Part shown: one piece after another, positions 1 to 64,000 of the stretch
How the letters are laid out: each line of letters begins with the position of its first letter
How positions within the stretch are numbered: the first letter of the stretch is position 1
Source of the DNA: Longimicrobiales bacterium
Lineage (GTDB): Bacteria > Gemmatimonadota > Gemmatimonadetes > Longimicrobiales > Gaopeijiaceae
DNA length: 64,000 nt
Reading direction: 5' to 3'
Assembly (NCBI GenBank): GCA_965248195.1
Contig: CBDFIQ010000002.1
Span: 2,368,001-2,432,000, forward strand
Made by a program: the position numbers and the translations under genes
Notes under the pieces: generated by a model
What the model saw: only the letters and a program-made list of their open reading frames with translations
The model's database searches: none
Told to the model about the DNA's origin: nothing

Positions 1-249
1 GGCGCAGGTGAGAAGAATGGAGCCGAGGGCCCTCATTTCTCTCTTGAGCTGGCCGTGCGCGTTGTTGGGATGGATGCTCTTGAACGAGTTCGTGCAGACC
101 AATTCGCCCAGGTTTTCGCTCTGGTGTGCCTCGGTGCGGCGCCCGGGGCGCATTTCCAGCAAGGCGACACCGTGCCCGGCGTTCGCGAGTTGGAGTGCGG
201 CCTCGCATCCCGCTAGGCCACCCCCGACCACGATGACGCGATCGCTCAT
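1..249 (-). CDS. trmFO: Folate/FAD-dependent tRNA m5U54 methyltransferase TrmFO (Gid), 5' part only, runs off window
   Basis: Manual translation from ATG 249: MSDRVIVVGGGLAGCEAALQLANAG...EMRP...ELVCTNSFKS...GQLKREMRALGS; GxGxxG motif and LVCxNS motif; usual position downstream of topA. Confidence 0.9.
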   Translation of the reverse strand, partial: MSDRVIVVGGGLAGCEAALQLANAGHGVALLEMRPGRRTEAHQSENLGELVCTNSFKSIHPNNAHGQLKREMRALGSILLTCA

Positions 250-289
250 CGGCTCATTCTTCCGCGCCCCCCCACGCTGGGAGTCGGCC

Positions 290-2746
290 CTACTTCCGTG
301 TCCGACGCTTGCCCCATCCCGACTTCTTCCGCTTAGCGGCCTCGGCAATCATCGACACGGCCTCCCCCATGGTGAGGTCGTCTGGCTCCATACCCTTGGG
401 CAGACTCGCGTTTGCCGTACCATCGGTCACATACGGGCCATAGCGGCCGGAGAGGATCTGGACGTCTTCCCCTGTGTCCGGGTGGGCGCCTAGCGCCTTC
501 AGAACCGTTCTCCCCGCCTTCTTCTGGTTGAGAAGGGTGACGGCCTCGTTGATGGTAACCGTAAACATTTGGTCTTCATTCGCCAAGCTCGCGAATTTCT
601 TACCTCGCCGCACGAAGGGCCCATAGCGGCCCAATCCAGCCACGACTTCCTCGCCGGTCTCCGGATCGGTCCCCACCGTTCTTGGCAACGAGAGCAGGCG
701 CAACGCATGGCCGAGGTCCACGGACTCCGGCTCCGTACCCTTGGGCAGGCTGGCCCGCTTAGGCTTCGTATCATCCTTTGCCTCGCCGAGCTGCACGTAG
801 GGTCCGTACGGCCCCACCTTCGCGTAGACGGTCAGGCCAGTCACCTCGTCGACGCCGACCTCGTGATCCTCGGATTCGCCGTCGATCGGCCGGGTCCCCC
901 TGCAATCGGGATAGGCAGAGCAGCCCAGGAACCGGCCGAAGCGATTCCACCGCACCTGCATCGGCTCACCGCACACGTCACACGTCTCACCCTCGGCGGC
1001 CAGGATTTCCTTGATGATTTCCTCGGACAACGCCTCGCCCCGGTCGAGCTGGATCTGAAACGGCGGATAGAAATCCCCGAGGAGCGCCTGCCACTGGATT
1101 TCGCCATCCTCCACCCGATCCAGTTCACTCTCCATCCGGCTCGTGAACTCGACGTCGAAAATGTCGGGGAATACCCGGACCAGTAGCTTGGATACCGTGT
1201 CGCCGAGCGTCGTCGGCTGAAATCGGCGCTCCTCGTAATCGACGTATCCCCGGTCCTGAATCGTCGAGATGATCTGCGCGTAGGTAGAGGGACGGCCAAT
1301 TCCCAAGGCCTCGAGCTCCTTGACGAGCGAGGCCTCACTGAAGCGCGGAGGTGGCTGTGTGAAGTGCTGGGCCGAGTCGATGCCCTTCACAAGCGCAGAG
1401 TCACCCACGTCTATATCCGGGAGTGCCGCCAGGTCATCGATAGGACGGCGGTCACCCGCCTCGGTAGCCTCCACGTAGAGTCGGGTGAATCCCTGAAACC
1501 TCAGGATCGACCCTGTAGATCGGAACTGATATTCGCCACCCTCGGCCTTCAGATCAAAGTCAATCGTGGTCGTGTCATACAGGGCCGGCGCCATCTGGCC
1601 GGCGACGAAGCGAAGCCAAATGAGCTCGTAAAGACGCCCCGTGTCGTCCTCGAGGAACGGACGCACCTCATCGGGATGGAGGCCCGGGTCGGTCGGCCGA
1701 ATCGCCTCGTGGGCATCCTGTGCCGCTTTCTGTTGCTTTCCACCCCAGAGCCGGGGTGACGAAGCGAGATAGTCCTCACCGAACTCCCCACTGACCCAAT
1801 TTCGGGCGGCCTCTACCGCACCCGGGGCGACCCGAGTGGAGTCGGTCCGCATATAGGTAATGAGCCCGACGGCGCCACGCCCGCCCAGTTCGATTCCCTC
1901 ATACAACCGTTGTGCCGTAGACATCGTTCGCCGGGCGGAGAAACGGAGCCTTTTGGACGCAGCCTGCTGAAGCGTAGAGGTCGTAAACGGCGCTGCCGGG
2001 TTTCTTCGCCGCTCGCGGCGCCTCACCTCTCCAGCCGTAAAGTCGAGGTTCTGGACCGCCACCACGACGGCTTGGGCTTGTTCCTCATTCTCCAGCGTGA
2101 ACGCCTTCCCGTCGATCTTGTGGAGCCGCGCGTCGAACGGGTGCTCTTCCTTTTCGAGCCGAGCCGTAATGGACCAATACTCGACCGAATCGAAGGCCTG
2201 GATCTCGTCCTCGCGCTCACAGATCAGTCGGAGCGCCACCGTCTGTACGCGGCCGGCCGAGAGTCCGGGCCTGATCGGCTTCCATAGGAAAGGACTCACC
2301 TGATATCCAACCAACCGGTCCAGGATTCTGCGGGCCTGTTGCGCTTCTACTTTGTTGAGATCCAGGGACTCGGGGGATTGAAGAGCCCTTTCCACGGCAT
2401 CCTTGGTGATTTCGCGAAAGGTTACCCGCTCGAAGCGGCTCCCGTCGTCCTCGAAGCCGAGGTAGTGAGCGACGTGGTAGGCGATCGCCTCCCCCTCCCG
2501 GTCCGGGTCGGTCGCGAGGATGATGCTCTCGGCCTTCTTTGCCTTGCTCTTGAGCTCCTTGAGGATCTTGCCCTTCCCGCGGATCGTCTCGTACTTGGGC
2601 TCAAAGCTATTCTCGACGTCGACCCCCAGCTCCTTCTTCGGCAGATCTCGAACATGCCCGACTGAAGCGGCCACCTCGTAGTCACGGCCCAGATACCGAC
2701 TGATCGTCCTCGCTTTGGCCGGAGATTCGACGATGACCAGCTTCAT
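290..2746 (-). CDS. topA: DNA topoisomerase I
   Basis: LVIVESPAKA Toprim start, DPDREGE, SAGRVQ, LITYMRTDS catalytic Tyr, zinc ribbon and C-terminal GRYGPY repeats. Confidence 0.98.
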   Translation of the reverse strand: MKLVIVESPAKARTISRYLGRDYEVAASVGHVRDLPKKELGVDVENSFEPKYETIRGKGKILKELKSKAKKAESIILATDPDREGEAIAYHVAHYLGFEDDGSRFERVTFREITKDAVERALQSPESLDLNKVEAQQARRILDRLVGYQVSPFLWKPIRPGLSAGRVQTVALRLICEREDEIQAFDSVEYWSITARLEKEEHPFDARLHKIDGKAFTLENEEQAQAVVVAVQNLDFTAGEVRRRERRRNPAAPFTTSTLQQAASKRLRFSARRTMSTAQRLYEGIELGGRGAVGLITYMRTDSTRVAPGAVEAARNWVSGEFGEDYLASSPRLWGGKQQKAAQDAHEAIRPTDPGLHPDEVRPFLEDDTGRLYELIWLRFVAGQMAPALYDTTTIDFDLKAEGGEYQFRSTGSILRFQGFTRLYVEATEAGDRRPIDDLAALPDIDVGDSALVKGIDSAQHFTQPPPRFSEASLVKELEALGIGRPSTYAQIISTIQDRGYVDYEERRFQPTTLGDTVSKLLVRVFPDIFDVEFTSRMESELDRVEDGEIQWQALLGDFYPPFQIQLDRGEALSEEIIKEILAAEGETCDVCGEPMQVRWNRFGRFLGCSAYPDCRGTRPIDGESEDHEVGVDEVTGLTVYAKVGPYGPYVQLGEAKDDTKPKRASLPKGTEPESVDLGHALRLLSLPRTVGTDPETGEEVVAGLGRYGPFVRRGKKFASLANEDQMFTVTINEAVTLLNQKKAGRTVLKALGAHPDTGEDVQILSGRYGPYVTDGTANASLPKGMEPDDLTMGEAVSMIAEAAKRKKSGWGKRRTRK

Positions 2747-3276
2747 GTTTGCCCTTGTCTTGTCATCAGTTTCATGATCTCATCTGCCAACTCTAGGGGA
2801 CCGTACTGTTCCGAGTCCAGGGTGTACCGAGCTCGACGGTACGAGGCTTCCCGGGCAAGTAATAACGCCGTGGCCCGATCCAACACATCTCCTCCATCCA
2901 GGAGAGGGCGCGTTCCTCCCTCTTCCGATGCTCGGCGTACGGCGACCGTCGGTGATACCTGGAGCCAAACGCTCATCGTATCTGCCGTTACAATCTTCCA
3001 AGATCCCTGCTGCGCAGGCCATCCACCCCCAGACGCCACCACCGTATTTCTCCGGAGCAGCAACTCCTCGGCTACGCCGGATTCGAGACGGCGAAACTCG
3101 GCCTCACCGTCCTCCGAAAAAATCTGAGACACGCTCTTGCCCACGCGCGCTTCTATCGCGGTGTCGAAGTCCTCGAAGTCCCATTCCAATCGTGAAGCCA
3201 ACTCTTTCCCTACGCTGGATTTCCCACTGGCCATGAATCCGACGAGCAAGACCCGTTCCGGCATGTCACCGTTCAC
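2743..3276 (-). CDS. aroK: Shikimate kinase
   Basis: GFMASGKSSVG P-loop, D-D motif, GGG, RPLL; adjacent to aroC. Confidence 0.95.
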   Translation of the reverse strand: MNGDMPERVLLVGFMASGKSSVGKELASRLEWDFEDFDTAIEARVGKSVSQIFSEDGEAEFRRLESGVAEELLLRRNTVVASGGGWPAQQGSWKIVTADTMSVWLQVSPTVAVRRASEEGGTRPLLDGGDVLDRATALLLAREASYRRARYTLDSEQYGPLELADEIMKLMTRQGQT

Positions 3277-4474
3277 CGTATCCGCGCTCGCCGAGGTACG
3301 CGACGTACGACTCGAAGTTCCGTCTGACCTCGCTCATCGCGTCCCCACCAAATTTTTCGAGGAATGCGTCCGCCAAGACGAGGGCCACCATGGCCTCGCC
3401 CACCACGGCCGCCGCGGGAACAGCACAAACGTCGCTTCGCTCGACGGCCGCATCCGCGGGCGATCCATCGCGCATGTCAACGCTGGGCAGGCGTTTTCTA
3501 AGTGTGGAGATGGGCTTCATGGCAGCCCGCACGACCAAGGGCTCTCCTGTGGTAACGCCCCCTTCGAGCCCACCCGCCCGGTTCGATGCTCGTCCGATGC
3601 TGCCCGCTCTTCCGGCCGATTCATCGGCCACGATCGGGTCGTGGACTTGAGATCCGGGACGGCGCGCCCCCTCGAAGCCCACGCCGATCTCCACCCCCTT
3701 GATCGCCTGGATCGACATCATGGCACCCGCCAGGCGCCCATCCAGCTTAGTATCGTACGAGACGTAGCTGCCGAGGCCAGCTGGGAGGCCCCACGCGACC
3801 ACCTCGAAGATCCCGCCCAGCGTATCGCCTTCTTCCTTGGCCTGGTCGATTGCGGCGACCATGAGCGAGGCCGCCTCTTCGTCCAGGGTGCGAAGCGGCG
3901 AGGCGTCCACCATGGCGTTCAGATCCTCCGGCAAGTCATCAGGAACCTTCGCCTCTACGGCTCCGATCGACGTGACATGGCTCCCGATCATGATCCCGAA
4001 ATCGGCGAGAAGCTTTTTGCACACAGCCCCACATGCTACGCGGGCGGCGGTCTCCCGGGCGCTGGCCCGCTCCAGGATATCCCGGGTGTCGCGCCGGTCG
4101 TATTTCAGCAATCCCACTAGGTCTGCGTGGCCAGGCCGGGGAAGGTAAAGCGATCGCAAAACCTTGGGATTGCCATCCGGGTCTGGGGGCAGCGGCGACA
4201 TCGCCTCCGTCCAGTTCTCGGCATCCCGGTTCCAGATGACCAGGGCGATCGGAGATCCGAGCGTCTCCCCCAAGCGGACGCCTGAAATCACCTCGGCCCG
4301 GTCGGACTCGATCTTCATGCGCCTGCCGCGCCCGTATCCACCCTGGCGGCGCTTGAGATCGGGATCGACATCGCGGGCCATCTCGAGGGAGAGGCCGGCC
4401 GGAAAACCTTCCAACATCGCCACGAGGCCTGGCCCGTGGGACTCCCCCGCAGTTCGGAACGACAATCGCTTCAT
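3266..4474 (-). CDS. aroC: Chorismate synthase
   Basis: TAGESHG, RPGHAD, ERASARETAARV, NRAGGLEGG, MKPISTL, ERSD motifs. Confidence 0.98.
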   Translation of the reverse strand: MKRLSFRTAGESHGPGLVAMLEGFPAGLSLEMARDVDPDLKRRQGGYGRGRRMKIESDRAEVISGVRLGETLGSPIALVIWNRDAENWTEAMSPLPPDPDGNPKVLRSLYLPRPGHADLVGLLKYDRRDTRDILERASARETAARVACGAVCKKLLADFGIMIGSHVTSIGAVEAKVPDDLPEDLNAMVDASPLRTLDEEAASLMVAAIDQAKEEGDTLGGIFEVVAWGLPAGLGSYVSYDTKLDGRLAGAMMSIQAIKGVEIGVGFEGARRPGSQVHDPIVADESAGRAGSIGRASNRAGGLEGGVTTGEPLVVRAAMKPISTLRKRLPSVDMRDGSPADAAVERSDVCAVPAAAVVGEAMVALVLADAFLEKFGGDAMSEVRRNFESYVAYLGERGYGER

Positions 4475-4530
4475 CGAGCGTTTCTCTATCCCCAGCGTGA
4501 ACCATTGTGAACGGAACGGCCCGAAACCAT

Positions 4531-4570
4531 AAAAGGGAACCCCGGCGGGCGTCTACCCACCGGGGTTCTC
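4531..4570 (-). terminator. Intrinsic terminator of the large lipoprotein gene
   Basis: Minus strand GAGAACCCCGGTGGG-TAGACG-CCCGCCGGGGTTCCC followed by TTTT, about 20 nt after the stop at 4593. Confidence 0.8.
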
Positions 4571-4592
4571 GTTTCCACGGAGGGCACTCGAT

Positions 4593-7388
4593 CTAGGGGG
4601 CGCGGGACGGATGGAACCGGAGCACGTCGGCCTTGGTGACGTTGACCACTACCACACCACCAGTGTCGGATATGCCAAAGAGCTTCACGACCACACAGGA
4701 GTCCTCCGTGGGCCCACCGGCTGCAGGGTGGGGATCGTTAAAGTTGTTGTTGTTGAAGATCTCGATGGCATTGCCGATCATGGTCCCGTCACGATCGGTG
4801 ACCGCAACCGTCCCGCAGGTTAAGCCTGCGTTATCCGCCGGGAACGGAAGCACCGCACGGAGCGGCCCGCTGATCACGTCTCTGATTGGAATCCTGCCCA
4901 TCGGGAAGAAGTGGAACGTGTCGTACACGTCGATGCTGTTCGCGCCCGAGCCGACAAAGACCATATGAGTATTGGGCTGGAACGTCCCGGCAGGATTATC
5001 CAAGGCCACGGCATTGGCGTGTAAGGGGTGCATCACGGCGCCGCTGCCGCCGGGCGCGAGGGCCTTACTCCCCTGCAAACGGAGATCCATCGTAAAGAAG
5101 TAGGCCGTGTTCCCCCTGGCCACACCGAGACTCGCGTCGAAGTTGAGACCGAGACCGGTAACGAAGTCGTCTTTGTTGATGCCCAGGTCTTCGGTTTGCA
5201 AACCGGCGGTAATGGTATCGCCGACCGCCTGATAGACCATGATGCGACGGCCGTCCTGAACCGCATTGCCCTCACCGAAGGCCACGGCTCTCCCATCGCC
5301 CGAAACGGCGACAAACGTCGTATCGGTGAGCCCCAAATCATCCGCGTTGAACGGCTTCCCCCAAAGGGCCATATCGGACCCCTTGGCGAGGAAGTTCAGG
5401 TAATGGACGGGGTCGAGGAAGTCGGTGTCGACCCTCTCCGTGATGCCGGCACTCAGGTCGCCAGGTAAGTGATCGAACATGTCGAAGATCGGGTTCCGAC
5501 CTAAATCAGCATGATCGATGTTGAGGATGCCCCACGCGTTATCCTCGCCTGCACCGGGGATTTGCAACCCGTGGAACTGGACCTCAGTGTTTGGATTCGG
5601 GACGGCGACGGTGGGAGCCGGCACGAAAGCGCGCCGGATGGTCCCTCTCTCGCTCGCCACCTCGGTCGGCCATGTCGAAAAATGGATTTGGCGGTTTTGA
5701 TCCATCACCAGGAACTGAGGCCGGTCGGAGAAGACGTTCAGAGCCTCCACATTCCATATCGTCCCCACGTCCGAAATTTCCAGCCTCACATTGAACACGA
5801 CATTATCGGGGGTCAAGATCCGGCTGCCGGGAACCTCTGAGCCGGACGCCGACCCATCGAGTAGATCGAGGTACACACTGGTGATGTTCGTGCCGCCAGA
5901 GTTAGCCACCAGTAAGGTATCTCCACAGCCGACCGCGGCGGTCCCGTAGCAATTGTTGAGGGCGAGCCCCCAGGGTTGAGAGCCGACTGCGACGGGAGGC
6001 AGGAAGACCTCTTGCTCCAACCGGAACACCTCGACCCGGTTGAGATCGAAATTGGACAGATATAGGTTCCGCCGGACCGGGTCGATCACACCGTCCAGGA
6101 TCTTTCCGCCCGCCGGCAGCCGCACCGTGCGTCCGTCCACAATCACCAGCGTCAGCCGGTCGCCCGTGCGACCCTCAGCCACGGTAAAGCCGTTTAGTGT
6201 ACCGCATGGGTATGACACGAAGGCAGGCTCACCCACGGAGGCACCACAGTTGCCGGCGACCGACTCGTCCACGGCGTACGCGAACACCTCATAGACCATG
6301 GTATCCGGAAGAGCCAGGAGATCGGCGTTGAACACTTGAAAGTCGAACGTCTGAGTCACAGCCCCTGTGCGGGGGGTGGCAAAAACTACCTCGTCGGAGA
6401 CGAACAACGTATCGCCTCGCCTCGGCGAAATCCCCAGAACAGTGTACCCCATTCGGGCAACACCGCCTCCCAGGGCGTCATCCTGCGACGTGACCTCCAC
6501 ACTGACGACATCCCGGAACTCTGAGCGCGCCGACGAAATGGTCGTGAACGTCACCCCGGGCGGGATCGCATCTCCGCCACCCACAACCGAAGTTACGTTC
6601 AGTATGATAGGCGCTCCGCGTCCGACCACGTCGACCGTGTTCCAGGCCTGCGCTGATATCGTCAGCGTACCGTCGACCCCGCCAGGGATGTCGACGATGG
6701 TGTCCACAACCAGCGAATCCAGCGCGGGTGATATCGTCTTCGTGATGACAGTGTCCACCACTCCCGACACCGTGATCGAGACGGTACGAACCCCGATGGG
6801 GTCCTGCGCCTGAACTCTGAGTCCAAGGACGCGGCCGCTCTGGATCACCTCTCCACCGGCGAAATTCAGAATCTGAACCGACGGGCCGCCAAGAAAGATC
6901 TGCACCGTATCGGCTGTGAAGTTTTGTTCGGCGTCAAACGCCGTCACGATGACGGCAACGACCTCCAGGGTCCCGTCGGTAAACGGCTGCAAAAAACGGG
7001 TCACGATCGTATCAGAAACCGGATCAAGAAAATCCACAGTCTTCGACTCGAAACGGGGCACCGCCACGTCCGTGCCGAGGCTGGCATCGCCCCGAAGCGC
7101 CAGGCCCTCGAAGACCACTCTGGTGATTCCACCGACGTCGGAGACATCGACCATCACGCGCACAGAATCCTGCAGAGGCTTGGCGGTTACTTGGCCTGGG
7201 GGTGGATCCAGGATCATGACAGAAGGAATTTCCCCATCCTGCACGGAGCCACCGGCGCCCGTGAAGTCGACGAAAAGATTGTCGCCCTGGCACGCAGCGA
7301 AAAGAATGCCCGCCAAGAGTCCCCCGGCCAATCTTTTTAAGGGGCTCCTGCGCGTATCGTGCTTATGAGTTCGTTGACGCTGCATCAT
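4593..7388 (-). CDS. Large (931 aa) secreted lipoprotein; N-terminal Ig-like beta-sandwich repeats and C-terminal YncE/YVTN-like beta-propeller (predicted)
   Basis: Start moved to ATG 7388 (AAGGGAG RBS at 7391-7397); lipobox LFAA|C; Big-like repeats (V-V-D-GG-V-F...TA-D); propeller-type strands LYLSN, VAVGSQPWGLAL, LLVANSG; several Cys. Confidence 0.7.
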   Translation of the reverse strand: MMQRQRTHKHDTRRSPLKRLAGGLLAGILFAACQGDNLFVDFTGAGGSVQDGEIPSVMILDPPPGQVTAKPLQDSVRVMVDVSDVGGITRVVFEGLALRGDASLGTDVAVPRFESKTVDFLDPVSDTIVTRFLQPFTDGTLEVVAVIVTAFDAEQNFTADTVQIFLGGPSVQILNFAGGEVIQSGRVLGLRVQAQDPIGVRTVSITVSGVVDTVITKTISPALDSLVVDTIVDIPGGVDGTLTISAQAWNTVDVVGRGAPIILNVTSVVGGGDAIPPGVTFTTISSARSEFRDVVSVEVTSQDDALGGGVARMGYTVLGISPRRGDTLFVSDEVVFATPRTGAVTQTFDFQVFNADLLALPDTMVYEVFAYAVDESVAGNCGASVGEPAFVSYPCGTLNGFTVAEGRTGDRLTLVIVDGRTVRLPAGGKILDGVIDPVRRNLYLSNFDLNRVEVFRLEQEVFLPPVAVGSQPWGLALNNCYGTAAVGCGDTLLVANSGGTNITSVYLDLLDGSASGSEVPGSRILTPDNVVFNVRLEISDVGTIWNVEALNVFSDRPQFLVMDQNRQIHFSTWPTEVASERGTIRRAFVPAPTVAVPNPNTEVQFHGLQIPGAGEDNAWGILNIDHADLGRNPIFDMFDHLPGDLSAGITERVDTDFLDPVHYLNFLAKGSDMALWGKPFNADDLGLTDTTFVAVSGDGRAVAFGEGNAVQDGRRIMVYQAVGDTITAGLQTEDLGINKDDFVTGLGLNFDASLGVARGNTAYFFTMDLRLQGSKALAPGGSGAVMHPLHANAVALDNPAGTFQPNTHMVFVGSGANSIDVYDTFHFFPMGRIPIRDVISGPLRAVLPFPADNAGLTCGTVAVTDRDGTMIGNAIEIFNNNNFNDPHPAAGGPTEDSCVVVKLFGISDTGGVVVVNVTKADVLRFHPSRAP

Positions 7389-7466
7389 ATCTCCCTTGCG
7401 TACCGGCTTTTCCATCTCACTAGGCCCTTCTGCGGGCTTCCATGTGCCGGGTCTGAACCCCATGCG

Positions 7467-7482
7467 TGCGAGATCCGTGCCA
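7467..7482 (-). promoter_or_regulatory. Sigma-54 (-24/-12) promoter
   Basis: Minus strand TGGCACGGATCTCGCA versus consensus TGGCACGNNNNTTGCA; exact GG-N10-GC spacing; about 80 nt upstream of the lipoprotein start. Confidence 0.75.
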
Positions 7483-7625
7483 GCGGTGGAACAGCCTTCT
7501 CCAGCAAAGTCACACCGCCGCATGGACCGTCACCGGGACACACTTTCCTCTTCACCGGTAAAGTTTATTCAGTCAGACCGCAGCGAAGTCGCCGACTCGT
7601 GTCTCATTCGGCGTGCCGACGTCGC

Positions 7626-9368
7626 CTAGAAATCTTGCCGCACGATGTTCGGGGTCACGAGAATCAGCAGATCCCGCTGGATGTCCGACACCGAGGTCGT
7701 GCGAAAGAGGCCGCCAAGGAGCGGCAGGTCCATCAAGAGCGGGATCCCAGACCGGACCTCGGAGTGCTCCGTCACGGTCAATTGTCCCCCCACCACGGTC
7801 TCGCCGTCACGCACGAGAATGCGCGTGTCGATATTCTGTGTCCGGAAAATCAGCCCAATATCCGTCGCCGCGAGGTCGGCCGCCGAGCGCTCGGCGTGGA
7901 GCGTGAGAAGAACGTGGTCTCCGTCCGTAATATGCGGCGTCACCTCGAGAATGATTCCAGTTTCCTCGAGTTGTACGGTCGCCGTCGGGAAGCCCTGGTC
8001 CCCACCCCCACCTCCCGCGGCCGCATCGATGATGCGGATCGGTGTCCGCTCCCCGACCTGGAGGCGCGCCGGCTGGTTGTCCGCCACCGTGACGGCCGGA
8101 GCCGCTTGGATGTCCGAGAGATTTGAGGACTCGAGCGCTGTGATGAAGTTCAACAGGGTGTGGCGGCCCACTACGAGTGAGGTCAACATACGCAACGTCG
8201 GGACGGCGATATTGAAATCGGCGTTTCCGAGTGCAGCGATCGAATTTCCTCCCAGCGAGAACACGTTCGTACCGATTGACACGTCTTCGATGACCCCATC
8301 GCCATCGAGATCCGCGGCACCGGGAGCGGTCTGATTGAGCTGGTTCCCCTGAGAGTCCTTCAGATCGTAGGTGACACCAAAGTCCGACAGCTCCGTCCGG
8401 TTCACGAAGATGATCTTCGCAGAAATCATGATCTGCGGGGTCGCAACGTCCAACTCGCCGATTAGCGCGCTGATCGCGTCATGAACGCGCCGAATATCGG
8501 TCACGATGACCGTGTTGGCACTCAGGGCCTCCGCTACCTGTCCGCGGGCGCTGATGAGCTGCCCGATGGCGACGGCCATCTCTGCGGATGTCCCATAGTT
8601 GATCCGGTACGGCACCGTCACCAGCGGCTCGATGGCCTCACGGTCGTTGATGTTCTGGATCGCGTCGACCCGAATGATGCCTGTCTCACTTTCGACGGCG
8701 ACCAGAGCCCGGCTCTGAAGAATTTCCTCGAGGGCGTCGTCCCACGCCTGATCGCGAATGTCGGCGGTGACCACGATGCCCGCCACGTCACTACCGGAGA
8801 CGATGGACTTATCCGAGAATTCAGCGAACGTGAACAGCACGTCTTCGATGGGCGTGTTGTCGAACGAGACGGAGATTCGGCGTTCAGCTTCCTGGGCTTG
8901 TAGAAAAGCCCCGGTGAACGGGGCTGCAGCCCCGACAAATGGAGCGGCGGTCGCAACGAAGGCCGGATCGAACGTCAAGGACGGGCTCTCCCACGGTTCG
9001 AAATCTTCAGCAAGGTTGTCCAACGAAATACGAACCGCTCCGCCCGAGGCCTCGACCGTGTATTCCGTCATCCCCGCGAGGTCCACCACAACCCGGACAA
9101 TATCTTCCGAATACTGGCTGGTGCGGACGGACAAGACCCCGCCGCGGTTGATATCCAGGAAGTCTTCCCGGGAGAGCGCGTGCCTCGCATTCATGAGGTC
9201 GACGACGATACGCGCCGGCGCCTCCAGGCTGAACGCTCTATGGGAGACCAACCCGTCCACCGAGACGAGAATTTCCGTCCGGTTCCTGTTCGGGACGACG
9301 CTTATCCCTGTAACCCACTCTGTGGCCGGCAGGAGCAGGCTGATCAATAACGTGAGGATCAAAGTCAT
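7626..9368 (-). CDS. pilQ: Type IV pilus secretin with AMIN domain
   Basis: N-terminal AMIN (P-RIVVDL, VRVVVDL), secretin C-domain (GIILEVTPHI, SGIPLLMDLPLLGGLF, LLILVTP); end of pilMNOP operon. Confidence 0.93.
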   Translation of the reverse strand: MTLILTLLISLLLPATEWVTGISVVPNRNRTEILVSVDGLVSHRAFSLEAPARIVVDLMNARHALSREDFLDINRGGVLSVRTSQYSEDIVRVVVDLAGMTEYTVEASGGAVRISLDNLAEDFEPWESPSLTFDPAFVATAAPFVGAAAPFTGAFLQAQEAERRISVSFDNTPIEDVLFTFAEFSDKSIVSGSDVAGIVVTADIRDQAWDDALEEILQSRALVAVESETGIIRVDAIQNINDREAIEPLVTVPYRINYGTSAEMAVAIGQLISARGQVAEALSANTVIVTDIRRVHDAISALIGELDVATPQIMISAKIIFVNRTELSDFGVTYDLKDSQGNQLNQTAPGAADLDGDGVIEDVSIGTNVFSLGGNSIAALGNADFNIAVPTLRMLTSLVVGRHTLLNFITALESSNLSDIQAAPAVTVADNQPARLQVGERTPIRIIDAAAGGGGGDQGFPTATVQLEETGIILEVTPHITDGDHVLLTLHAERSAADLAATDIGLIFRTQNIDTRILVRDGETVVGGQLTVTEHSEVRSGIPLLMDLPLLGGLFRTTSVSDIQRDLLILVTPNIVRQDF

Positions 9369-9868
9369 TTAGGGCCTCCCTGGCCCGAAGTCCCTCGTGG
9401 CAAAAGCATGGTTCTAGTTTCCGCGATACCGAATTCCACTAACTCTATCGTCACTTGTAGGCGCTCGATTGAAAGAACGGTCAGGTTTCCCAGTGTGGCT
9501 CCCTCTCTCACCCGGTAGGTGCCTCCGGTTATGTCCACCGTAACCGTCTCCGGAGCATCCCTATCCCCGGGAGTAACTGTTCTTGTACCCTCACCAAACA
9601 GGGCAATCCTCTCACCGGCGAACTGTGAGTAAATAATCCCGAGGAGCAACAGACTCTCGAAGCGTGGCCCGCCGCCCTCAGCTGCCAGTAGGGTCTGGAA
9701 CGGGTTTCGACGCGAGTATTGAGGATACGTGAACACCTCGCGCTCGAAGGCCAACGCCAAACTGTCTCCCGGCTGCTGCGTTGGGGTGTCCTGGCCCACC
9801 AAGGCGCCCGGAACGAGCCAACCTGCTACGAGCACGAACAGACATGCGTAGACGACCCTGATGCTCAT
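9365..9868 (-). CDS. PilP-like pilus assembly protein
   Basis: Position between pilO and pilQ; RRNPF motif, L-L-GII, VREG..LG beta-domain; signal peptide. Confidence 0.65.
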   Translation of the reverse strand: MSIRVVYACLFVLVAGWLVPGALVGQDTPTQQPGDSLALAFEREVFTYPQYSRRNPFQTLLAAEGGGPRFESLLLLGIIYSQFAGERIALFGEGTRTVTPGDRDAPETVTVDITGGTYRVREGATLGNLTVLSIERLQVTIELVEFGIAETRTMLLPRGTSGQGGPK

Positions 9869-10449
9869 GGGTTCTCTTCCTCACGATCCGGAAGGACATA
9901 GGTCTGGAATCGAAAATTCACGACCACCGGGGCGTCGAAATCCACCGCACGCGGGTCATTGAACGGGTCCACCGAGACGTCGATCGGAGTAAGGATGCGC
10001 GACAGGGATGCGATACGAGTCAAAAACCGGGCGAGGTCGTGAAATTCCCCGAAAACTCTCATCTGGAACGTCTGCTTGGTGTAGAAATCCCCCGGTTCCT
10101 CCGCTTCTGGGCGCATCATGTCGACAGTGACTCCGACGTCGCGCTCCACGGTGCTGATCTGATCCAGGAGCGCAGCCACCTCCGCCGACCGGGGAATGAG
10201 TTGCTCGAGTTGAGCGATATGACGTTCGTAGACCGCCATACGCTCCTCGGTGTCCTCTCCCAGGCGGATGGCGAGCGCCTGCGCCGTGCGATTTTGGGCC
10301 TGCATATTTTCGACGCGGGCCTCTTCGGCTTCCACCGCTTCCGTGGCTCCGGAATACCAAAAACTGTTGGCGAAGTAGAGCACGACAAGCGAGAGGGAGA
10401 CCACCACTAGGGCTTGTTTCTGTTTCGGATCGTCGGGAATCAGCGGCAT
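9865..10449 (-). CDS. pilO: Type IV pilus assembly protein PilO
   Basis: Single TM, coiled coil, LIP..EVAALL..I, G-FHDLARFL..IASL.RI motif. Confidence 0.88.
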   Translation of the reverse strand: MPLIPDDPKQKQALVVVSLSLVVLYFANSFWYSGATEAVEAEEARVENMQAQNRTAQALAIRLGEDTEERMAVYERHIAQLEQLIPRSAEVAALLDQISTVERDVGVTVDMMRPEAEEPGDFYTKQTFQMRVFGEFHDLARFLTRIASLSRILTPIDVSVDPFNDPRAVDFDAPVVVNFRFQTYVLPDREEENP

Positions 10450-10455
10450 ATGTGC

Positions 10456-11139
10456 TTACTCGTTGACCGTAAAGGGGTCTGCGAAGAGCGGGACGGTTTC
10501 GACGAGGTCCAGTGGCGGCGCACTGTACACGCAGTCCAACTGGAAGGCATACACCAACTCACCGGTTGGCTCCACAACCTGCTCAGTTTGAACAAGCTGG
10601 ACACTGCGAATGAACGGAGATTCCTGTAGCTGCCTCCAGAACGTCGTCAGAGCGCGGTTATTCCCCGCCCTCCCTCGAACCTGGAACTCGACCGCCACAT
10701 CACCCACCGAGACCTGGATGACCTGAGTCAACCAGGTGTATTCCGGGAGGGCTCTCGCCAGTTCATCCAGGAGATGAGGCCAGACGTACCGATTGGCGTC
10801 GATCTCCTGGATGATCGTCACCTTCTGCGCGATCGAGTCCCGCCGAGCTGTCAGAGTCGCATTTCGCTGGATGAGATCCGCATAGTTGGCCGAGTCCTGG
10901 AGCGCGTCGGCCAGCTCCACCCGGACCTCTGCTTGTCGGGACGAGAGTCCCACGTACCACCATCCCGGAAGGGCGAGGACTCCGAGCCCCACCACGACGG
11001 CCCCGATGGTGTAGGAATCCGAGAGAATGCCCCCCAGATCGGGCATTGATAGCTTCGATAAGATGCCGCCGGCACCACCGCCGCCGCCCTTTGAGGGGCG
11101 CCTTTTCTTCCCGCCAGGTAGAAGATTGACTTCAATCAC
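10456..11139 (-). CDS. pilN: Type IV pilus assembly protein PilN
   Basis: MIEVNLLP N-terminal motif, TM helix, W..LLDELA.ALP..WLT. Confidence 0.9.
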   Translation of the reverse strand: MIEVNLLPGGKKRRPSKGGGGGAGGILSKLSMPDLGGILSDSYTIGAVVVGLGVLALPGWWYVGLSSRQAEVRVELADALQDSANYADLIQRNATLTARRDSIAQKVTIIQEIDANRYVWPHLLDELARALPEYTWLTQVIQVSVGDVAVEFQVRGRAGNNRALTTFWRQLQESPFIRSVQLVQTEQVVEPTGELVYAFQLDCVYSAPPLDLVETVPLFADPFTVNE

Positions 11140-11159
11140 AATCTGTTCCTCGTCGTCGG

Positions 11160-12197
11160 CTAGACCGTCCGCAGGGCCAAGCCGAGCGGTAGAAGGAGCA
11201 TGGGTGCCGCTTCTTCCAGCACCACCGTCCCGGCAGCTCCAGGCTGGACCGGGACCTGGTGGAACGGATTGACCAGGTCCGTTTGCAAGTTCATACGATT
11301 CCCTAGGGCATCAGCCATGCCAGGAATGCGGGCGCCACCGCCACTGAGGTAGATGCTCCCCAAACCTACACCATCCTGACGGGTCATGAGGAAGGCCGCC
11401 GCACGTTCGATCCCGACACCCACTTCGTCGGCCGCAGAATCCACGAGCGACGAGAGGTCGTCGCGCGTTTCACGACCCTGAACGACATCTTCAGCTTGCT
11501 CAGCCGTGAGCCCTTTCTCCCGCTGTAGGTCCTGACGCACCCTTCTGGACCCGAAGGGGATGTCCCGCGTGAGAAGAGGATTTCCAGCCTCGAGGATGTT
11601 CACGTTGGTGGTTTCGTACCCAATGTTCACCAGGGCCACGATCCCCCTCATCGCTTCGGGATGGTTGAGCGCGAAGGCATTGTGGAGCGCAAAGGCATCG
11701 ACATCGATCGCCGCCGGAGAAACCCCCGCGTCGAGAAGCAGGCTCACCTTGTGGTCCACGAGCTCGCGCTTGGCGGCCACCAGAAGGACCTGCATCTGCA
11801 GCCCCTCCTCGAGTGGATCGAGAATCTGGAAGTCCAACTCAACGCTCTTGATGTCGAACGGAACGTGCTGCTCCGCTTCCCACCGGATGACCTCACGAGC
11901 GTCGGATTCCTTCATCCGGTCCATCTCGATTTTCTTGATGATCACGTCGTGCCCTCCCACGGCCGTGATCACATTCGTTCCTTTATCCCCGATCTCTCGG
12001 AACACATCGCGAATGGTGTCGGCAACGAGGCCGGGGTCCATCACCTCGCCCTCTACAATTGCGTCTGCGACCAGGGGACGCATTGCCACCCCGCTGATCT
12101 CGGGCTGATCCCCGGAATGATCGACGACAACGACTTTTACGAAGCCGCTGCCGATGTCCAGCCCTACCGACTTCTTGCTGCGTCCGACGAGGCCCAT
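11160..12197 (-). CDS. pilM: Type IV pilus assembly protein PilM (actin-like fold)
   Basis: VGLDIGS, EAEQHVPF, LDFQ, VLLVAAK, LSGGGA, NPF, GLALR. Confidence 0.95.
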   Translation of the reverse strand: MGLVGRSKKSVGLDIGSGFVKVVVVDHSGDQPEISGVAMRPLVADAIVEGEVMDPGLVADTIRDVFREIGDKGTNVITAVGGHDVIIKKIEMDRMKESDAREVIRWEAEQHVPFDIKSVELDFQILDPLEEGLQMQVLLVAAKRELVDHKVSLLLDAGVSPAAIDVDAFALHNAFALNHPEAMRGIVALVNIGYETTNVNILEAGNPLLTRDIPFGSRRVRQDLQREKGLTAEQAEDVVQGRETRDDLSSLVDSAADEVGVGIERAAAFLMTRQDGVGLGSIYLSGGGARIPGMADALGNRMNLQTDLVNPFHQVPVQPGAAGTVVLEEAAPMLLLPLGLALRTV

Positions 12198-12249
12198 TCA
12201 ACGCTCGTCTTATGGGGACAGGAACATATTTTTATACGAATCTTAAATC

Positions 12250-12279
12250 ACGTTACCACCTAATCGTGAGCAGTGTCAA
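12250..12279 (-). promoter_or_regulatory. Sigma-70-type promoter for pilMNOPQ
   Basis: Minus strand TTGACA-N18-TAACGT with TG extended -10, in an AT-rich intergenic region. Confidence 0.55.
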
Positions 12280-12353
12280 GACATTTTTGACCACTTCGAA
12301 AATAGATTTATTGGTAAACATTTGGATCACACCGTGCCCTTGAGGCGCGGACA

Positions 12354-13454
12354 TCAGTTTGAATCCGGCCAGGCCGACTCGGGGATGGGAGCGAGTTCCC
12401 GAAGGGACTCGGCGGCCTCCAACGCGGACAGTGCCGCGCACGCCGAGCCGACAATGCGGGAGCGGCCCCCGAGGAAGACCGAGCCGCGGACGCGGACGAG
12501 TCCGTGGATTTCCGACTCCTCGGTGATCTCGAGGTCACCGGCAACGAGCACGAGCCCGTAAAAGCGGGCGGTAGACCGGAAGGTCACATGCCCGGGGATC
12601 AGCAGGACGCCCTGGCCCTGCCCTCCATTCACGATCAAAGAACCCTCGGAGGTCACCACCGGCCTGTACGCTCCACAGGGGCCCGACGCATCCAGCGGAG
12701 CCCCCCAATTGGTCGGAGAGGGCACGGCACACCGGCCCAGCCCCTGGATCGGCGCCGGCGAGACGGTGCCGGACACGTGAAGGTCCGCACCCTCTATCAG
12801 CGCATCATGCCCCAGGAGACCCAGGGAGGGTAGACGTGGCTCCACCGCACCCGATTCCGGCCCCCTCCCGATCCCGGCCCGTGGATCCTCGTGTAGTTCC
12901 GCCTGAGGCGAAAGCCCGTAAATGAACAGGGTATCCACGTCGGGACCGAAGGGAACACAAGACGCTTCCGGCCACAGAGGTGGCGTATCGTGAATCAGGC
13001 TGGGATCGACCATGCTGCTGGCCTCCACCCGTGTCGATCGGCCGCTCTCGAGGACGCCCCGTGCGGCCGCGTACCTCGCCACAGGGTCCATCGCCCAATA
13101 GAGACCCACCTGCCGATCCCGGCCGGGCTCTGTGTCCAACGACCCCTCAGCAAGGATCAAGAACAACTCCCGCGACAACCGCACCACCTGCGCATCATAT
13201 CGCGCCCGAGGCGGAACGGCGCCTGAGCCCATCGGCACCCACTCCCCCCACGGAAGGGAGTCCGTGCCCGTCATCGAGCGTGAGGTCAGCTTCAGGCCCG
13301 TTTCCGCAGCGAGCCTTCTGGTGAGCACATCCCATCGCGCCCGCGATACGAAAAACTCGGATCGAGTCATCACGAGAAGTGTGTGCCCCACCCCCGTGAC
13401 CGCCAGCAGAAGGAGCAGCACTCCAACCAGCACGTACCCTCTTCGCGTCGGCAT
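12354..13454 (-). CDS. PilX/GspK-like minor pilin
   Basis: Class III signal MPTRRG|YVLVGVLLLL lacking Glu+5 (PilX/GspK hallmark); C-terminal G-L-V-G beta-helix-like repeats; last gene of the minor-pilin cluster. Confidence 0.7.
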   Translation of the reverse strand: MPTRRGYVLVGVLLLLLAVTGVGHTLLVMTRSEFFVSRARWDVLTRRLAAETGLKLTSRSMTGTDSLPWGEWVPMGSGAVPPRARYDAQVVRLSRELFLILAEGSLDTEPGRDRQVGLYWAMDPVARYAAARGVLESGRSTRVEASSMVDPSLIHDTPPLWPEASCVPFGPDVDTLFIYGLSPQAELHEDPRAGIGRGPESGAVEPRLPSLGLLGHDALIEGADLHVSGTVSPAPIQGLGRCAVPSPTNWGAPLDASGPCGAYRPVVTSEGSLIVNGGQGQGVLLIPGHVTFRSTARFYGLVLVAGDLEITEESEIHGLVRVRGSVFLGGRSRIVGSACAALSALEAAESLRELAPIPESAWPDSN

Positions 13455-13469
13455 CGATTCTGGCTTGGA

Positions 13470-14486
13470 TCAACGGTTCTCGGGAGTCCAAAACTGGAGA
13501 GCGGCCGAGCTCGTATCGGCGCTCCGACGTATTCCGTGGCCGACAAGGTTGAAAATGACCCTGTCCACCCGGGCCTCGATGCTCGATCGGTCGTCGTCGA
13601 ACACGTCCAGCGTCAGGGGCTGCCGGCCACCCCGCCCTCGGCGATACCGAAGAGCTCCGCCGCTTACGTGATAGCTCCCTCGCTCGAAGATCCTGGCCAC
13701 CAACGCACCCGAAACAGGCGGATCGAGGGTCCACACTTCGGAGTGTCCGCCCAGATCCATTCCGCAGGACCGTGGCCCCGATACCCGCCCCGTCAGGTCC
13801 GCCCGCCGCCATCCATCTGCCGTCAGGATCAGAACCGAGTCCTTTACGGGATTAGCCGTCCGCTCTCCACGGTAGGCCACGACAATATTTCCGGGCTCGC
13901 TGCGCCACTCACACACCGGCCCCCATCCACGAAAAGCCCGGAGTGACAGACTGTCGGGCGCCGGACCGATCCAGTCCCTTCCCCTCACTCCCGCCCGAAG
14001 TTCTTTCCCGATCACGATCGCCGCGAGACGTCGAGCCGACAGTAGATCCATTTCGGACCTCAATCTGGACGCGACGGTTTGTTGATGGGCGAGAGCACGC
14101 CAGGCAAACGAGATTACCACGAGCCCCAGAAGCAGAGACACGAGCACCTCCACGACCGTGACGCCGTAACGCCTAGAAGGCCGTTGAAGGAGTACAGTGG
14201 GCCGCGTTGCGGATGCCACGGTCCTAGCTCCTAGGCGGAGCGACGACGCCATAGCCGTAGCTATGGCTAGGAACTCCAACAACGGAGATGGGGCCGTGCC
14301 ACCGCAACCCTTCAACTTGTAAGGTCATGCCCTTCATGTTCGTGGGCACAGGGCGGTTGTGCGGTTGATCCTGCGTCTCTCCTCCTCGCCGTAGCGTTGC
14401 TACGCCTCGTCGTCGTTCCTTGTCTGAACGCGCACAAGCGCCCTGTGCGCGACCCGCTGTACTCCTTCAACGGCCTTCCTGAACAT
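13470..14486 (-). pseudogene. PilW-like minor pilin, 5' end interrupted by a 303-bp repeat element (may still be expressed from an element-borne start at TTG 14315 or ATG 14252)
   Basis: RRYG|VTVVEVLVSLLLGLVV prepilin motif; native ATG at 14486 is separated from the body by 14176-14478, which has 3 in-frame stops; removal gives MFSRRYG|VTVVE. Confidence 0.72.
14176..14478. mobile_element. Structured non-autonomous repeat (MITE-like), copy 1, 303 bp
   Basis: Terminal inverted repeats GAAGGCCGTTGAAGGAGTACAG / CTGTACTCCTTCAACGGCCTTC (22 bp perfect, about 31 bp with 2 mismatches); near-identical to 29295-29615 and 32744-33133. Confidence 0.9.
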
Positions 14487-14805
14487 CCGGTTGGTCCAGG
14501 CTCAGGCCCACGGACACACTGGCGCCGGGTCCACCTTGGAAGGTGACAGTGACGAGCCCGTCCCCCTCACGCGTCCAGAGGAGCAACCCCTTTTCAGTTT
14601 CGATCGAGCCCGGCCCACCCCAACCCGTGAATGAAAGTGAGTCAGCCAGCCACTCCACCGCCCGGGATGCGGATTCCAACGCGGCGGCCGCGAGGAGCGT
14701 CCTTTGGGCCTGCAGGGTCATCGCCAAGACACCCAGTATTCCCACCTCGAACACGACGAGAGCGACGGTGATTTCCACGAGGCTGAACCCGCCCCGGCCC
14801 CTCAC
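14467..14805 (-). CDS. PilV-like minor pilin
   Basis: MRGRGG|FSLVEITVALVV..VGILG; the stop TGA is supplied by the repeat terminus. Confidence 0.8.
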   Translation of the reverse strand: MRGRGGFSLVEITVALVVFEVGILGVLAMTLQAQRTLLAAAALESASRAVEWLADSLSFTGWGGPGSIETEKGLLLWTREGDGLVTVTFQGGPGASVSVGLSLDQPDVQEGR

Positions 14806-15230
14806 TCCCGCCGGATCCGTCCATAGGCCGAGATGATCAATCGGGCGACTGCTGATCCGCGGGTGAGCGTGACCGAACTAGCAGCCATACGCCCCAAGCC
14901 CGACGCGTCGAAGTGGAGTTCGACCGTGGGACGTCCACCGGAGAGCACCAGCTCTGTTCTCCAGGTCGCTCCAATGTCCACCCGGTGCAGTAACTCTCCC
15001 TTGGCCTCGATCCTGATCTCGGCGGGATTTCGGACGACGATCAGGCTCGAGCCCCCTCGCCGGAGCGCTTCGGCGCGAGCCCGTGTGATCAGTCCAACGA
15101 GCTCCTCCCGCGCGCCTGTCACCGAAAGACGCTCCCGGACGCTCCGGCCCACTGGAAAAGACAGGCTTGCCGCCAGGGCCAGGAGTGCCAGAACTCCCGT
15201 GAGTTCGAAAAGAGTGAAGCCGCGACGCAT
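14802..15230 (-). CDS. FimT/FimU/GspH-like minor pilin
   Basis: MRRG|FTLFEL, ARAEALRRG, F-ASG, ISAYGRIR C-terminus. Confidence 0.82.
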   Translation of the reverse strand: MRRGFTLFELTGVLALLALAASLSFPVGRSVRERLSVTGAREELVGLITRARAEALRRGGSSLIVVRNPAEIRIEAKGELLHRVDIGATWRTELVLSGGRPTVELHFDASGLGRMAASSVTLTRGSAVARLIISAYGRIRRE

Positions 15231-15283
15231 GGACCGACGTTACCGGCGCTCCCCGGGCGCCGGAATGCCGCGTTAGGCCAAAC

Positions 15284-16639
15284 TCAACCCAGTCCGTAGT
15301 CCTGTATTTTGTAGCGGAGGGCACGCGGGGAAAGTTCGAGCAACCCCCCCGCCTTCGACCGGTTCCCGCCCGTACGCTCCAAGGCCCGCTGAATGAGCTG
15401 CCGCTCCAGCTGTGCGGAGCGGCGCTTCACGGAAAGGTCGTCCGACTCATAGATCGCCTCGACCGTCACCCCCATATGACCCAGCCGAGCGGAAAGCGCC
15501 TCCTCCGCCAGCTCCGTGCCTTCGGAGAGAACCGCGGCCTGCTCGAGCACATTCTCCAGCTCACGGATATTACCCGGCCACGGATAGGCGAGCAGAAGCT
15601 TCATCGCAGCCGGCGAGATCGCGGCCACCTTCACGTTGAGCCGCTGCCTCAGGCGCTCGAGCAAGTGCTGGGTAAGGTCCGGAATCGCCTCCGTCCTCTC
15701 CCGCAGGGGCGGGAGGTGGATGGGAATCACCGCCAGCCGATAGTAGAAATCTTGGCGGAACTCGCCCGATTGCACCGCCGCCCGCAAGTCGATGTTCGTG
15801 GCCGAAACGATCCGGACGTCTACCTGAGACGTGGCGGTCCCTCCCAGACGCCTGATCTCACCGTCCTGCAATGCACGCAGCAACTTCACCTGAAGGGGGG
15901 TTGGCAGCTCCCCGACTTCGTCGAGAAACAGTGTCCCGCCCTCGGCCGCCTCGAACAACCCGGCCCGATCATTTTCGGCCCCAGTGAACGCTCCACGCAT
16001 GTACCCGAAGAACTCGGATTCAAGCAGCGTTTCGGGAATGGCACCACAATTGACTGGAACAAAAGGTTTGTCGGCCCGGTCGCTTTCGCGGTGGATCAGC
16101 CGGGCCATTAACTCCTTGCCGGTACCAGACTCCCCGGTCAGCAACACGGGGGACCGATGGCGGGCGACCTTGGTCGCCGTCTCCAGAGCCCGAATCATGG
16201 TCGGTGAGCGAGCCACGATGTCCCCGAGCCGACGTTCCGCGCTCACCTCGGCGCGCAGCCGCCCGACTTCCGTCCGAAGCTGCTCCCTCTCCTCCGCCTT
16301 CCGGATCGTAAGGAGGACCTCGTCGGCGCCGAACGGCTTGGGTAGGTAGTCGTATGCGCCCTCCTTCATCGCCCCGATGGCAAGCTCCATGTTCCCATAC
16401 GCGGTCATCACGATGACGAGCGCTTGACCCTCCGCCTCACGATACTTTGCGAGGAACTCCAAGCCGTCCATTTGGGGCATACGTACGTCGCAAAGGATAA
16501 TCTGGGGGTTCTCATTCGCGGCTATCGCCAGGCCTTCCTTGCCATGCGCCGCGAGGAGCGCGTCGTGTCCGCCCTCCTCGAGAATGAGTGTCAGAGATTT
16601 GCGAAGTCCCTGATCGTCGTCGATCACGAGGACCTTCAT
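15284..16639 (-). CDS. Sigma-54-dependent response regulator (NtrC/AtoC family)
   Basis: REC domain, [32 protein letters not shown], Fis-type HTH. Confidence 0.95.
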
Positions 16640-17949
16640 TCGACCTCCTGTCTCTCTATTGCCTCAGGGTACCGAGCTCCAACGGCTCCGTACTCCTCCA
16701 AAGTGGGTTCCTTCGCCGTGATCGCCTCCGGCAGCCGAACCTCGAAGCGCGCTCCCCCCTCGGGTGCGCTCTCCACGTCGATACGCCCACCCATTCCCGC
16801 GACGAGGCGGGCGGAAATGAAAAGGCCCAAACCGGTTCCCTTCCCGGGCTCCTTGGTGGTGTAGAAGGGATCGAAGACGCGGGTCTGATCGGCGGAAGGG
16901 AGACCTGTTCCGTTGTCGGACACCGCCACGACGACGACCTTCCGGGCGGTGTCGAGGGTGCCGAGAGCCTCTGCCGAGAAGGCGCGAGCCACCCGGCGCC
17001 TGTGCAAATAATTGACGCCGGGCGGATCATCTCCCCGTCTCTGGAGGGGGTTGGCCGCCGCACCATCCTCCGACCAAAGAGCAACCTCGATCTTGGGGGC
17101 GTCCAGGCCTTTCACCGCATCCGTCGCGTTCAAAAGCAAGTTCACGAGCACCTGTTCCAGGTGCCGAGGGTCCATCAAGACAAGAGGACATGCGTCATCG
17201 AGGGTCCAGGAGTGTTCGATCCGTCCGAGTTGGCCCTGGTTCTCCAACAGATCGCGCACACCTTCGATGACTTCATCGACCCGAACCGGAGTGATCTCGT
17301 CGGGCTGGGGCCGGGCAAAATCGAGAAGTCCTCGCACGATGCCATCGATGCGCTGTGCCTCGGAACGGATCGACTCCAGTAGCTCCGGATCTCCCTGGTC
17401 CGCCTCGATGCGACGGAGGGCGACGTCGGCATACCCGATGATCGCGGTCAGCGGATTTCCGACCTCGTGCGCGATGCCAGCCGCCAGAGTTCCCACCGAA
17501 GCCAGCCGGGCAGCCTGGATGACCTCGTTGCGAGCTTCGACCAGCTTCACGTTGGTATCATCGAGCGACCGGACATTCTCGGCCAAGACCTGCTGGCCGG
17601 CGATGAGCCGGTCGGCCATCGCATTCACGCTCTCGGTGATACTCCTGAGCTCGAGGCCATTGGGGATTTCGAGCCGGTGCCGGTAGTCTCCGTCGGCGAT
17701 CTGTTTCACTCCCAGGACCAACTCGTCCACCGGCTCCAGGAGATTCTTCTTGAGGGCCCAGCCTCCGAACGTGAGAACGATAACCAGGTCCACCGCCACG
17801 ATGACCAGAATGAAGACCGTAGCCTCGCCCGTGGAACGGAGAAAGGGAAGCACCAGGCTGATGGCGATACCCAAAAGGAGGGTGACTCCCCCGAATAGAA
17901 TCCCCAAGGAAACAAGCAGCTCACGACGAAGGGGTGTCGGGGAACTCAT
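16636..17949 (-). CDS. HAMP sensor histidine kinase
   Basis: 2 closely spaced TM helices, HAMP, AHEVGNPL H-box, NLLLNA, DNGTG, FDPFYTTK, GTGLGL. Confidence 0.93.
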   Translation of the reverse strand: MSSPTPLRRELLVSLGILFGGVTLLLGIAISLVLPFLRSTGEATVFILVIVAVDLVIVLTFGGWALKKNLLEPVDELVLGVKQIADGDYRHRLEIPNGLELRSITESVNAMADRLIAGQQVLAENVRSLDDTNVKLVEARNEVIQAARLASVGTLAAGIAHEVGNPLTAIIGYADVALRRIEADQGDPELLESIRSEAQRIDGIVRGLLDFARPQPDEITPVRVDEVIEGVRDLLENQGQLGRIEHSWTLDDACPLVLMDPRHLEQVLVNLLLNATDAVKGLDAPKIEVALWSEDGAAANPLQRRGDDPPGVNYLHRRRVARAFSAEALGTLDTARKVVVVAVSDNGTGLPSADQTRVFDPFYTTKEPGKGTGLGLFISARLVAGMGGRIDVESAPEGGARFEVRLPEAITAKEPTLEEYGAVGARYPEAIERQEVE

Positions 17950-17969
17950 GTTCGTATGGCGCCTGAGGC

Positions 17970-18007
17970 AAAAAAGTGCGAACGCCGGAGGTTCTCTCCT
18001 CCGGCGT
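17970..18007 (-). terminator. Probable terminator downstream of the pilin pair
   Basis: ACGCCGGAGG/CCTCCGGCGT 10-bp stem followed on the minus strand by TCGCACTTTTTT. Confidence 0.6.
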
Positions 18008-18072
18008 CCTCGATGAAGACTACTTCTAACTTGTGCAGGGGACGGGTCCGCTGCAACGATGGGGATTTGGCC

Positions 18073-18462
18073 CTAACGCGTGCAGGCGATGACCCCCTCC
18101 TCCGGACCGGGGTCCCCGCCGGCGGCCGCCGCATTCCCCTGGTACATGCCACAGTGCTCCGTGGGGAGACCCGCATGGGAGGCAGTCGCAGCCCAGCCCG
18201 AGCCGGTAGCCTCGTTGATCGTGATGGTCACTCCATCACTCACGGACCCGCCGACGAGGGCGACTGAAGCGCCGTAGAAAAAGTTGGAGTTGTGGTACAT
18301 CTCCTGCTGCGTCGCCAAGTTCTTGAGATCGCTCTTCATCGAGGTAAGGAATGCGTTCTCTCGCGCCGAGGAGAACTTCGGAACGGCGACGGAAGCCAGG
18401 ATGCCGATGATCACGATGACGATGAGGAGTTCGACCAGCGTAAAGCCTCTTTGCATGCCCAT
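18073..18462 (-). CDS. Type IV pilin, second paralog
   Basis: MGMQRG|FTLVELLIVIVIIGILASVAVPKF; GAGGG RBS at 18470-18474; C-terminal Cys pair. Confidence 0.9.
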   Translation of the reverse strand: MGMQRGFTLVELLIVIVIIGILASVAVPKFSSARENAFLTSMKSDLKNLATQQEMYHNSNFFYGASVALVGGSVSDGVTITINEATGSGWAATASHAGLPTEHCGMYQGNAAAAGGDPGPEEGVIACTR

Positions 18463-18575
18463 GCTCAATCCCTCTTTTCGTCTCATGCCTGGAGTGGAAG
18501 CGAGAGAGCGTGGCCCGGGAAAGGCCCGAGCCACGCTCTTCGACCGAAAGCACACGGTGCCTCCGAAGTCCTGCC

Positions 18576-18971
18576 TTATTGCGTGCAGGCCATCTCACCC
18601 GGACTCCCCGGTACGGCGGCGCCAAGTGACACCGCAGGCCCGGTCCCATAGTAGATCGCGCAGCCCTCGGTCGCGGCCAACGCTAAGTGCGTCGACGTCG
18701 CGTTCCAACCGGTGGAGGTGCCCGTCGGAGTGACGGTCACGCCGTCGGACTGCACGAAGCCGAGCGACGTGACGTTGGCGGTGTAGGAATACTCGTCCGA
18801 ATAGTAGATCTCCTGCTGGCTAGCAAGATTCTTCAGGTCGGACTTCATGGCCGCAAAATAGGCCTTCTCACGCGTCGCAGAGAACTTCGGAATGGCGATG
18901 GCCGCCAGGATTCCGATGATCACGACCACGATGAGGAGCTCGATCAGGGTGAAACCCTTGTTGTCCCGCAT
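18576..18971 (-). CDS. pilA: Major type IV pilin
   Basis: MRDNKG|FTLIELLIVVVIIGILAAIAIPKF; AGGAG RBS at 18980-18984; sigma-54 promoter upstream; C-terminal Cys pair. Confidence 0.9.
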   Translation of the reverse strand: MRDNKGFTLIELLIVVVIIGILAAIAIPKFSATREKAYFAAMKSDLKNLASQQEIYYSDEYSYTANVTSLGFVQSDGVTVTPTGTSTGWNATSTHLALAATEGCAIYYGTGPAVSLGAAVPGSPGEMACTQ

Positions 18972-19025
18972 GATGATAACTCCTAGATAGGATGACACTT
19001 GTGAACATTCGATATGCCCCCTGAG

Positions 19026-19041
19026 TGCAAACGCTGGTCCA
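19026..19041 (-). promoter_or_regulatory. Sigma-54 (-24/-12) promoter of pilA
   Basis: Minus strand TGGACCAGCGTTTGCA, GG-N10-GC, 55 nt upstream of the pilA ATG; PilR-like activator nearby. Confidence 0.75.
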
Positions 19042-19115
19042 AAAGTCGGCATGACTTCTTAAGTGGTTGTGGTTTAACACTTTGTACCAATATCACTCGA
19101 CGTCCTTCGTCCCCA

Positions 19116-21020
19116 CTATCGACCGTCCGGTGACGGATTTTGCGAAGCATTGGCATTTTCAGAGCTTCTTAGCACAGCCTGAAACCTGTCAATTTGGCCG
19201 GGTTCATCCGGAGGTCGCACCCTGGTACGGGCGCTGTCGAGCGATTCGAGCGCTCTAGCCGTGTCTCCCGACTGGGCGTACGCTTCCGCGAGCCAGAACC
19301 ACTGCTGCCAGCGGTGTCCTTCACCCGCTTCGATCGTTCGGCGGCGGGCTTGGACCGACTCTTCCCAGCGGCCCTCCCGCGCCAAGGAACGGGCCAGGAG
19401 ATGGTTCGCAACCAAGTCTTGGGACCCGAAGAAGGCGATGGCAGCCTCGGCCGCTTCGATCGCGCCCGGATAATCCCCTTCGCCGTAATGGATGCCGGCG
19501 AGAAGGCGGGCAGCGATCCCTTCATCCGGGTATTCTTCCCGAGCCCGACGGAGAAGGCCCTTGGCGGCGTGCGTCTGTCCGTTGACGAGGAGCTGCCGCC
19601 CCACCTCCACGAGGACAGCGTAGTTTCCGTGCAAGAGACTGATCGTAATTCGGTAGGCGGCGTTACCCGCCTTCCTGTCGCCGATCATATACTGTGCGTC
19701 TCCGAGGAGCCACTGCGCCCGTCCTGACTCCGGGTGCTCACGGATCAGAGTTTCGAAAACGCTGACGGTGTCTCGCCAAGTGGCGTTCCGGGCGACGGTT
19801 CGAAGCGACATGAGCATCAAAACGAGGATCAGCGTCGCCTCGGCCACAAGGCGACGCTCTTTGTACAGCTCGCCCCCGATCCACGCGAATAGCGCCACGA
19901 ATCCGACCGACGGCAGATAAAACGTGCGCTCCGCGAGGAGGACCCCGGAGAGGAAGAGCACGTTCGAAACCGGCGACAACGTGATCACGAGCCACAGGAC
20001 ACCGAATGAGAAGAGACGAGGAGGAGTACGGGCCACCCCGAGCGTCTGCCTCCCCCACAGACGCAGGGCCAATCCGAGCGTCCCCAGGAGGAGAAGAGCC
20101 CCTAGCATACCACTTCCTGTCCAGCCGAGGGCGAGAGGAATTACGGCCGGCGCATAGTCGGCGCTCAAGTCGAGAGGGAAAAAAAGCAGCCGGAAGTAGT
20201 GAGGCCAGGTCGACGCAACGGTCCAGATTCTCGGGACTTCCTCCTGCAAGAGCCTCGCACCCAACGGGGGCAACGGGCTGGCCAGGCTGCCAAGCACCAC
20301 AAAGCGAGCCGTCAGAATGAGCGCAGCAGCGGCCGTCAGACTTACGTAGATCGCCCACCGGCGGCGAACGTAGGAGAGCGCCTCCTTGACCCCGACATCG
20401 TCACGCGCCCCGTCAAGTAGGAAGAGGACCCCGAGGAGCGTGATGGCGCTCTCCTTCGCTAGGAAGGCGAGCACGAACAGGAGCGTAATGGCTGTGCCCG
20501 GCAGAAGCGTGATCCGCTCTCCCGCCCGTAGAAAGATCAAGCATGCGCCCAGATAAACCGCCGAGGAGAAAATCTCGGCCAACCCCACGACGTTCGCCAC
20601 GGCCTCGACATGGACGGGATGAACCGCGAAGAGCAGTCCCGCGACGAACGCGAGCGCAAGGGGCGCGAGTTCGGCCAGCACCAGCACCACGAGCGCGGTA
20701 ACGACCCCGTGTAGCAACACGTTCGTCACGTGGAACATCGCGGGATTCTCGCCCCAGACCGCCCATTGGATGCCGTAAAGCGCCGTCGTCACCGGTCGCC
20801 ATAGTCCCAGAGCCCGGCCGAACTCGTTCGGCCAGTAGGGAGAGGCCATCGCCTCCGGCAGAGTGTCGAGATCCTGGATCCGCGTATTCTGGACAATGAG
20901 AGGGAGGTCGTCGAAGGCGAAGTCGTTGAGGACGCTGTTCGCCGATAGAAGGACCGCGGCCGCACCCGCAAGGAACGCGGCCGAGCGGACCGACCGGAAG
21001 GGAGAATCCCACGTCCTCAT
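19116..21020 (-). CDS. TMTC-like GT-C membrane glycosyltransferase (putative protein O-mannosyltransferase) with C-terminal TPRs
   Basis: FAFDD loop-1 motif, WRPVT, LFAVHPVHVEAVANVVG, KE, LSADY, AERTFYLPS, RNATW, TPR helices. Confidence 0.85.
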   Translation of the reverse strand: MRTWDSPFRSVRSAAFLAGAAAVLLSANSVLNDFAFDDLPLIVQNTRIQDLDTLPEAMASPYWPNEFGRALGLWRPVTTALYGIQWAVWGENPAMFHVTNVLLHGVVTALVVLVLAELAPLALAFVAGLLFAVHPVHVEAVANVVGLAEIFSSAVYLGACLIFLRAGERITLLPGTAITLLFVLAFLAKESAITLLGVLFLLDGARDDVGVKEALSYVRRRWAIYVSLTAAAALILTARFVVLGSLASPLPPLGARLLQEEVPRIWTVASTWPHYFRLLFFPLDLSADYAPAVIPLALGWTGSGMLGALLLLGTLGLALRLWGRQTLGVARTPPRLFSFGVLWLVITLSPVSNVLFLSGVLLAERTFYLPSVGFVALFAWIGGELYKERRLVAEATLILVLMLMSLRTVARNATWRDTVSVFETLIREHPESGRAQWLLGDAQYMIGDRKAGNAAYRITISLLHGNYAVLVEVGRQLLVNGQTHAAKGLLRRAREEYPDEGIAARLLAGIHYGEGDYPGAIEAAEAAIAFFGSQDLVANHLLARSLAREGRWEESVQARRRTIEAGEGHRWQQWFWLAEAYAQSGDTARALESLDSARTRVRPPDEPGQIDRFQAVLRSSENANASQNPSPDGR

Positions 21021-22845
21021 CGTTGGCGGACGGGGGCGGGTGCCCCGTCCCCGCGGGCCTGGCGCTCCTGGCTCGCAAGAACATCAGCACGCTGAGAGGC
21101 GGCGTCGGCTTCTTCGGAGCGGCCGGCCAACTCCATGAGCTCGCTCATGCGACGCCATTCCTCAGAATCATCGTCGGCCACACCGAAGGACGCCCATCGC
21201 GCCCGAATGGCCGCGTCGTAGTCTCCCTTCGCCACATAACTCTCGGACACGAGCTTCCACAGGTCTCGGTCGGATCCAACGAGCGACAAGCCCTGGAGCG
21301 CCACCGCGTGTCCTTCCCGGCTCCGGCCCTGGTTCAGCCGCTGTTCAGAGAGCACCTGCCATGCGACGGGGTGCGTGGGAAACAACTCGATGGCGTGGAC
21401 GAGCAGCGACTCTGCCTCGACCCACCGCTCCCCCCGCCCATAGAAACGCGCGACCTCCACGAGCAGGCTGTATCCCTCCGGAGCCAGCTCAAGCGCCGTC
21501 TGGTAATAACGATCCGCCTCCTCGTACTCGCCTACGTTGTCGAGACCCTGGGCGCGTGCCCTGATCGCCATCAACGACTCCGGGTGCTCTTCTCCAAGCG
21601 TCGTCAACATCGTGAACGTGCTCATCCACGAGGGGTTTCTGAGCGCGGTCCGCACCATGAAGGCGCTACACAGGACCCCCGCGCCCACCAAGAGAATGCC
21701 CAGGGATGTCCTGCGCTCACGGGCCGTCCACGACACGACTCCCGCGGCCACGAAGGCAAGCCCGACGGACGGCAGGTAAAGCGTTCGCTCAGCCAACAAC
21801 ACGCCCGTCGGGATGAGTAGGTTGGTAACGGAAGGATCGCGATGCCGAACCAGGCGATGCCGAGCGCCACCAGCCGTTCCCTGGGCCAAAGGAAGATGAC
21901 GGCCGCAGCACCACCAAGAATCGTGAGTAGGCCCAGGATCACATCGGGCCCCCATGTCAACGCTGGAAAGAGTACCGCCGGCGCGTAGTCCACCACGAGG
22001 TCCAGCGGGAACACCAGGAGCCGGAGATAGTGTGGCCAGACCGCCAGAGATGTAAGGATTCTTTGGCCCGCCGAGAGACCCACGAGAGCCGGTGCGGGTA
22101 CTTCGCCCGAAACCGAACCCAACATCAGGAATCGGGCGCCCAAAAACGCCGCCAGAAGGGCGGCGGTCAGGAGGAACACCGGCAGATCGGTCCGAACACG
22201 GTCGCTTACACGCTCATCGCCGGTCCGCACCAATGCTATGAGAACCAGCAGCGCCGGGAGCGTCACTGCCATTTCTTTGGAGCCGAGACCCAGCACATAG
22301 AGCGCCCCGATGCCGAGGAGGCGGGCGGCCCTCCAGGACGGTGAAAGCCCCCGCCCCTTCAGGAAGAGCAGACACGCCCCCAGCACGAAGAGCGCCGAGT
22401 ACAACTCGGAACGCCCCACGACGTTTGCCACCGCCTCGCTATGGACGGGATGTGCGGCAAAGAGCGCACCCCCGACGAGAGCCGGAAGTGTGGCCGACAG
22501 CGGTAGAATCAGTAAGAACACCACCAGCGATACAGCAGTGTGAACGGCTAGGTTCACGAGGTGAAAGCCCGCCGGATGGCCGTTCCACAGCCTCCATTCC
22601 AACGCGAAGCTCGAAAGCGTAACCGGCCGATAGAGGCCCGCACCGCTAACCGCCTGAGGCCAATAGGCGGAGGTCAGCACCTCGACGACCCCTCCCTCGG
22701 CCACGACGGAGCGTCCCACGATGATGGTATTGTCGTCGTAGGCGAAGCCGTTGAGCACGGAGTTGGCGTACGCCGCCACCGCCACGAACAGCACCAGAAG
22801 CGCGGCGCGCCACGGCGGGATGGCAGAAAGCTGCTTAAGGGTCAC
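21017..22845 (-). pseudogene. Second TMTC-like GT-C/TPR glycosyltransferase, split by a 1-nt frameshift near 21830
   Basis: ORF 21622-22845 carries FAYDD, YRPVT, HPVHSEAVANVVGR, SKE up to GIAILP; ORF 21017-21955 continues VTNLLIPTGVLLAERTLYLPS plus TPRs in another frame. Confidence 0.85.
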
Positions 22846-22863
22846 CTGGATGCGGAGTCCGGA

Positions 22864-23757
22864 TCAGTCCGGATCGGCCACAGGAGGAAGGCCGGCCTCG
22901 GACCCTCCCCCGCCTTCCGAAGGGGCGGGAAGCGCCGGACGCTGCCCGTCCACGAGAGCGCGCCCCTCCCACGGCTGCACCTCGGGCGCCTGCCAAGGAT
23001 CGATTCTTGGCCCGAAGAGATTGCAGCGAAGGATATAGTAGAGGGCGGACACGCCGTCCTTCCAGTTGATCTTCTTCCCCTCCTCGTACGAGCGCCCGTC
23101 GTAACTGATCGGGAGCTCGTAGATGCGAGCCCGCGCCTGAGCCAATCGGGCCGTCACCTCCGGCTCGAATCCGAAACGGTTCGCCGAGAGAGGCAATCGC
23201 TTCAGAAGATCCGCATGGATGACTTTATAGCAGGTCTCCATGTCCGTGAGGTTGAGGTCGGTCAACATGTTGCTCAGCAACGTCAGGAAACGATTCCCTA
23301 TCATGTGCCAGAAGAACAGCACCCGGTGGGGTCCGCCGAGAAAGCGTGACCCGAAAACGGCATCGGCCTTCCCGGCCAAAATCGGCTGCATGAGTGCCGG
23401 CAGTTCGTGTGGATCATACTCCAGATCCGCGTCCTGAATCGCAATGATATCGCCAGTGGCCCGCTCGAATCCGGCCCGGAGCGCAGCACCCTTCCCCTGA
23501 TTCACCTCCTGGAACACGAGAATATCGATCACCCCTTCGTCGTGTAGGCGCGAAAGCAGATCGTGCGTGCCGTCCGTGGATCCATCGTCTACCACGATCA
23601 CTTCGACGTCCAGGCGGACCTCACGTACCCGCTTGAGGAGGATCTCGACACTCCGGATCTCGTTGTAGGCGGGGACAACCACCGAGAGCCTCACCCGGTC
23701 CCAGGCAAGATCGTCGTGCCTTCTCTTATGCATTTCGCGGAAACTGGGCATCATCAT
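22864..23757 (-). CDS. GT2 glycosyltransferase, polyprenol-phosphate mannose synthase (DPM1)-like
   Basis: LSVVVPAYNE, VDDGSTDGT, NQGKGAA, QDADLEYDP, GSRF, TDMETCYK, EGKKINWKDG. Confidence 0.9.
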   Translation of the reverse strand: MMMPSFREMHKRRHDDLAWDRVRLSVVVPAYNEIRSVEILLKRVREVRLDVEVIVVDDGSTDGTHDLLSRLHDEGVIDILVFQEVNQGKGAALRAGFERATGDIIAIQDADLEYDPHELPALMQPILAGKADAVFGSRFLGGPHRVLFFWHMIGNRFLTLLSNMLTDLNLTDMETCYKVIHADLLKRLPLSANRFGFEPEVTARLAQARARIYELPISYDGRSYEEGKKINWKDGVSALYYILRCNLFGPRIDPWQAPEVQPWEGRALVDGQRPALPAPSEGGGGSEAGLPPVADPD

Positions 23758-23845
23758 GGGGATCGAATCCTCGATAATTTAGAAGTTTCAGGCACGGGCC
23801 CATGGGCGCCGAAAACCGTAACTTCCACGCGGAGCATGAGGCTGA

Positions 23846-25207
23846 TCAGACCTCGATCCCGTACCGGTTGAGCTTCCGGTACAAGGTGGAGGGATCGATG
23901 CCGAGAACCTCCGCCGCCTTCGACTTGTTCCCCCCCTCGGCCGTAAGGACCCACTGGATGTACGCCCTCTCGATCACCTCCATCGAAGGATTCGAGGGGA
24001 GGTGATCCGTGACCAAGGGTTTCGTGTCGGTGGCCCGTACGCCTTCCGGCAGGTCAGCCACAGAGATTTCCGGCTTGGACGCCACGACGGCCGCCCGCTC
24101 CAAGGCGTTCTCGAGTTCCCGGACATTTCCGGGCCAGTCATAGGCACACAGCGCCTCTAAAACATCCTCCCCAAGGGTTTTTTCTCCTTCTCGCTCCGCC
24201 AACGAAACGAGAAAGCGGTGGGCCAGAATCGGGATGTCGTCCTTTCTTTCACGGAGCGGAGGGAGTTGTAGCGCGATGACGTTGAGCCGATAGTAGACAT
24301 CACTCCGGAACCCTCCGCGTCGGATCTCCTCATTCAGGTCGGCGTTGGTGGCGGCCATAATCCGAACGTCGATCTGCCTGACCTCGGTCGAACCCACGGG
24401 AATGACTTCGCGCTCCTGCAGAGCGCGGAGGAGCCTGACCTGCGTCGCAGGGGACATTTCGCTGATCTCGTCCAGGAAGAGCGTCCCGCCGTTAGCGGCC
24501 TCGAAGAGTCCCATTTTGTCCCTGACGGCACCGGTGAAGGCTCCTTTCACGTGGCCGAAGAGCTCGCTCTCGAGAAGCCCCTCGGGAAGCGCCCCGCAGT
24601 TCACCGACAAGAAGGTGGCTTCGGCCCGGCCACTGAGCGCGTGGATGTAGCGGGCCAGCACCTCTTTACCGGATCCGCTCTCCCCCGTGATCAGTACGGT
24701 GGACTCCGTCGGCGCCACCGTCTCCGCCAACTTGAGGACCTCGACGAACGACCGGTTCTTTCCCGTCGGCCGGTCGGTCGGCGACATGGACTGCCGGCGG
24801 ATCTCCTTCTTGAGGGCCTTGTTCTCCACCCGGAGTTGCCTCGTTTCCGCGGCTCTACGGCAGATGGCCAGAAGTTCCTCGTTGGCGAAGGGCTTTTGGA
24901 GGTAGTAGTACGCCCCCTCGTTGACAGCCCGTACCGCCGTCTGAAGCGATGCCTGAGCGGTCATCAATATCACGGCGGTCTCGGGATCGACCTCGTGCGC
25001 CTTCGCCATTACCTCGAGGCCGGTCATCCCGGGCATTCGAATGTCGGTCAGGACGATGTCCGGCAAGGTGTCGGGAAGCATTTCGACGGCCTCTCGCCCG
25101 CTGAGCGCCGACACCACTTCGTAGCCATTACCCTGAAGCAGAATGCGAAGCGTGTCGAGGATGCCGGACTCATCATCCACCAGGAGAATCCTTCTCTCCT
25201 TGCTCAT
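23846..25207 (-). CDS. pilR: Sigma-54-dependent response regulator, PilR-like
   Basis: REC, GESGSGKE, GAFTGA, WPGNVRELEN, HTH; coupled to a PilS-like kinase within the pilus locus. Confidence 0.82.
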   Translation of the reverse strand: MSKERRILLVDDESGILDTLRILLQGNGYEVVSALSGREAVEMLPDTLPDIVLTDIRMPGMTGLEVMAKAHEVDPETAVILMTAQASLQTAVRAVNEGAYYYLQKPFANEELLAICRRAAETRQLRVENKALKKEIRRQSMSPTDRPTGKNRSFVEVLKLAETVAPTESTVLITGESGSGKEVLARYIHALSGRAEATFLSVNCGALPEGLLESELFGHVKGAFTGAVRDKMGLFEAANGGTLFLDEISEMSPATQVRLLRALQEREVIPVGSTEVRQIDVRIMAATNADLNEEIRRGGFRSDVYYRLNVIALQLPPLRERKDDIPILAHRFLVSLAEREGEKTLGEDVLEALCAYDWPGNVRELENALERAAVVASKPEISVADLPEGVRATDTKPLVTDHLPSNPSMEVIERAYIQWVLTAEGGNKSKAAEVLGIDPSTLYRKLNRYGIEV

Positions 25208-26883
25208 ACGGCCGCCTGTTGTTTCGTCGCAGAAGCGACATCCGTGCCCGGCAACAGAACCACGAATCGAGCTCCACCCCCAGCCACCTCCTCAGCGTAG
25301 ACGGCGCCACCGTGCGCCTCGACGGCACGATGCACCACCGCCAGGCCGAGACCGCTCCCACCTTTACGCGTGGTATAAAATGGGGCGAAGATGCGCCCGA
25401 TATCCTCGGGTGGAATCCCCGGTCCGGAATCCTGAACGCTCAAACACACCGGCTGGGAAACGGTGGATCCAGGTAGCCGGTCCTCGACGGCCCGATTCTC
25501 GACGGAGACCCGGACGGTACCCCCGGGGCCGCTGAACTGAACCGCGTTGAGGATCAGGTTGAAGACCAGGCGGTGAAGGAGATCCGCGTCCCCCGGTAGG
25601 GTCAGGCGGCCTTCGAGGCCCTGCTCGTCGATGCGAATCCCTGCTTCGCAGTCAGGATGTTGTTTCACCAATGTGATGGCTTGCCTGACCACGCGGGTAA
25701 AGTCCACCCTGGCCTTCGCGCTGAGGCGCATCACCGAGAAATCGAGAAATTCGTTGAGCAACCGGCTCAGGCGATCCGATTCGGCCAGAACCAGCCGTTG
25801 GAGGAGCGCACGATCCTCGACGGGAAGCGTGGGGCTGTCGAACTGTTCCACGGCGCTGCGTATCGAAGCCAACGGATTCTTGATTTCGTGGGCGAGGGAA
25901 GCACTCAGTTCAGCCACGGCCTCGAGTCGTTCGTTTCTGCGATTTAGGGCCTGGATACGCTCCAGATCCGTGATATCCTGAAAGATCGCCGTGACGGATG
26001 GGCCTTCCCCCTCGCGACTTTCGAGCAGGGTTGTGCTGATGCCCAGCACCAGGTTCCCCGACGCTCTCTTGACGGCCGTCGTTTGGCGGCTGACAGGGCG
26101 GCGCCCGTCGATGCTCCTTCGGAGCGCCTCGGCAAGCCCCGGCGCCAGCTCCTCTACCACGTCCAAGATGGGGGCGCCGCGCCACTGCTCGAAGCTCAGA
26201 TCCAAGAATCGTTCGCCAGCTCTATTGAGGTACCCGAGTCTGCCGCCATCGACGAGGGTAAGCACACCTGCGGAGATGTTCGTGAGAATGTCCCCCGTAT
26301 CGAGCCGCAAGCGGACGAGTTCGGACTGGACTTCTCCGAGCGCGAGCCCGGTGCTTTGGACGCGGTTCCCCAGCCAACCCGTGAGGAGAGCAACGACGGC
26401 GAAAAGCCCGATCTGTAGCCCAACGGTATACAAGGGTAGGGTCTGCGGACCGCCCCATACGAGGCTCGCGAAGTAAAGAATGGAGGAGAGGGCCCCGATG
26501 AGGAAGGCTCCCGACAGGGGCAATAGAAGAGCCCCCTCTGTCATCACCAAGAAATAAAGGGGGGCGAAGGCGACGTCGCCGCCGCCCGACGTGATATAGA
26601 CGACGGTCGTGACAAGCGCCGCGTCGAGAATGACCTGGCCGTACATGAAGTTCCGGCCCACCGGGCGGCCCCGCACTTCGGTGTGCCACACGGAGGCGAG
26701 GGTGAGCGCCAACGTGGCCAAAAACATGAGCGTCGCTATGCGCGTGGCCTCCGCGGGAGCGGAGAACCAGGCCACCATTATGCCGACGAAAATTCCAAGG
26801 GCCAGAGTCATTCGGCCGACGTAGACCCAACGAAGGAGTCGGTTTCTGTCGAATTCGTACTTCTTTGGAGTCTCCGGCCTCAA
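25204..26883 (-). CDS. pilS: Sensor histidine kinase, PilS-like
   Basis: About 6 N-terminal TM helices, PAS, FQDIT, LAHEIKNPLASI, FYTTR, GSGLGL. Confidence 0.82.
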   Translation of the reverse strand: MRPETPKKYEFDRNRLLRWVYVGRMTLALGIFVGIMVAWFSAPAEATRIATLMFLATLALTLASVWHTEVRGRPVGRNFMYGQVILDAALVTTVVYITSGGGDVAFAPLYFLVMTEGALLLPLSGAFLIGALSSILYFASLVWGGPQTLPLYTVGLQIGLFAVVALLTGWLGNRVQSTGLALGEVQSELVRLRLDTGDILTNISAGVLTLVDGGRLGYLNRAGERFLDLSFEQWRGAPILDVVEELAPGLAEALRRSIDGRRPVSRQTTAVKRASGNLVLGISTTLLESREGEGPSVTAIFQDITDLERIQALNRRNERLEAVAELSASLAHEIKNPLASIRSAVEQFDSPTLPVEDRALLQRLVLAESDRLSRLLNEFLDFSVMRLSAKARVDFTRVVRQAITLVKQHPDCEAGIRIDEQGLEGRLTLPGDADLLHRLVFNLILNAVQFSGPGGTVRVSVENRAVEDRLPGSTVSQPVCLSVQDSGPGIPPEDIGRIFAPFYTTRKGGSGLGLAVVHRAVEAHGGAVYAEEVAGGGARFVVLLPGTDVASATKQQAAV

Positions 26884-26934
26884 ACCGATCTCCCCTCAGA
26901 ATGAATCGACCGTCTAACTTGGGACGCCTTTCCC

Positions 26935-26963
26935 ACGCTATTACTCGCCGTGGCACAGTGCAA
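26935..26963 (-). promoter_or_regulatory. Candidate sigma-70 promoter for pilS-pilR
   Basis: Minus strand TTGCAC-N17-TAGCGT; a similar TTGCAC-N18-TAACTT lies upstream of pilB (37705-37734). Confidence 0.4.
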
Positions 26964-27025
26964 CACTTCTATTTGGCGTTTTGCGAAAAACTTGCCGAGG
27001 AACGGAAGGCTCCGGCGGTCGCGTC

Positions 27026-27664
27026 TCAGATGTCCGGCCGTGGGAGGACTCGGACCTCCCCCAGGAGCGCGTAGGCGAACCCCCAAAGCCGTCCAACCGG
27101 CCGGAGCCCCTCACTGTCCACGAACGCCGATCCCTCTACGATGTGTAGCTCGGGATCCAAACGAACACCCCTCACCTCGCCGAGCACCAAACCACCGGCG
27201 TCGCCCAAGTCCAAATACTCATGAAGCTCGCATTCAAGGACCGCAGGACAATTCGCAACATATGGCGCCTCAACGGTCTCCGCCTCCGCCACGGAAAGTC
27301 CAGCGAAAGCAAACTCATCACCCTCCGGAGGTAAGTTGGCCGCCGTCCGGTTCATCGCCTCGAGTTGGGCCTCCGTGACGACGTTCACACAGAAGGCGCC
27401 TTGGTCCAAGATGTTGCGGAGTGAGTCCTTGGCCACTCCTCCCCGTGTCCCGATGGACAAGCTGACGAGCATGGGCGAGGACGCCACCGCCGAGAAGAAG
27501 CTGAAAGGAGCCACATTGAGAACGCCGGTGGCGCTCCGGGTGGAAACCCAGCCGATCGGGCGTGGCACGACGAGGGACGTGAGAAGCTGGTACCGTTCAC
27601 GGCCATCGACCGAGTCGGTACGGATTATTCGGTGCCGAAGGGGCCCTTCAGGGTCGCCGGCCAA
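27026..27664 (-). CDS. Flavin reductase family protein (DIM6/NTAB)
   Basis: VVPRPIGWVST, NVAPFSFF, KDSLRNI, LECEL, PVGRL. Confidence 0.9.
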   Translation of the reverse strand: MAGDPEGPLRHRIIRTDSVDGRERYQLLTSLVVPRPIGWVSTRSATGVLNVAPFSFFSAVASSPMLVSLSIGTRGGVAKDSLRNILDQGAFCVNVVTEAQLEAMNRTAANLPPEGDEFAFAGLSVAEAETVEAPYVANCPAVLECELHEYLDLGDAGGLVLGEVRGVRLDPELHIVEGSAFVDSEGLRPVGRLWGFAYALLGEVRVLPRPDI

Positions 27665-27675
27665 CCTCTATGCCC

Positions 27676-28422
27676 CTAGTCCGCGGGTACCGTTAGGAGC
27701 TGACCGGCGTAAATGCGGCTGCCTCGGATATTGTTGGCGGCCCTGAGCTTCGGTACCGTCGTCCCGTGACGGCGGGCGATGGCCCAGAGCGAATCACCAG
27801 CCCGAACCATATAACGTGACGGAGCCGTAGCTCGGTTTCCGGAAACGGCGGAAGCCAACACGTCGCTGACGTAAGCCGCGTAGCGTTCTGGAAAGACGGC
27901 CACATGATAATGCGACGGCCGCCGTTCCCTCGTTGCTTCCAGCACGCCTGCCGCCTCGAGGTAGAGGAGGGTACTCTCCAACCAGTACCGGCAAACGGAG
28001 TTCAAACTCGTCCGAAAATCAACCGCCATGCCCGTGGGATGAGCGGAGAGAGTGGAGGCGTTGCGGGGCTGCTCGCTCAAAGGACGGGTGAGGCTCGTGA
28101 CGACCAACTCCTCGCCACAAGCCCACCGGTGCTGCGCCCCCAGACGTTGCACGAAAAGGTTCACCTCTGGACGGCCGTAGGGGAAAGTCACGTCGTGAAG
28201 CACGAAGTCCCGACTACTCCTCAACCGGACAAGGTAGCCCGCATCGACAAACTGCTGAACATGTGCGCGTGTCTGTAGGAAGGTGAAGTTATGGTCCTCC
28301 GCGTGCACATACGCTCGGTTTAGGGAAGCCTCGGAGCCCCGAAGCGCCTGCCCTTGTACCTGACCAAAGCCGGCCGCCAGGAAAAGCGAAAGCCAAACCA
28401 GCAGGCTCATTCGTCGCACCAT
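27676..28422 (-). CDS. Secreted DUF5715-like (DD-peptidase fold) protein with C-terminal LysM
   Basis: Signal peptide; VTSLTR, SAH..G.AVD, HYHV; YMVRAGDSLWAIARRHG...N.I...IYAGQ.L LysM. Confidence 0.8.
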   Translation of the reverse strand: MVRRMSLLVWLSLFLAAGFGQVQGQALRGSEASLNRAYVHAEDHNFTFLQTRAHVQQFVDAGYLVRLRSSRDFVLHDVTFPYGRPEVNLFVQRLGAQHRWACGEELVVTSLTRPLSEQPRNASTLSAHPTGMAVDFRTSLNSVCRYWLESTLLYLEAAGVLEATRERRPSHYHVAVFPERYAAYVSDVLASAVSGNRATAPSRYMVRAGDSLWAIARRHGTTVPKLRAANNIRGSRIYAGQLLTVPAD

Positions 28423-28541
28423 TGCTACCCTCTCGAGGATTGGAGTCCCACTCGGATCGAACCACGTGCCGCCAGCCTATGTGTAAACATATGTATTGCG
28501 AAACACAAGGATTCCGTCATGCTCCTCAACCCACGAACGAC

Positions 28542-29162
28542 TCACCCCCGGGCATCGGAGTAGTTGGCCGCAACAACGTCCCAATTGACTACGTTCCACC
28601 ACGCGGAGACGTAGTCGGGTCGCCGGTTCTGATAGTTCAGATAGTAAGCGTGCTCCCAGACATCCACCCCGAGAATCGGGATGAATCCCCCGGAGAGCGG
28701 ATTGTCTTGGTTCGCGGTCGCGGACGCGTTGAGGTCTCCGGTGGGTCCAACCGTCAGCCAGCCCCAGCCCGAGCCGAACTGCTTCGCGGCGGTGGCGCCG
28801 AGAGAGGTCTTGAGGTCCTCGAACGATCCGAAGGCACCGTCGATGGCCTCCGCCAACTCTCCGGATGGCGTATCCGCACCGCCGGGAGCCATGATCGCCC
28901 AGAACAACGTATGGTTTACGTACCCGCCTCCGTTGTTTCGCACGGCGTTACGAATGGCCTCGGGCAGGTCGGCCAACCCCGCGAGCAGCTGTTCTCCCGA
29001 ATGACCGTGTAAGTCCGCATACCCTTCGAGGGCGGCGTTCAAATTGTTGGTGTAGGCCTGATGGTGCTTCCCGTGGTGGATCTCCATCGTACGTGCGTCG
29101 ATGTGTGGCTCCAGGGCGTCATGGTCATATCCCAGTGCGGGCAGTTCGAACGGATATCCCAT
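28542..29162 (-). CDS. sodA: Mn/Fe superoxide dismutase
   Basis: [28 protein letters not shown]. Confidence 0.95.
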
Positions 29163-29172
29163 TCTTATCTCT

Positions 29173-29204
29173 CCTATGGATCGGCGGGCCTATGGATCGG
29201 CGGG
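29173..29204. repeat. Perfect 16-bp tandem duplication at the sodA RBS
   Basis: CCTATGGATCGGCGGG x2. Confidence 0.9.
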
Positions 29205-29294
29205 TTGCTCGATAGGCCGCCCGGTCACCGCAATGGCGCCGCGGTCGGACGGCTAACCGGATTGTACCCTACTTCGATTCCCCTTCGCAAATGG

Positions 29295-29615
29295 GAAGGC
29301 TGTTGAAGGAGTACAGTGGGCCGCGTTGCGGATGCCACGGTCCTAGCTCCTAGGCGGAGCGACGACGCCATAGCCGTAGCTATGGCTAGGAACTCCAACA
29401 ACGGGGGCACCACGCGCAGCGTGGTCGGGGCCGTGCCACCGCAACCCACAAACATGCAAGGTCATGCCCTAAATGGTGGAGGGCACAGGGCGGTTGTGCG
29501 GTTGATCCTGCGTCTCTCCTCCTCACCGTAGCGTTGCTACGCCTCGTCGTCGTTCCTTGTCTGAACGCGCACAAGCGCCCTGTGCGCGCCCCGCTGTACT
29601 CCTTCAATAGCCTTC
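29295..29615. mobile_element. Structured repeat, copy 2, 321 bp, flanked by AAATGG direct repeats
   Basis: TIRs GAAGGCTGTTGAAGGAGTACAG / CTGTACTCCTTCAATAGCCTTC; AAATGG at 29289-29294 and 29616-29621. Confidence 0.9.
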
Positions 29616-29678
29616 AAATGGAAGACGCGGTAAACTCTACGCGAATCCCTGAACGTCACTCTTCCGACATCACAAGCC

Positions 29679-30890
29679 ATGGCACCGGACGAATTTCGTC
29701 CACCCCGACGGATCCTGCTGGTCGATTGCGACGCGTTTTACGTTCAGGTGGCACGCCTCGAGGATCCCGAGGGTGCGGGGAAGGCAGACTTACTCCTCGT
29801 CGGCGGCTCCCCCCGGGGACGTGGCGTCGTCACATCCGCATCTTACGGGGCACGCCGGTTCGGTGTTCGGTCCGCGATGCCCACCGCCCAAGCCCTCCAC
29901 CTGTGCCCGGACGCGATCGTCGTGGGCGTCCCGCGGCGGGCGTGTAGTCAAAAGAGCCGCGAGATCAGATCCTGCCTAGAGAGGCTCGCACCCGTCGTGC
30001 AGGCCGCATCGATCGACGAGTTCTACTTGGACCTCGCGGGCACCGAACGTCTTTTCGGCGAACCGCTGGAAGCGACGGCCCACCGCATACGCGAAGCCGT
30101 CCTCGAGGCGACCCGCATCTCGGTGTCCGTCGGAGGTGGAAGTCGTCGAATGATCGCCAAGCTCGCCTCCGGTAGGGCCAAACCCGGAGGCGTGCACATC
30201 GTCCCGCCGGGCCACGAGGCAGATTTCATGAGGGGGCTGGACTTGGCTGAAATTCCAGGCGTGGGCCCGGCGCTGGTCGAGGCGCTGCGAGTGAGGGGGC
30301 TGGTTCGCATCGAAGACGCTCTGGGACTCAAACAGGAGTGGCTCGAACGGTGGTTCGGGGCCCGTCGGGGGCACTGGCTCTACCGTCGCATGCGAGGACT
30401 GGATGCGTCGAGGGTGGATCCACGGGAGCCCCGTAAGTCCATCAGCTCCGAGCGCACGTTCTTCCAGGACCTGAATTCGGACGAAGACCTGGAGCGTGTG
30501 CTCCTACGCCTCTGCAGATCGGTCACTCACACCCTCCGCAAGGCCGGCCTTCGGGCCCGAACCATCACCGTCAAGCTCAGGGACCGGGACTTCAAGACCC
30601 GTTCACGCTCACAGACGGTGGCGGAGCCGCTTGAGACCGACGCCGCCACGTACCGGATCGCCCGAGAACTCTTGGCGGAATTGAGAAGCCGACGCAGGAC
30701 TCCCGCACGGCTCCTCGGCGTGGGCCTGACCAAATTGGGCTCGGGAGACGGTCCCGTCCAAATCGGACTGTTCGAGGAGAAGGCTCGCTTGGAAGGCCAC
30801 CGAGAACGGACGCTCGACCACGTCGTGGACGGTCTGCGCCAGCGCTTCGGGGACCGCGTGGTCCTGCCCGGTCGCATCATCGGGGATTGA
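29679..30890 (+). CDS. dinB: DNA polymerase IV (Y family)
   Basis: DCDAFY, SASY.AR.FGV.SAMP, SIDEFYLD, AKLAS..KP.G, KSISSERTF. Confidence 0.95.
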   Translation: MAPDEFRPPRRILLVDCDAFYVQVARLEDPEGAGKADLLLVGGSPRGRGVVTSASYGARRFGVRSAMPTAQALHLCPDAIVVGVPRRACSQKSREIRSCLERLAPVVQAASIDEFYLDLAGTERLFGEPLEATAHRIREAVLEATRISVSVGGGSRRMIAKLASGRAKPGGVHIVPPGHEADFMRGLDLAEIPGVGPALVEALRVRGLVRIEDALGLKQEWLERWFGARRGHWLYRRMRGLDASRVDPREPRKSISSERTFFQDLNSDEDLERVLLRLCRSVTHTLRKAGLRARTITVKLRDRDFKTRSRSQTVAEPLETDAATYRIARELLAELRSRRRTPARLLGVGLTKLGSGDGPVQIGLFEEKARLEGHRERTLDHVVDGLRQRFGDRVVLPGRIIGD

Positions 30891-30915
30891 CCGAAAGGCG
30901 TCGGAGGCCTGGCCT

Positions 30916-32616
30916 CTAGACCTTACCGCTGACCTTCCAGGGCTTTCTTTCAAAGTAGTCGTCGGTCAATTCCTTGATCTTTCCGGAAAGCAGGACCAAC
31001 GCGATCAGATTGGGGAGGATCACGATCCCTAGAGCAATATCTCCCAATTCCCATACGAGATTCAGAGCAACCAACGCCCCCACGTAGTGCATGATCAGGT
31101 AGACGACCTTATACGGTAGTACGGCCCCTTCACCGAATAGGTAGATCGCACAGCGGTCCCCGTAGTAGCTCCACGCTATGGCAGTGGAGATGCCGAAGAG
31201 GAAGACCGAAAGAATCACGATGTAATGGCCCCAATCGCCGAGAGGGGAGAGTCCCCTTCTGAAGGCATTCGTCGTGAGCGGTGCTCCACTCTCGACCGCC
31301 ATTCCCCAGAGCGACGTATAAACCGTACCGTCGTCTCCCACGGCCTCGCCTCGGGCCGGAAACACCGAACCGGTAAACGCCTGCGTCCTGCCCTCGTCCG
31401 TGGAAAACATTTCCACTGCCACTTCGTGCCACGCCACTAGAGCCGCACTCCCAGCAACGTGTGCTCCGCCTTGGATTCGGATCTCGGCGGGCAGATCGAC
31501 GTCTTCATATCCCGCCTCTGCGTCTCCGGAGACCCAACTGAGATCACCACCCTCGAGTGTGATTTCGGTGGGGAAGCGCTCATCGTATACGCCCGTCATT
31601 ACGATCACGAGCGCCGTCATCGTGACGATCACGATGGTGTCGATAAAGGGCCCGAGAAGTGCGACTACGGCCTCGGAGACGGGCTCTTCCGTCTTCGCGG
31701 CCGCGTGGGCGATGGGCGCGGACCCCTGACCCGCCTCATTGGAGAAGAGGCCTCGATTGACGCCCCAGATCATGGTGACGAGGATGGCGCCCACCCCAGT
31801 ACCCGCCACTCCAGCCGTGGGATTGAACGCCTCGCTGAAGATCGTGGTGAAGGCAGGGACCACCTCTCCCAGGTTCATGAAAACGATGAGCAGGGCGGAC
31901 AGCACATAAACGGCAGCCATGAACGGGGCCAGAATACTCGTGATGCGACCGATGCGGGTTATACCTCCCAGAATCACTGAGGCCACGATCGTGACCGTGA
32001 TCGCACCCGTGATCCACACGGGAATGCCAAACGCGGTCCCGGCGGTATCGGCCACCGTGTTAGCCTGAATGGCATTCCCCGTGAAGAAAGCCGTGAACCC
32101 CAGCATTCCGGCGAAGAAAACGGCCATCCACTTCCAGTTCGCCCCCAGCCCGTGCTCGATGTAATACATGGGTCCGCCGGAGACGGTGCCCACCACCTTG
32201 GCCGCGTCTTGGTGCACCGAGCGGTAATGCATGGACAGAGCGACCTCGGCATACTTGGTGGCCATTCCGAGGATCGCGGTCAGCCACATCCAGACCAAAG
32301 CACCGGGGCCTCCCCAGTGAACGGCCAGCGCGACGCCGGCGATGTTACCGATGCCGACTGTGGCGGAAAGTGCGGTCGAGAGCGCTTGGAAATGGGAGAC
32401 ATCGCCGGTGCTTTCGGGATCATCGTAGCGGCCCGTGGCAACCGCGACGCCATGGCCGAAGTGCCGAAGCTGGATAAACCCGAGGCGGAGCGTAAGGAAC
32501 GCGCCCGCCCCGATGAGGGCGATAACCACGAGGGGAATCGTCGAGTCCCCCACAGGAATCCCCGCCTCCCATACGAATACTCGGACGGCGGTGACGAGGT
32601 TCTCGAGAGTTTCCAT
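30916..32616 (-). CDS. Alanine/glycine:cation symporter (AGCS family)
   Basis: SHFQAL.TAL.ATVGIGNIAGV, GGPGA..WMW, GGPMYYI, RGLFSNEAGQGS, WSYYG. Confidence 0.93.
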   Translation of the reverse strand: METLENLVTAVRVFVWEAGIPVGDSTIPLVVIALIGAGAFLTLRLGFIQLRHFGHGVAVATGRYDDPESTGDVSHFQALSTALSATVGIGNIAGVALAVHWGGPGALVWMWLTAILGMATKYAEVALSMHYRSVHQDAAKVVGTVSGGPMYYIEHGLGANWKWMAVFFAGMLGFTAFFTGNAIQANTVADTAGTAFGIPVWITGAITVTIVASVILGGITRIGRITSILAPFMAAVYVLSALLIVFMNLGEVVPAFTTIFSEAFNPTAGVAGTGVGAILVTMIWGVNRGLFSNEAGQGSAPIAHAAAKTEEPVSEAVVALLGPFIDTIVIVTMTALVIVMTGVYDERFPTEITLEGGDLSWVSGDAEAGYEDVDLPAEIRIQGGAHVAGSAALVAWHEVAVEMFSTDEGRTQAFTGSVFPARGEAVGDDGTVYTSLWGMAVESGAPLTTNAFRRGLSPLGDWGHYIVILSVFLFGISTAIAWSYYGDRCAIYLFGEGAVLPYKVVYLIMHYVGALVALNLVWELGDIALGIVILPNLIALVLLSGKIKELTDDYFERKPWKVSGKV

Positions 32617-32628
32617 TACGCATCCCTT

Positions 32629-32674
32629 GAAGGCTATTGAGGAAGTACAGTGGGCCGCGTTGCGAATGCCACGG
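32629..32674. mobile_element. Truncated left end of the structured repeat (46 bp)
   Basis: GAAGGCTATTGAGGAAGTACAGTGGGCCGCGTTGCGAATGCCACGG matches the first 46 nt of the full copies. Confidence 0.85.
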
Positions 32675-32743
32675 AGGAAAGCGGAGAAGATTGTGTGGTG
32701 AGGTCACCTGGGCAAGGTGATCCGAAGGACCTCGGGTCAGTAA

Positions 32744-33133
32744 GAAGGCTGCTGAAGGAGTACAGTGGGCCGCGTTGCGGATGCCACGGTCCTAGCTCCT
32801 AGGCGGAGCGACGACGCCCTAGCATTCGCTACGGCTAGGAGCTCCAACAACGGAGATGGGGCCGTGCCACCGCAACCCACGAACGTGTAAGGTCATGCCC
32901 TAAATGGTGGAGGGCACATGGCGGTTGCGCGGTTGATCCTGCGTCTCTCGTCGTCGCCGTAGAAGGACTACGACTCCTCGTCGTTCGTTCTTCGCCTTCG
33001 GCTCAGGTGCCGCGGAAACCAATGTCGATCGCCGAACATCAAGTCCGCGACGTTGTCTGAACGTGCGCAAGCGCGGGGCACCCACGCCGAAGGCGTGGGT
33101 CGCGCGACCCGCTGTACTCCTTCAGCAGCCTTC
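32744..33133. mobile_element. Structured repeat, copy 3, 390 bp, with internal insertions
   Basis: TIRs GAAGGCTGCTGAAGGAGTACAG / CTGTACTCCTTCAGCAGCCTTC; same arms and centre as copies 1 and 2. Confidence 0.9.
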
Positions 33134-33491
33134 AAGGATCCGACAACATCCGTCCGAGAGGGCGACCACCGAGCAGGTGTAGATGCACGTGGAAAACTTC
33201 CTGGCCGGCGTGGGCCCTGCAGTTCAGGATGAGCCTGTATCCCGTCTCGTCGATCCCCTCTTCCTCAGCAAGCCTGGCAGCCACGCGGATCATGCGTCCG
33301 AGGGCCGCCTCGTCCTCTTCGGCCACGTCGGCAAGCGTCGGAACCGGTTTGTTGGGGACGACGAGAATGTGGGTCGGCGCTTGGGGTTGGACATCCCGAA
33401 AAGCCGTTACCAACTCGTCTTGATAGACGAGATCGGCCGGGATTTCCCTTCGGACGATCTGAGCGAACACCGTGTCCGTCATTCTGAACAC
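33132..33491 (-). CDS. hinT: Histidine triad nucleotide-binding protein
   Basis: [28 protein letters not shown]; stop TGA overlaps the repeat end. Confidence 0.92.
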
Positions 33492-33537
33492 CGTCCCGCG
33501 TTGGGGCGGCGGGGCGCGGCCATGAAGCTGCCGCCGG

Positions 33538-34740
33538 CTACCCTACCGCGTTGATCATGTCGAAGATAGGAAGATACATGGCCACGATCATTCCACCCAC
33601 TACCACGCCGAGCACGACGATCATGATCGGCTCCATGGCGGCCAGGAGCACCTCGACCGCCGCGTCGACCTCATCGTCGTAGAAGTCCGCGATCTTCGTC
33701 AGCATGTTGTCCAAGCCGCCTGTCTGCTCACCAACGTTGATCATCTGAACCACCATCGGCGGGAACACCCCCGACTCCTTGAGGGGCCCAGCGATCGTCT
33801 CCCCGCCGGCGATGGAGGCTCGCGAACTCATGACCGCGTCGTGGATCACCCGGTTGCCCGCAGTCTTCGCCGTGATCTCGAGTCCTTCCAGGATCGAGAC
33901 GCCGGAAGACACCAGGGTCCCCAGCGTTCGCGTAAACCGCGCGACCGCAGCCTTGCGTTGGAGATCTCCCAGGATCGGCATCGAAAGCATGAGCCTGTCG
34001 ATCGCGAGTTGCCCCCCGTCGGTAGCGTAGATCGCCCGAATCGCGAAGAAACTGGCCACGATCCCGATCAGAAGCGCCCACCAGAACGCCTGCAGGAACG
34101 CCGACATTCCGATCACGACTCGCGTCGGAAGCGGAAGCGGGATGCCCGCCGACTCGAACATCGTCTGGAACGTCGGGATCACGAATATCAAGAGAATGAC
34201 GATGGCCATCCCGGCCACGGAGAAGATCACGGACGGATAGACCATGGCACCCTTGATCTTCCTTATGAGGGCGTCGTTCTTCTCGAGGAAGGTGGCCAGA
34301 CGCAGCAGAATGGTATCGAGGATACCACCCGCCTCACCCGCGGACACCATGTTGACGAAGAGCTCGGTGAAGACCTTCGGGTGCTTCCCCATCGCGGAGG
34401 CGAGCGTATGGCCCGACTCGACGTCGTACAGCACTTCCCTGAGGACCTTGGCGAAGGCCGCGTTCTCCGTCTGCTCAGCCAGGATGTCCAGGCTCTGCAC
34501 GAGAGGAAGACCCGAGTTGATCATCGTCGCGAACTGTCGCGTGAAGATCACGATGTCGCGAGTCGTGATCCCCGTGCCGAATTGAATCGACAGCTGCTTC
34601 GGCTGCTCGCGTACAGCAACCGGGATCATCCTCTGCTTATGCAGAAAGGCGAGGACGTCCTCCTTGTTGGCAAGATCGATCTTGCCCTCTTTGATGTCGC
34701 CACCCGCTGCAGGGCGGGCACTCCAGTCGAAGGTCGGCAT
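33538..34740 (-). CDS. pilC: Type IV pilus platform protein
   Basis: [45 protein letters not shown]. Confidence 0.95.
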
Positions 34741-34766
34741 CTTGGTTTACCTACTCCTTGGGTTGG

Positions 34767-35900
34767 TCAGGCCGTCGGCGTTTCACCCACAGCGCGCAGA
34801 AATTCGTTAGGGTCGGCGGAGCGCTTGAGCGCCTCCTCCTTGGTGATGACGCCCTGCAAATAGAGCACCTGAAAAGCGTCGTTCATCGTCTGCATGCCAT
34901 GCTTCTTCCCGGCCTGCATGAGCGAATAGATCTGATGGATCTTCTCGTCACGGATGACGGCGCGGACCGCCGGAGTGCAGATCATGACCTCCACGGCGCA
35001 GACTCGGCCACGTCCTTGGGCCACCGGGAGCAGCATCTGTGTAACCACTCCTTCTAGAATGAAGGCGAGCTGCGCACGCACCTGCGACTGCTGGTGAGAG
35101 GGGAAGGCGTCGATGATGCGGTTGATGGACTCGGCGGCGGAGTTGGTGTGAAGCGTAGCGAGCACCAGGTGCCCGGTCTCGGCGATCGTGAGTGCTGCGC
35201 TGATCGTTTCCAGATCCCGCATCTCACCGATCAGGATAATGTCGGGGTCCTGCCGAAGTGAATACTTGAGCGCCTATGAGAAGCTCTGTGTATCGGCCCC
35301 TACTTCACGCTGGTTCACCATGCACTTTTGGTGCCGATGGATGAACTCGATCGGATCCTCGATGGTGATGATGTGCCCGCGACGTTCGCGGTTGATCTTG
35401 TCCACCAAGGCGGCCAGCGTGGTCGACTTCCCCGACCCCGTGGGGCCCGTTACGAGAACGAGCCCGCGCGGGCGTTCCGCCAACTTGGAAACGATCGGGG
35501 GCAGGCCGAGCTCTTTGACGTTGGTGATCTGGTGCGGGATCTGCCGGATCGCCATGGCCACGCAGCCGCGCTGCTTGAACACGTTGCCACGGAACCGGGA
35601 GAGCTTCTGAACGCCGAAAGAGAAGTCCAACTCGTCCTCGGTCTCGAAGCGCTTCTTCTGGTTCTCCGTGAGGATCGAGTACGAAATCTGAAGCGTGTCC
35701 TTCGGCGTCAAGATATGATTGATCGCAGAATCTTGGAGTTCTCCGTCGATCCGGATCTTCGCCCTCACACCCGCCGTGACATGGAGGTCGGAGGCTCCCT
35801 TTTGGATCATCTCCTGAAGGAGGAGCCGAAGATTGACCTCCGTGGGCGGAGTCGCCTGCTTTGGGGGTTTAGCCTCGGCCGTCGATGTCGGTTGGTTCAT
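34767..35900 (-). pseudogene. pilT: Retraction ATPase PilT with one in-frame TAG at 35274-35276
   Basis: Continuous frame ASDLH...GPTGSGKSTT...EDPIE...[28 protein letters not shown]...ETGHL..TLHT. Confidence 0.9.
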
Positions 35901-35931
35901 TCTGTTCGCTTTAGGAAAGAGTGTTCATAGG

Positions 35932-37647
35932 TCAATCGGCGGTCGTGGTCTCCTTAATTACCTCCTCCAATGTCGTGGCGCCTCTTTCGACCTTTTTGAG
36001 GCCGTCCATGCGAAGAGTGAGCATGCCATTGTCCAGCGCCACCTGTCGAAGTTCGTCGGTGCTGGCCTCCGTCATGATCGCCTTCCGGATCGACGAGTTG
36101 ACAAGCATGACCTCATACAGACCCTGACGCCCCTTGTACCCGGTGCCACCACATGCATCACAGCCCTCTCCCTTGTAAAAGGTCTGGGCACCGGCCCAGT
36201 CGAGCGGGACATGCGCGGACGTCAGGAATTCCTCTGGGTATGTCGTTTCCACCTTACAATCCGAACAGATTCTGCGGAGGAGCCGCTGGGCCGTGAGACA
36301 ATTCAAAGCCGCGGCCAGATTGAAGGGCTCCAACCCCATGTCGATCATTCTCGTGATCGTCGAGGGCGTGTCGTTCGTGTGCAGCGTGGAGAGCACGAGG
36401 TGACCCGTGAGCGCGGCCTTGATGGCGATGCCCCCCGTCTCGAGGTCTCGAATCTCACCGACCATAATGATGTTCGGGTCCTGCCTCAGGAACGCCTTGA
36501 GCGCCTCCGCAAACCCCATCCCGATCTCGGTGCGGACGAGGACCTGGTTGATCCCGTGGAGGTTGTACTCCACCGGGTCCTCGACGGTCATGATGTTCAC
36601 GCCGTCATGGTTGATCTGGGAGAGGGCGGAGTAGAGAGTGGTGGTTTTCCCGGATCCGGTTGGGCCCGTCACCAGGACCATGCCGTACGGATTCGAGATC
36701 GCCCCCATGAATTCCTTCTCGGCCTGGGCCTCGAACCCGAACGAGCTGAGATCGAACGTGAGGTTCCCCGCATCCAGGATACGCAGCACGATTTTTTCGC
36801 CGAAAATCACTGGGAGCGTAGAGACACGGAAGTCGACCACCTTCCGTTTCAAGCGGAGCTTGATGCGCCCGTCCTGGGGGACCCGGCGCTCCGCAATGTT
36901 CAGGTCGGAAAGAATCTTGATCCGAGAAACGAGTGCCGCTTTCATCTTCAACGGCGGCTTCAGGACTTCGTAAAGCTCTCCGTCTAACCGATAGCGGACT
37001 CGGATTTCCTTCTCATACGGTTCGATGTGTATGTCGGAAACGCCCCTGCGGACCGCATCGGTGAGGAGTCCGTTGATGAACTTGACGACCGGTGCGTCCT
37101 CGACCTGGCTCTGGAGAGCAGCGAGGCTCTCCTCCTCTTCATCGTCTTCGACGAACTCGAGGTCCTCTTCGGAAAAATCGCCGAGAAGGTCGTCGACCTG
37201 GTCATCCGAGACGCCGTAATACTTCTCCAAATGCTTCCGTAGGGTGTACTCACCGACGATCACCGGCTCGATATCGAACCGGGTCTTGAACCGCAGGACG
37301 TCGATGGCTTCGATCTCGGACGGGTTGGCCATCGCCACGGTCAGGGTCCGGCCCACCCTGCGCAGCGGAAGCACGAGGTGTTTGTACGCCATCTCCCCAT
37401 CGATGAGCTTATAGATCTTGGGGTCAACCTCGACCTTCTCAAGGTCGACCGCCGGAAGGCGGTACTGCTTGGAGAGCATCCGAGTCAGCTCGTTTTCGCC
37501 CACGAACCCAAGCTTGACAAGAGAAAATCCTATACGTGTTTCACCCTCCTTGGCGTCTTCAAGCGCGGCTTGGAGTTGTTCGGCATCGATGAGACCCTCT
37601 CGAACGAACAGGTCACCGAGGCGAAGTTCTGCGACGTTGGTCGCCAT
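35932..37647 (-). CDS. pilB: Type IV pilus extension ATPase
   Basis: SDIHIEP, PQDGR, GPTGSGKTTT, LRQDP..IMVGEIRD, zinc-site Cys pairs; N-terminal RLG..G-type motif. Confidence 0.95.
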   Translation of the reverse strand: MATNVAELRLGDLFVREGLIDAEQLQAALEDAKEGETRIGFSLVKLGFVGENELTRMLSKQYRLPAVDLEKVEVDPKIYKLIDGEMAYKHLVLPLRRVGRTLTVAMANPSEIEAIDVLRFKTRFDIEPVIVGEYTLRKHLEKYYGVSDDQVDDLLGDFSEEDLEFVEDDEEEESLAALQSQVEDAPVVKFINGLLTDAVRRGVSDIHIEPYEKEIRVRYRLDGELYEVLKPPLKMKAALVSRIKILSDLNIAERRVPQDGRIKLRLKRKVVDFRVSTLPVIFGEKIVLRILDAGNLTFDLSSFGFEAQAEKEFMGAISNPYGMVLVTGPTGSGKTTTLYSALSQINHDGVNIMTVEDPVEYNLHGINQVLVRTEIGMGFAEALKAFLRQDPNIIMVGEIRDLETGGIAIKAALTGHLVLSTLHTNDTPSTITRMIDMGLEPFNLAAALNCLTAQRLLRRICSDCKVETTYPEEFLTSAHVPLDWAGAQTFYKGEGCDACGGTGYKGRQGLYEVMLVNSSIRKAIMTEASTDELRQVALDNGMLTLRMDGLKKVERGATTLEEVIKETTTAD

Positions 37648-37745
37648 CGCTGGAGCCCTCCGGCAAGGCAGAATTGGGTGGAAACGTTTGTGTCCCTAAC
37701 GCCAAAGTTAGATTCGATTGCCCCCGGGGTGCAAGAACAAAAAAC

Positions 37746-38414
37746 TCAACCTCCAATGAGAACGAGCGACCTAATTCGTTCGATGGTGGCCGGGCCGATT
37801 CCCCGGACGGATCGAAGCTCCTCCAACCCCCGGAATCTCCCAAGTTCTTGTCGTAGTGTCAGGATACGCTCCGCGATCACCGGGCCGACTCCCGGAATTC
37901 TCTCCAATTCTTCCCGGCTCGCACGGTTGAGGTCGAGACGGGCCGGCCTGTGAGCCGCCGGATTCCCGACCGGCCGAGAGGGCACGGCCGCATCACCAAA
38001 CCGGGGCTGAGTCGACCATTCGAGGTAGGGTGTAATTCTGGCAAGGGTTGACGGTCCCACGCCCGGCACCGATAGAAGATCCCGCGGCTCGGCGAACGGC
38101 CCACGTTCCTGCCTCATTTGAACGATTCTTGCGGCCACGGCAGGACCCACGCCCGGTAGGCGATCCAGATCCTCCTCTCCCGCAGTGTTCGGGTCGATCC
38201 GTTCACCGCTGGATAGTGGACGCGCACGCCTCTGGGCCTCGTCCCGGCTTCCCCGGCTCTCATCCAGGAGCACGGCCAGCCCGGACGAATCCTGGACCAC
38301 GGCTCCTTGGGTCGTCACCTGGCTCCGGACGCCTTCCGCCACGATTCTAAGTAGGCCGAGGCCCAGCACCAACAGAGCGGCGTGCCTGAGAGCGCGGGTC
38401 TCGGAGAAGGTCAT
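37746..38414 (-). CDS. comEA: ComEA-family DNA-binding protein with two HhH domains
   Basis: TM segment, then IDPNTA..EDL.RLPGVGP..A.RI and LDLNRAS.EEL.RIPGVGP; start taken at ATG 38414. Confidence 0.85.
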   Translation of the reverse strand: MTFSETRALRHAALLVLGLGLLRIVAEGVRSQVTTQGAVVQDSSGLAVLLDESRGSRDEAQRRARPLSSGERIDPNTAGEEDLDRLPGVGPAVAARIVQMRQERGPFAEPRDLLSVPGVGPSTLARITPYLEWSTQPRFGDAAVPSRPVGNPAAHRPARLDLNRASREELERIPGVGPVIAERILTLRQELGRFRGLEELRSVRGIGPATIERIRSLVLIGG

Positions 38415-38451
38415 TCGCCACGGTGCGGCCGGCGGCCGGGCGTCGCCATGG

Positions 38452-41400
38452 TTATCTGAGCAGCGCGTCGTCCGCGATGACAAAACGGCCAAAAAGGCCG
38501 AATTGGAATTGGGAGGACCCCGACTGGAGCCCGACAAAGGACCGCCGATCCGTGTACGAAAGCTGGAGCCGAACGTCCATGCGGGATACGGCAGTCTCCA
38601 CCCGAAAAATCAGGCTCCGAATCAGCTCGTCCAGAAACGGGACACAATCCGCTCGGATAGCGGTGGTGCGACAGTTTCGATCCGACGCGTATTGTAAGAG
38701 CGCGGTCGTCGTAATCGGGCGCGTCAAGCGAGCCGCCAAAGCGGGCGGAGGACGCATCGAGGCCGTGAGCGAAACCGTATGATTTTCCCTGGTTCTCTCG
38801 GTTTCCCCAGTGGGGTCACCTCCCTCACCGCTCACGAATGAGCCTCGATAGCTCGTGGATATGCCACCGGCCCATACGAGGGCGATCTCAACCGGGATCC
38901 GTTCATCCAGCTGAAACCTTTCTTGCAGGCTAAACCCGCCGAAGGCGGTCTCTTGCCTGATGCGCTGGAACCCTGCAGATAGACTCACACGCCCGATCAA
39001 CCCCTGGTTCGGGAGGGGCAAATTCGCGAGCGAAACGTTTAGGTCGGGCCAGGTTTCGCGCCGGAGCCTGCGGTCAATCCGAGTGTCCAAGGTGTTCGCC
39101 GTCGTCAGACGGTAGTTCACGCCCACCCGAAACTCCGCAGGCAGGCGCACGCTGGATCGGATGTTCCAGCCGACCCGGTCCGTGAACGTCGTCGCGGTGT
39201 CCGCCCCCAATGCCGCATACTCATCCCGCCCTGCGAAGCCGAAGCGGTAGGAGAATTGCGGATCCACCGGATCGCGATCGAATATCGAGGTCACCCCGGC
39301 CTGGTAGGTGACCGTAATCGGGTCGATCGCATCCACCATCGCTCCTACCCCTCTGGCGAGGGCCGATCCCCCCGAGGACCCCTCGCCGGGCGGCCCGAGA
39401 ATCTCAGACGGAACCAACGTGATCTGGCCGGTGAAATCGCGGCGGCCGTTGACGTTGCGCACCAGCGCTAGGACCGTGTCGCCGACGGGGTCCGGGGAGC
39501 GATCTACAAAAGTCCCCGTGCGATGGCTGGAGTAAAACGTCTGCCAGCCTAGCGTGGTACGAATCCAATCGCCGAAACGTGGCTCATAGCTCATCCGCGT
39601 TCGCACGATCCTGTCGGTCTCCCACCCGAGATCGACATCCAAGAGCTTGAGCCGCTCGTCGGACAGTAAGTCCTGAACGGCAGGATCGACGACCGTTTTT
39701 TCCGCATCGAGAAGGTCCCGAACGGACACTAAATCCGCCTGAGCAGAAAACGTCTCGAACGGCCGGAAATCGATCTCGAAAGCACCATCGAGGGACTCCC
39801 GGGGCGACCGTGTGGGCTTCACCAGGGAGTCAGCGACCTGTTCGAGGATCTGGTCGAACCGCAAGGCCCGTTGACGGCTGCGGGCGTAGGACCCGCCGAA
39901 AGAAAGGCGCTCCGGACTCCACCGAAAGCGGCTGTCGACCACCGCATCCTCCCATGCGCGCGGGAGCAGCCAGCGTAGTACTGGCTTGAGGAATCCGGGC
40001 ACGATCCCGAAATCACGCCGACCCACGGCCCGACCATATCCGACGTGCCCATCCACGCCTGCTGCCGACCCGTCGGAGGTAATCGTTGTCGAACTGGCGG
40101 TGAAGTAACCGGCCCGTACTTCCAGGCCGTCGAGCAGAAGACCGATCACAGGATTCGCTGCCGGTGTACGCTTCCGAAACGCCACGTCGACACGGGTCCT
40201 CCTTGACCCCGGCTCCCTCAGATTCCGAACGTTGTCCGCCCGAACGTCACTCCCGGCGAGGAACTGTGGGTCCTGGTCGCTTCTCACGTGCGTCACGGTG
40301 ACGGGGATCTCGACCCCCCAATCCGTCGGAGCCATTCGGTCGAGGTTGAACGTCGACCCCACGGTTACTATTCGGTCCCCTTGAAACGTCGGGTTCTCCG
40401 TCAGCTGTCTGAAGAGCGCGCCACGGCCACTGACTGCCAGATGCGTTGTCCAGACGTCGGAGGCGTCTACATCCAGCGCGAGGTGAGAAGCCATCCCCGC
40501 GTCCCGGAACGGGGAAGAAAGCCTCATCTCGTTGATCCACACCTCTCCCCCTGTCGGGAAGCCCCCTTCGTTCCAGACCCCCATCGACAATTCCCGGACA
40601 GCCGCGAGGTTGGGGGCTCGTGCCCGGTCCTTGAGTACAATCGCGTACGTCGAATCCCGTGCCCAAAGTTCGAGCGGGGGGTCTCCGGGGCCGCGTGGGT
40701 CGAACATGAGGCTCTCCTCCGCTTTTCGTCGAAGGTCGATCCACTCCTCGAAGTCGATGACGATTTCGGGGAGCCAACCCTCGGGAGTGATCTGCTCCGG
40801 ATTCGGCACCGGTTGAAGCGGTGTTCGATAGAGATAGAAGTTCTCGGCGTCCTCTCCGACCTTCACGAAGAATGACAGGGGCACGGTGGCCCCCCAATCG
40901 CCCCTGCGCGCGAGCGCCCACAGCTTGAGCTCCCGATAGGGCAGAAAATCCCTCGGACGCTGGGGAAACCGGTTGAAGACCTCCGCCCGGGATCCAGGCT
41001 GCACACCCTCATATTCCAGCTTGAGACCCTTTTCGTTGAACTCCCTGCCCAATCCACCGAAGGCAGCCGAAGGATCGTCCAATTCCTCGATCACCCCTGG
41101 GGGCGCCTGGTACGTGTCTCCCTCGGTGACGCCACTCACGGGGCCCACCTCGGCGCGCCCGAGCATGCTCACCGTATCACCCACGATGCCGTCCAGGACG
41201 CCCGACTCGGCTCGCTTCACCCAATGGGCTCCGACCAAGCGCATCCGAAACAGCGTGACGCTTTGGCGGAGCCGACCCGCGACCGTCAGGCGCATGTGTT
41301 TCACCGCTCGAAAGTCGGCCTCAGAGAAGGGTCCGGGCACCTCGGTGACAGCCCCCCCCCGAATCGGAATCCGATAGAGCTGGAACTCGGTCCCCGTTTC

Positions 41401-44400
41401 CGCCTGGTTGCGTACCAGAAACGGGGATGAGCCGTCCAGCCGAACCACGAACCGCAGGTAACGCTCGAGCCCGTCCAGGTTACCGTCCCCGTCCAGATCT
41501 TCGGTATCCTGAACGCCATTGCCGCGCGTGCAGTTCGCCCTCCGGTCACCGAGATCGTAGACGCCTCCGGGCTTCGCCTGGCAGGCCTCTCCCCATACAC
41601 CTCTCTGGTCGGCGTCATCACTCCAGACTTCCCCGAGGCGCGGGTCCGCCTCGTGATCGAGACGCCCGAGTCCCCATGGGGCACCGCCTTCCTTCACCCC
41701 CGCAGTGCGGCCCTGGTCATCGATGAACATCGCGTCCTCGCCGACTACACCCAGGTCGATCACGAGGCTGAGGGAATCGCCCTCCGCCGCGTAAAACTCC
41801 AGCGACTCTGTCTTGCTGAGGTCCATCCCGGTGGCGCTCAAGCTGGTCGTAATAGACCGCCAGGATGGCTCCGTCGTACTGCTGGGACTCGGAGTGAACG
41901 TCATTACCATGCCCGACTCACGGGGCTGGCTCCCGACGACGTTGATCTGGTGATCGACATCGACTTCCGGGATAAAGCCGACGAACACACCGGAGCTGTC
42001 CTGTTCGGGCCCCCGGACCACCCAGGTATGTTGCCAAACGAGACGCGCCGCCCCTGACTCGTTCACCGGAAGCGGCAAGACGGCTTCCGCCCCGTCGCGG
42101 AAAGCCGGGGCGCTACCCAGGACCCAATCGGGAGTGTCGAGAGAGAGAGCCCGCTCATTGGACGCATCGAAGTCGTCCAGAAACACGTCAGCGCGAATGT
42201 TCGGATTGGGAAGCGAGAGGGCGACTTCCCCCTCCAGGCCAACTCTGGAGGGCCGCCCCACACGCAGCCCTGGAATTTTCTCCAGCAACCGGTCGAGGCC
42301 ACTCGCCGGGAAGTCGAAATCCATGCTCAGTCCACTCAGCGTGATCGCCGCCGCTTCGGTTCCCAACTGGGGCCGATTGACCAACGCCTGCTCACTCTGG
42401 CGGAGAGCCAGTATGTTGAACCCCCCGAAGGGACCGGCCCGGATGCCGCCGTTAAAGCCGAAGACGGAGGTCGGTGTGACCTGGAAGATCGACTTCTGCT
42501 CCCACGAGGCACGCACGACCGGCTCGGACGCGGTGGCGAACAGAGCCTCCGGCTGGGTCAACGTCACCTGCCCGATCGTGTAGTCGATGGTATAGTCGAT
42601 GTCTCGGGCCAGAAGACGATCTCCAAGGAAGACGCGTTCTGACTCGCCACGGATACCCAGCGCACCCAGCGAGAAGGAGGAGATGACGCCTCGGCTTCGA
42701 AGTTCGAAGGGGATGGTCAGGCGGTAGAGCCCGCCGCTCTCCCGCAGGAAAGGATCTTCGGCTTCGTAGATCGTCGGGTTCCCATCGAGCCCCAGAATCT
42801 GCGCCGTTTCCCCCGCGGTGAGGCCGAGCACCGGCACGGGTGGAGGGGCCTGGAATGGGCGGAGCGTCGGAAAGAAGATGAACACACCCGGAACCACGGG
42901 CTGCTCCAGAAGAAACTCGTCGGCCCACCGGTGGAGTCCGGCCGGATCGAGTGCGTCTACAGGTGCCTCCTCGTCCAAGCCGAAGAGCCTCAGGAACGTC
43001 ACATCCCTCCCGGCGAGATCCCGCGTGAAGGTACGACCCGCGCTGAGCTCCCCCAAAGAGATGGACAATCCGACCGATGACGGATCGACGTCGGTGGACG
43101 AGGAGACACGGTAAACCTGGTGCATCTCCTGATCCCAGGTGGGCAGGCCCGGTCTGTGGTTGGCCCTCGACGCCTGCAAAAGCTTGAGCGAGGGGCGCCG
43201 GCCGGCGTTGTAGACTCGCTCGGGATTGTACGTGCCGATCGTGTCACCCGTCGCCGAGACGTAAGTCACGGCGAGCATCTCGTCCCGGCCAAGGGGCCGC
43301 CTCAGAGCCACCCACAATCCGCTCGAATGAATCGAATAGTCGACGCCTGGTTGAAGGAAGCGGAACCACCCGGATTCCTCAACAGTAATTCCGTCCCGGC
43401 TCGCGAACCCGTCCGCCTGGATGAGCCCATCCACCTGCTGGCGTGTAACGGGGTCGGTTTCGAAACGATAGAGCTGAACCGGGTCCACCCCGGGCACGAC
43501 GTCCAGGGGTGCCAAAGACGGATCCAAGGCCAGAACATCGATGTGCGGGCTGCGATCGATCTCCGCAGGGTCGACCAGAAAAAAGAATTGGCCCCGTACG
43601 TAGTCCGCGTCGTCAAGGACGAGCGTGTCGACCTGGACGAAATTCTCTTGGCCGGGGCCCCCGCTCAAACGGAATTCTCGACTCGACACGTCGCCCGTTT
43701 GCTGAGCCCAGACACTTCTGAAATCCAGGGGACCCGCCTGCCCCGTCGCCAGGAAACCGAAGTTTCCGGCGGGGACGCCTTCGGTCAGAAAGCGTGACCT
43801 GGGAAGAGCGAAGGTGACGTCCCCCAACTCCACCGTCTTCAGGACCGCGTCGTCGTCACCCTGATAGAAAATGTTGAGGTTGTTGGCAGCCGAAAATTCA
43901 CGCGCCTGATCGAAGTCCACATCCAGTGTGATACGATCGGCGATCGTTCCCGCCGCCCGAACAGCGAACTGAATATCGGGGCTGAGCCGCGGGAGCAGGC
44001 CGGGTTCGCAGGAAAACTGCACCCTTGTATCGCAAGGGCGAAACCGGGTCCAATCACCGCCCAATTCGCCCTGACCAACGATCTCGAAAACCAGATCTGC
44101 GAATTCACTCGCCAACCCGGTGTCCGTTGGCACACCAGCGGGTAGGGGCGGGGCCGGTGCGGAGGGTTCGAAAAGGGTCCTCCGCCTCAGGGCCATCCGC
44201 CGCCGGATCAGCGTCGGTCCCCGAGCCACCACCCAACGAGACAAATTCGGCGTGGGCCCATCGGTGACGATCGTGGGAGCGTCAAAATCGATCGGCACAA
44301 GGAGTGGAATCGGCTTCAGGCCAATTCGACCGACCGTATACCGTCGCTGCCCTTGCTGGCCCGGAAAAGGTGAAAGAAAAGCGGGTAGCTCGAGCTCGGT

Positions 44401-44502
44401 TGGCTGAAGGCGAACCGTGTCCGGGAGCGCCGTGGCTGCTTGCCCATGAGCTGCCCGGGGAGCGATCATCGTGAGGGCCAGAGTGGCCAGCATCAGAGCC
44501 AT
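38452..44502 (-). CDS. sprA: SprA/Sov-like very large outer-membrane beta-barrel protein (2016 aa)
   Basis: Signal peptide; G.I..RI..DVDFD, E.V......L....DYTIDY..G, DTEDLDGDG.LD, KVG.D.ENFY.YR, GEVWINEMRL motifs recalled from SprA; C-terminal amphipathic strands. Confidence 0.75.
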   Translation of the reverse strand: MALMLATLALTMIAPRAAHGQAATALPDTVRLQPTELELPAFLSPFPGQQGQRRYTVGRIGLKPIPLLVPIDFDAPTIVTDGPTPNLSRWVVARGPTLIRRRMALRRRTLFEPSAPAPPLPAGVPTDTGLASEFADLVFEIVGQGELGGDWTRFRPCDTRVQFSCEPGLLPRLSPDIQFAVRAAGTIADRITLDVDFDQAREFSAANNLNIFYQGDDDAVLKTVELGDVTFALPRSRFLTEGVPAGNFGFLATGQAGPLDFRSVWAQQTGDVSSREFRLSGGPGQENFVQVDTLVLDDADYVRGQFFFLVDPAEIDRSPHIDVLALDPSLAPLDVVPGVDPVQLYRFETDPVTRQQVDGLIQADGFASRDGITVEESGWFRFLQPGVDYSIHSSGLWVALRRPLGRDEMLAVTYVSATGDTIGTYNPERVYNAGRRPSLKLLQASRANHRPGLPTWDQEMHQVYRVSSSTDVDPSSVGLSISLGELSAGRTFTRDLAGRDVTFLRLFGLDEEAPVDALDPAGLHRWADEFLLEQPVVPGVFIFFPTLRPFQAPPPVPVLGLTAGETAQILGLDGNPTIYEAEDPFLRESGGLYRLTIPFELRSRGVISSFSLGALGIRGESERVFLGDRLLARDIDYTIDYTIGQVTLTQPEALFATASEPVVRASWEQKSIFQVTPTSVFGFNGGIRAGPFGGFNILALRQSEQALVNRPQLGTEAAAITLSGLSMDFDFPASGLDRLLEKIPGLRVGRPSRVGLEGEVALSLPNPNIRADVFLDDFDASNERALSLDTPDWVLGSAPAFRDGAEAVLPLPVNESGAARLVWQHTWVVRGPEQDSSGVFVGFIPEVDVDHQINVVGSQPRESGMVMTFTPSPSSTTEPSWRSITTSLSATGMDLSKTESLEFYAAEGDSLSLVIDLGVVGEDAMFIDDQGRTAGVKEGGAPWGLGRLDHEADPRLGEVWSDDADQRGVWGEACQAKPGGVYDLGDRRANCTRGNGVQDTEDLDGDGNLDGLERYLRFVVRLDGSSPFLVRNQAETGTEFQLYRIPIRGGAVTEVPGPFSEADFRAVKHMRLTVAGRLRQSVTLFRMRLVGAHWVKRAESGVLDGIVGDTVSMLGRAEVGPVSGVTEGDTYQAPPGVIEELDDPSAAFGGLGREFNEKGLKLEYEGVQPGSRAEVFNRFPQRPRDFLPYRELKLWALARRGDWGATVPLSFFVKVGEDAENFYLYRTPLQPVPNPEQITPEGWLPEIVIDFEEWIDLRRKAEESLMFDPRGPGDPPLELWARDSTYAIVLKDRARAPNLAAVRELSMGVWNEGGFPTGGEVWINEMRLSSPFRDAGMASHLALDVDASDVWTTHLAVSGRGALFRQLTENPTFQGDRIVTVGSTFNLDRMAPTDWGVEIPVTVTHVRSDQDPQFLAGSDVRADNVRNLREPGSRRTRVDVAFRKRTPAANPVIGLLLDGLEVRAGYFTASSTTITSDGSAAGVDGHVGYGRAVGRRDFGIVPGFLKPVLRWLLPRAWEDAVVDSRFRWSPERLSFGGSYARSRQRALRFDQILEQVADSLVKPTRSPRESLDGAFEIDFRPFETFSAQADLVSVRDLLDAEKTVVDPAVQDLLSDERLKLLDVDLGWETDRIVRTRMSYEPRFGDWIRTTLGWQTFYSSHRTGTFVDRSPDPVGDTVLALVRNVNGRRDFTGQITLVPSEILGPPGEGSSGGSALARGVGAMVDAIDPITVTYQAGVTSIFDRDPVDPQFSYRFGFAGRDEYAALGADTATTFTDRVGWNIRSSVRLPAEFRVGVNYRLTTANTLDTRIDRRLRRETWPDLNVSLANLPLPNQGLIGRVSLSAGFQRIRQETAFGGFSLQERFQLDERIPVEIALVWAGGISTSYRGSFVSGEGGDPTGETERTRENHTVSLTASMRPPPALAARLTRPITTTALLQYASDRNCRTTAIRADCVPFLDELIRSLIFRVETAVSRMDVRLQLSYTDRRSFVGLQSGSSQFQFGLFGRFVIADDALLR

Positions 44503-44556
44503 GAATCGGCCACTTCGCTGGGATCGGATCCTGCGGTACGGTGTAGGGGGGTCGAC

Positions 44557-46005
44557 ATGAGAATCATCACCAAATACTTAATCCGCGCACACGCCGGACC
44601 GTTTCTTTTTGCATTCTCAGCTCTCACCGCGCTCCTTTTTCTGAACGCGGTCGCCCAACGGATGGACGACATCGTCGGAAAGGGACTCGCCTGGAGTGTG
44701 ATCGGGGAGTTCATGCTCCTGTCTCTCCCTCACACGATCGCCCTCACGCTCCCAATGGCCATCCTGGTATCTGTACTGTACACGTTCAGCGAGCTCACCG
44801 CCGCCAACGAAATCACCGCCATGGCGGCGGGCGGTATCAGACCGCTTCGGATTCTTCTCCCACTCCTAGGGGTCGGTACAATCCTCGCATGCGTGATGCT
44901 GTTTTTCAACGACCAAGTGCTCCCGGAGGCCAACCATAGACTCAAGAATCTGATCATCGACATCTCCCAGAAGAGTCCCACCTTCGAGCTGCGCGAGCGG
45001 GTCATCAATCAGATCGAGACCGAGGATCGAGGCGGCGCAGTGTACCTTCAAGCAGCGGGTATCCACCGCGCCACGAACGAGATGACGGAGGTTGTCATTT
45101 ACGATCTGAGCGACCCGCGCGCTCACCGAACGACCTATGCAGCGCATGGAACGATGGCGTTCAGCGAGAGTCGCACCGACCTGTACCTCACACTCTACGA
45201 TGGCTACGTCCTCGAAGCCGGCCAAACCCGCTCCGGTGAATTCAACCGGTCGGAATTCGAGGTCCAAATCGTTCCTCTGCGGGGGGTCGGAGACGAACTC
45301 GAGCGCAGAGAGGGGGGCAGCGTACGAAGCGACCGCGAGATGTCCATCGCGTTGTTGAGGACTGAGATCGACCGCCGGGCCGAGGATCTCGACCGGGTTC
45401 GTCAACAAAGTCTCGAACAAGCCCAAAAGGCGATCACGGACGCGCTTGGGTATCCCCCGCCGGAGCTGCCCAGGAGCGACGAGGCGGAATCGGCTTCCCG
45501 AGGTGGAGGGGGCTCCGAAATCACGCGGAGCCTCGGCCGACGGTTCTTCAGCACCACCGATGATCTCACTCAGCAAACGGCGTTGGCCGGCCGCCAGAAC
45601 TTCGGCCGCCTCTCGGCGCTTCAGTCGGCATCGGATCAGTTCCGTGTGGAGATCCATAAGAAATACGCTATCGCATTCGCGTGTATCGTGTTCGTCCTGA
45701 TGGGCGCCCCATTGGGCATCCGATTCCCACGGGGCGGGATCGGTATGGTCATCGTCGCTTCGGTCGCCATCTTCGCCGTGTACTGGGCCGGCCTGATTGG
45801 CGGAGAGAACCTGGCCAATGAGGGCATGGTGACCCCGTTTTGGGCCATGTGGACGGCCGACCTCGTCTTCCTCGGTCTCGGCATCGCGCTGGCCGCACGC
45901 ATGAGCCGAACCGCGAGCACCAATCGCGGGGGCGGCCTCAGCGAGGTGCTGTTCAACCTCTCGAGTTGGGGGCGCAGGATGGCGACCCTTTATCGCAAGG
46001 CATGA
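44557..46005 (+). CDS. lptF: LPS export permease LptF family
   Basis: Start ATG 44557 (MRIITKYL); LP...LTLPMAIL, NEITAM.AGG, EIHKKYA, GAPLG. Confidence 0.88.
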   Translation: MRIITKYLIRAHAGPFLFAFSALTALLFLNAVAQRMDDIVGKGLAWSVIGEFMLLSLPHTIALTLPMAILVSVLYTFSELTAANEITAMAAGGIRPLRILLPLLGVGTILACVMLFFNDQVLPEANHRLKNLIIDISQKSPTFELRERVINQIETEDRGGAVYLQAAGIHRATNEMTEVVIYDLSDPRAHRTTYAAHGTMAFSESRTDLYLTLYDGYVLEAGQTRSGEFNRSEFEVQIVPLRGVGDELERREGGSVRSDREMSIALLRTEIDRRAEDLDRVRQQSLEQAQKAITDALGYPPPELPRSDEAESASRGGGGSEITRSLGRRFFSTTDDLTQQTALAGRQNFGRLSALQSASDQFRVEIHKKYAIAFACIVFVLMGAPLGIRFPRGGIGMVIVASVAIFAVYWAGLIGGENLANEGMVTPFWAMWTADLVFLGLGIALAARMSRTASTNRGGGLSEVLFNLSSWGRRMATLYRKA

Positions 46006-47075
46006 TCAGGATTCTGGATATGCTGATCGCGCGGACGTTCCTGCGCATCTTCGTACTATTCGTCCTCGGCGCCCCCCTCTTGTTCATTGTCGGTGACATC
46101 GTTGAACAGGTGGACCGGTACTTCGACCGGGGACTTACGGTGGGCGAGGTCGCCACCGCCTACGTTTTCATGCTCCCAGAGTTCATCTCCTGGTCCTTCC
46201 CGATCGCAGCGCTGATCGCGGCAGTGTTCACCATCCACTCCATGACCCAGCATCGAGAGGTCCTTGCTGCCAAGGCCGGGGGGATTTCATTTCACCGCTT
46301 GATGGCGCCGCTCGTAGTGGTAGGACTGGTCCTGACCGGGGCCGGACTCATCCTCAGCGAGTTGGTGCCGGTGGCCAAGCGACGCTCCGGACAGATTCTC
46401 CGCAGCGAAGAGGTCGGACGCCAATGGCGCGCCGATTTCGTGTTCAAGACCGACGACGACCGGACGCTGACGGTGAGAAGACTCAACCTCTTCCCACCGT
46501 CGATGACCCAGGTGGTCCTGGAGGTTCCTGCCGGCTCGAATGGGGAGGCGGCACAGCATCTCCAGGCGAGTCGAGCGCCCTTCGACAACGTACGGGGATG
46601 GAAGTTCGAAAACGGGTATCTTCGCATCCTTCCCGACCGGGCGGCTCCTCTGACGTTTTACTTCGACTCGCTCAGGTCGATTAGCTTCGGCGAGCCTCCA
46701 AGGGGTCTCCTCGCGCGGCCCGACGACGAAGACGAGATGACCGACTCCGAAATCGACCGCATGGTGGCCAACATCACGCGCTCGGGCGGCGACGCGAGCA
46801 CGCTGTTGGTCGAGAAGGGGCAACGGAAGGCCATCGCGGTAGCGACGTTGGTGATCATTCTGTTCGGTGCGCCGCTCGCCACGAGCTCACGGCCGGGGGG
46901 AGCCGCCTACGGAATCGGGGTCGCGCTGGGGTCCACGATCCTCTACCTGCTCCTGTTCCGGTTGGCGGGAGCCGCAGGCCAGTCCGGAGCCCTCTCACCG
47001 GTACTGTCCGCCTGGCTTCCCAACGTGCTGTTCCTGGCGTGCGGACTCATCCTCCTAAAGCGGGTGAGGACTTGA
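46002..47075 (+). CDS. lptG: LPS export permease LptG family
   Basis: ATGA overlap with lptF; E.LA.KAGGIS, GAPL, L.P.L.AWLPN. Confidence 0.88.
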   Translation: MIRILDMLIARTFLRIFVLFVLGAPLLFIVGDIVEQVDRYFDRGLTVGEVATAYVFMLPEFISWSFPIAALIAAVFTIHSMTQHREVLAAKAGGISFHRLMAPLVVVGLVLTGAGLILSELVPVAKRRSGQILRSEEVGRQWRADFVFKTDDDRTLTVRRLNLFPPSMTQVVLEVPAGSNGEAAQHLQASRAPFDNVRGWKFENGYLRILPDRAAPLTFYFDSLRSISFGEPPRGLLARPDDEDEMTDSEIDRMVANITRSGGDASTLLVEKGQRKAIAVATLVIILFGAPLATSSRPGGAAYGIGVALGSTILYLLLFRLAGAAGQSGALSPVLSAWLPNVLFLACGLILLKRVRT

Positions 47076-47095
47076 GCTCTCGCCCCGCTTCTTCA

Positions 47096-48001
47096 TCAGC
47101 TTCCACGAAGCGCTGCTAGAAACTCCAGAAACCCTCCGGTCAGGCTCCCTCCGGACACCTCCTGCACGGGTCCGGTGAGGGTGATTTCCATCGCCGTCGT
47201 GACGGTGACCTCCATGCTGCCACCCTCCATGCGAACCTCGAACTGGCCGGGTGTGGCCCTTCCCGACTTCACCGCGGCGGCCGCGACCGCGCAGGCCGAC
47301 GTTCCCGAGGCGGAGGTCGGTCCCACCCCTCTCTCCCAAATTCGCGCCTCCAGGGTTTGGCCGTCGAGTACGCGGGCGACCTGGACGTTGGTACCGTCAG
47401 CGAAGGCAGGGTGCACGGAAATTTCTGGCCCGATTTCGTTTATGAGCTCGGGCTCCCACTCCTCGGGAAAGACGACCGCATGGGGATTTCCGATCGACAC
47501 GGGATGGACGATCGGGCTTCCGGCCCCACCGAGATCGAGTCTATGGTCCGCGTCCAAGGCTCCAGGGTCGAGTCCCACGGCTTGGTGTCCATGGCCGGCC
47601 CGTCCCATCTCCGCTGAAACCTCGTACAGGCCTCGTTCCGGGGGACCAAACACATGCAGACGAACCGTATCCCCTCCCACCGACACGTCGAAAGGTTCGT
47701 CGCCCACCAGCCCCTCGCGGGCCAAATAGGCCGCTAGAATCCGGAGGCCGTTGCCGCTCCTCTCGAACTCAGAGCCGTCCGGATTGAACATACGGAGGGG
47801 AAACGGCCGGCTGTCCCGATCGAGAAGGAGCACGATTCCGTCGCTCCCGGGGCCCCTCCAGCGGTCACAGACCGCGATGATCCCCCCGGCGTCGAGCACC
47901 CATTCGTCACCGGCCTCGAATACTAGGTAGTCGTTTCCGAGGCCATGCGCCTTGAAGAACGACGAGCCAGCGCCTGCTGTGTCCCGATCTGGAAGAGTCA
48001 C
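47096..48001 (-). CDS. dapF: Diaminopimelate epimerase
   Basis: KAHGLGNDY, NPDGSEFERSGNG, GNPH, TNV, ERGVG.T.ASGT; Ser at both usual catalytic Cys positions. Confidence 0.85.
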   Translation of the reverse strand: MTLPDRDTAGAGSSFFKAHGLGNDYLVFEAGDEWVLDAGGIIAVCDRWRGPGSDGIVLLLDRDSRPFPLRMFNPDGSEFERSGNGLRILAAYLAREGLVGDEPFDVSVGGDTVRLHVFGPPERGLYEVSAEMGRAGHGHQAVGLDPGALDADHRLDLGGAGSPIVHPVSIGNPHAVVFPEEWEPELINEIGPEISVHPAFADGTNVQVARVLDGQTLEARIWERGVGPTSASGTSACAVAAAAVKSGRATPGQFEVRMEGGSMEVTVTTAMEITLTGPVQEVSGGSLTGGFLEFLAALRGS

Positions 48002-48060
48002 TACCCGCTACCCATCGTCCGTGTCCGTGGTCGTTTTTCCGGCTCGTGGGAGGCCACGTC

Positions 48061-48091
48061 CGCCACCCACTGTACCCATTCAACAGCCTTC
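48061..48091. mobile_element. Solo terminal remnant of the structured repeat
   Basis: CGCCACCCACTGTACCCATTCAACAGCCTTC versus element end CGCGGCCCACTGTACTCCTTCAACAGCCTTC. Confidence 0.7.
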
Positions 48092-48187
48092 AAGGCGTAC
48101 CGCGTGGAGGACGGGCGCGCAACCGCGGAGCCAGCGAGCCCTAGGAATCGCTCCACCGAGGCACTACCTTTTGGGGAGACGTTGGAA

Positions 48188-48235
48188 GGGGTGATTTGAG
48201 GCGTATTGCGGCCCGACACAAACCGCTAAAAAGCC
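48188..48235 (+). ncRNA. SAM-II (SAM-V-like pocket) riboswitch aptamer
   Basis: GGGT-GATTT-GA-GGC-GTATTGC-G-GCCC...GCTAAAAA-GCC matches the SAM-II pseudoknot core (UGAUUU..GUAUUGC..GCUAAA); located upstream of metH. Confidence 0.8.
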
Positions 48236-48322
48236 AGACCTCGACGCGGAACGATCGCGACGGGGTTTTGAAATTCGGACCTCCCCTCCCCGCATGACTC
48301 CGAGAGGCGAGATACGAGATCC

Positions 48323-51300
48323 ATGGGCAGGTCCACTCCCACCGGCGGCCGCACCGCGGCGCTCCAAGCAGCTTTAGCGAGGCGGATCCTCGTTCTGGAC
48401 GGTGCCATGGGCACCATGATCCAGAGCTATGAGCTGGCCGAGGAAGATTTTCGGGGTGACGTCTACCGCGATCAGCCGGACGCCCTCTTCGGGGCCAATG
48501 ACCTGCTGTCCCTCACCCGGCCGGACACGATTGAGGAGATCCACCGGGCCTATCTCGAAGCCGGCTCGGACATCATCGAGACCAATACGTTCAACGCGCA
48601 GGCGATCTCGCTCTCCGACTACGGGCTCGAGGGGGAAGCGTATCGGCTCAACGTGGCCGCCGCAGAATTGGCTCGGCGCGCCGCCGATGAGATGACGACC
48701 CGAACGCCCGACAAGCCCCGTTTCGTGTGCGGCAGCATCGGCCCCACCAACCGTACGGCGTCGATTTCTCCGGACGTCGAGAACCCAGCGCTCCGGAACG
48801 TCACCTTCGACGAGCTGGTGGAGGCATACACGGATCAGGCGCGTGGGCTCATTGACGGGGGAGCCGACATCCTGCTGGTCGAGACGATCTTCGACACGCT
48901 GAACGCGAAGGCCGCCGTCTTCGCTATCCTGGGGCTCTACCAGGAGAGGGGGGCGTCCCTTCCGTTGATGATCTCGGGAACGATCACGGACGCCAGCGGC
49001 CGCACACTGAGTGGGCAGACGACCGAGGCCTTTTACAACTCCATCCGGCACGCCCAGCCGTTCTCCGTGGGGCTGAACTGCGCACTCGGGGCGGAACAAC
49101 TTAGACCGTACCTGGAAGATCTCTCGCAGATGGCGGACGTGCCCGTGAGTTGTCACCCGAACGCCGGACTTCCGAACGCCTTCGGGGAATACGACGAAAC
49201 ACCGGACGTCACCTCGAAAATCATCCGGGAGTTCGCGGAGGCCGGATTCGTCAACATCGTAGGTGGCTGTTGCGGTACCGTGCCTGCCCACATCGAGGCG
49301 ATTACGGACGCGGTCGCAGACCTTCCACCGCGAGCCCTTCCCAAACTCGAGCGCCGGTTCCGGGTGAGCGGCCTCGAGGCTCTCACGATCGGCCCGGACT
49401 CCCTCTTCGCGGACATCGGAGAGCGCACCAACGTCACAGGCTCGACGCGTTTCCGGGATCTCATCACCGACGACGCCTACGAGCCCGCGGTCGAGGTTGC
49501 CCGCCAACAGGTGGCGAGCGGTGCACAAATGCTCGACATCAACATGGACGAGGGCCTGCTCGATTCGGTCGAGGCCATGACCACCTTCCTGAATCTACTC
49601 GGCTCGGAGCCATCCGTGAGCCGAATTCCCTTCGTGCTCGACTCGTCGCGTTGGGAGGTTATCGAGGCCGGGCTCAAATGCGTGCAGGGCAAGAGCGTCG
49701 TGAATTCGATCAGCCTCAAGGACGGCGAGGCGGAATTCATCGAGAAGGCTCGACTGGCGAGGCGTTACGGAGCCGCGGTAATCGTCATGGCGTTCGACGA
49801 GGAAGGCCAAGCAGACACCGTGGAACGTAAGGTCGCGATATGTGAGCGCGCGGCCCAAGTGCTCCGAGAGAGGGTGGGCTTCCCGCTCGAGGACGTGATC
49901 TTCGACCCTAACATCTTCGCCGTGGGAACCGGCATCGAAGAGCACAACGCGTATGCCATTGCGTTCATCGAAGCCACCCGGCAGATCAAGCAGCGCATTC
50001 CGCACGTGCACGTGAGCGGGGGGCTGAGCAACGTTTCGTTCGCGTTTCGTGGGAGCCCGCGTGTGCGCGAGGCGATGCACTCGGCGTTCCTCTACCACGC
50101 CATCCAGGCGGGCTTGGACATGGCCATCGTGAACGCCGGCGCCCTCCCGGTCTACGACGACGTGCCGGCCGAGCTACTCGAAGCGGTCGAGGACGTGCTC
50201 TTCGACAGGCGCCCCGACGCGACCGAGCGCCTTACGGTGCTAGCCGAGCAGTACGCCGGCGCGACGCGGGAGCAGGTGGTGATCAACCAGGAATGGCGAT
50301 CCGAGCCGGTGGAAGATCGTCTCCGATACTCGCTCGTCCAGGGAATCACAGAGCACATCGAGGACGACACCGAGGAGGCAAGGAGCCAACTGGCTCGGGC
50401 GCTCGAGGTAATCGAGGGGCCCCTCATGGACGGCATGAACGAAGTCGGAGATCTGTTCGGAGCCGGAAAGATGTTCTTACCTCAGGTCGTGAAGAGCGCC
50501 CGGGTCATGAAGAAGGCCGTGGCCTATCTGGAGCCGTTTCTGGAGGCCGAAAAGGCCGACGACGGGCAGGGCAAGAAGTCCGCCAGCCTGATACTCATGG
50601 CCACTGTGAAGGGCGACGTGCATGACATTGGGAAGAACATCGTGTCGGTGGTGCTCCAGTGTAACGGCTACGAGGTCGTGGACCTCGGCGTCATGGTCCC
50701 GGCCGAGACGATCCTTGAGGAAGCCCGGGATAGGCAGGCCGACGTAATCGGCTTGAGCGGGCTCATCACGCCGTCTCTCGACCAGATGGTCCACGTGGCG
50801 GCCGAGATGGAGCGCCTCGACTTCGACCTGCCCCTCCTGATCGGTGGTGCGACGACGTCTCGCAGACACACGGCCGTCCGAATCGACGGGAAGTACAATG
50901 GCCCCACGGTTCACGTCGTGGACGCGTCGCGGTGCGTCCCGGTCCTACGAGCCATTCTGGATGACGGGAAGCGCGAGGCGTTCATCGCGCAGATCAGTGA
51001 GGAATACGCCCGGGAGCGAGAGGCGCACGCCGCCCGAGCGGCAAAATCCAGGCTCATTTCCATCGAGGCGGCTCGGAAGAACAGGGTGCCCTTGGACTGG
51101 GACGCATACGAGCCCGTGGCTCCGCGCGAGCCTGGCGTGCATGTCTTCGACGACTATCCGCTCGCTGAGCTCGTCGACTACATCGACTGGACCCCCTTCT
51201 TCCAGGCATGGGAACTCAAGGGCCGGTATCCGGAGATCTTCGATGACCCGAGCGTGGGGGAGCAGGCACGCACCCTGGACGCCGACGCCAGGGCGATGCT

Positions 51301-52042
51301 CGATCGAGTGGTTTCCGAGGGCCTGTTGAGCGCGCGCGGCGTGGTCGGCCTCTTTCCCGCGCACAGCGTGGGGGACGACATCGAGGTACTCGGCAAGGAT
51401 GGTGATGGGTGCATAGTTCACGGTCTTCGCCAGCAATTCGAAAAGAAGGACGGGCGGCCCAACGCTTGTTTGTCGGACTTCGTGGCGCCGGAGGAATCGG
51501 GGCTCAACGATCACCTTGGCGCGTTCGTGGTCACCGCCGGGCTCGGTCTGGACGAGCTGTGCGCCTCGCTCGAAGAGGAACACGATGACTACGGAAGCAT
51601 CATGGCCAAGGCATTGGCCGACCGGCTGGCGGAAGCGTTCGCGGAGCGGCTGCACGAGCGCGTCCGGCGGGATCTTTGGGGACACGAGGCGGGCGACGGC
51701 GGCTCCAACGCCGACCTGATCTCTGAGCGCTATTCCGGGATCCGGCCAGCGCCGGGATATCCGGCCTGCCCGGACCATACGGAGAAAGGGACCTTGTTCA
51801 CACTACTGGACGCGGAGCGCCGCACGGGTGTCAGCCTCACGGAGAGCTACGCCATGCTGCCGGGAGCCTCGGTGTCCGGCTGGTATTTCGCACACCCGGG
51901 GGCCCACTACTTCGGCGTGGGCCGGATCGGCAAGGACCAGGTGACCGATTACGCGCAGAGGAAGGAAATGTCGATGGCAGAAGCCGAGCGCTGGCTCCAG
52001 CCCAACCTGGGTTACGAGCCGGAGGACGGGTCCCGTGAGTAG
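48323..52042 (+). CDS. metH: Cobalamin-dependent methionine synthase
   Basis: [49 protein letters not shown]. Confidence 0.98.
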
Positions 52043-53909
52043 ACGAGAGGCGACAGATTCGGCCTTGAGGCGACTCATCGACGACGGGCGCGTCCACGTG
52101 ATGGATGGGGCGATGGGAACGGAGCTCTACGCCTGCGGCGTCTTCGTGAACGTCTCGTACGACGGGCTCAACCTCGAAACGCCCGACGTGGTGGAGAACG
52201 TGCACCGGAACTATGTGAACGCCGGCGCCGAAGTCATCGAGACCAACACCTTCGGCGCCAATCCGGTCAAACTCTCGAGCTATGGCCTGGCCGACCGAAC
52301 GGAGGAAATCAACCACGCGGCCGTGGAACTGGCACGCAGGGCGGCCCAGAGTAGAGCCTTGGTGGTTGGGGCTATTGGGCCGTTGGGCATCCGCATCGAG
52401 CCGCTCGGACCGACGTCCCGTGAAGAGGCACAGGAGTTCTATCACCGGCAGGTGGATGGGCTCGTGGAGGGCGGCGTGGACGGCTTCGTGCTGGAAACCT
52501 TCAGCGACCTCAACGAACTGGAGCAAGCCTTCAAGGCCGTCCGGAGCCGATCGCCCCTCCCCGTCATGTGCCAGGTCACGGTGGGAGAGGACTGCTGCAC
52601 GTCGTACGGTACGTCTCCGGAGGACGTCGCCACCGAAGTCGCGTCGTGGGGCACAGACGTGATCGGAATCAATTGCTCCGTCGGGCCAGCCGTCATGCTG
52701 GATGCGGTGGAGCGGATGGCGGAAGTTACCGATCTACCTCTTTCGGCCCAGCCCAACGCCGGACTCCCTCGAGCGGTAGGCGATCGCAAGATCTACCTCG
52801 CCACCCCGGAGTACATGGCACAGTACGCCCGTCGAATGATCGAGGCGGGAGCCCGCTTCGTTGGGGGATGCTGCGGCACGAGCCCGGAACACATCCGAAG
52901 CATCCGAGCGCTGGTGGGCGGCCAGCGACCGCCGTCCACACGAGTCCGCCCGGGCTCACACGCCGAGCCACACGACACGCCCATTCAGCCGGACGTGCCG
53001 CTCGGCGAGCGCTCCGCGTGGGGACGCAAGATCGCCGATGGCAGCTTCGTCACGAGTATCGAGATCACGCCGCCCAAGGGTTGGCGCGCCGAGGAGCTCT
53101 TGCGGCAGTGTCGCCGTATCCAGGCCGCCCAAGCCGATACGGTGAACGTCCTGGATCATCCGCACGCCCACGCTCGGATGAGCGCGCTGCCCGCCGCCAT
53201 GCTGATCGAGAGGGAGGTGGGCGTCGAGACCATCGTTCACTATCCCTGCCGTGACCGAAACATGACACGCATGATCAGCGACCTGCTAGGAGCCGCCGCT
53301 GCCGGACTACACAATCTTCTCTTGGTCACAGGGCGGCCGCCCACGATGGGTCCCTACACCGACTCGACGGCCTCACTAGACATCGACTCGATCGGACTCA
53401 CCAACGTGGTCCACGGCCTGAATCGAGGCGTCGACCCCGGGGGCAACGCGATCGGCGTACCCACGCGCTTCGTCATCGGGGCGAGGGTGAACCAGGTCGC
53501 CCTGGACCAAGACCGTGAAGCAGGACGCCTGAAGTGGAAGGTCGACGCCGGCGTCGATTTCGTAATCACGCAGCCGGTGTTCGACGCGGGCCGGCTCCAT
53601 GCCTTCTTGGAGCGCGTGCCCGATGTGTCCGTACCCATCGTCGCGAGTCTACGCCCGCTCACCTCGCTCCGTGAGGCCGAGTTCCTACACAACGAAGTCC
53701 CAGGCGTCCACATCCCCGAGGAGATTATGAGCCGCATGGCCGAAGCGGAATCAAACGGCGAAGAAGCCGCTGAGGCCGAAGGGGTGAAGATCGCCCTCGA
53801 AGTATTCGAGTCCATCCGAGACTCGATCGCCGGCGCTCACGTCCACGGACCGGACGGCAATCTCGACGGAGCACTGGAGATTCTCTCCGGGGTAATCGAC
53901 TCGCGCTGA
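52035..53909 (+). CDS. Bifunctional homocysteine S-methyltransferase / methylenetetrahydrofolate reductase (YitJ-like)
   Basis: DGAMGT, NC, PNAGLP, GGCCGT N-domain; EI.PPKG, CRDRN, ITQPVFD, LHNEVPG C-domain. Confidence 0.92.
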
Positions 53910-53946
53910 CTGCGGTCGGCCCCGCCACTCCGACGCCCCCCCCGCA

Positions 53947-54822
53947 TTACGAGCGTCCGGAGGACTCCGCCCCAGTCGAGGACCGGGCAATCACTTTGGC
54001 GAGCCTGTCCTGCACCCGCCGGTGGCCGAGGTTGCTGATGTAGACCTTCTGCGCGCCGACGGACCGCAGGGCGTCCAGGGTTTTGCCCAGAAGCTCTTCG
54101 GGGGTGGCGCCGGCCTCGAATTCGCGGGCCAACTCCTCTGCGGGGACCGGGAAAAAATCGCCCAATCGCCCGAGGGTACCCGGATCGGCACTCCAATAGT
54201 AGAAGACTCCGAAAATTCCCGGTGTGTCCACACCCCGGCGATCGCACTCCTCGAGGAACGCCTCGACCCGACCCACACTGTGGTGAGATACCACCTGCGT
54301 GAGGTAAAAGTCGGCTGAAAAATCCTCCGCGCCCACGTACTCGACCTGCATTCGCACGTCGCGGTGCGGGTTCGCCCAACCGCCCAGGGAGAGCCCCGGT
54401 TGCCGCTCGCGAATCCGCTGCCGGAGCATGTAGGCGTGTGGAACAGAGCGTGACGGACCCACCGAGGTGTCTCCACCCACCACCGTGAGCGCCTCGAACC
54501 CGAGGGAGTGAGCACGATCCGCGAACATGAGGCAGTGCTCGATCGTGTGTTTGCACGTGAGAAAGGGAACGAGACGCGAGAGCGGCACGTCGGAACCGAC
54601 GTTGGCCGCAAGGTGCGCGAGGTTCTCCTCTTCCCGTGCTCCGACCGCATCATCCGTCAAGAAAACGAAGGTGTCCTTGAGCGCGAGATTCCGGATGGAG
54701 TGGTTGAGGTCGATCCAGGTGTCCATCCCCTCGGTGGCCGAAAGCCCACTCCGCGGTGGCCGAAGCTCCACAGTGACGAGCGGCCCCGACCGCCCCAGCC
54801 GCTCCACCAGAGCCGAGGTCAC
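53947..54822 (-). CDS. Methylenetetrahydrofolate reductase-like flavoprotein
   Basis: VELRPP, TD, FLTC, V.GD, ANP, ADFYLTQ motifs of the MTHFR fold; divergent. Confidence 0.7.
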   Translation of the reverse strand: MTSALVERLGRSGPLVTVELRPPRSGLSATEGMDTWIDLNHSIRNLALKDTFVFLTDDAVGAREEENLAHLAANVGSDVPLSRLVPFLTCKHTIEHCLMFADRAHSLGFEALTVVGGDTSVGPSRSVPHAYMLRQRIRERQPGLSLGGWANPHRDVRMQVEYVGAEDFSADFYLTQVVSHHSVGRVEAFLEECDRRGVDTPGIFGVFYYWSADPGTLGRLGDFFPVPAEELAREFEAGATPEELLGKTLDALRSVGAQKVYISNLGHRRVQDRLAKVIARSSTGAESSGRS

Positions 54823-56129
54823 CCCTTCCCTTCCACAAGACGCTCGATCTCGTCGGCGGAAACCGGTAATGCGGCCGTCAGCACCTCGTGTCCCTCGGCG
54901 GTCACAACCACATCGTCTTCGATCCTGATGCCAACGCCCACGTACTCCTCCGGAACGCTGGAACCCTCGGACGGGCCTGGGAAGTAGAGACCGGGCTCCA
55001 CGGTCAAAACCATTCCCGGCTCCAGCACTCGCGACACACCGGAGGAGGCGTAGTCACCCACGTCGTGCACGTCCAGCCCTAGCCAATGCGACGTCTGATG
55101 GGGATAGAATGGCTTGTAGGCCTCGTTATCGATCACCTCCGCCTTGTCGCCATCGAGAACGCCCAGGTCGCGGAGTCCTTCGACGAGCACGTCCCGCGCC
55201 GTGTGATGGATCGACTCGACGGTCACCCCGGGCCGAATACATTCTATGGCCTGATCATGCGCCTCCAGGACCCAATCGTAGAGAGTTCGCTGGGCTGCCG
55301 TGAAGGATCCGGATGCCGGGAAGGTACGGGTGACGTCACAGACATAGTGGTCCACCTCCGCACCGGCGTCCACCAGGACCAGGTCCCCTTCCTGGACCGG
55401 GCAGTCGTTATCCTCGTAGTGCAGCACGCAGGCGTTCGCACCCGAGGCCACGATGGTGGGATAGGCGGGCCCCCTGGCCCCTTTACGTCGAAACGCGCCG
55501 TTGAGAATTCCCTCGAGCTCCCACTCTCCGACCCCCGGCCGCAAGGCGGCCCCGAACATTTCGGTAAAAGCCTCGACGGTGATCGTCGCAGCCCGCCGCA
55601 TGTGCTCCAACTCTTCCGGGCCCTTCACGAGCCGCAGGGGATCGAGCAACCTCCCGGGATCGATGATCCCACGGGGACCGACACCCTTCCTGGCGCCACG
55701 TAGCCGAGCGGTCTGGAGAGCCCCGACCACCAAGCTCTGCACGCGCGAATCGGTCCCGATCCGGAAGTATGCGTCCTCGGCCCCAGCAAGCAATTTGGGA
55801 AGATGCTCGGACAGCACGTCGCTTCCATAAGTCGTCTTGGCACCGAACACTGCTCCAGCCCGCTCCGGCCCAAGCCGCTCTCCGCTCCAGAGCTCCTCTT
55901 CGGAATTCCGAGGTCGTACGAAGAGCACGAAATCACCGTCCTCACCACCCGGGCGAAGGACGGCCACAGCCCCCGGCTCCGTCACACCGGTTAAATAGAA
56001 GAGATCGCTGTCCGCCCTGTACCGTCCTCCGGGGGCGTTGGTCTTGGAGTCCAGGACCAAGGCCGACCCGTCCAGCTCCGCCAAAACGCGCTTACGCCGC
56101 GCCGCGAAATCGTCGGGTGAAAAACCCAA
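54819..56129 (-). CDS. pepP: Xaa-Pro aminopeptidase (M24B)
   Basis: DLFYLTG, LHY, DAG, DVTRT, HWLGLDVHD, TVEPGLY, GIRIEDD. Confidence 0.93.
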   Translation of the reverse strand: MGFSPDDFAARRKRVLAELDGSALVLDSKTNAPGGRYRADSDLFYLTGVTEPGAVAVLRPGGEDGDFVLFVRPRNSEEELWSGERLGPERAGAVFGAKTTYGSDVLSEHLPKLLAGAEDAYFRIGTDSRVQSLVVGALQTARLRGARKGVGPRGIIDPGRLLDPLRLVKGPEELEHMRRAATITVEAFTEMFGAALRPGVGEWELEGILNGAFRRKGARGPAYPTIVASGANACVLHYEDNDCPVQEGDLVLVDAGAEVDHYVCDVTRTFPASGSFTAAQRTLYDWVLEAHDQAIECIRPGVTVESIHHTARDVLVEGLRDLGVLDGDKAEVIDNEAYKPFYPHQTSHWLGLDVHDVGDYASSGVSRVLEPGMVLTVEPGLYFPGPSEGSSVPEEYVGVGIRIEDDVVVTAEGHEVLTAALPVSADEIERLVEGKG

Positions 56130-56133
56130 CCGC

Positions 56134-58251
56134 CTATTCGCCGCCGCTCACGGTGGGAGCCCGTTCGACCAACCAGTGTTCGAACCAGCTACGGATCCGC
56201 TCCAACCGGTCCACGATGAGCCATGGCTCTCCCGTCCGGGACAAGCCATGAGAAGATCTCGGGTACCGCACCATCTCCACCGGCACACCCAAGTTCTTCA
56301 AAGCCATGAACCACTGCTCCGCGTCGCCGATGGGGGTCCTGTAGTCATTCTCGCTGTGGATGATGAGCGTCGGAGCCGTGACGTTCTCGACGTACGAGAT
56401 CGGGGACAGCCGACGGTATAGATTCCTCCGCTCCCACGGGGCCCCGAAGAACTCGTACTCGGTCAGCGCCTGGGCGTCCGAGGATCCCCACCAACTCTCC
56501 CAGTTTACGATGGAGCGAGAGGTGACGGCGGCGTGAAAACGGTCGGTCGTCGCCGTAAGCCAGTTCGTCATGAAGCCGCCGTAGCTACCACCCGAGACGC
56601 CCAAACGTGTCGAGTCGGCCTCCGGGTATTGAGCGAGGGCAGCGTCCACGCCGCTCAGATAATCCTCGCTGTCCCGGACACCCCATTGGCCGCGGGTGGC
56701 GTACTTGAACTCGTGGCCGTAGCCGCTCGACCCCCTGGGGTTGGAGTAGAGGACCAAGAAGCCGGCCGAGGAAAGCACATGGAAGGTCGGGAAGAACGTG
56801 TTGCCATACGCACTGTGCGGCCCACCGTGAATCTTCAGGATCAGCGGGTACCTACCACCGGGGGTGTAGCCCACGGGTTTGATGACCCACCCCTCCACCT
56901 CGACGCTGTCGCCGACCATCCACGTCAGCCGCTCGGGGGGAACGAGGGAAACGCGCTCCATCCAGCCCTCGTTGAACTCGGTCACACGCCGTTCGGCCGT
57001 TCCGTCGCCCCGGGCCACATATAGCTCCAGGGGCGAGACCACATCGGTGGCGGCGTATGCCATGATATGGCCACGGTCGGAGAGCGAGACACTGGTGAGC
57101 TGTCGATCACCCTCGGTCACCTGAATGACCGGGCCGGCGGCGGCCGCGACCCGAAAGAGATGGCGATTCCCGCCAACGGAGGCGGAGAACAGAATCGCGG
57201 TTCCATCCGCCGACCATTGGGGGGCGCCGGGCTCGAGGCCCCAGCCCTCGGTGAGATTGGTGGGCTCCGTCGTGAACCGCCCGTCGGCACCGACGTCTAC
57301 CACCATCAGATCCTGCTCCGCGCCACGCTCCGCCGTGAAGATGTACGCCAGCCGTGTGCCGTCAGGCGAGGGTGACGGCGAAGCCTCCGAGCCCGGGTCC
57401 GGTGTGAGGTCGGTAACGGAGCCGTCGGTCACGCGAATCGCCCAGATGTCCCGGGTCAGCTCCTCGTTGTTGGATTCATCGTTCTGGTTCTGGTCTCCGG
57501 AGAAGTAGAGGGTACGCCCATCGGGGGACCAGCGAACGTCGGACTTGTCGAACGGGAGCGCCGTCAGCCGTCTTGGAAGACCTCCCTCGGCCGATACCAA
57601 GTAGAGGTCATCGGACTCGTTCGCGGAAAAGTGCGGACGCAGCGTGATCGTACCGTCTGTTTTGTAGCGTGTCGACGTCACCACACGCCCATCGAAGCGC
57701 TCCGGATCCAGCGTATTCGAAAGAGCATCCGGAGCAATCCAACCCTCACGTTCGTCGGACTCCGTGTCCTCAGCGAGGGCGAGGTACGCAATCCACTCGC
57801 CGTCCGCCGACCAGACCGGAGCCCCCCGAACCCCCTCGATGCGGAAAGCCTCTCCACCGGGACCCGAGACACGGACGAACCAGGTGGAGTTGTCTTCGTC
57901 TCCGCGCTGTGACGTGAAGGAAAGAAGCGCTCCATCCGGTGACCACCTCGGAGCGAATGAGTCCCATGTGGGAGCGGTGAAACGATACGGGTCGCCGCTT
58001 GGACGCCCGTTCTCGAGCGCCTGCATCCACACCTCTCGCAGGCGGCGATTCTCCTCTTCGAGAATCCGTGTCACGGTAAACGCAACGAGGTCGCCCTCGG
58101 GAGAGACCGCAACGTCACCCACGCTTACCAGATCATAGTAGTCGGCTGGTTGGAATCCACGCTGCTGGGCCGAGGTTGGCCAGGCCATGGCCGCCCACAG
58201 CGCCCACGCCACGCCAGGCATCCCGATCGTTCTCGCCGATGTCACCTTCAA
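56134..58251 (-). CDS. S9-family secreted peptidase (dipeptidyl/acylaminoacyl peptidase)
   Basis: PD40/TolB repeats (WSPDG), IHGGP, GGSYGG nucleophile, D.R, H triad; start TTG 58251 chosen from the GGAG RBS (uncertain). Confidence 0.9.
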   Translation of the reverse strand: MKVTSARTIGMPGVAWALWAAMAWPTSAQQRGFQPADYYDLVSVGDVAVSPEGDLVAFTVTRILEEENRRLREVWMQALENGRPSGDPYRFTAPTWDSFAPRWSPDGALLSFTSQRGDEDNSTWFVRVSGPGGEAFRIEGVRGAPVWSADGEWIAYLALAEDTESDEREGWIAPDALSNTLDPERFDGRVVTSTRYKTDGTITLRPHFSANESDDLYLVSAEGGLPRRLTALPFDKSDVRWSPDGRTLYFSGDQNQNDESNNEELTRDIWAIRVTDGSVTDLTPDPGSEASPSPSPDGTRLAYIFTAERGAEQDLMVVDVGADGRFTTEPTNLTEGWGLEPGAPQWSADGTAILFSASVGGNRHLFRVAAAAGPVIQVTEGDRQLTSVSLSDRGHIMAYAATDVVSPLELYVARGDGTAERRVTEFNEGWMERVSLVPPERLTWMVGDSVEVEGWVIKPVGYTPGGRYPLILKIHGGPHSAYGNTFFPTFHVLSSAGFLVLYSNPRGSSGYGHEFKYATRGQWGVRDSEDYLSGVDAALAQYPEADSTRLGVSGGSYGGFMTNWLTATTDRFHAAVTSRSIVNWESWWGSSDAQALTEYEFFGAPWERRNLYRRLSPISYVENVTAPTLIIHSENDYRTPIGDAEQWFMALKNLGVPVEMVRYPRSSHGLSRTGEPWLIVDRLERIRSWFEHWLVERAPTVSGGE

Positions 58252-58498
58252 ATCCGTCTCCGTGTCACTACCGTAAGCGCCTGCTGCGCCGTAACCGACC
58301 GATGCACGGCCAAATCTATGAGGGGTAGGGACTTGCCTCAAGACGGACGCCACTGGGATTCAACCGTCCCCGTGCACGCCAATCGCAAGGTCGATGCCAA
58401 AAAACCTCTTCGCTCCGCGCCAGGGGAGGGGATCCCCGACCTGACGAGGCGGTAAGAGATGTGTCCACAAGCCAGCGCATCAAGGATCGGGGGAGTTT

Positions 58499-59674
58499 GT
58501 GATGGCGGGTTCCGGCACCGACTCACGTGTACGTCTAAACGTTTTATGGACGTTCCTACACGCCGTGCGGACGTCGTTCCTCTTTACCACTTTCTTATGG
58601 TGCCTCGGCGCGATCCTGTTCGTCACCGTCCCGCTGGGCGCCCAGGCCATCTCTGGGACTTTGGTCGAGGCCGAGACGGGTGCTCCCGTGGAAGGAGCCT
58701 CGGTCATGCTTCTCAGTCGGGACGGTGAGCAACTCGATTGGCGCCTGACGAACGCCGCGGGACGGTTCGACTTCCAGACGCCAGGACCTGGAACATACTT
58801 GCTGCGTGCAGACCGGATCGGCCACGCCCGCGTTCTTTCCGATCCGATCCCGATCGACCGTGGAGTCACTGTCGTATACAGGCTGGAGACTCCATTGGAG
58901 GCAATCAGATTGGCCGGGATCGAGGTGCGGAGAAGCCGCCGCTGTGAGGTCCGACCCGCGCAGGGCGTTTCCACAGCAACGGTGTGGGAGGAGGCGCGCA
59001 AGGCCCTGGAGGCCACATCACGCACCAGCATCCTCGGCGTCTACCGTTACATGATTCGCCGTTATGAACGGGAATTGGATGCTCGAGGCCGCCGAGTGAG
59101 GAACGAGCAGAGCCGAATCCTCCGAGGGCAGGTACTGGCCAGGCCCTTCCGCAGCCTGGACGTCGAGAACCTACTCGAGAATGGGTTCGTGCGCCCCGAC
59201 GGCGAGGGGAACATCTACTACGCACCCGACGCCGATGTCCTCCTGTCGGATGCCTTCCTGGACACGCACTGCATGAGCCTGGCAGAGGGAGACGACGAAG
59301 CCGAGGGCCTTCTCGGGTTACGGTTCGAGCCGACGGAGGATCGCGGAGTCCCGGATATCCGTGGCGTCCTATGGCTGGACCCGGCGAACGCGGAGCTTCA
59401 GTGGCTGGATTATCGTTACGAGTTCCTGGACGTTCGCAACTCGGAGAGGCTCGGGGGAAGAATTAGATTTCATGGCCTCCCCAACGGGACGTGGATCGTA
59501 CGCGAGTGGTATATCCGCATGCCGCTCCTCCAGGCTTACCCCGGGCGAAGGCGACCGCGGCTCATCGGGCTCAAGGAAGAAGGTGGCGTGGTCTTACGCG
59601 TAGACAACCTGAATGGCGATCCCGTTCTCGGCTCGGGGGCCGGTATCATCGAGGAACCCGGGCTCGAGGACTAG
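58499..59674 (+). CDS. Secreted carboxypeptidase-regulatory-like domain protein
   Basis: Signal peptide, ISG...ETG.PV.GA.V.L..T...G.F...G.Y.L...IG prealbumin-like domain; true start uncertain. Confidence 0.7.
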   Translation: MMAGSGTDSRVRLNVLWTFLHAVRTSFLFTTFLWCLGAILFVTVPLGAQAISGTLVEAETGAPVEGASVMLLSRDGEQLDWRLTNAAGRFDFQTPGPGTYLLRADRIGHARVLSDPIPIDRGVTVVYRLETPLEAIRLAGIEVRRSRRCEVRPAQGVSTATVWEEARKALEATSRTSILGVYRYMIRRYERELDARGRRVRNEQSRILRGQVLARPFRSLDVENLLENGFVRPDGEGNIYYAPDADVLLSDAFLDTHCMSLAEGDDEAEGLLGLRFEPTEDRGVPDIRGVLWLDPANAELQWLDYRYEFLDVRNSERLGGRIRFHGLPNGTWIVREWYIRMPLLQAYPGRRRPRLIGLKEEGGVVLRVDNLNGDPVLGSGAGIIEEPGLED

Positions 59675-59841
59675 GATCCGGGGCGAGACGCAGTGGTGGC
59701 CTGCGCCTAGCGCTTCGGGAACGGGGCCCGGCCACACAAATTTTGGTTCCTCCCCCCTGGTCCTTCCGAGCATGCAGGAGTAGTGTGTGGACTTCCTCCG
59801 CTAGCAAAAAACTTTCAGAACACAACAAAGAGGATGAGGGG

Positions 59842-61989
59842 ATGAAAGGCAGAACCATGTTCGTGATACCTGTTCGCGTGAACGTCACTCACTGGGTCGT
59901 GACCCTTCTGATGGCCGTCACGACGTTGAATCCGTGGACGCCCGAAATCGCCGCGCAGGAACCGCTCGATTCGGTCATTCCCTTGGACTCCATCGTGGTG
60001 AACGTGCTTCGGGGCACCGTCGGATTGGACCGCGCGCCCTACGCAGTATCGGTTTCCAGTGGGCAGGCGCTGCAACTGGGCAACACCGGTTTCTCCCTCG
60101 ACGAGGCCCTTCAGGGGATCCCCGGCCTCCAAATTCAGAACCGGTACAACTATACGGTGGGTGAGCGGATCTCCATCCGTGGTTTCGGGGCCCGATCCCA
60201 GTTCGGCGCGCGCGGAATCAAGATTCTCGTGGACGGCATTCCGGCCACGATGGCCGACGGACAGTCGACCTTGGACCATCTCGACATCGGGTCGCTTGGA
60301 CGCGCCGAAGTCTTGCGCGGACCGGCCGCGGCCATATACGGCAATGGCGGTGGTGGGGTGCTGAGCCTCGAGACGGCGGCACCGCCCGACGTGCCCATAC
60401 GCCAAGAGGCCAAAGCCGTCGTCGGAGAAAACGGGCTCATGCGATTTCAGAGCACGACGTCCGGTACCCAAGGCGGGACGTCGTACCTCGTGAACGTCTC
60501 ACATCTGACGTATGACGGATTCCGAACCGTCGCCGACAGCAGCTTGTTCGTTGGGGAGCGCTCCGACAGCAGCTTGTACGGACTAGCCAGACGCGTGAAC
60601 GTGAACGGCCAGGTGGCTTTGGAAGCCGGTGCGGGACAGCTCCGTATTACGGCCAACTTCTTCGATCTGGCCGGAGAGAGTGCCGGGGGCCTCAACCGGA
60701 CGGCCATGTACGTCGATGAGTCGCTCAACGCGCGCGGTGGCGGATTTGGCAACGTCGCGAGGAACGCGCGGAAGGATCTGCATCAGGGGCAGCTGGGGGC
60801 CACCTGGTCGGGGCCTGTCGGGGCTCTCAACGCCGAATTTACCGGGTGGGGGCTCTTTCGGAGGATGGACAATCCCATCCCACCGCGGATCATCGACCTC
60901 AATAGAAACGCGTTCGGCTTCCGGGGGGTGGTCTCCACCGAGAGCAGTGGCGATCCGGGAGAGGTCACGCTGCGGGCCGGAATCGACCTCGATTTCCAGC
61001 GCGACGACCGGGTGGAACATTTAAACGTCGCGGGTACGCGGGGTACGCTGACCAAGGACCAGTTCGAGACCGTCACCGCGACAGGGCTCTTCCTTCAGGC
61101 AACCGCCACGCTCACGGAGCGTGTTTCGCTCATGGGGGGAGTGCGTTACGACCGATTCGACTTTGAGGTCGATGATCGGTTGCCGGCCGATAACTCCGGT
61201 GATCGGGTTATGGACGAACTGAGCCCCACCGTGGGCCTCGTCGTGGAGGCGAGCCCCACGCTGTCCGTCTTTGGCAACTTCGCCACGTCACTGGCCACTC
61301 CCACGACCACGGAGCTGGCCAACACCCCGTCCGGCGGAACCGGCTTCAACCCCGATCTGAATCCGCAGACCGGTAACACAGGAGAAGTCGGATTCCGAGG
61401 TCAGGCGAGCGGCCGCTTCGCGTTTGAAGCGAGCGCGTTCCTCAGCAAGCTCCAAAACGAACTCGTCCCGTTCGAGACCGCCGCGCAGGACGGCCGCGTC
61501 TTCCACAGGAATTCCGGGGAATCGACGTATCAGGGGCTCGAGGCCTCGGTGCGGGCGGTTCTTCCCCAGGGCGTCTCGGGCCAACTTTCCTACACGCTCG
61601 TGGACGCTAAATTCGACGAGTTCGAGGTAGAAGGCGAGGTCTTCGACGGCAACTTCATTCCCGGGTTGGCAAGGAACCGTCTCGAAGGCCTGCTGCGTGT
61701 GACCCAAGGTCCATGGTACGGCGAGGTTCGCGGCGACCACGTGGGAAAAGTTCGCACCAGGGACGACAATGACCCCGGGACGGACGCGAGACAATACACG
61801 CTTTGGGACATCCGAACCGGTCTCTCCGGGCAGCGTGTAGGCAATGTCGTGCTGGCACCCTTCGTCAGCCTTACAAACGTCTTCGACGAGGTGTACGCAG
61901 CTGCCGTGGCGGTGAACGCCTTTGGAGGTCGGTTCTTCGAGCCGGGCCCGAGGCGCGCGTTTTCCGCGGGGGTGAGCGCGGCGTTCTAG
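59842..61989 (+). CDS. TonB-dependent receptor, YncD/PqqU-like
   Basis: Start ATG 59842 (GAGG RBS); plug motif ISIRGFGAR..FG.RGI.I.VDGIP.TM.DGQ, EVLRGP...YGN..GG; TPT..EL; FEPG..R; terminal Phe. Confidence 0.9.
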   Translation: MKGRTMFVIPVRVNVTHWVVTLLMAVTTLNPWTPEIAAQEPLDSVIPLDSIVVNVLRGTVGLDRAPYAVSVSSGQALQLGNTGFSLDEALQGIPGLQIQNRYNYTVGERISIRGFGARSQFGARGIKILVDGIPATMADGQSTLDHLDIGSLGRAEVLRGPAAAIYGNGGGGVLSLETAAPPDVPIRQEAKAVVGENGLMRFQSTTSGTQGGTSYLVNVSHLTYDGFRTVADSSLFVGERSDSSLYGLARRVNVNGQVALEAGAGQLRITANFFDLAGESAGGLNRTAMYVDESLNARGGGFGNVARNARKDLHQGQLGATWSGPVGALNAEFTGWGLFRRMDNPIPPRIIDLNRNAFGFRGVVSTESSGDPGEVTLRAGIDLDFQRDDRVEHLNVAGTRGTLTKDQFETVTATGLFLQATATLTERVSLMGGVRYDRFDFEVDDRLPADNSGDRVMDELSPTVGLVVEASPTLSVFGNFATSLATPTTTELANTPSGGTGFNPDLNPQTGNTGEVGFRGQASGRFAFEASAFLSKLQNELVPFETAAQDGRVFHRNSGESTYQGLEASVRAVLPQGVSGQLSYTLVDAKFDEFEVEGEVFDGNFIPGLARNRLEGLLRVTQGPWYGEVRGDHVGKVRTRDDNDPGTDARQYTLWDIRTGLSGQRVGNVVLAPFVSLTNVFDEVYAAAVAVNAFGGRFFEPGPRRAFSAGVSAAF

Positions 61990-62025
61990 AGCGGAGCGGC
62001 TCGGCGCTCGCGAGTTCCGAGCGGC

Positions 62026-62062
62026 TGGCGGGTTCGGCGCGGCTGAATCGCCGCAGCGGTTG
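62026..62062. terminator. Hairpin between convergent genes
   Basis: GGCGGGTTCGGC-GCG-GCTGAATCGCC; no U-tract. Confidence 0.35.
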
Positions 62063-62069
62063 GAAAGGA

Positions 62070-63044
62070 TCAGAGAGCGGCCCGGCAAAACGCCGGGTCG
62101 CTCACGACCGCCAAGGCATTCCGCACGGCCCGTTCGCCCTCCTCGTCGGACGGGCGACTCATAATTCGTCCATGGACGACCATCACGGACGAACCGCCCC
62201 CGTCGAGATTGAGCGCCTCCGCCGCATCGGTCGCCGCAAGGGCGCCCGTCATCTCCGCCAGGGTCATCCCCGACGAGTAGGACCCCTGGCGCCCGTCCAC
62301 GACCACGACCCAGAGGCGTCGGGCTTTCGGATCGTAGGCAACGGCCGTTCGGGGATGCCGCAACGACGCGAAGCCTTGATCCGAGCCCGGATTTTCGTTC
62401 ATGAGCGGGTCCCCCTCATCCAACAGTTCCGGGTACCCTCCGATCACCTGGGTCCTGCCGGGCCGGCTCCGGGACACCCGAATGCCCGCGGACAACCCGC
62501 CCACTTCCCGCTGGACCGTCCCGATCCAAGGGTCGCGGCCGGGTGTCCACTCGAGCGCCGGCCGCTGAGAAGACCACAGAACCCTCCCCGCCGCCACCTC
62601 GGGGCCGAGCGGACGCCCCTCCGGCGTAAAGAAGTCCCCGTTGACCGCAGCAAGCACTCCAGCACCGGCGTCTCCGACGAGTTCCGTCACAGTAGCTAGT
62701 CCTGGCTCATACGATTCAATCTCACCTGCAGGCAGCACTCTCAGGCCCAGATCGCATCGCCCCAGGTCCAGGCGCAGGACATGCACCGCCCAGGGACCCT
62801 TTTCCGACCAGACGAAGTGGTAGGAGAGCCCGTCATGAAGGAAGAGGGCACGGATCGAGTCCGCTCCTAAATAGGACAGCAGCTCCTCGGGTAGCGGCTC
62901 AGGGAGGCGGGACGGACGATCGGGAGGCGTGCACGCGAGAACCTGGGTCGCCAACGCACCCACGACCAAGGCGCTGCCCGCCCTCCACGCACACGCGGGA
63001 TCCCTCTCGCGCGTGTGCCACACAAGCTTTTTAAAGAACCCCAT
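62070..63044 (-). CDS. Phosphodiester glycosidase (NAGPA) family lipoprotein
   Basis: AVNGDFF, HPRTAV, VVVDGRQ, ALNLDGGGSS, R.V.NAL; lipobox VLAC. Confidence 0.9.
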   Translation of the reverse strand: MGFFKKLVWHTRERDPACAWRAGSALVVGALATQVLACTPPDRPSRLPEPLPEELLSYLGADSIRALFLHDGLSYHFVWSEKGPWAVHVLRLDLGRCDLGLRVLPAGEIESYEPGLATVTELVGDAGAGVLAAVNGDFFTPEGRPLGPEVAAGRVLWSSQRPALEWTPGRDPWIGTVQREVGGLSAGIRVSRSRPGRTQVIGGYPELLDEGDPLMNENPGSDQGFASLRHPRTAVAYDPKARRLWVVVVDGRQGSYSSGMTLAEMTGALAATDAAEALNLDGGGSSVMVVHGRIMSRPSDEEGERAVRNALAVVSDPAFCRAAL

Positions 63045-63175
63045 TTCCTCGCCTCGATAGAAGGCATGGGTTCACCGCCGAATCGTCGCACGGCGAAGTC
63101 CATGGGATAGCCCCCGTTCCTGGCCCCCGTTCCCAGGATAGCCCCGGTCCCGCGATTCTTCTATACTCGGGCGCC

Positions 63176-63766
63176 ATGACATTCCGACGTGCCGACACCG
63201 GGCCCATGGGCTCCAGCCACCTTGGACGGCACGCGCCGGGACGGAGGCCGACCCGAGCGATGAGGCGTGTGGCCCGGCTCGTCGCGTTATCCTCTTGCCT
63301 GACTGGCCTGATCGTGTCTCCGCTGGCCGCTCAAGCCACCGCCGACGACATGCGACTCCGCGTCGGCGTCACCGCCGGGGGGATCGGGTCGATCGGTGCC
63401 TCCGTCGAGTTTCTGTGGGGGAGTCGGAGCGTCGACGTGAACCTGGCGACCCTCTCCTTCAGCGAGGTGAGCCTGGCCGTCACGGGCAAGCAGTATTTCG
63501 GCGGTGGCGACCTGCGGCCGTTCGTAGGTGTGGGTCTTTGGGGAATCGCCGGATCGACCGGACAGGATGGCGACCAGACAGGCAAGGCGCTGATCCTCCG
63601 CATTCCGGTGGGGGGCGACTGGAACTTCACCGGGCGCCACCACCTGGGCGGGAGTCTGGCGGTGAATGAAGGCCTATGGATCGACCGAGCCGATCCCGAG
63701 GACGACACGCCTGTCAGCCGGCAACCGGTCCCCGTTCCCGGATTTTTCTACCGCTTCGAGCCGTAG
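63176..63766 (+). CDS. Hypothetical secreted protein, likely small outer-membrane beta-barrel
   Basis: Signal peptide ending LAA|Q, alternating amphipathic strands, C-terminal FFYRF; TATACT 8 nt upstream. Confidence 0.6.
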   Translation: MTFRRADTGPMGSSHLGRHAPGRRPTRAMRRVARLVALSSCLTGLIVSPLAAQATADDMRLRVGVTAGGIGSIGASVEFLWGSRSVDVNLATLSFSEVSLAVTGKQYFGGGDLRPFVGVGLWGIAGSTGQDGDQTGKALILRIPVGGDWNFTGRHHLGGSLAVNEGLWIDRADPEDDTPVSRQPVPVPGFFYRFEP

Positions 63767-64000
63767 AGATGCAACGGGCCCCCTACGGAACCTGTCAACG
63801 ACAATGGGACACTCTACGGGATTAATTAGAGAGCAATATCCTGTGTGGTGAGGGAAGGGATGGGAGGATTGATGTAGACGGCCTCCGGGAGCGGTTTGGG
63901 CTTCGGCACACCTGTGACGAAGCGTTCGGGATGAGCGGCCCATGCTTCGCGGAGCACGGATTTCCTGCCGGCAATGACCTGATCGGCGTTCCCGAAGTGG

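Follow-up and report, generated by a model that had tools for sequence, protein, structure and literature searches.

What kind of element is the two-armed palindromic repeat that recurs in this DNA, how does it move, and what is served by its folded arms? The window (the whole stretch analysed, 64,000 nucleotides from a Longimicrobiales bacterium) contains full copies at 14176-14478 (303 bp), 29295-29615 (321 bp) and 32744-33133 (390 bp), all on the + strand, and two remnants; every position given in a preliminary description of this DNA is confirmed. Copy 1 lies between two minus-strand genes, one PilV-like and one hypothetical, and the stop codon of the PilV-like gene falls inside the right end of the copy. 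Copy 2 separates the divergent sod and dinB genes, and copy 3 stands between HIT and sodium:alanine symporter genes, both on the minus strand. The remnant at 32629-32674 (+) is a left end, with variable-length remnants at the same site in four relatives, and that at 48061-48091 (-) is a solo end upstream of dapF. The genome holds 24 full copies, the element measures 301-406 bp, and the arm is present in 91 of 150 sampled genomes of the family.

The 31-bp terminal stems are 90-94% complementary. In copy 1 the left terminal inverted repeat (type A, 22 bp; 14176-14197, +) is perfectly mirrored by the right one (14457-14478, -). Arm 1 (14204-14310, 107 nt, purine strand +) contains tandem G·A pairs and, at each of arm positions 2 and 13, a C·C mismatch; its G·A zipper and tip hairpin occupy 14237-14277 (+), and the tip loop begins 80 nt from the left end. 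An optional centre of 33 nt (14311-14343, +) leads to arm 2 (14344-14450, 107 nt, purine strand -), in which three C·C mismatches are spaced by 11-12 nt. The zipper of arm 2 (14374-14419, -) consists of four tandem G·A/A·G steps with single base pairs between them, followed by the tip hairpin and then 80 nt to the right end. A conserved -10-like TAAGNT in the centre (14320-14325) and GTGCCR 18 nt upstream (14296-14301) form a putative promoter, which would point from arm 1 to arm 2. In many relatives a CCC-loop-GGG mini-hairpin replaces the 33-nt centre. The central CATG does divide copy 1 into 152 + 151 bp as described, whereas the reported 37-bp centre, counted from CCC to GGG, measures 33 nt and reaches 37 nt only by the borders of that description. 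The arm closures also hold, except in arm 2 of copy 3, which has a variant closing stem and is interrupted by an optional insert of ~65 bp (32986-33054, +), common to two other copies of the genome and to copies elsewhere, and by an optional side hairpin adjoining the right end (33076-33101, +; loop C-GAA-G). In copy 2 an optional side hairpin (29405-29426, +; GGYACC-stem-GNA loop-stem-GGTC type, loop C-GCA-G) stands where arm 1 otherwise has a 4-nt bulge. An arm can have its outer stem disrupted by such hairpins, and copies with one arm missing persist.

This element of Gemmatimonadota is MITE-like, non-coding and mobile, and its mobility is shown by empty and filled sites. Among 52 orthologous sites, 46 carry neither the element nor an end remnant, three are filled and three hold remnants. 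The site of copy 1 is empty in relatives G006 and G007, and G011 has a deleted copy with the same ends. G007 has a different core variant at the site of copy 3, where the empty allele was found in two of four same-species runs. Copy 2 is polymorphic within the species, being skipped by same-species contigs in 4/4 DNA runs (joint 29292>29616). These empty sites, and ends matching those of real insertion sequences (IS), support the earlier view of a non-autonomous mobile element. The open reading frame starting inside copy 1 has no family match. The Rfam search that had been suggested (Rfam 15, gathering score) gave no match in the window; the best match of copy 1 had an E value of 4.6, and no ribozyme family was among the results for this copy. 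Searches of plasmids, and of viral contigs with the exact pattern, returned no match to the element. Integron attC sites have RYYYAAC and GTTRRRY in that order and lie in cassette arrays; this identity is rejected, since GTT precedes AAC in stem and arm and the copies are dispersed among housekeeping genes. The side hairpin is not a genome-wide REP either, as six of seven strict matches lie inside copies or remnants.

Judged from sequence, the element is bounded by inverted repeats of the ordinary IS5/IS1182 type, and these are exchangeable. Around one and the same core, the ends match those of at least seven distinct IS5/IS1182-like elements, and the matches span the first 14-19 bases of IS5/IS1182-like and IS630 ends. 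End type A equals L420 (14/14 bases; IS5-family model over cut-off, IS1182 262 of 270 bits), with one change in the first 14 bases of copy 1 that is mirrored at its right end. Type B is close to L075 (15/17 bases; IS1182 over cut-off), and types C to G correspond to L088/L080/L076, L413, L480 (18/19), L096 and L101 (17/18), respectively. A one-armed relative of ~165 bp has IS630 ends, close to L263 (17/18) and L258 (16/18), and the one-armed form is also found in a second phylum. The L420, L075 and L088 transposases share only 26-45%, over short stretches. In relatives G031, G036, G066 and G113 the MITE and an IS with matching ends occur in the same genome. Every core with complete flanks that was examined by eye lies between IS-like inverted repeats; both MITE ends, again by eye, tend toward likeness to one IS end, and 52 of 70 end changes are mirrored at the other end. 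The preliminary description proposed to look for an autonomous element with the same ends; IS5/IS1182-like transposons of relatives have matching ends, and none was found in this genome. The element is likely moved in trans by IS5/IS1182-type transposases.

The DUF772 and IS1182 models, and tblastn with the transposases of six relatives, gave no match in this genome (91.8% complete). The genome's own ~810-bp IS5 is rejected as direct partner, for its ends differ after the first bases. An internal-deletion derivative of an IS5/IS1182 element is likewise rejected, because the core occurs in 0/40 of the IS loci in the set tested. The statement that neither the element nor the window encodes a transposase holds for the 15 window ORFs scanned (of 188 listed). 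Transposase families are absent from 74 of the 75 neighbour ORFs scanned (146 listed), and none recurs as a mobile enzyme. The PF01797 (Y1/RAYT) profile has no match in this genome and none among the 75 neighbour ORFs.

The junctions add a further constraint. In two-armed copies, identical 2-bp flanks occur in 11 of 76, against 12.0 after shuffling, so that no duplication above chance is seen; TA is present at 56/152 ends, and 16 of 24 scorable sites gained 1-2 bp. Complete IS copies have CTA at both ends in 13/13. Plain trans-mobilisation therefore does not explain the junctions of two-armed copies. A dedicated single-strand enzyme (HUH/Y1, nuclease, recombinase or reverse transcriptase) might instead move or copy the core, with the IS ends as passengers or former targets. 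Non-duplicated junction gains of 1-3 bp would fit such an enzyme, as would the missing matching DDE transposase in this genome and GNA hairpin modules resembling sites that single-strand enzymes read (PMC13037366). We nevertheless consider it very unlikely, given the lack of Y1 matches in this genome, the 74 of 75 scanned neighbour ORFs without a transposase family, the IS-like repeats around all cores with complete flanks examined, and the one-armed relatives, which mostly have clean TA or TNA duplications on both sides.

The arms themselves are predicted to fold strongly: copy 1 reaches -170.3 kcal/mol on the + strand (z -11.9) and -173.1 kcal/mol on the - strand (z -9.9), with 0/100 shuffles as good in each case. 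Each arm is a rod of ~50 bp whose base pairs covary and which contains tandem G·A pairs as well as C·C mismatches ~11 nt apart; the rod is predicted to be stable on one (purine) strand only, the two arms facing opposite strands. The proposed core common to the arms on opposite strands is confirmed: in 16 copies of this genome, a covariance model built from arm 1 only recognises arm 2 on the opposite strand, with matches that are weak (E 0.007-0.025, rough calibration). Absence of covariation had been named as evidence against a functional fold; 18/33 and 20/33 pairs are changed on both sides, compared with 0/500 shuffles and 1-7 in slid controls. This covariation, together with mismatches suiting the purine strand only, supports the proposal that either single strand folds and presents one arm intact. 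Outside the search pattern, G·A/A·G is kept in 109/113 at three positions and the C·C mismatches in 100, 101 and 96 of 113; the six zipper pairs inside the pattern are conserved by construction in the metagenome rows. The base pairs between G·A steps flip from C-G to G-C. Of the non-genic matches to double tandem-G·A hairpins in this genome, 21/23 are the element. Because the sequences are related by descent, the counts overstate independence. The geometry is also strict: the tip lies 80 nt from its own end in 68/75 arms 1 and 63/76 arms 2, and the end-to-zipper distance is 62-67 nt in 54/70 metagenome elements with both ends.

Could such arms arise without function? Mismatch repair reads C·C and tandem G·A poorly, and frequent fold-back repair with gene conversion could erase repairable mismatches and spare these, while in-register end exchange would give a constant length. 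The mirrored end changes and the predominance of G·A and C·C among the mismatches agree with this, as do the cores, which appear homogenised within species: of 39 species-diagnostic columns compared over six shared sites, 26 show the allele typical of the species concerned. Against such homogenisation, the other 13 columns are identical between species, and in three of seven cases an orthologous pair is more alike than most paralogues. However, unrelated stems in two phyla enclose a zipper of the same sequence and spacing, the two arms differ in sequence yet place the tip at 80 nt in each, and conservation extends to a G·G apposition in the basal loop. A functionless arm is judged quite unlikely.

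The next point is whether the folded form is DNA or RNA. All 40 distinct side hairpins are closed by C-G; their triloops are GNA in 20/24 and their tetraloops GNNA in 12/16, seven of these 16 tetraloops being also GNRA. Loops of the C-GNA-G/C-GNNA-G type are described as far more stable in DNA than in RNA (PMC13037366). An excess of G·T over A·C at paired columns, expected for RNA, was not found (53 vs 38; 14 vs 15); raw counts of 90 vs 90 and 57 vs 143 were set aside, as mis-register at the basal loop distorts them. These loops and the lack of G·U bias point to single-stranded DNA, and the evidence leans to DNA over RNA as the folded form, which we infer to act in mobility.

The orientation of the copies points the other way, to an RNA-level or transcription-linked effect, since it follows transcription. 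Co-directional flanking genes read the purine strand of arm 2 first in 57 versus 3 of 77 copies (four genomes), in 18 versus 0 of 24 in this genome, and in 14 versus 2 of 75 metagenome copies. Replication strand is a weaker explanation than transcription (~19 vs 5 against 18 vs 0), and five copies breaking the replichore rule still follow gene direction; short-centre copies are too few to weigh the centre promoter as sole cause. On this view the element might be a MITE of the usual trans-mobilised kind, with an arm retained for the RNA structure that it forms in host transcripts (stability, processing, read-through), so that copies are tolerated inside operons. Many copies abut or provide stop codons, and co-transcribed MITEs altering mRNA stability have been reported (PMC3184786). 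Element sequence is contained in four RNA-library assemblies, whose contigs show its presence and not strand, level, ends or a discrete transcript. Against an RNA role stand the absent G·U excess and the GNA triloops, and one-armed copies have no orientation bias (3 vs 3 of 13; 4 vs 4 of 43 in a second set). Moreover, the favoured orientation reads arm 1 as the pyrimidine strand, yet arm 1 is conserved for the purine strand, and the fixed distance to the transposon end is left unexplained. We regard it as unlikely that the arm is kept as an RNA structure.

A folded core at a fixed distance from varied transposon ends suggests a single-stranded DNA module that aids spread with whichever transposase is at hand. 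Our main reading, to which we give a probability of roughly 0.55, is that this MITE-like repeat is likely moved in trans by IS5/IS1182-type transposases and that its conserved arm is likely a strand-specific single-stranded DNA fold serving its own spread. When the DNA is transiently single-stranded, on the lagging strand or during transcription, one strand would fold back on itself into a rod of ~80 bp, at whose base the two ends, now paired, would make up a single complete transposon end. With its G·A and C·C mismatches, the rod would stay stable on the purine strand, yet the duplex would fall short of a perfect palindrome, and two arms would make a rod available on either strand. Repair or copying in the folded state could carry a change at one end over to the other as its mirror image, by which one captured IS end might become a new pair. 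The mirrored end changes and the species-typical cores at shared sites, both observed, favour this reading as well. Because the transposases differ, a host factor is the likelier guess as reader of the zipper. As a counterpoint, copy 2 is polymorphic, yet no cognate transposase was found in this genome. Further points against it are the outer stems disrupted by side hairpins, the persistence of copies with one arm missing and the flank identity at chance level. A more far-reaching version, which we put forward tentatively and consider doubtful, would make the G·A-zippered arm a transposase-independent mobility cassette: an 80-bp single-stranded rod would hold a complete transposon end at a set helical distance from a zipper that a protein reads, move through a fold-back single-strand intermediate with host-repaired junctions lacking duplication, and re-arm by capturing and mirroring one end of any TA-targeting IS.

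The usual view of a MITE is that of dispensable filler flanked by two IS ends. In the present element it is the filler that is conserved and the ends that change, from one transposase family to another and over at least two phyla, within a strict geometry. A substrate of 165-300 bp makes it testable how transposase-less elements compete for the enzymes of others and how they outlive extinction of a partner IS. Should the element be active as a folded single strand, DDE-type elements would gain a further route, and transposon tools would benefit from a short module that, if real, raises trans-mobilisation.

The literature searched, with most subscription papers and ISfinder outside the search, held no description of this repeat family, nor of a single core flanked by the ends of more than one IS family. 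The Gemmatimonadota IS5/IS1182-like and IS630 elements (L420, L075, L088, L413, L480, L096, L101, L263, L258) share the first 14-19 end bases and the TA/CTAG context, and differ in lacking the core (40/40 loci tested) and keeping CTA at both ends. REP/REPIN/BIME sequences are 20-40-bp hairpins with a GTAG or CGTC foot at the end and a linked RAYT (PMC3733652). The intergenic hairpins, inverted arrangement and modular side hairpins are similar; membership is rejected on the IS-type ends and the missing Y1 transposase, the element being ten times longer, with 22-bp IS-type ends and neither foot. The DNA mini-hairpins d(GCGNAGC)/d(GCGNNAGC) of phage single-strand origins and N4 promoters, as outlined in PMC13037366, have the C-GNA-G and C-GNNA-G loops seen in our side hairpins and short centre; here the hairpins are optional parts of a transposon-ended repeat. 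The bcr1 repeat of the Bacillus cereus group is similar in its cruciform-like fold with compensatory changes and its non-conserved genomic positions, but is ~155 bp long and has direct repeats of 5 bp, and its fold is described as one of RNA; the passages of that account used here include neither end exchange nor a G·A zipper (PMC3184786). The element also resembles bacterial MITEs such as RUP, ERIC, Correia/NEMIS, Nezha and IMU, which are non-coding, 150-400 bp long, bounded by IS-like inverted repeats around a long stem-loop, present at empty and filled sites and placed beside gene ends; the partner IS of Nezha is likewise in another species (PMC3184786, PMC3733652). The cores of different MITEs are described there as showing no similarity (PMC3184786). 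Unlike the MITEs in those accounts, the present element has one core across the ends of many IS5/IS1182-like and IS630 elements, fixed geometry, strand-specific mismatches and two-armed copies without duplication above chance. MITEs as such are already known; what appears to be new here is one folded core between exchangeable IS ends, held in a fixed geometry.

All five repeat features of the preliminary description, three copies (14176-14478, 29295-29615 and 32744-33133) and two remnants (32629-32674 and 48061-48091), were located where it had placed them, and copy 1 folds far more stably than shuffled sequences whichever strand is taken (z -11.9 and -9.9). The genome-wide check of copy number revealed 24 full copies in the source genome (4.86 Mb, 63% GC): 39 merged loci were obtained by BLAST, and 25 core matches by a profile search, 24 of them near full length. 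Type A ends occur on 20 copies and type B ends on four, with the same core between them, and solo ends are numerous besides. Window DNA is matched in 34 of 61 relatives. The 42 GTDB stretches with exact A-end matches are all titled Gemmatimonadota, mostly Longimicrobiales, and the arm model matches 91 of 150 genomes of the family and 9 of 150 sampled across the phylum. The same deletion, taking out most of arm 2 as far as the right end, is found in loci L054/L149 (G011) and L070, in two genomes. The source genome is IS-rich, with 342 merged repeat intervals of at least 450 bp, dominated by ~1.39-kb and ~1.58-kb elements in tens of copies. Direct repeats of 76-77% identity in neighbouring ORFs of the window (18295-18447/18804-18956; 20566-20647/22397-22478) are probably paralogous genes.

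Orthologous sites with and without a copy bear out the proposal that the element is mobile. Three sister species carry 53 copies, and for 52 of these the source genome has the orthologous site; 46 of the sites carry neither element nor remnant, three carry the element and three an end remnant. Copy 2 is absent across a single joint in contigs of four out of four public runs close to the strain, and copy 3 in those of two out of four. The neighbours are housekeeping genes; 75 neighbouring ORFs were scanned, of which one contained a transposase fragment, and no recurring mobile enzyme was found among them. At about 12 of the 24 copies (heuristic gene calls), the gene upstream ends in a stop codon that the element end provides or adjoins, as at 14467-14805. 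A 17-bp tandem duplication directly upstream of sod (~29173-29205) is absent from five relatives. Most filled sites exceed their empty counterparts by 1-2 bp (16 of the 24 that could be scored), identical 2-bp flanks occur in 11 of 76 two-armed copies versus 12.0 expected by chance, TA is present at 56 of 152 element ends, and CTA is found on both sides of 13/13 complete IS copies. In the single clean same-species pair, that of copy 2, the two extra bases are not a duplication. How old the insertions are may account for some of the missing duplications, and junctions formed through host repair would explain them as well.

Each arm is an irregular duplex of ~50 bp with strong covariation: both bases have changed in 18 of 33 and 20 of 33 pairs, counts that are inflated by relatedness of the sequences; 0 of 500 shuffles were as good. 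Conserved in arm 2 are the four tandem G·A/A·G steps of the zipper below the tip hairpin (13-15 of the 15 seed sequences); single pairs between them flip between C-G and G-C, and three C·C mismatches are spaced 11-12 nt apart. Outside the search pattern, 109 of 113 metagenome rows keep G·A and 96-101 keep C·C, among the matches listed. C·C and tandem G·A are poorly recognised by mismatch repair. The opposite strand gives T·C and G·G, and each arm is therefore expected to form a stable fold from one strand alone, + for arm 1 and - for arm 2, in keeping with the earlier view that either strand presents one intact arm. The core shared on opposite strands was likewise recovered: a search with the arm-1 model picks up arm 2, weakly, on the strand opposite to arm 1. 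Spacing is fixed, with 80 nt between an arm's own end and the start of its tip loop in 68 of 75 copies for arm 1 and 63 of 76 for arm 2. Among the metagenome matches listed, which cover many end types, 54 of 70 elements have 62-67 nt between the called end and the start of the zipper; 12 shorter values are end calls stopping within the repeat, and four longer ones are insertions or extra flanking symmetry. Judged by sequence, arm 1 and arm 2 descend from one unit, because second arms intermediate between them occur in two-armed copies L436, L441 and L447 (G094) and L020. A ~65-bp insert, optional in arm 2 (32986-33054; also L429, L436, L446, L447, L367), is present again in other copies, and inserts of similar appearance lie in the centre or in arm 1 of copies from other genera; the insert may represent an additional small module.

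A one-armed relative of ~165 bp has the same zipper and IS630 ends. Other one-armed copies have ends with a 3-bp TNA duplication; for a related two-armed type, the best end match is 15/17 to an IS5 element. An exact metagenome scan matched at least 120 stretches. At two one-armed loci the adjoining proteins cluster with 'Deltaproteobacteria bacterium' records, from a phylum other than Gemmatimonadota. The source genome also bears two solo ends of IS630 type that belong to the one-armed family but lack an arm (C2:3242875 and C2:677002; L223, L228).

The ends of the element are borrowed and exchangeable. The type A end is that of L420, an IS locus above the cut-off of the IS5-family model and just below that of IS1182; type B resembles the end of L075 (IS1182), and other cores bear ends matching the IS5/IS1182-like loci L088/L080, L413, L480, L096 and L101. 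The transposases of the end-matching IS are mutually distant. More than one end type occurs in the source genome and in G026, G027, G034, G074, G094 and G153, and B-ended copies are dispersed across the core tree. A matching IS resides in the same genome as the element in four genomes (G031, G036, G066, G113); in the source genome no transposase matching the element ends was found. The core is not a fragment of these IS, because none of 40 IS loci tested contains it. A copy with a left B end and a right A end (L009, G002:C83:22028-22308), on a contig containing Ns, may be an assembly chimera. In L438 (G063:C46:1-180), a type-A IS5/IS1182-type end starts precisely at the CTAG flank of a one-armed copy with IS630 ends; such IS are therefore able to insert at the junction of the element itself, which could be an initial step of end capture. 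Changes in the A end are mirrored on both ends at 52 of 70 positions. At six sites common to two species, 26 of 39 diagnostic core columns have the own-species allele and 13 of 39 are the same. Independent insertion at hot spots may explain such shared-site pairs instead of core conversion; one pair, with own-species alleles at 9/9 columns, yet a common non-TA junction, suggests conversion of the core inside long-lived ends.

Optional side hairpins take the place of bulges at several sites. They are closed by C-G in 40 of 40 distinct hairpins, and their loops are of the GNA type in 20 of 24 triloops and GNNA in 12 of 16 tetraloops, seven of these also GNRA. According to PMC13037366, GNA/GNNA-type loops are far more stable in DNA. 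No excess of G·T over A·C was found at paired columns. The loop types and the absent G·T excess favour single-stranded DNA without proving it. The orientation of the copies, with gene strands taken from a codon-score heuristic, speaks against a purely DNA account: two-armed copies are aligned with transcription in 18 versus 0 cases in the source genome, 57 versus 3 of 77 in four genomes, and 14 versus 2 of 75 among the metagenome matches listed. One-armed copies have no such bias (3 versus 3, and 4 versus 4 among the metagenome matches listed). We infer that the bias reflects host tolerance, because the disfavoured orientation would face the next gene with the open C/U-rich strand of arm 2 and would also place the -10-like motif of the centre before it.

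We favour, with a probability of roughly 0.55, a mechanism in which a folded-back single strand would present the transposon end and the same strand would re-template it. No published account of the element was found in the open-access literature, and identity with REP/REPIN, attC or Rfam RNAs was ruled out. The element works like a MITE: it shows those MITE features that could be tested, apart from a clear duplication. In that no matching transposase was found in its genome it resembles Nezha, whose partner IS is reported from another species (PMC3184786). The novelty lies in a conserved arm, strand-specific and of fixed length, that is found between the ends of many different IS, from two families or more, and that is doubled in the two-armed element, so that either strand bears one.
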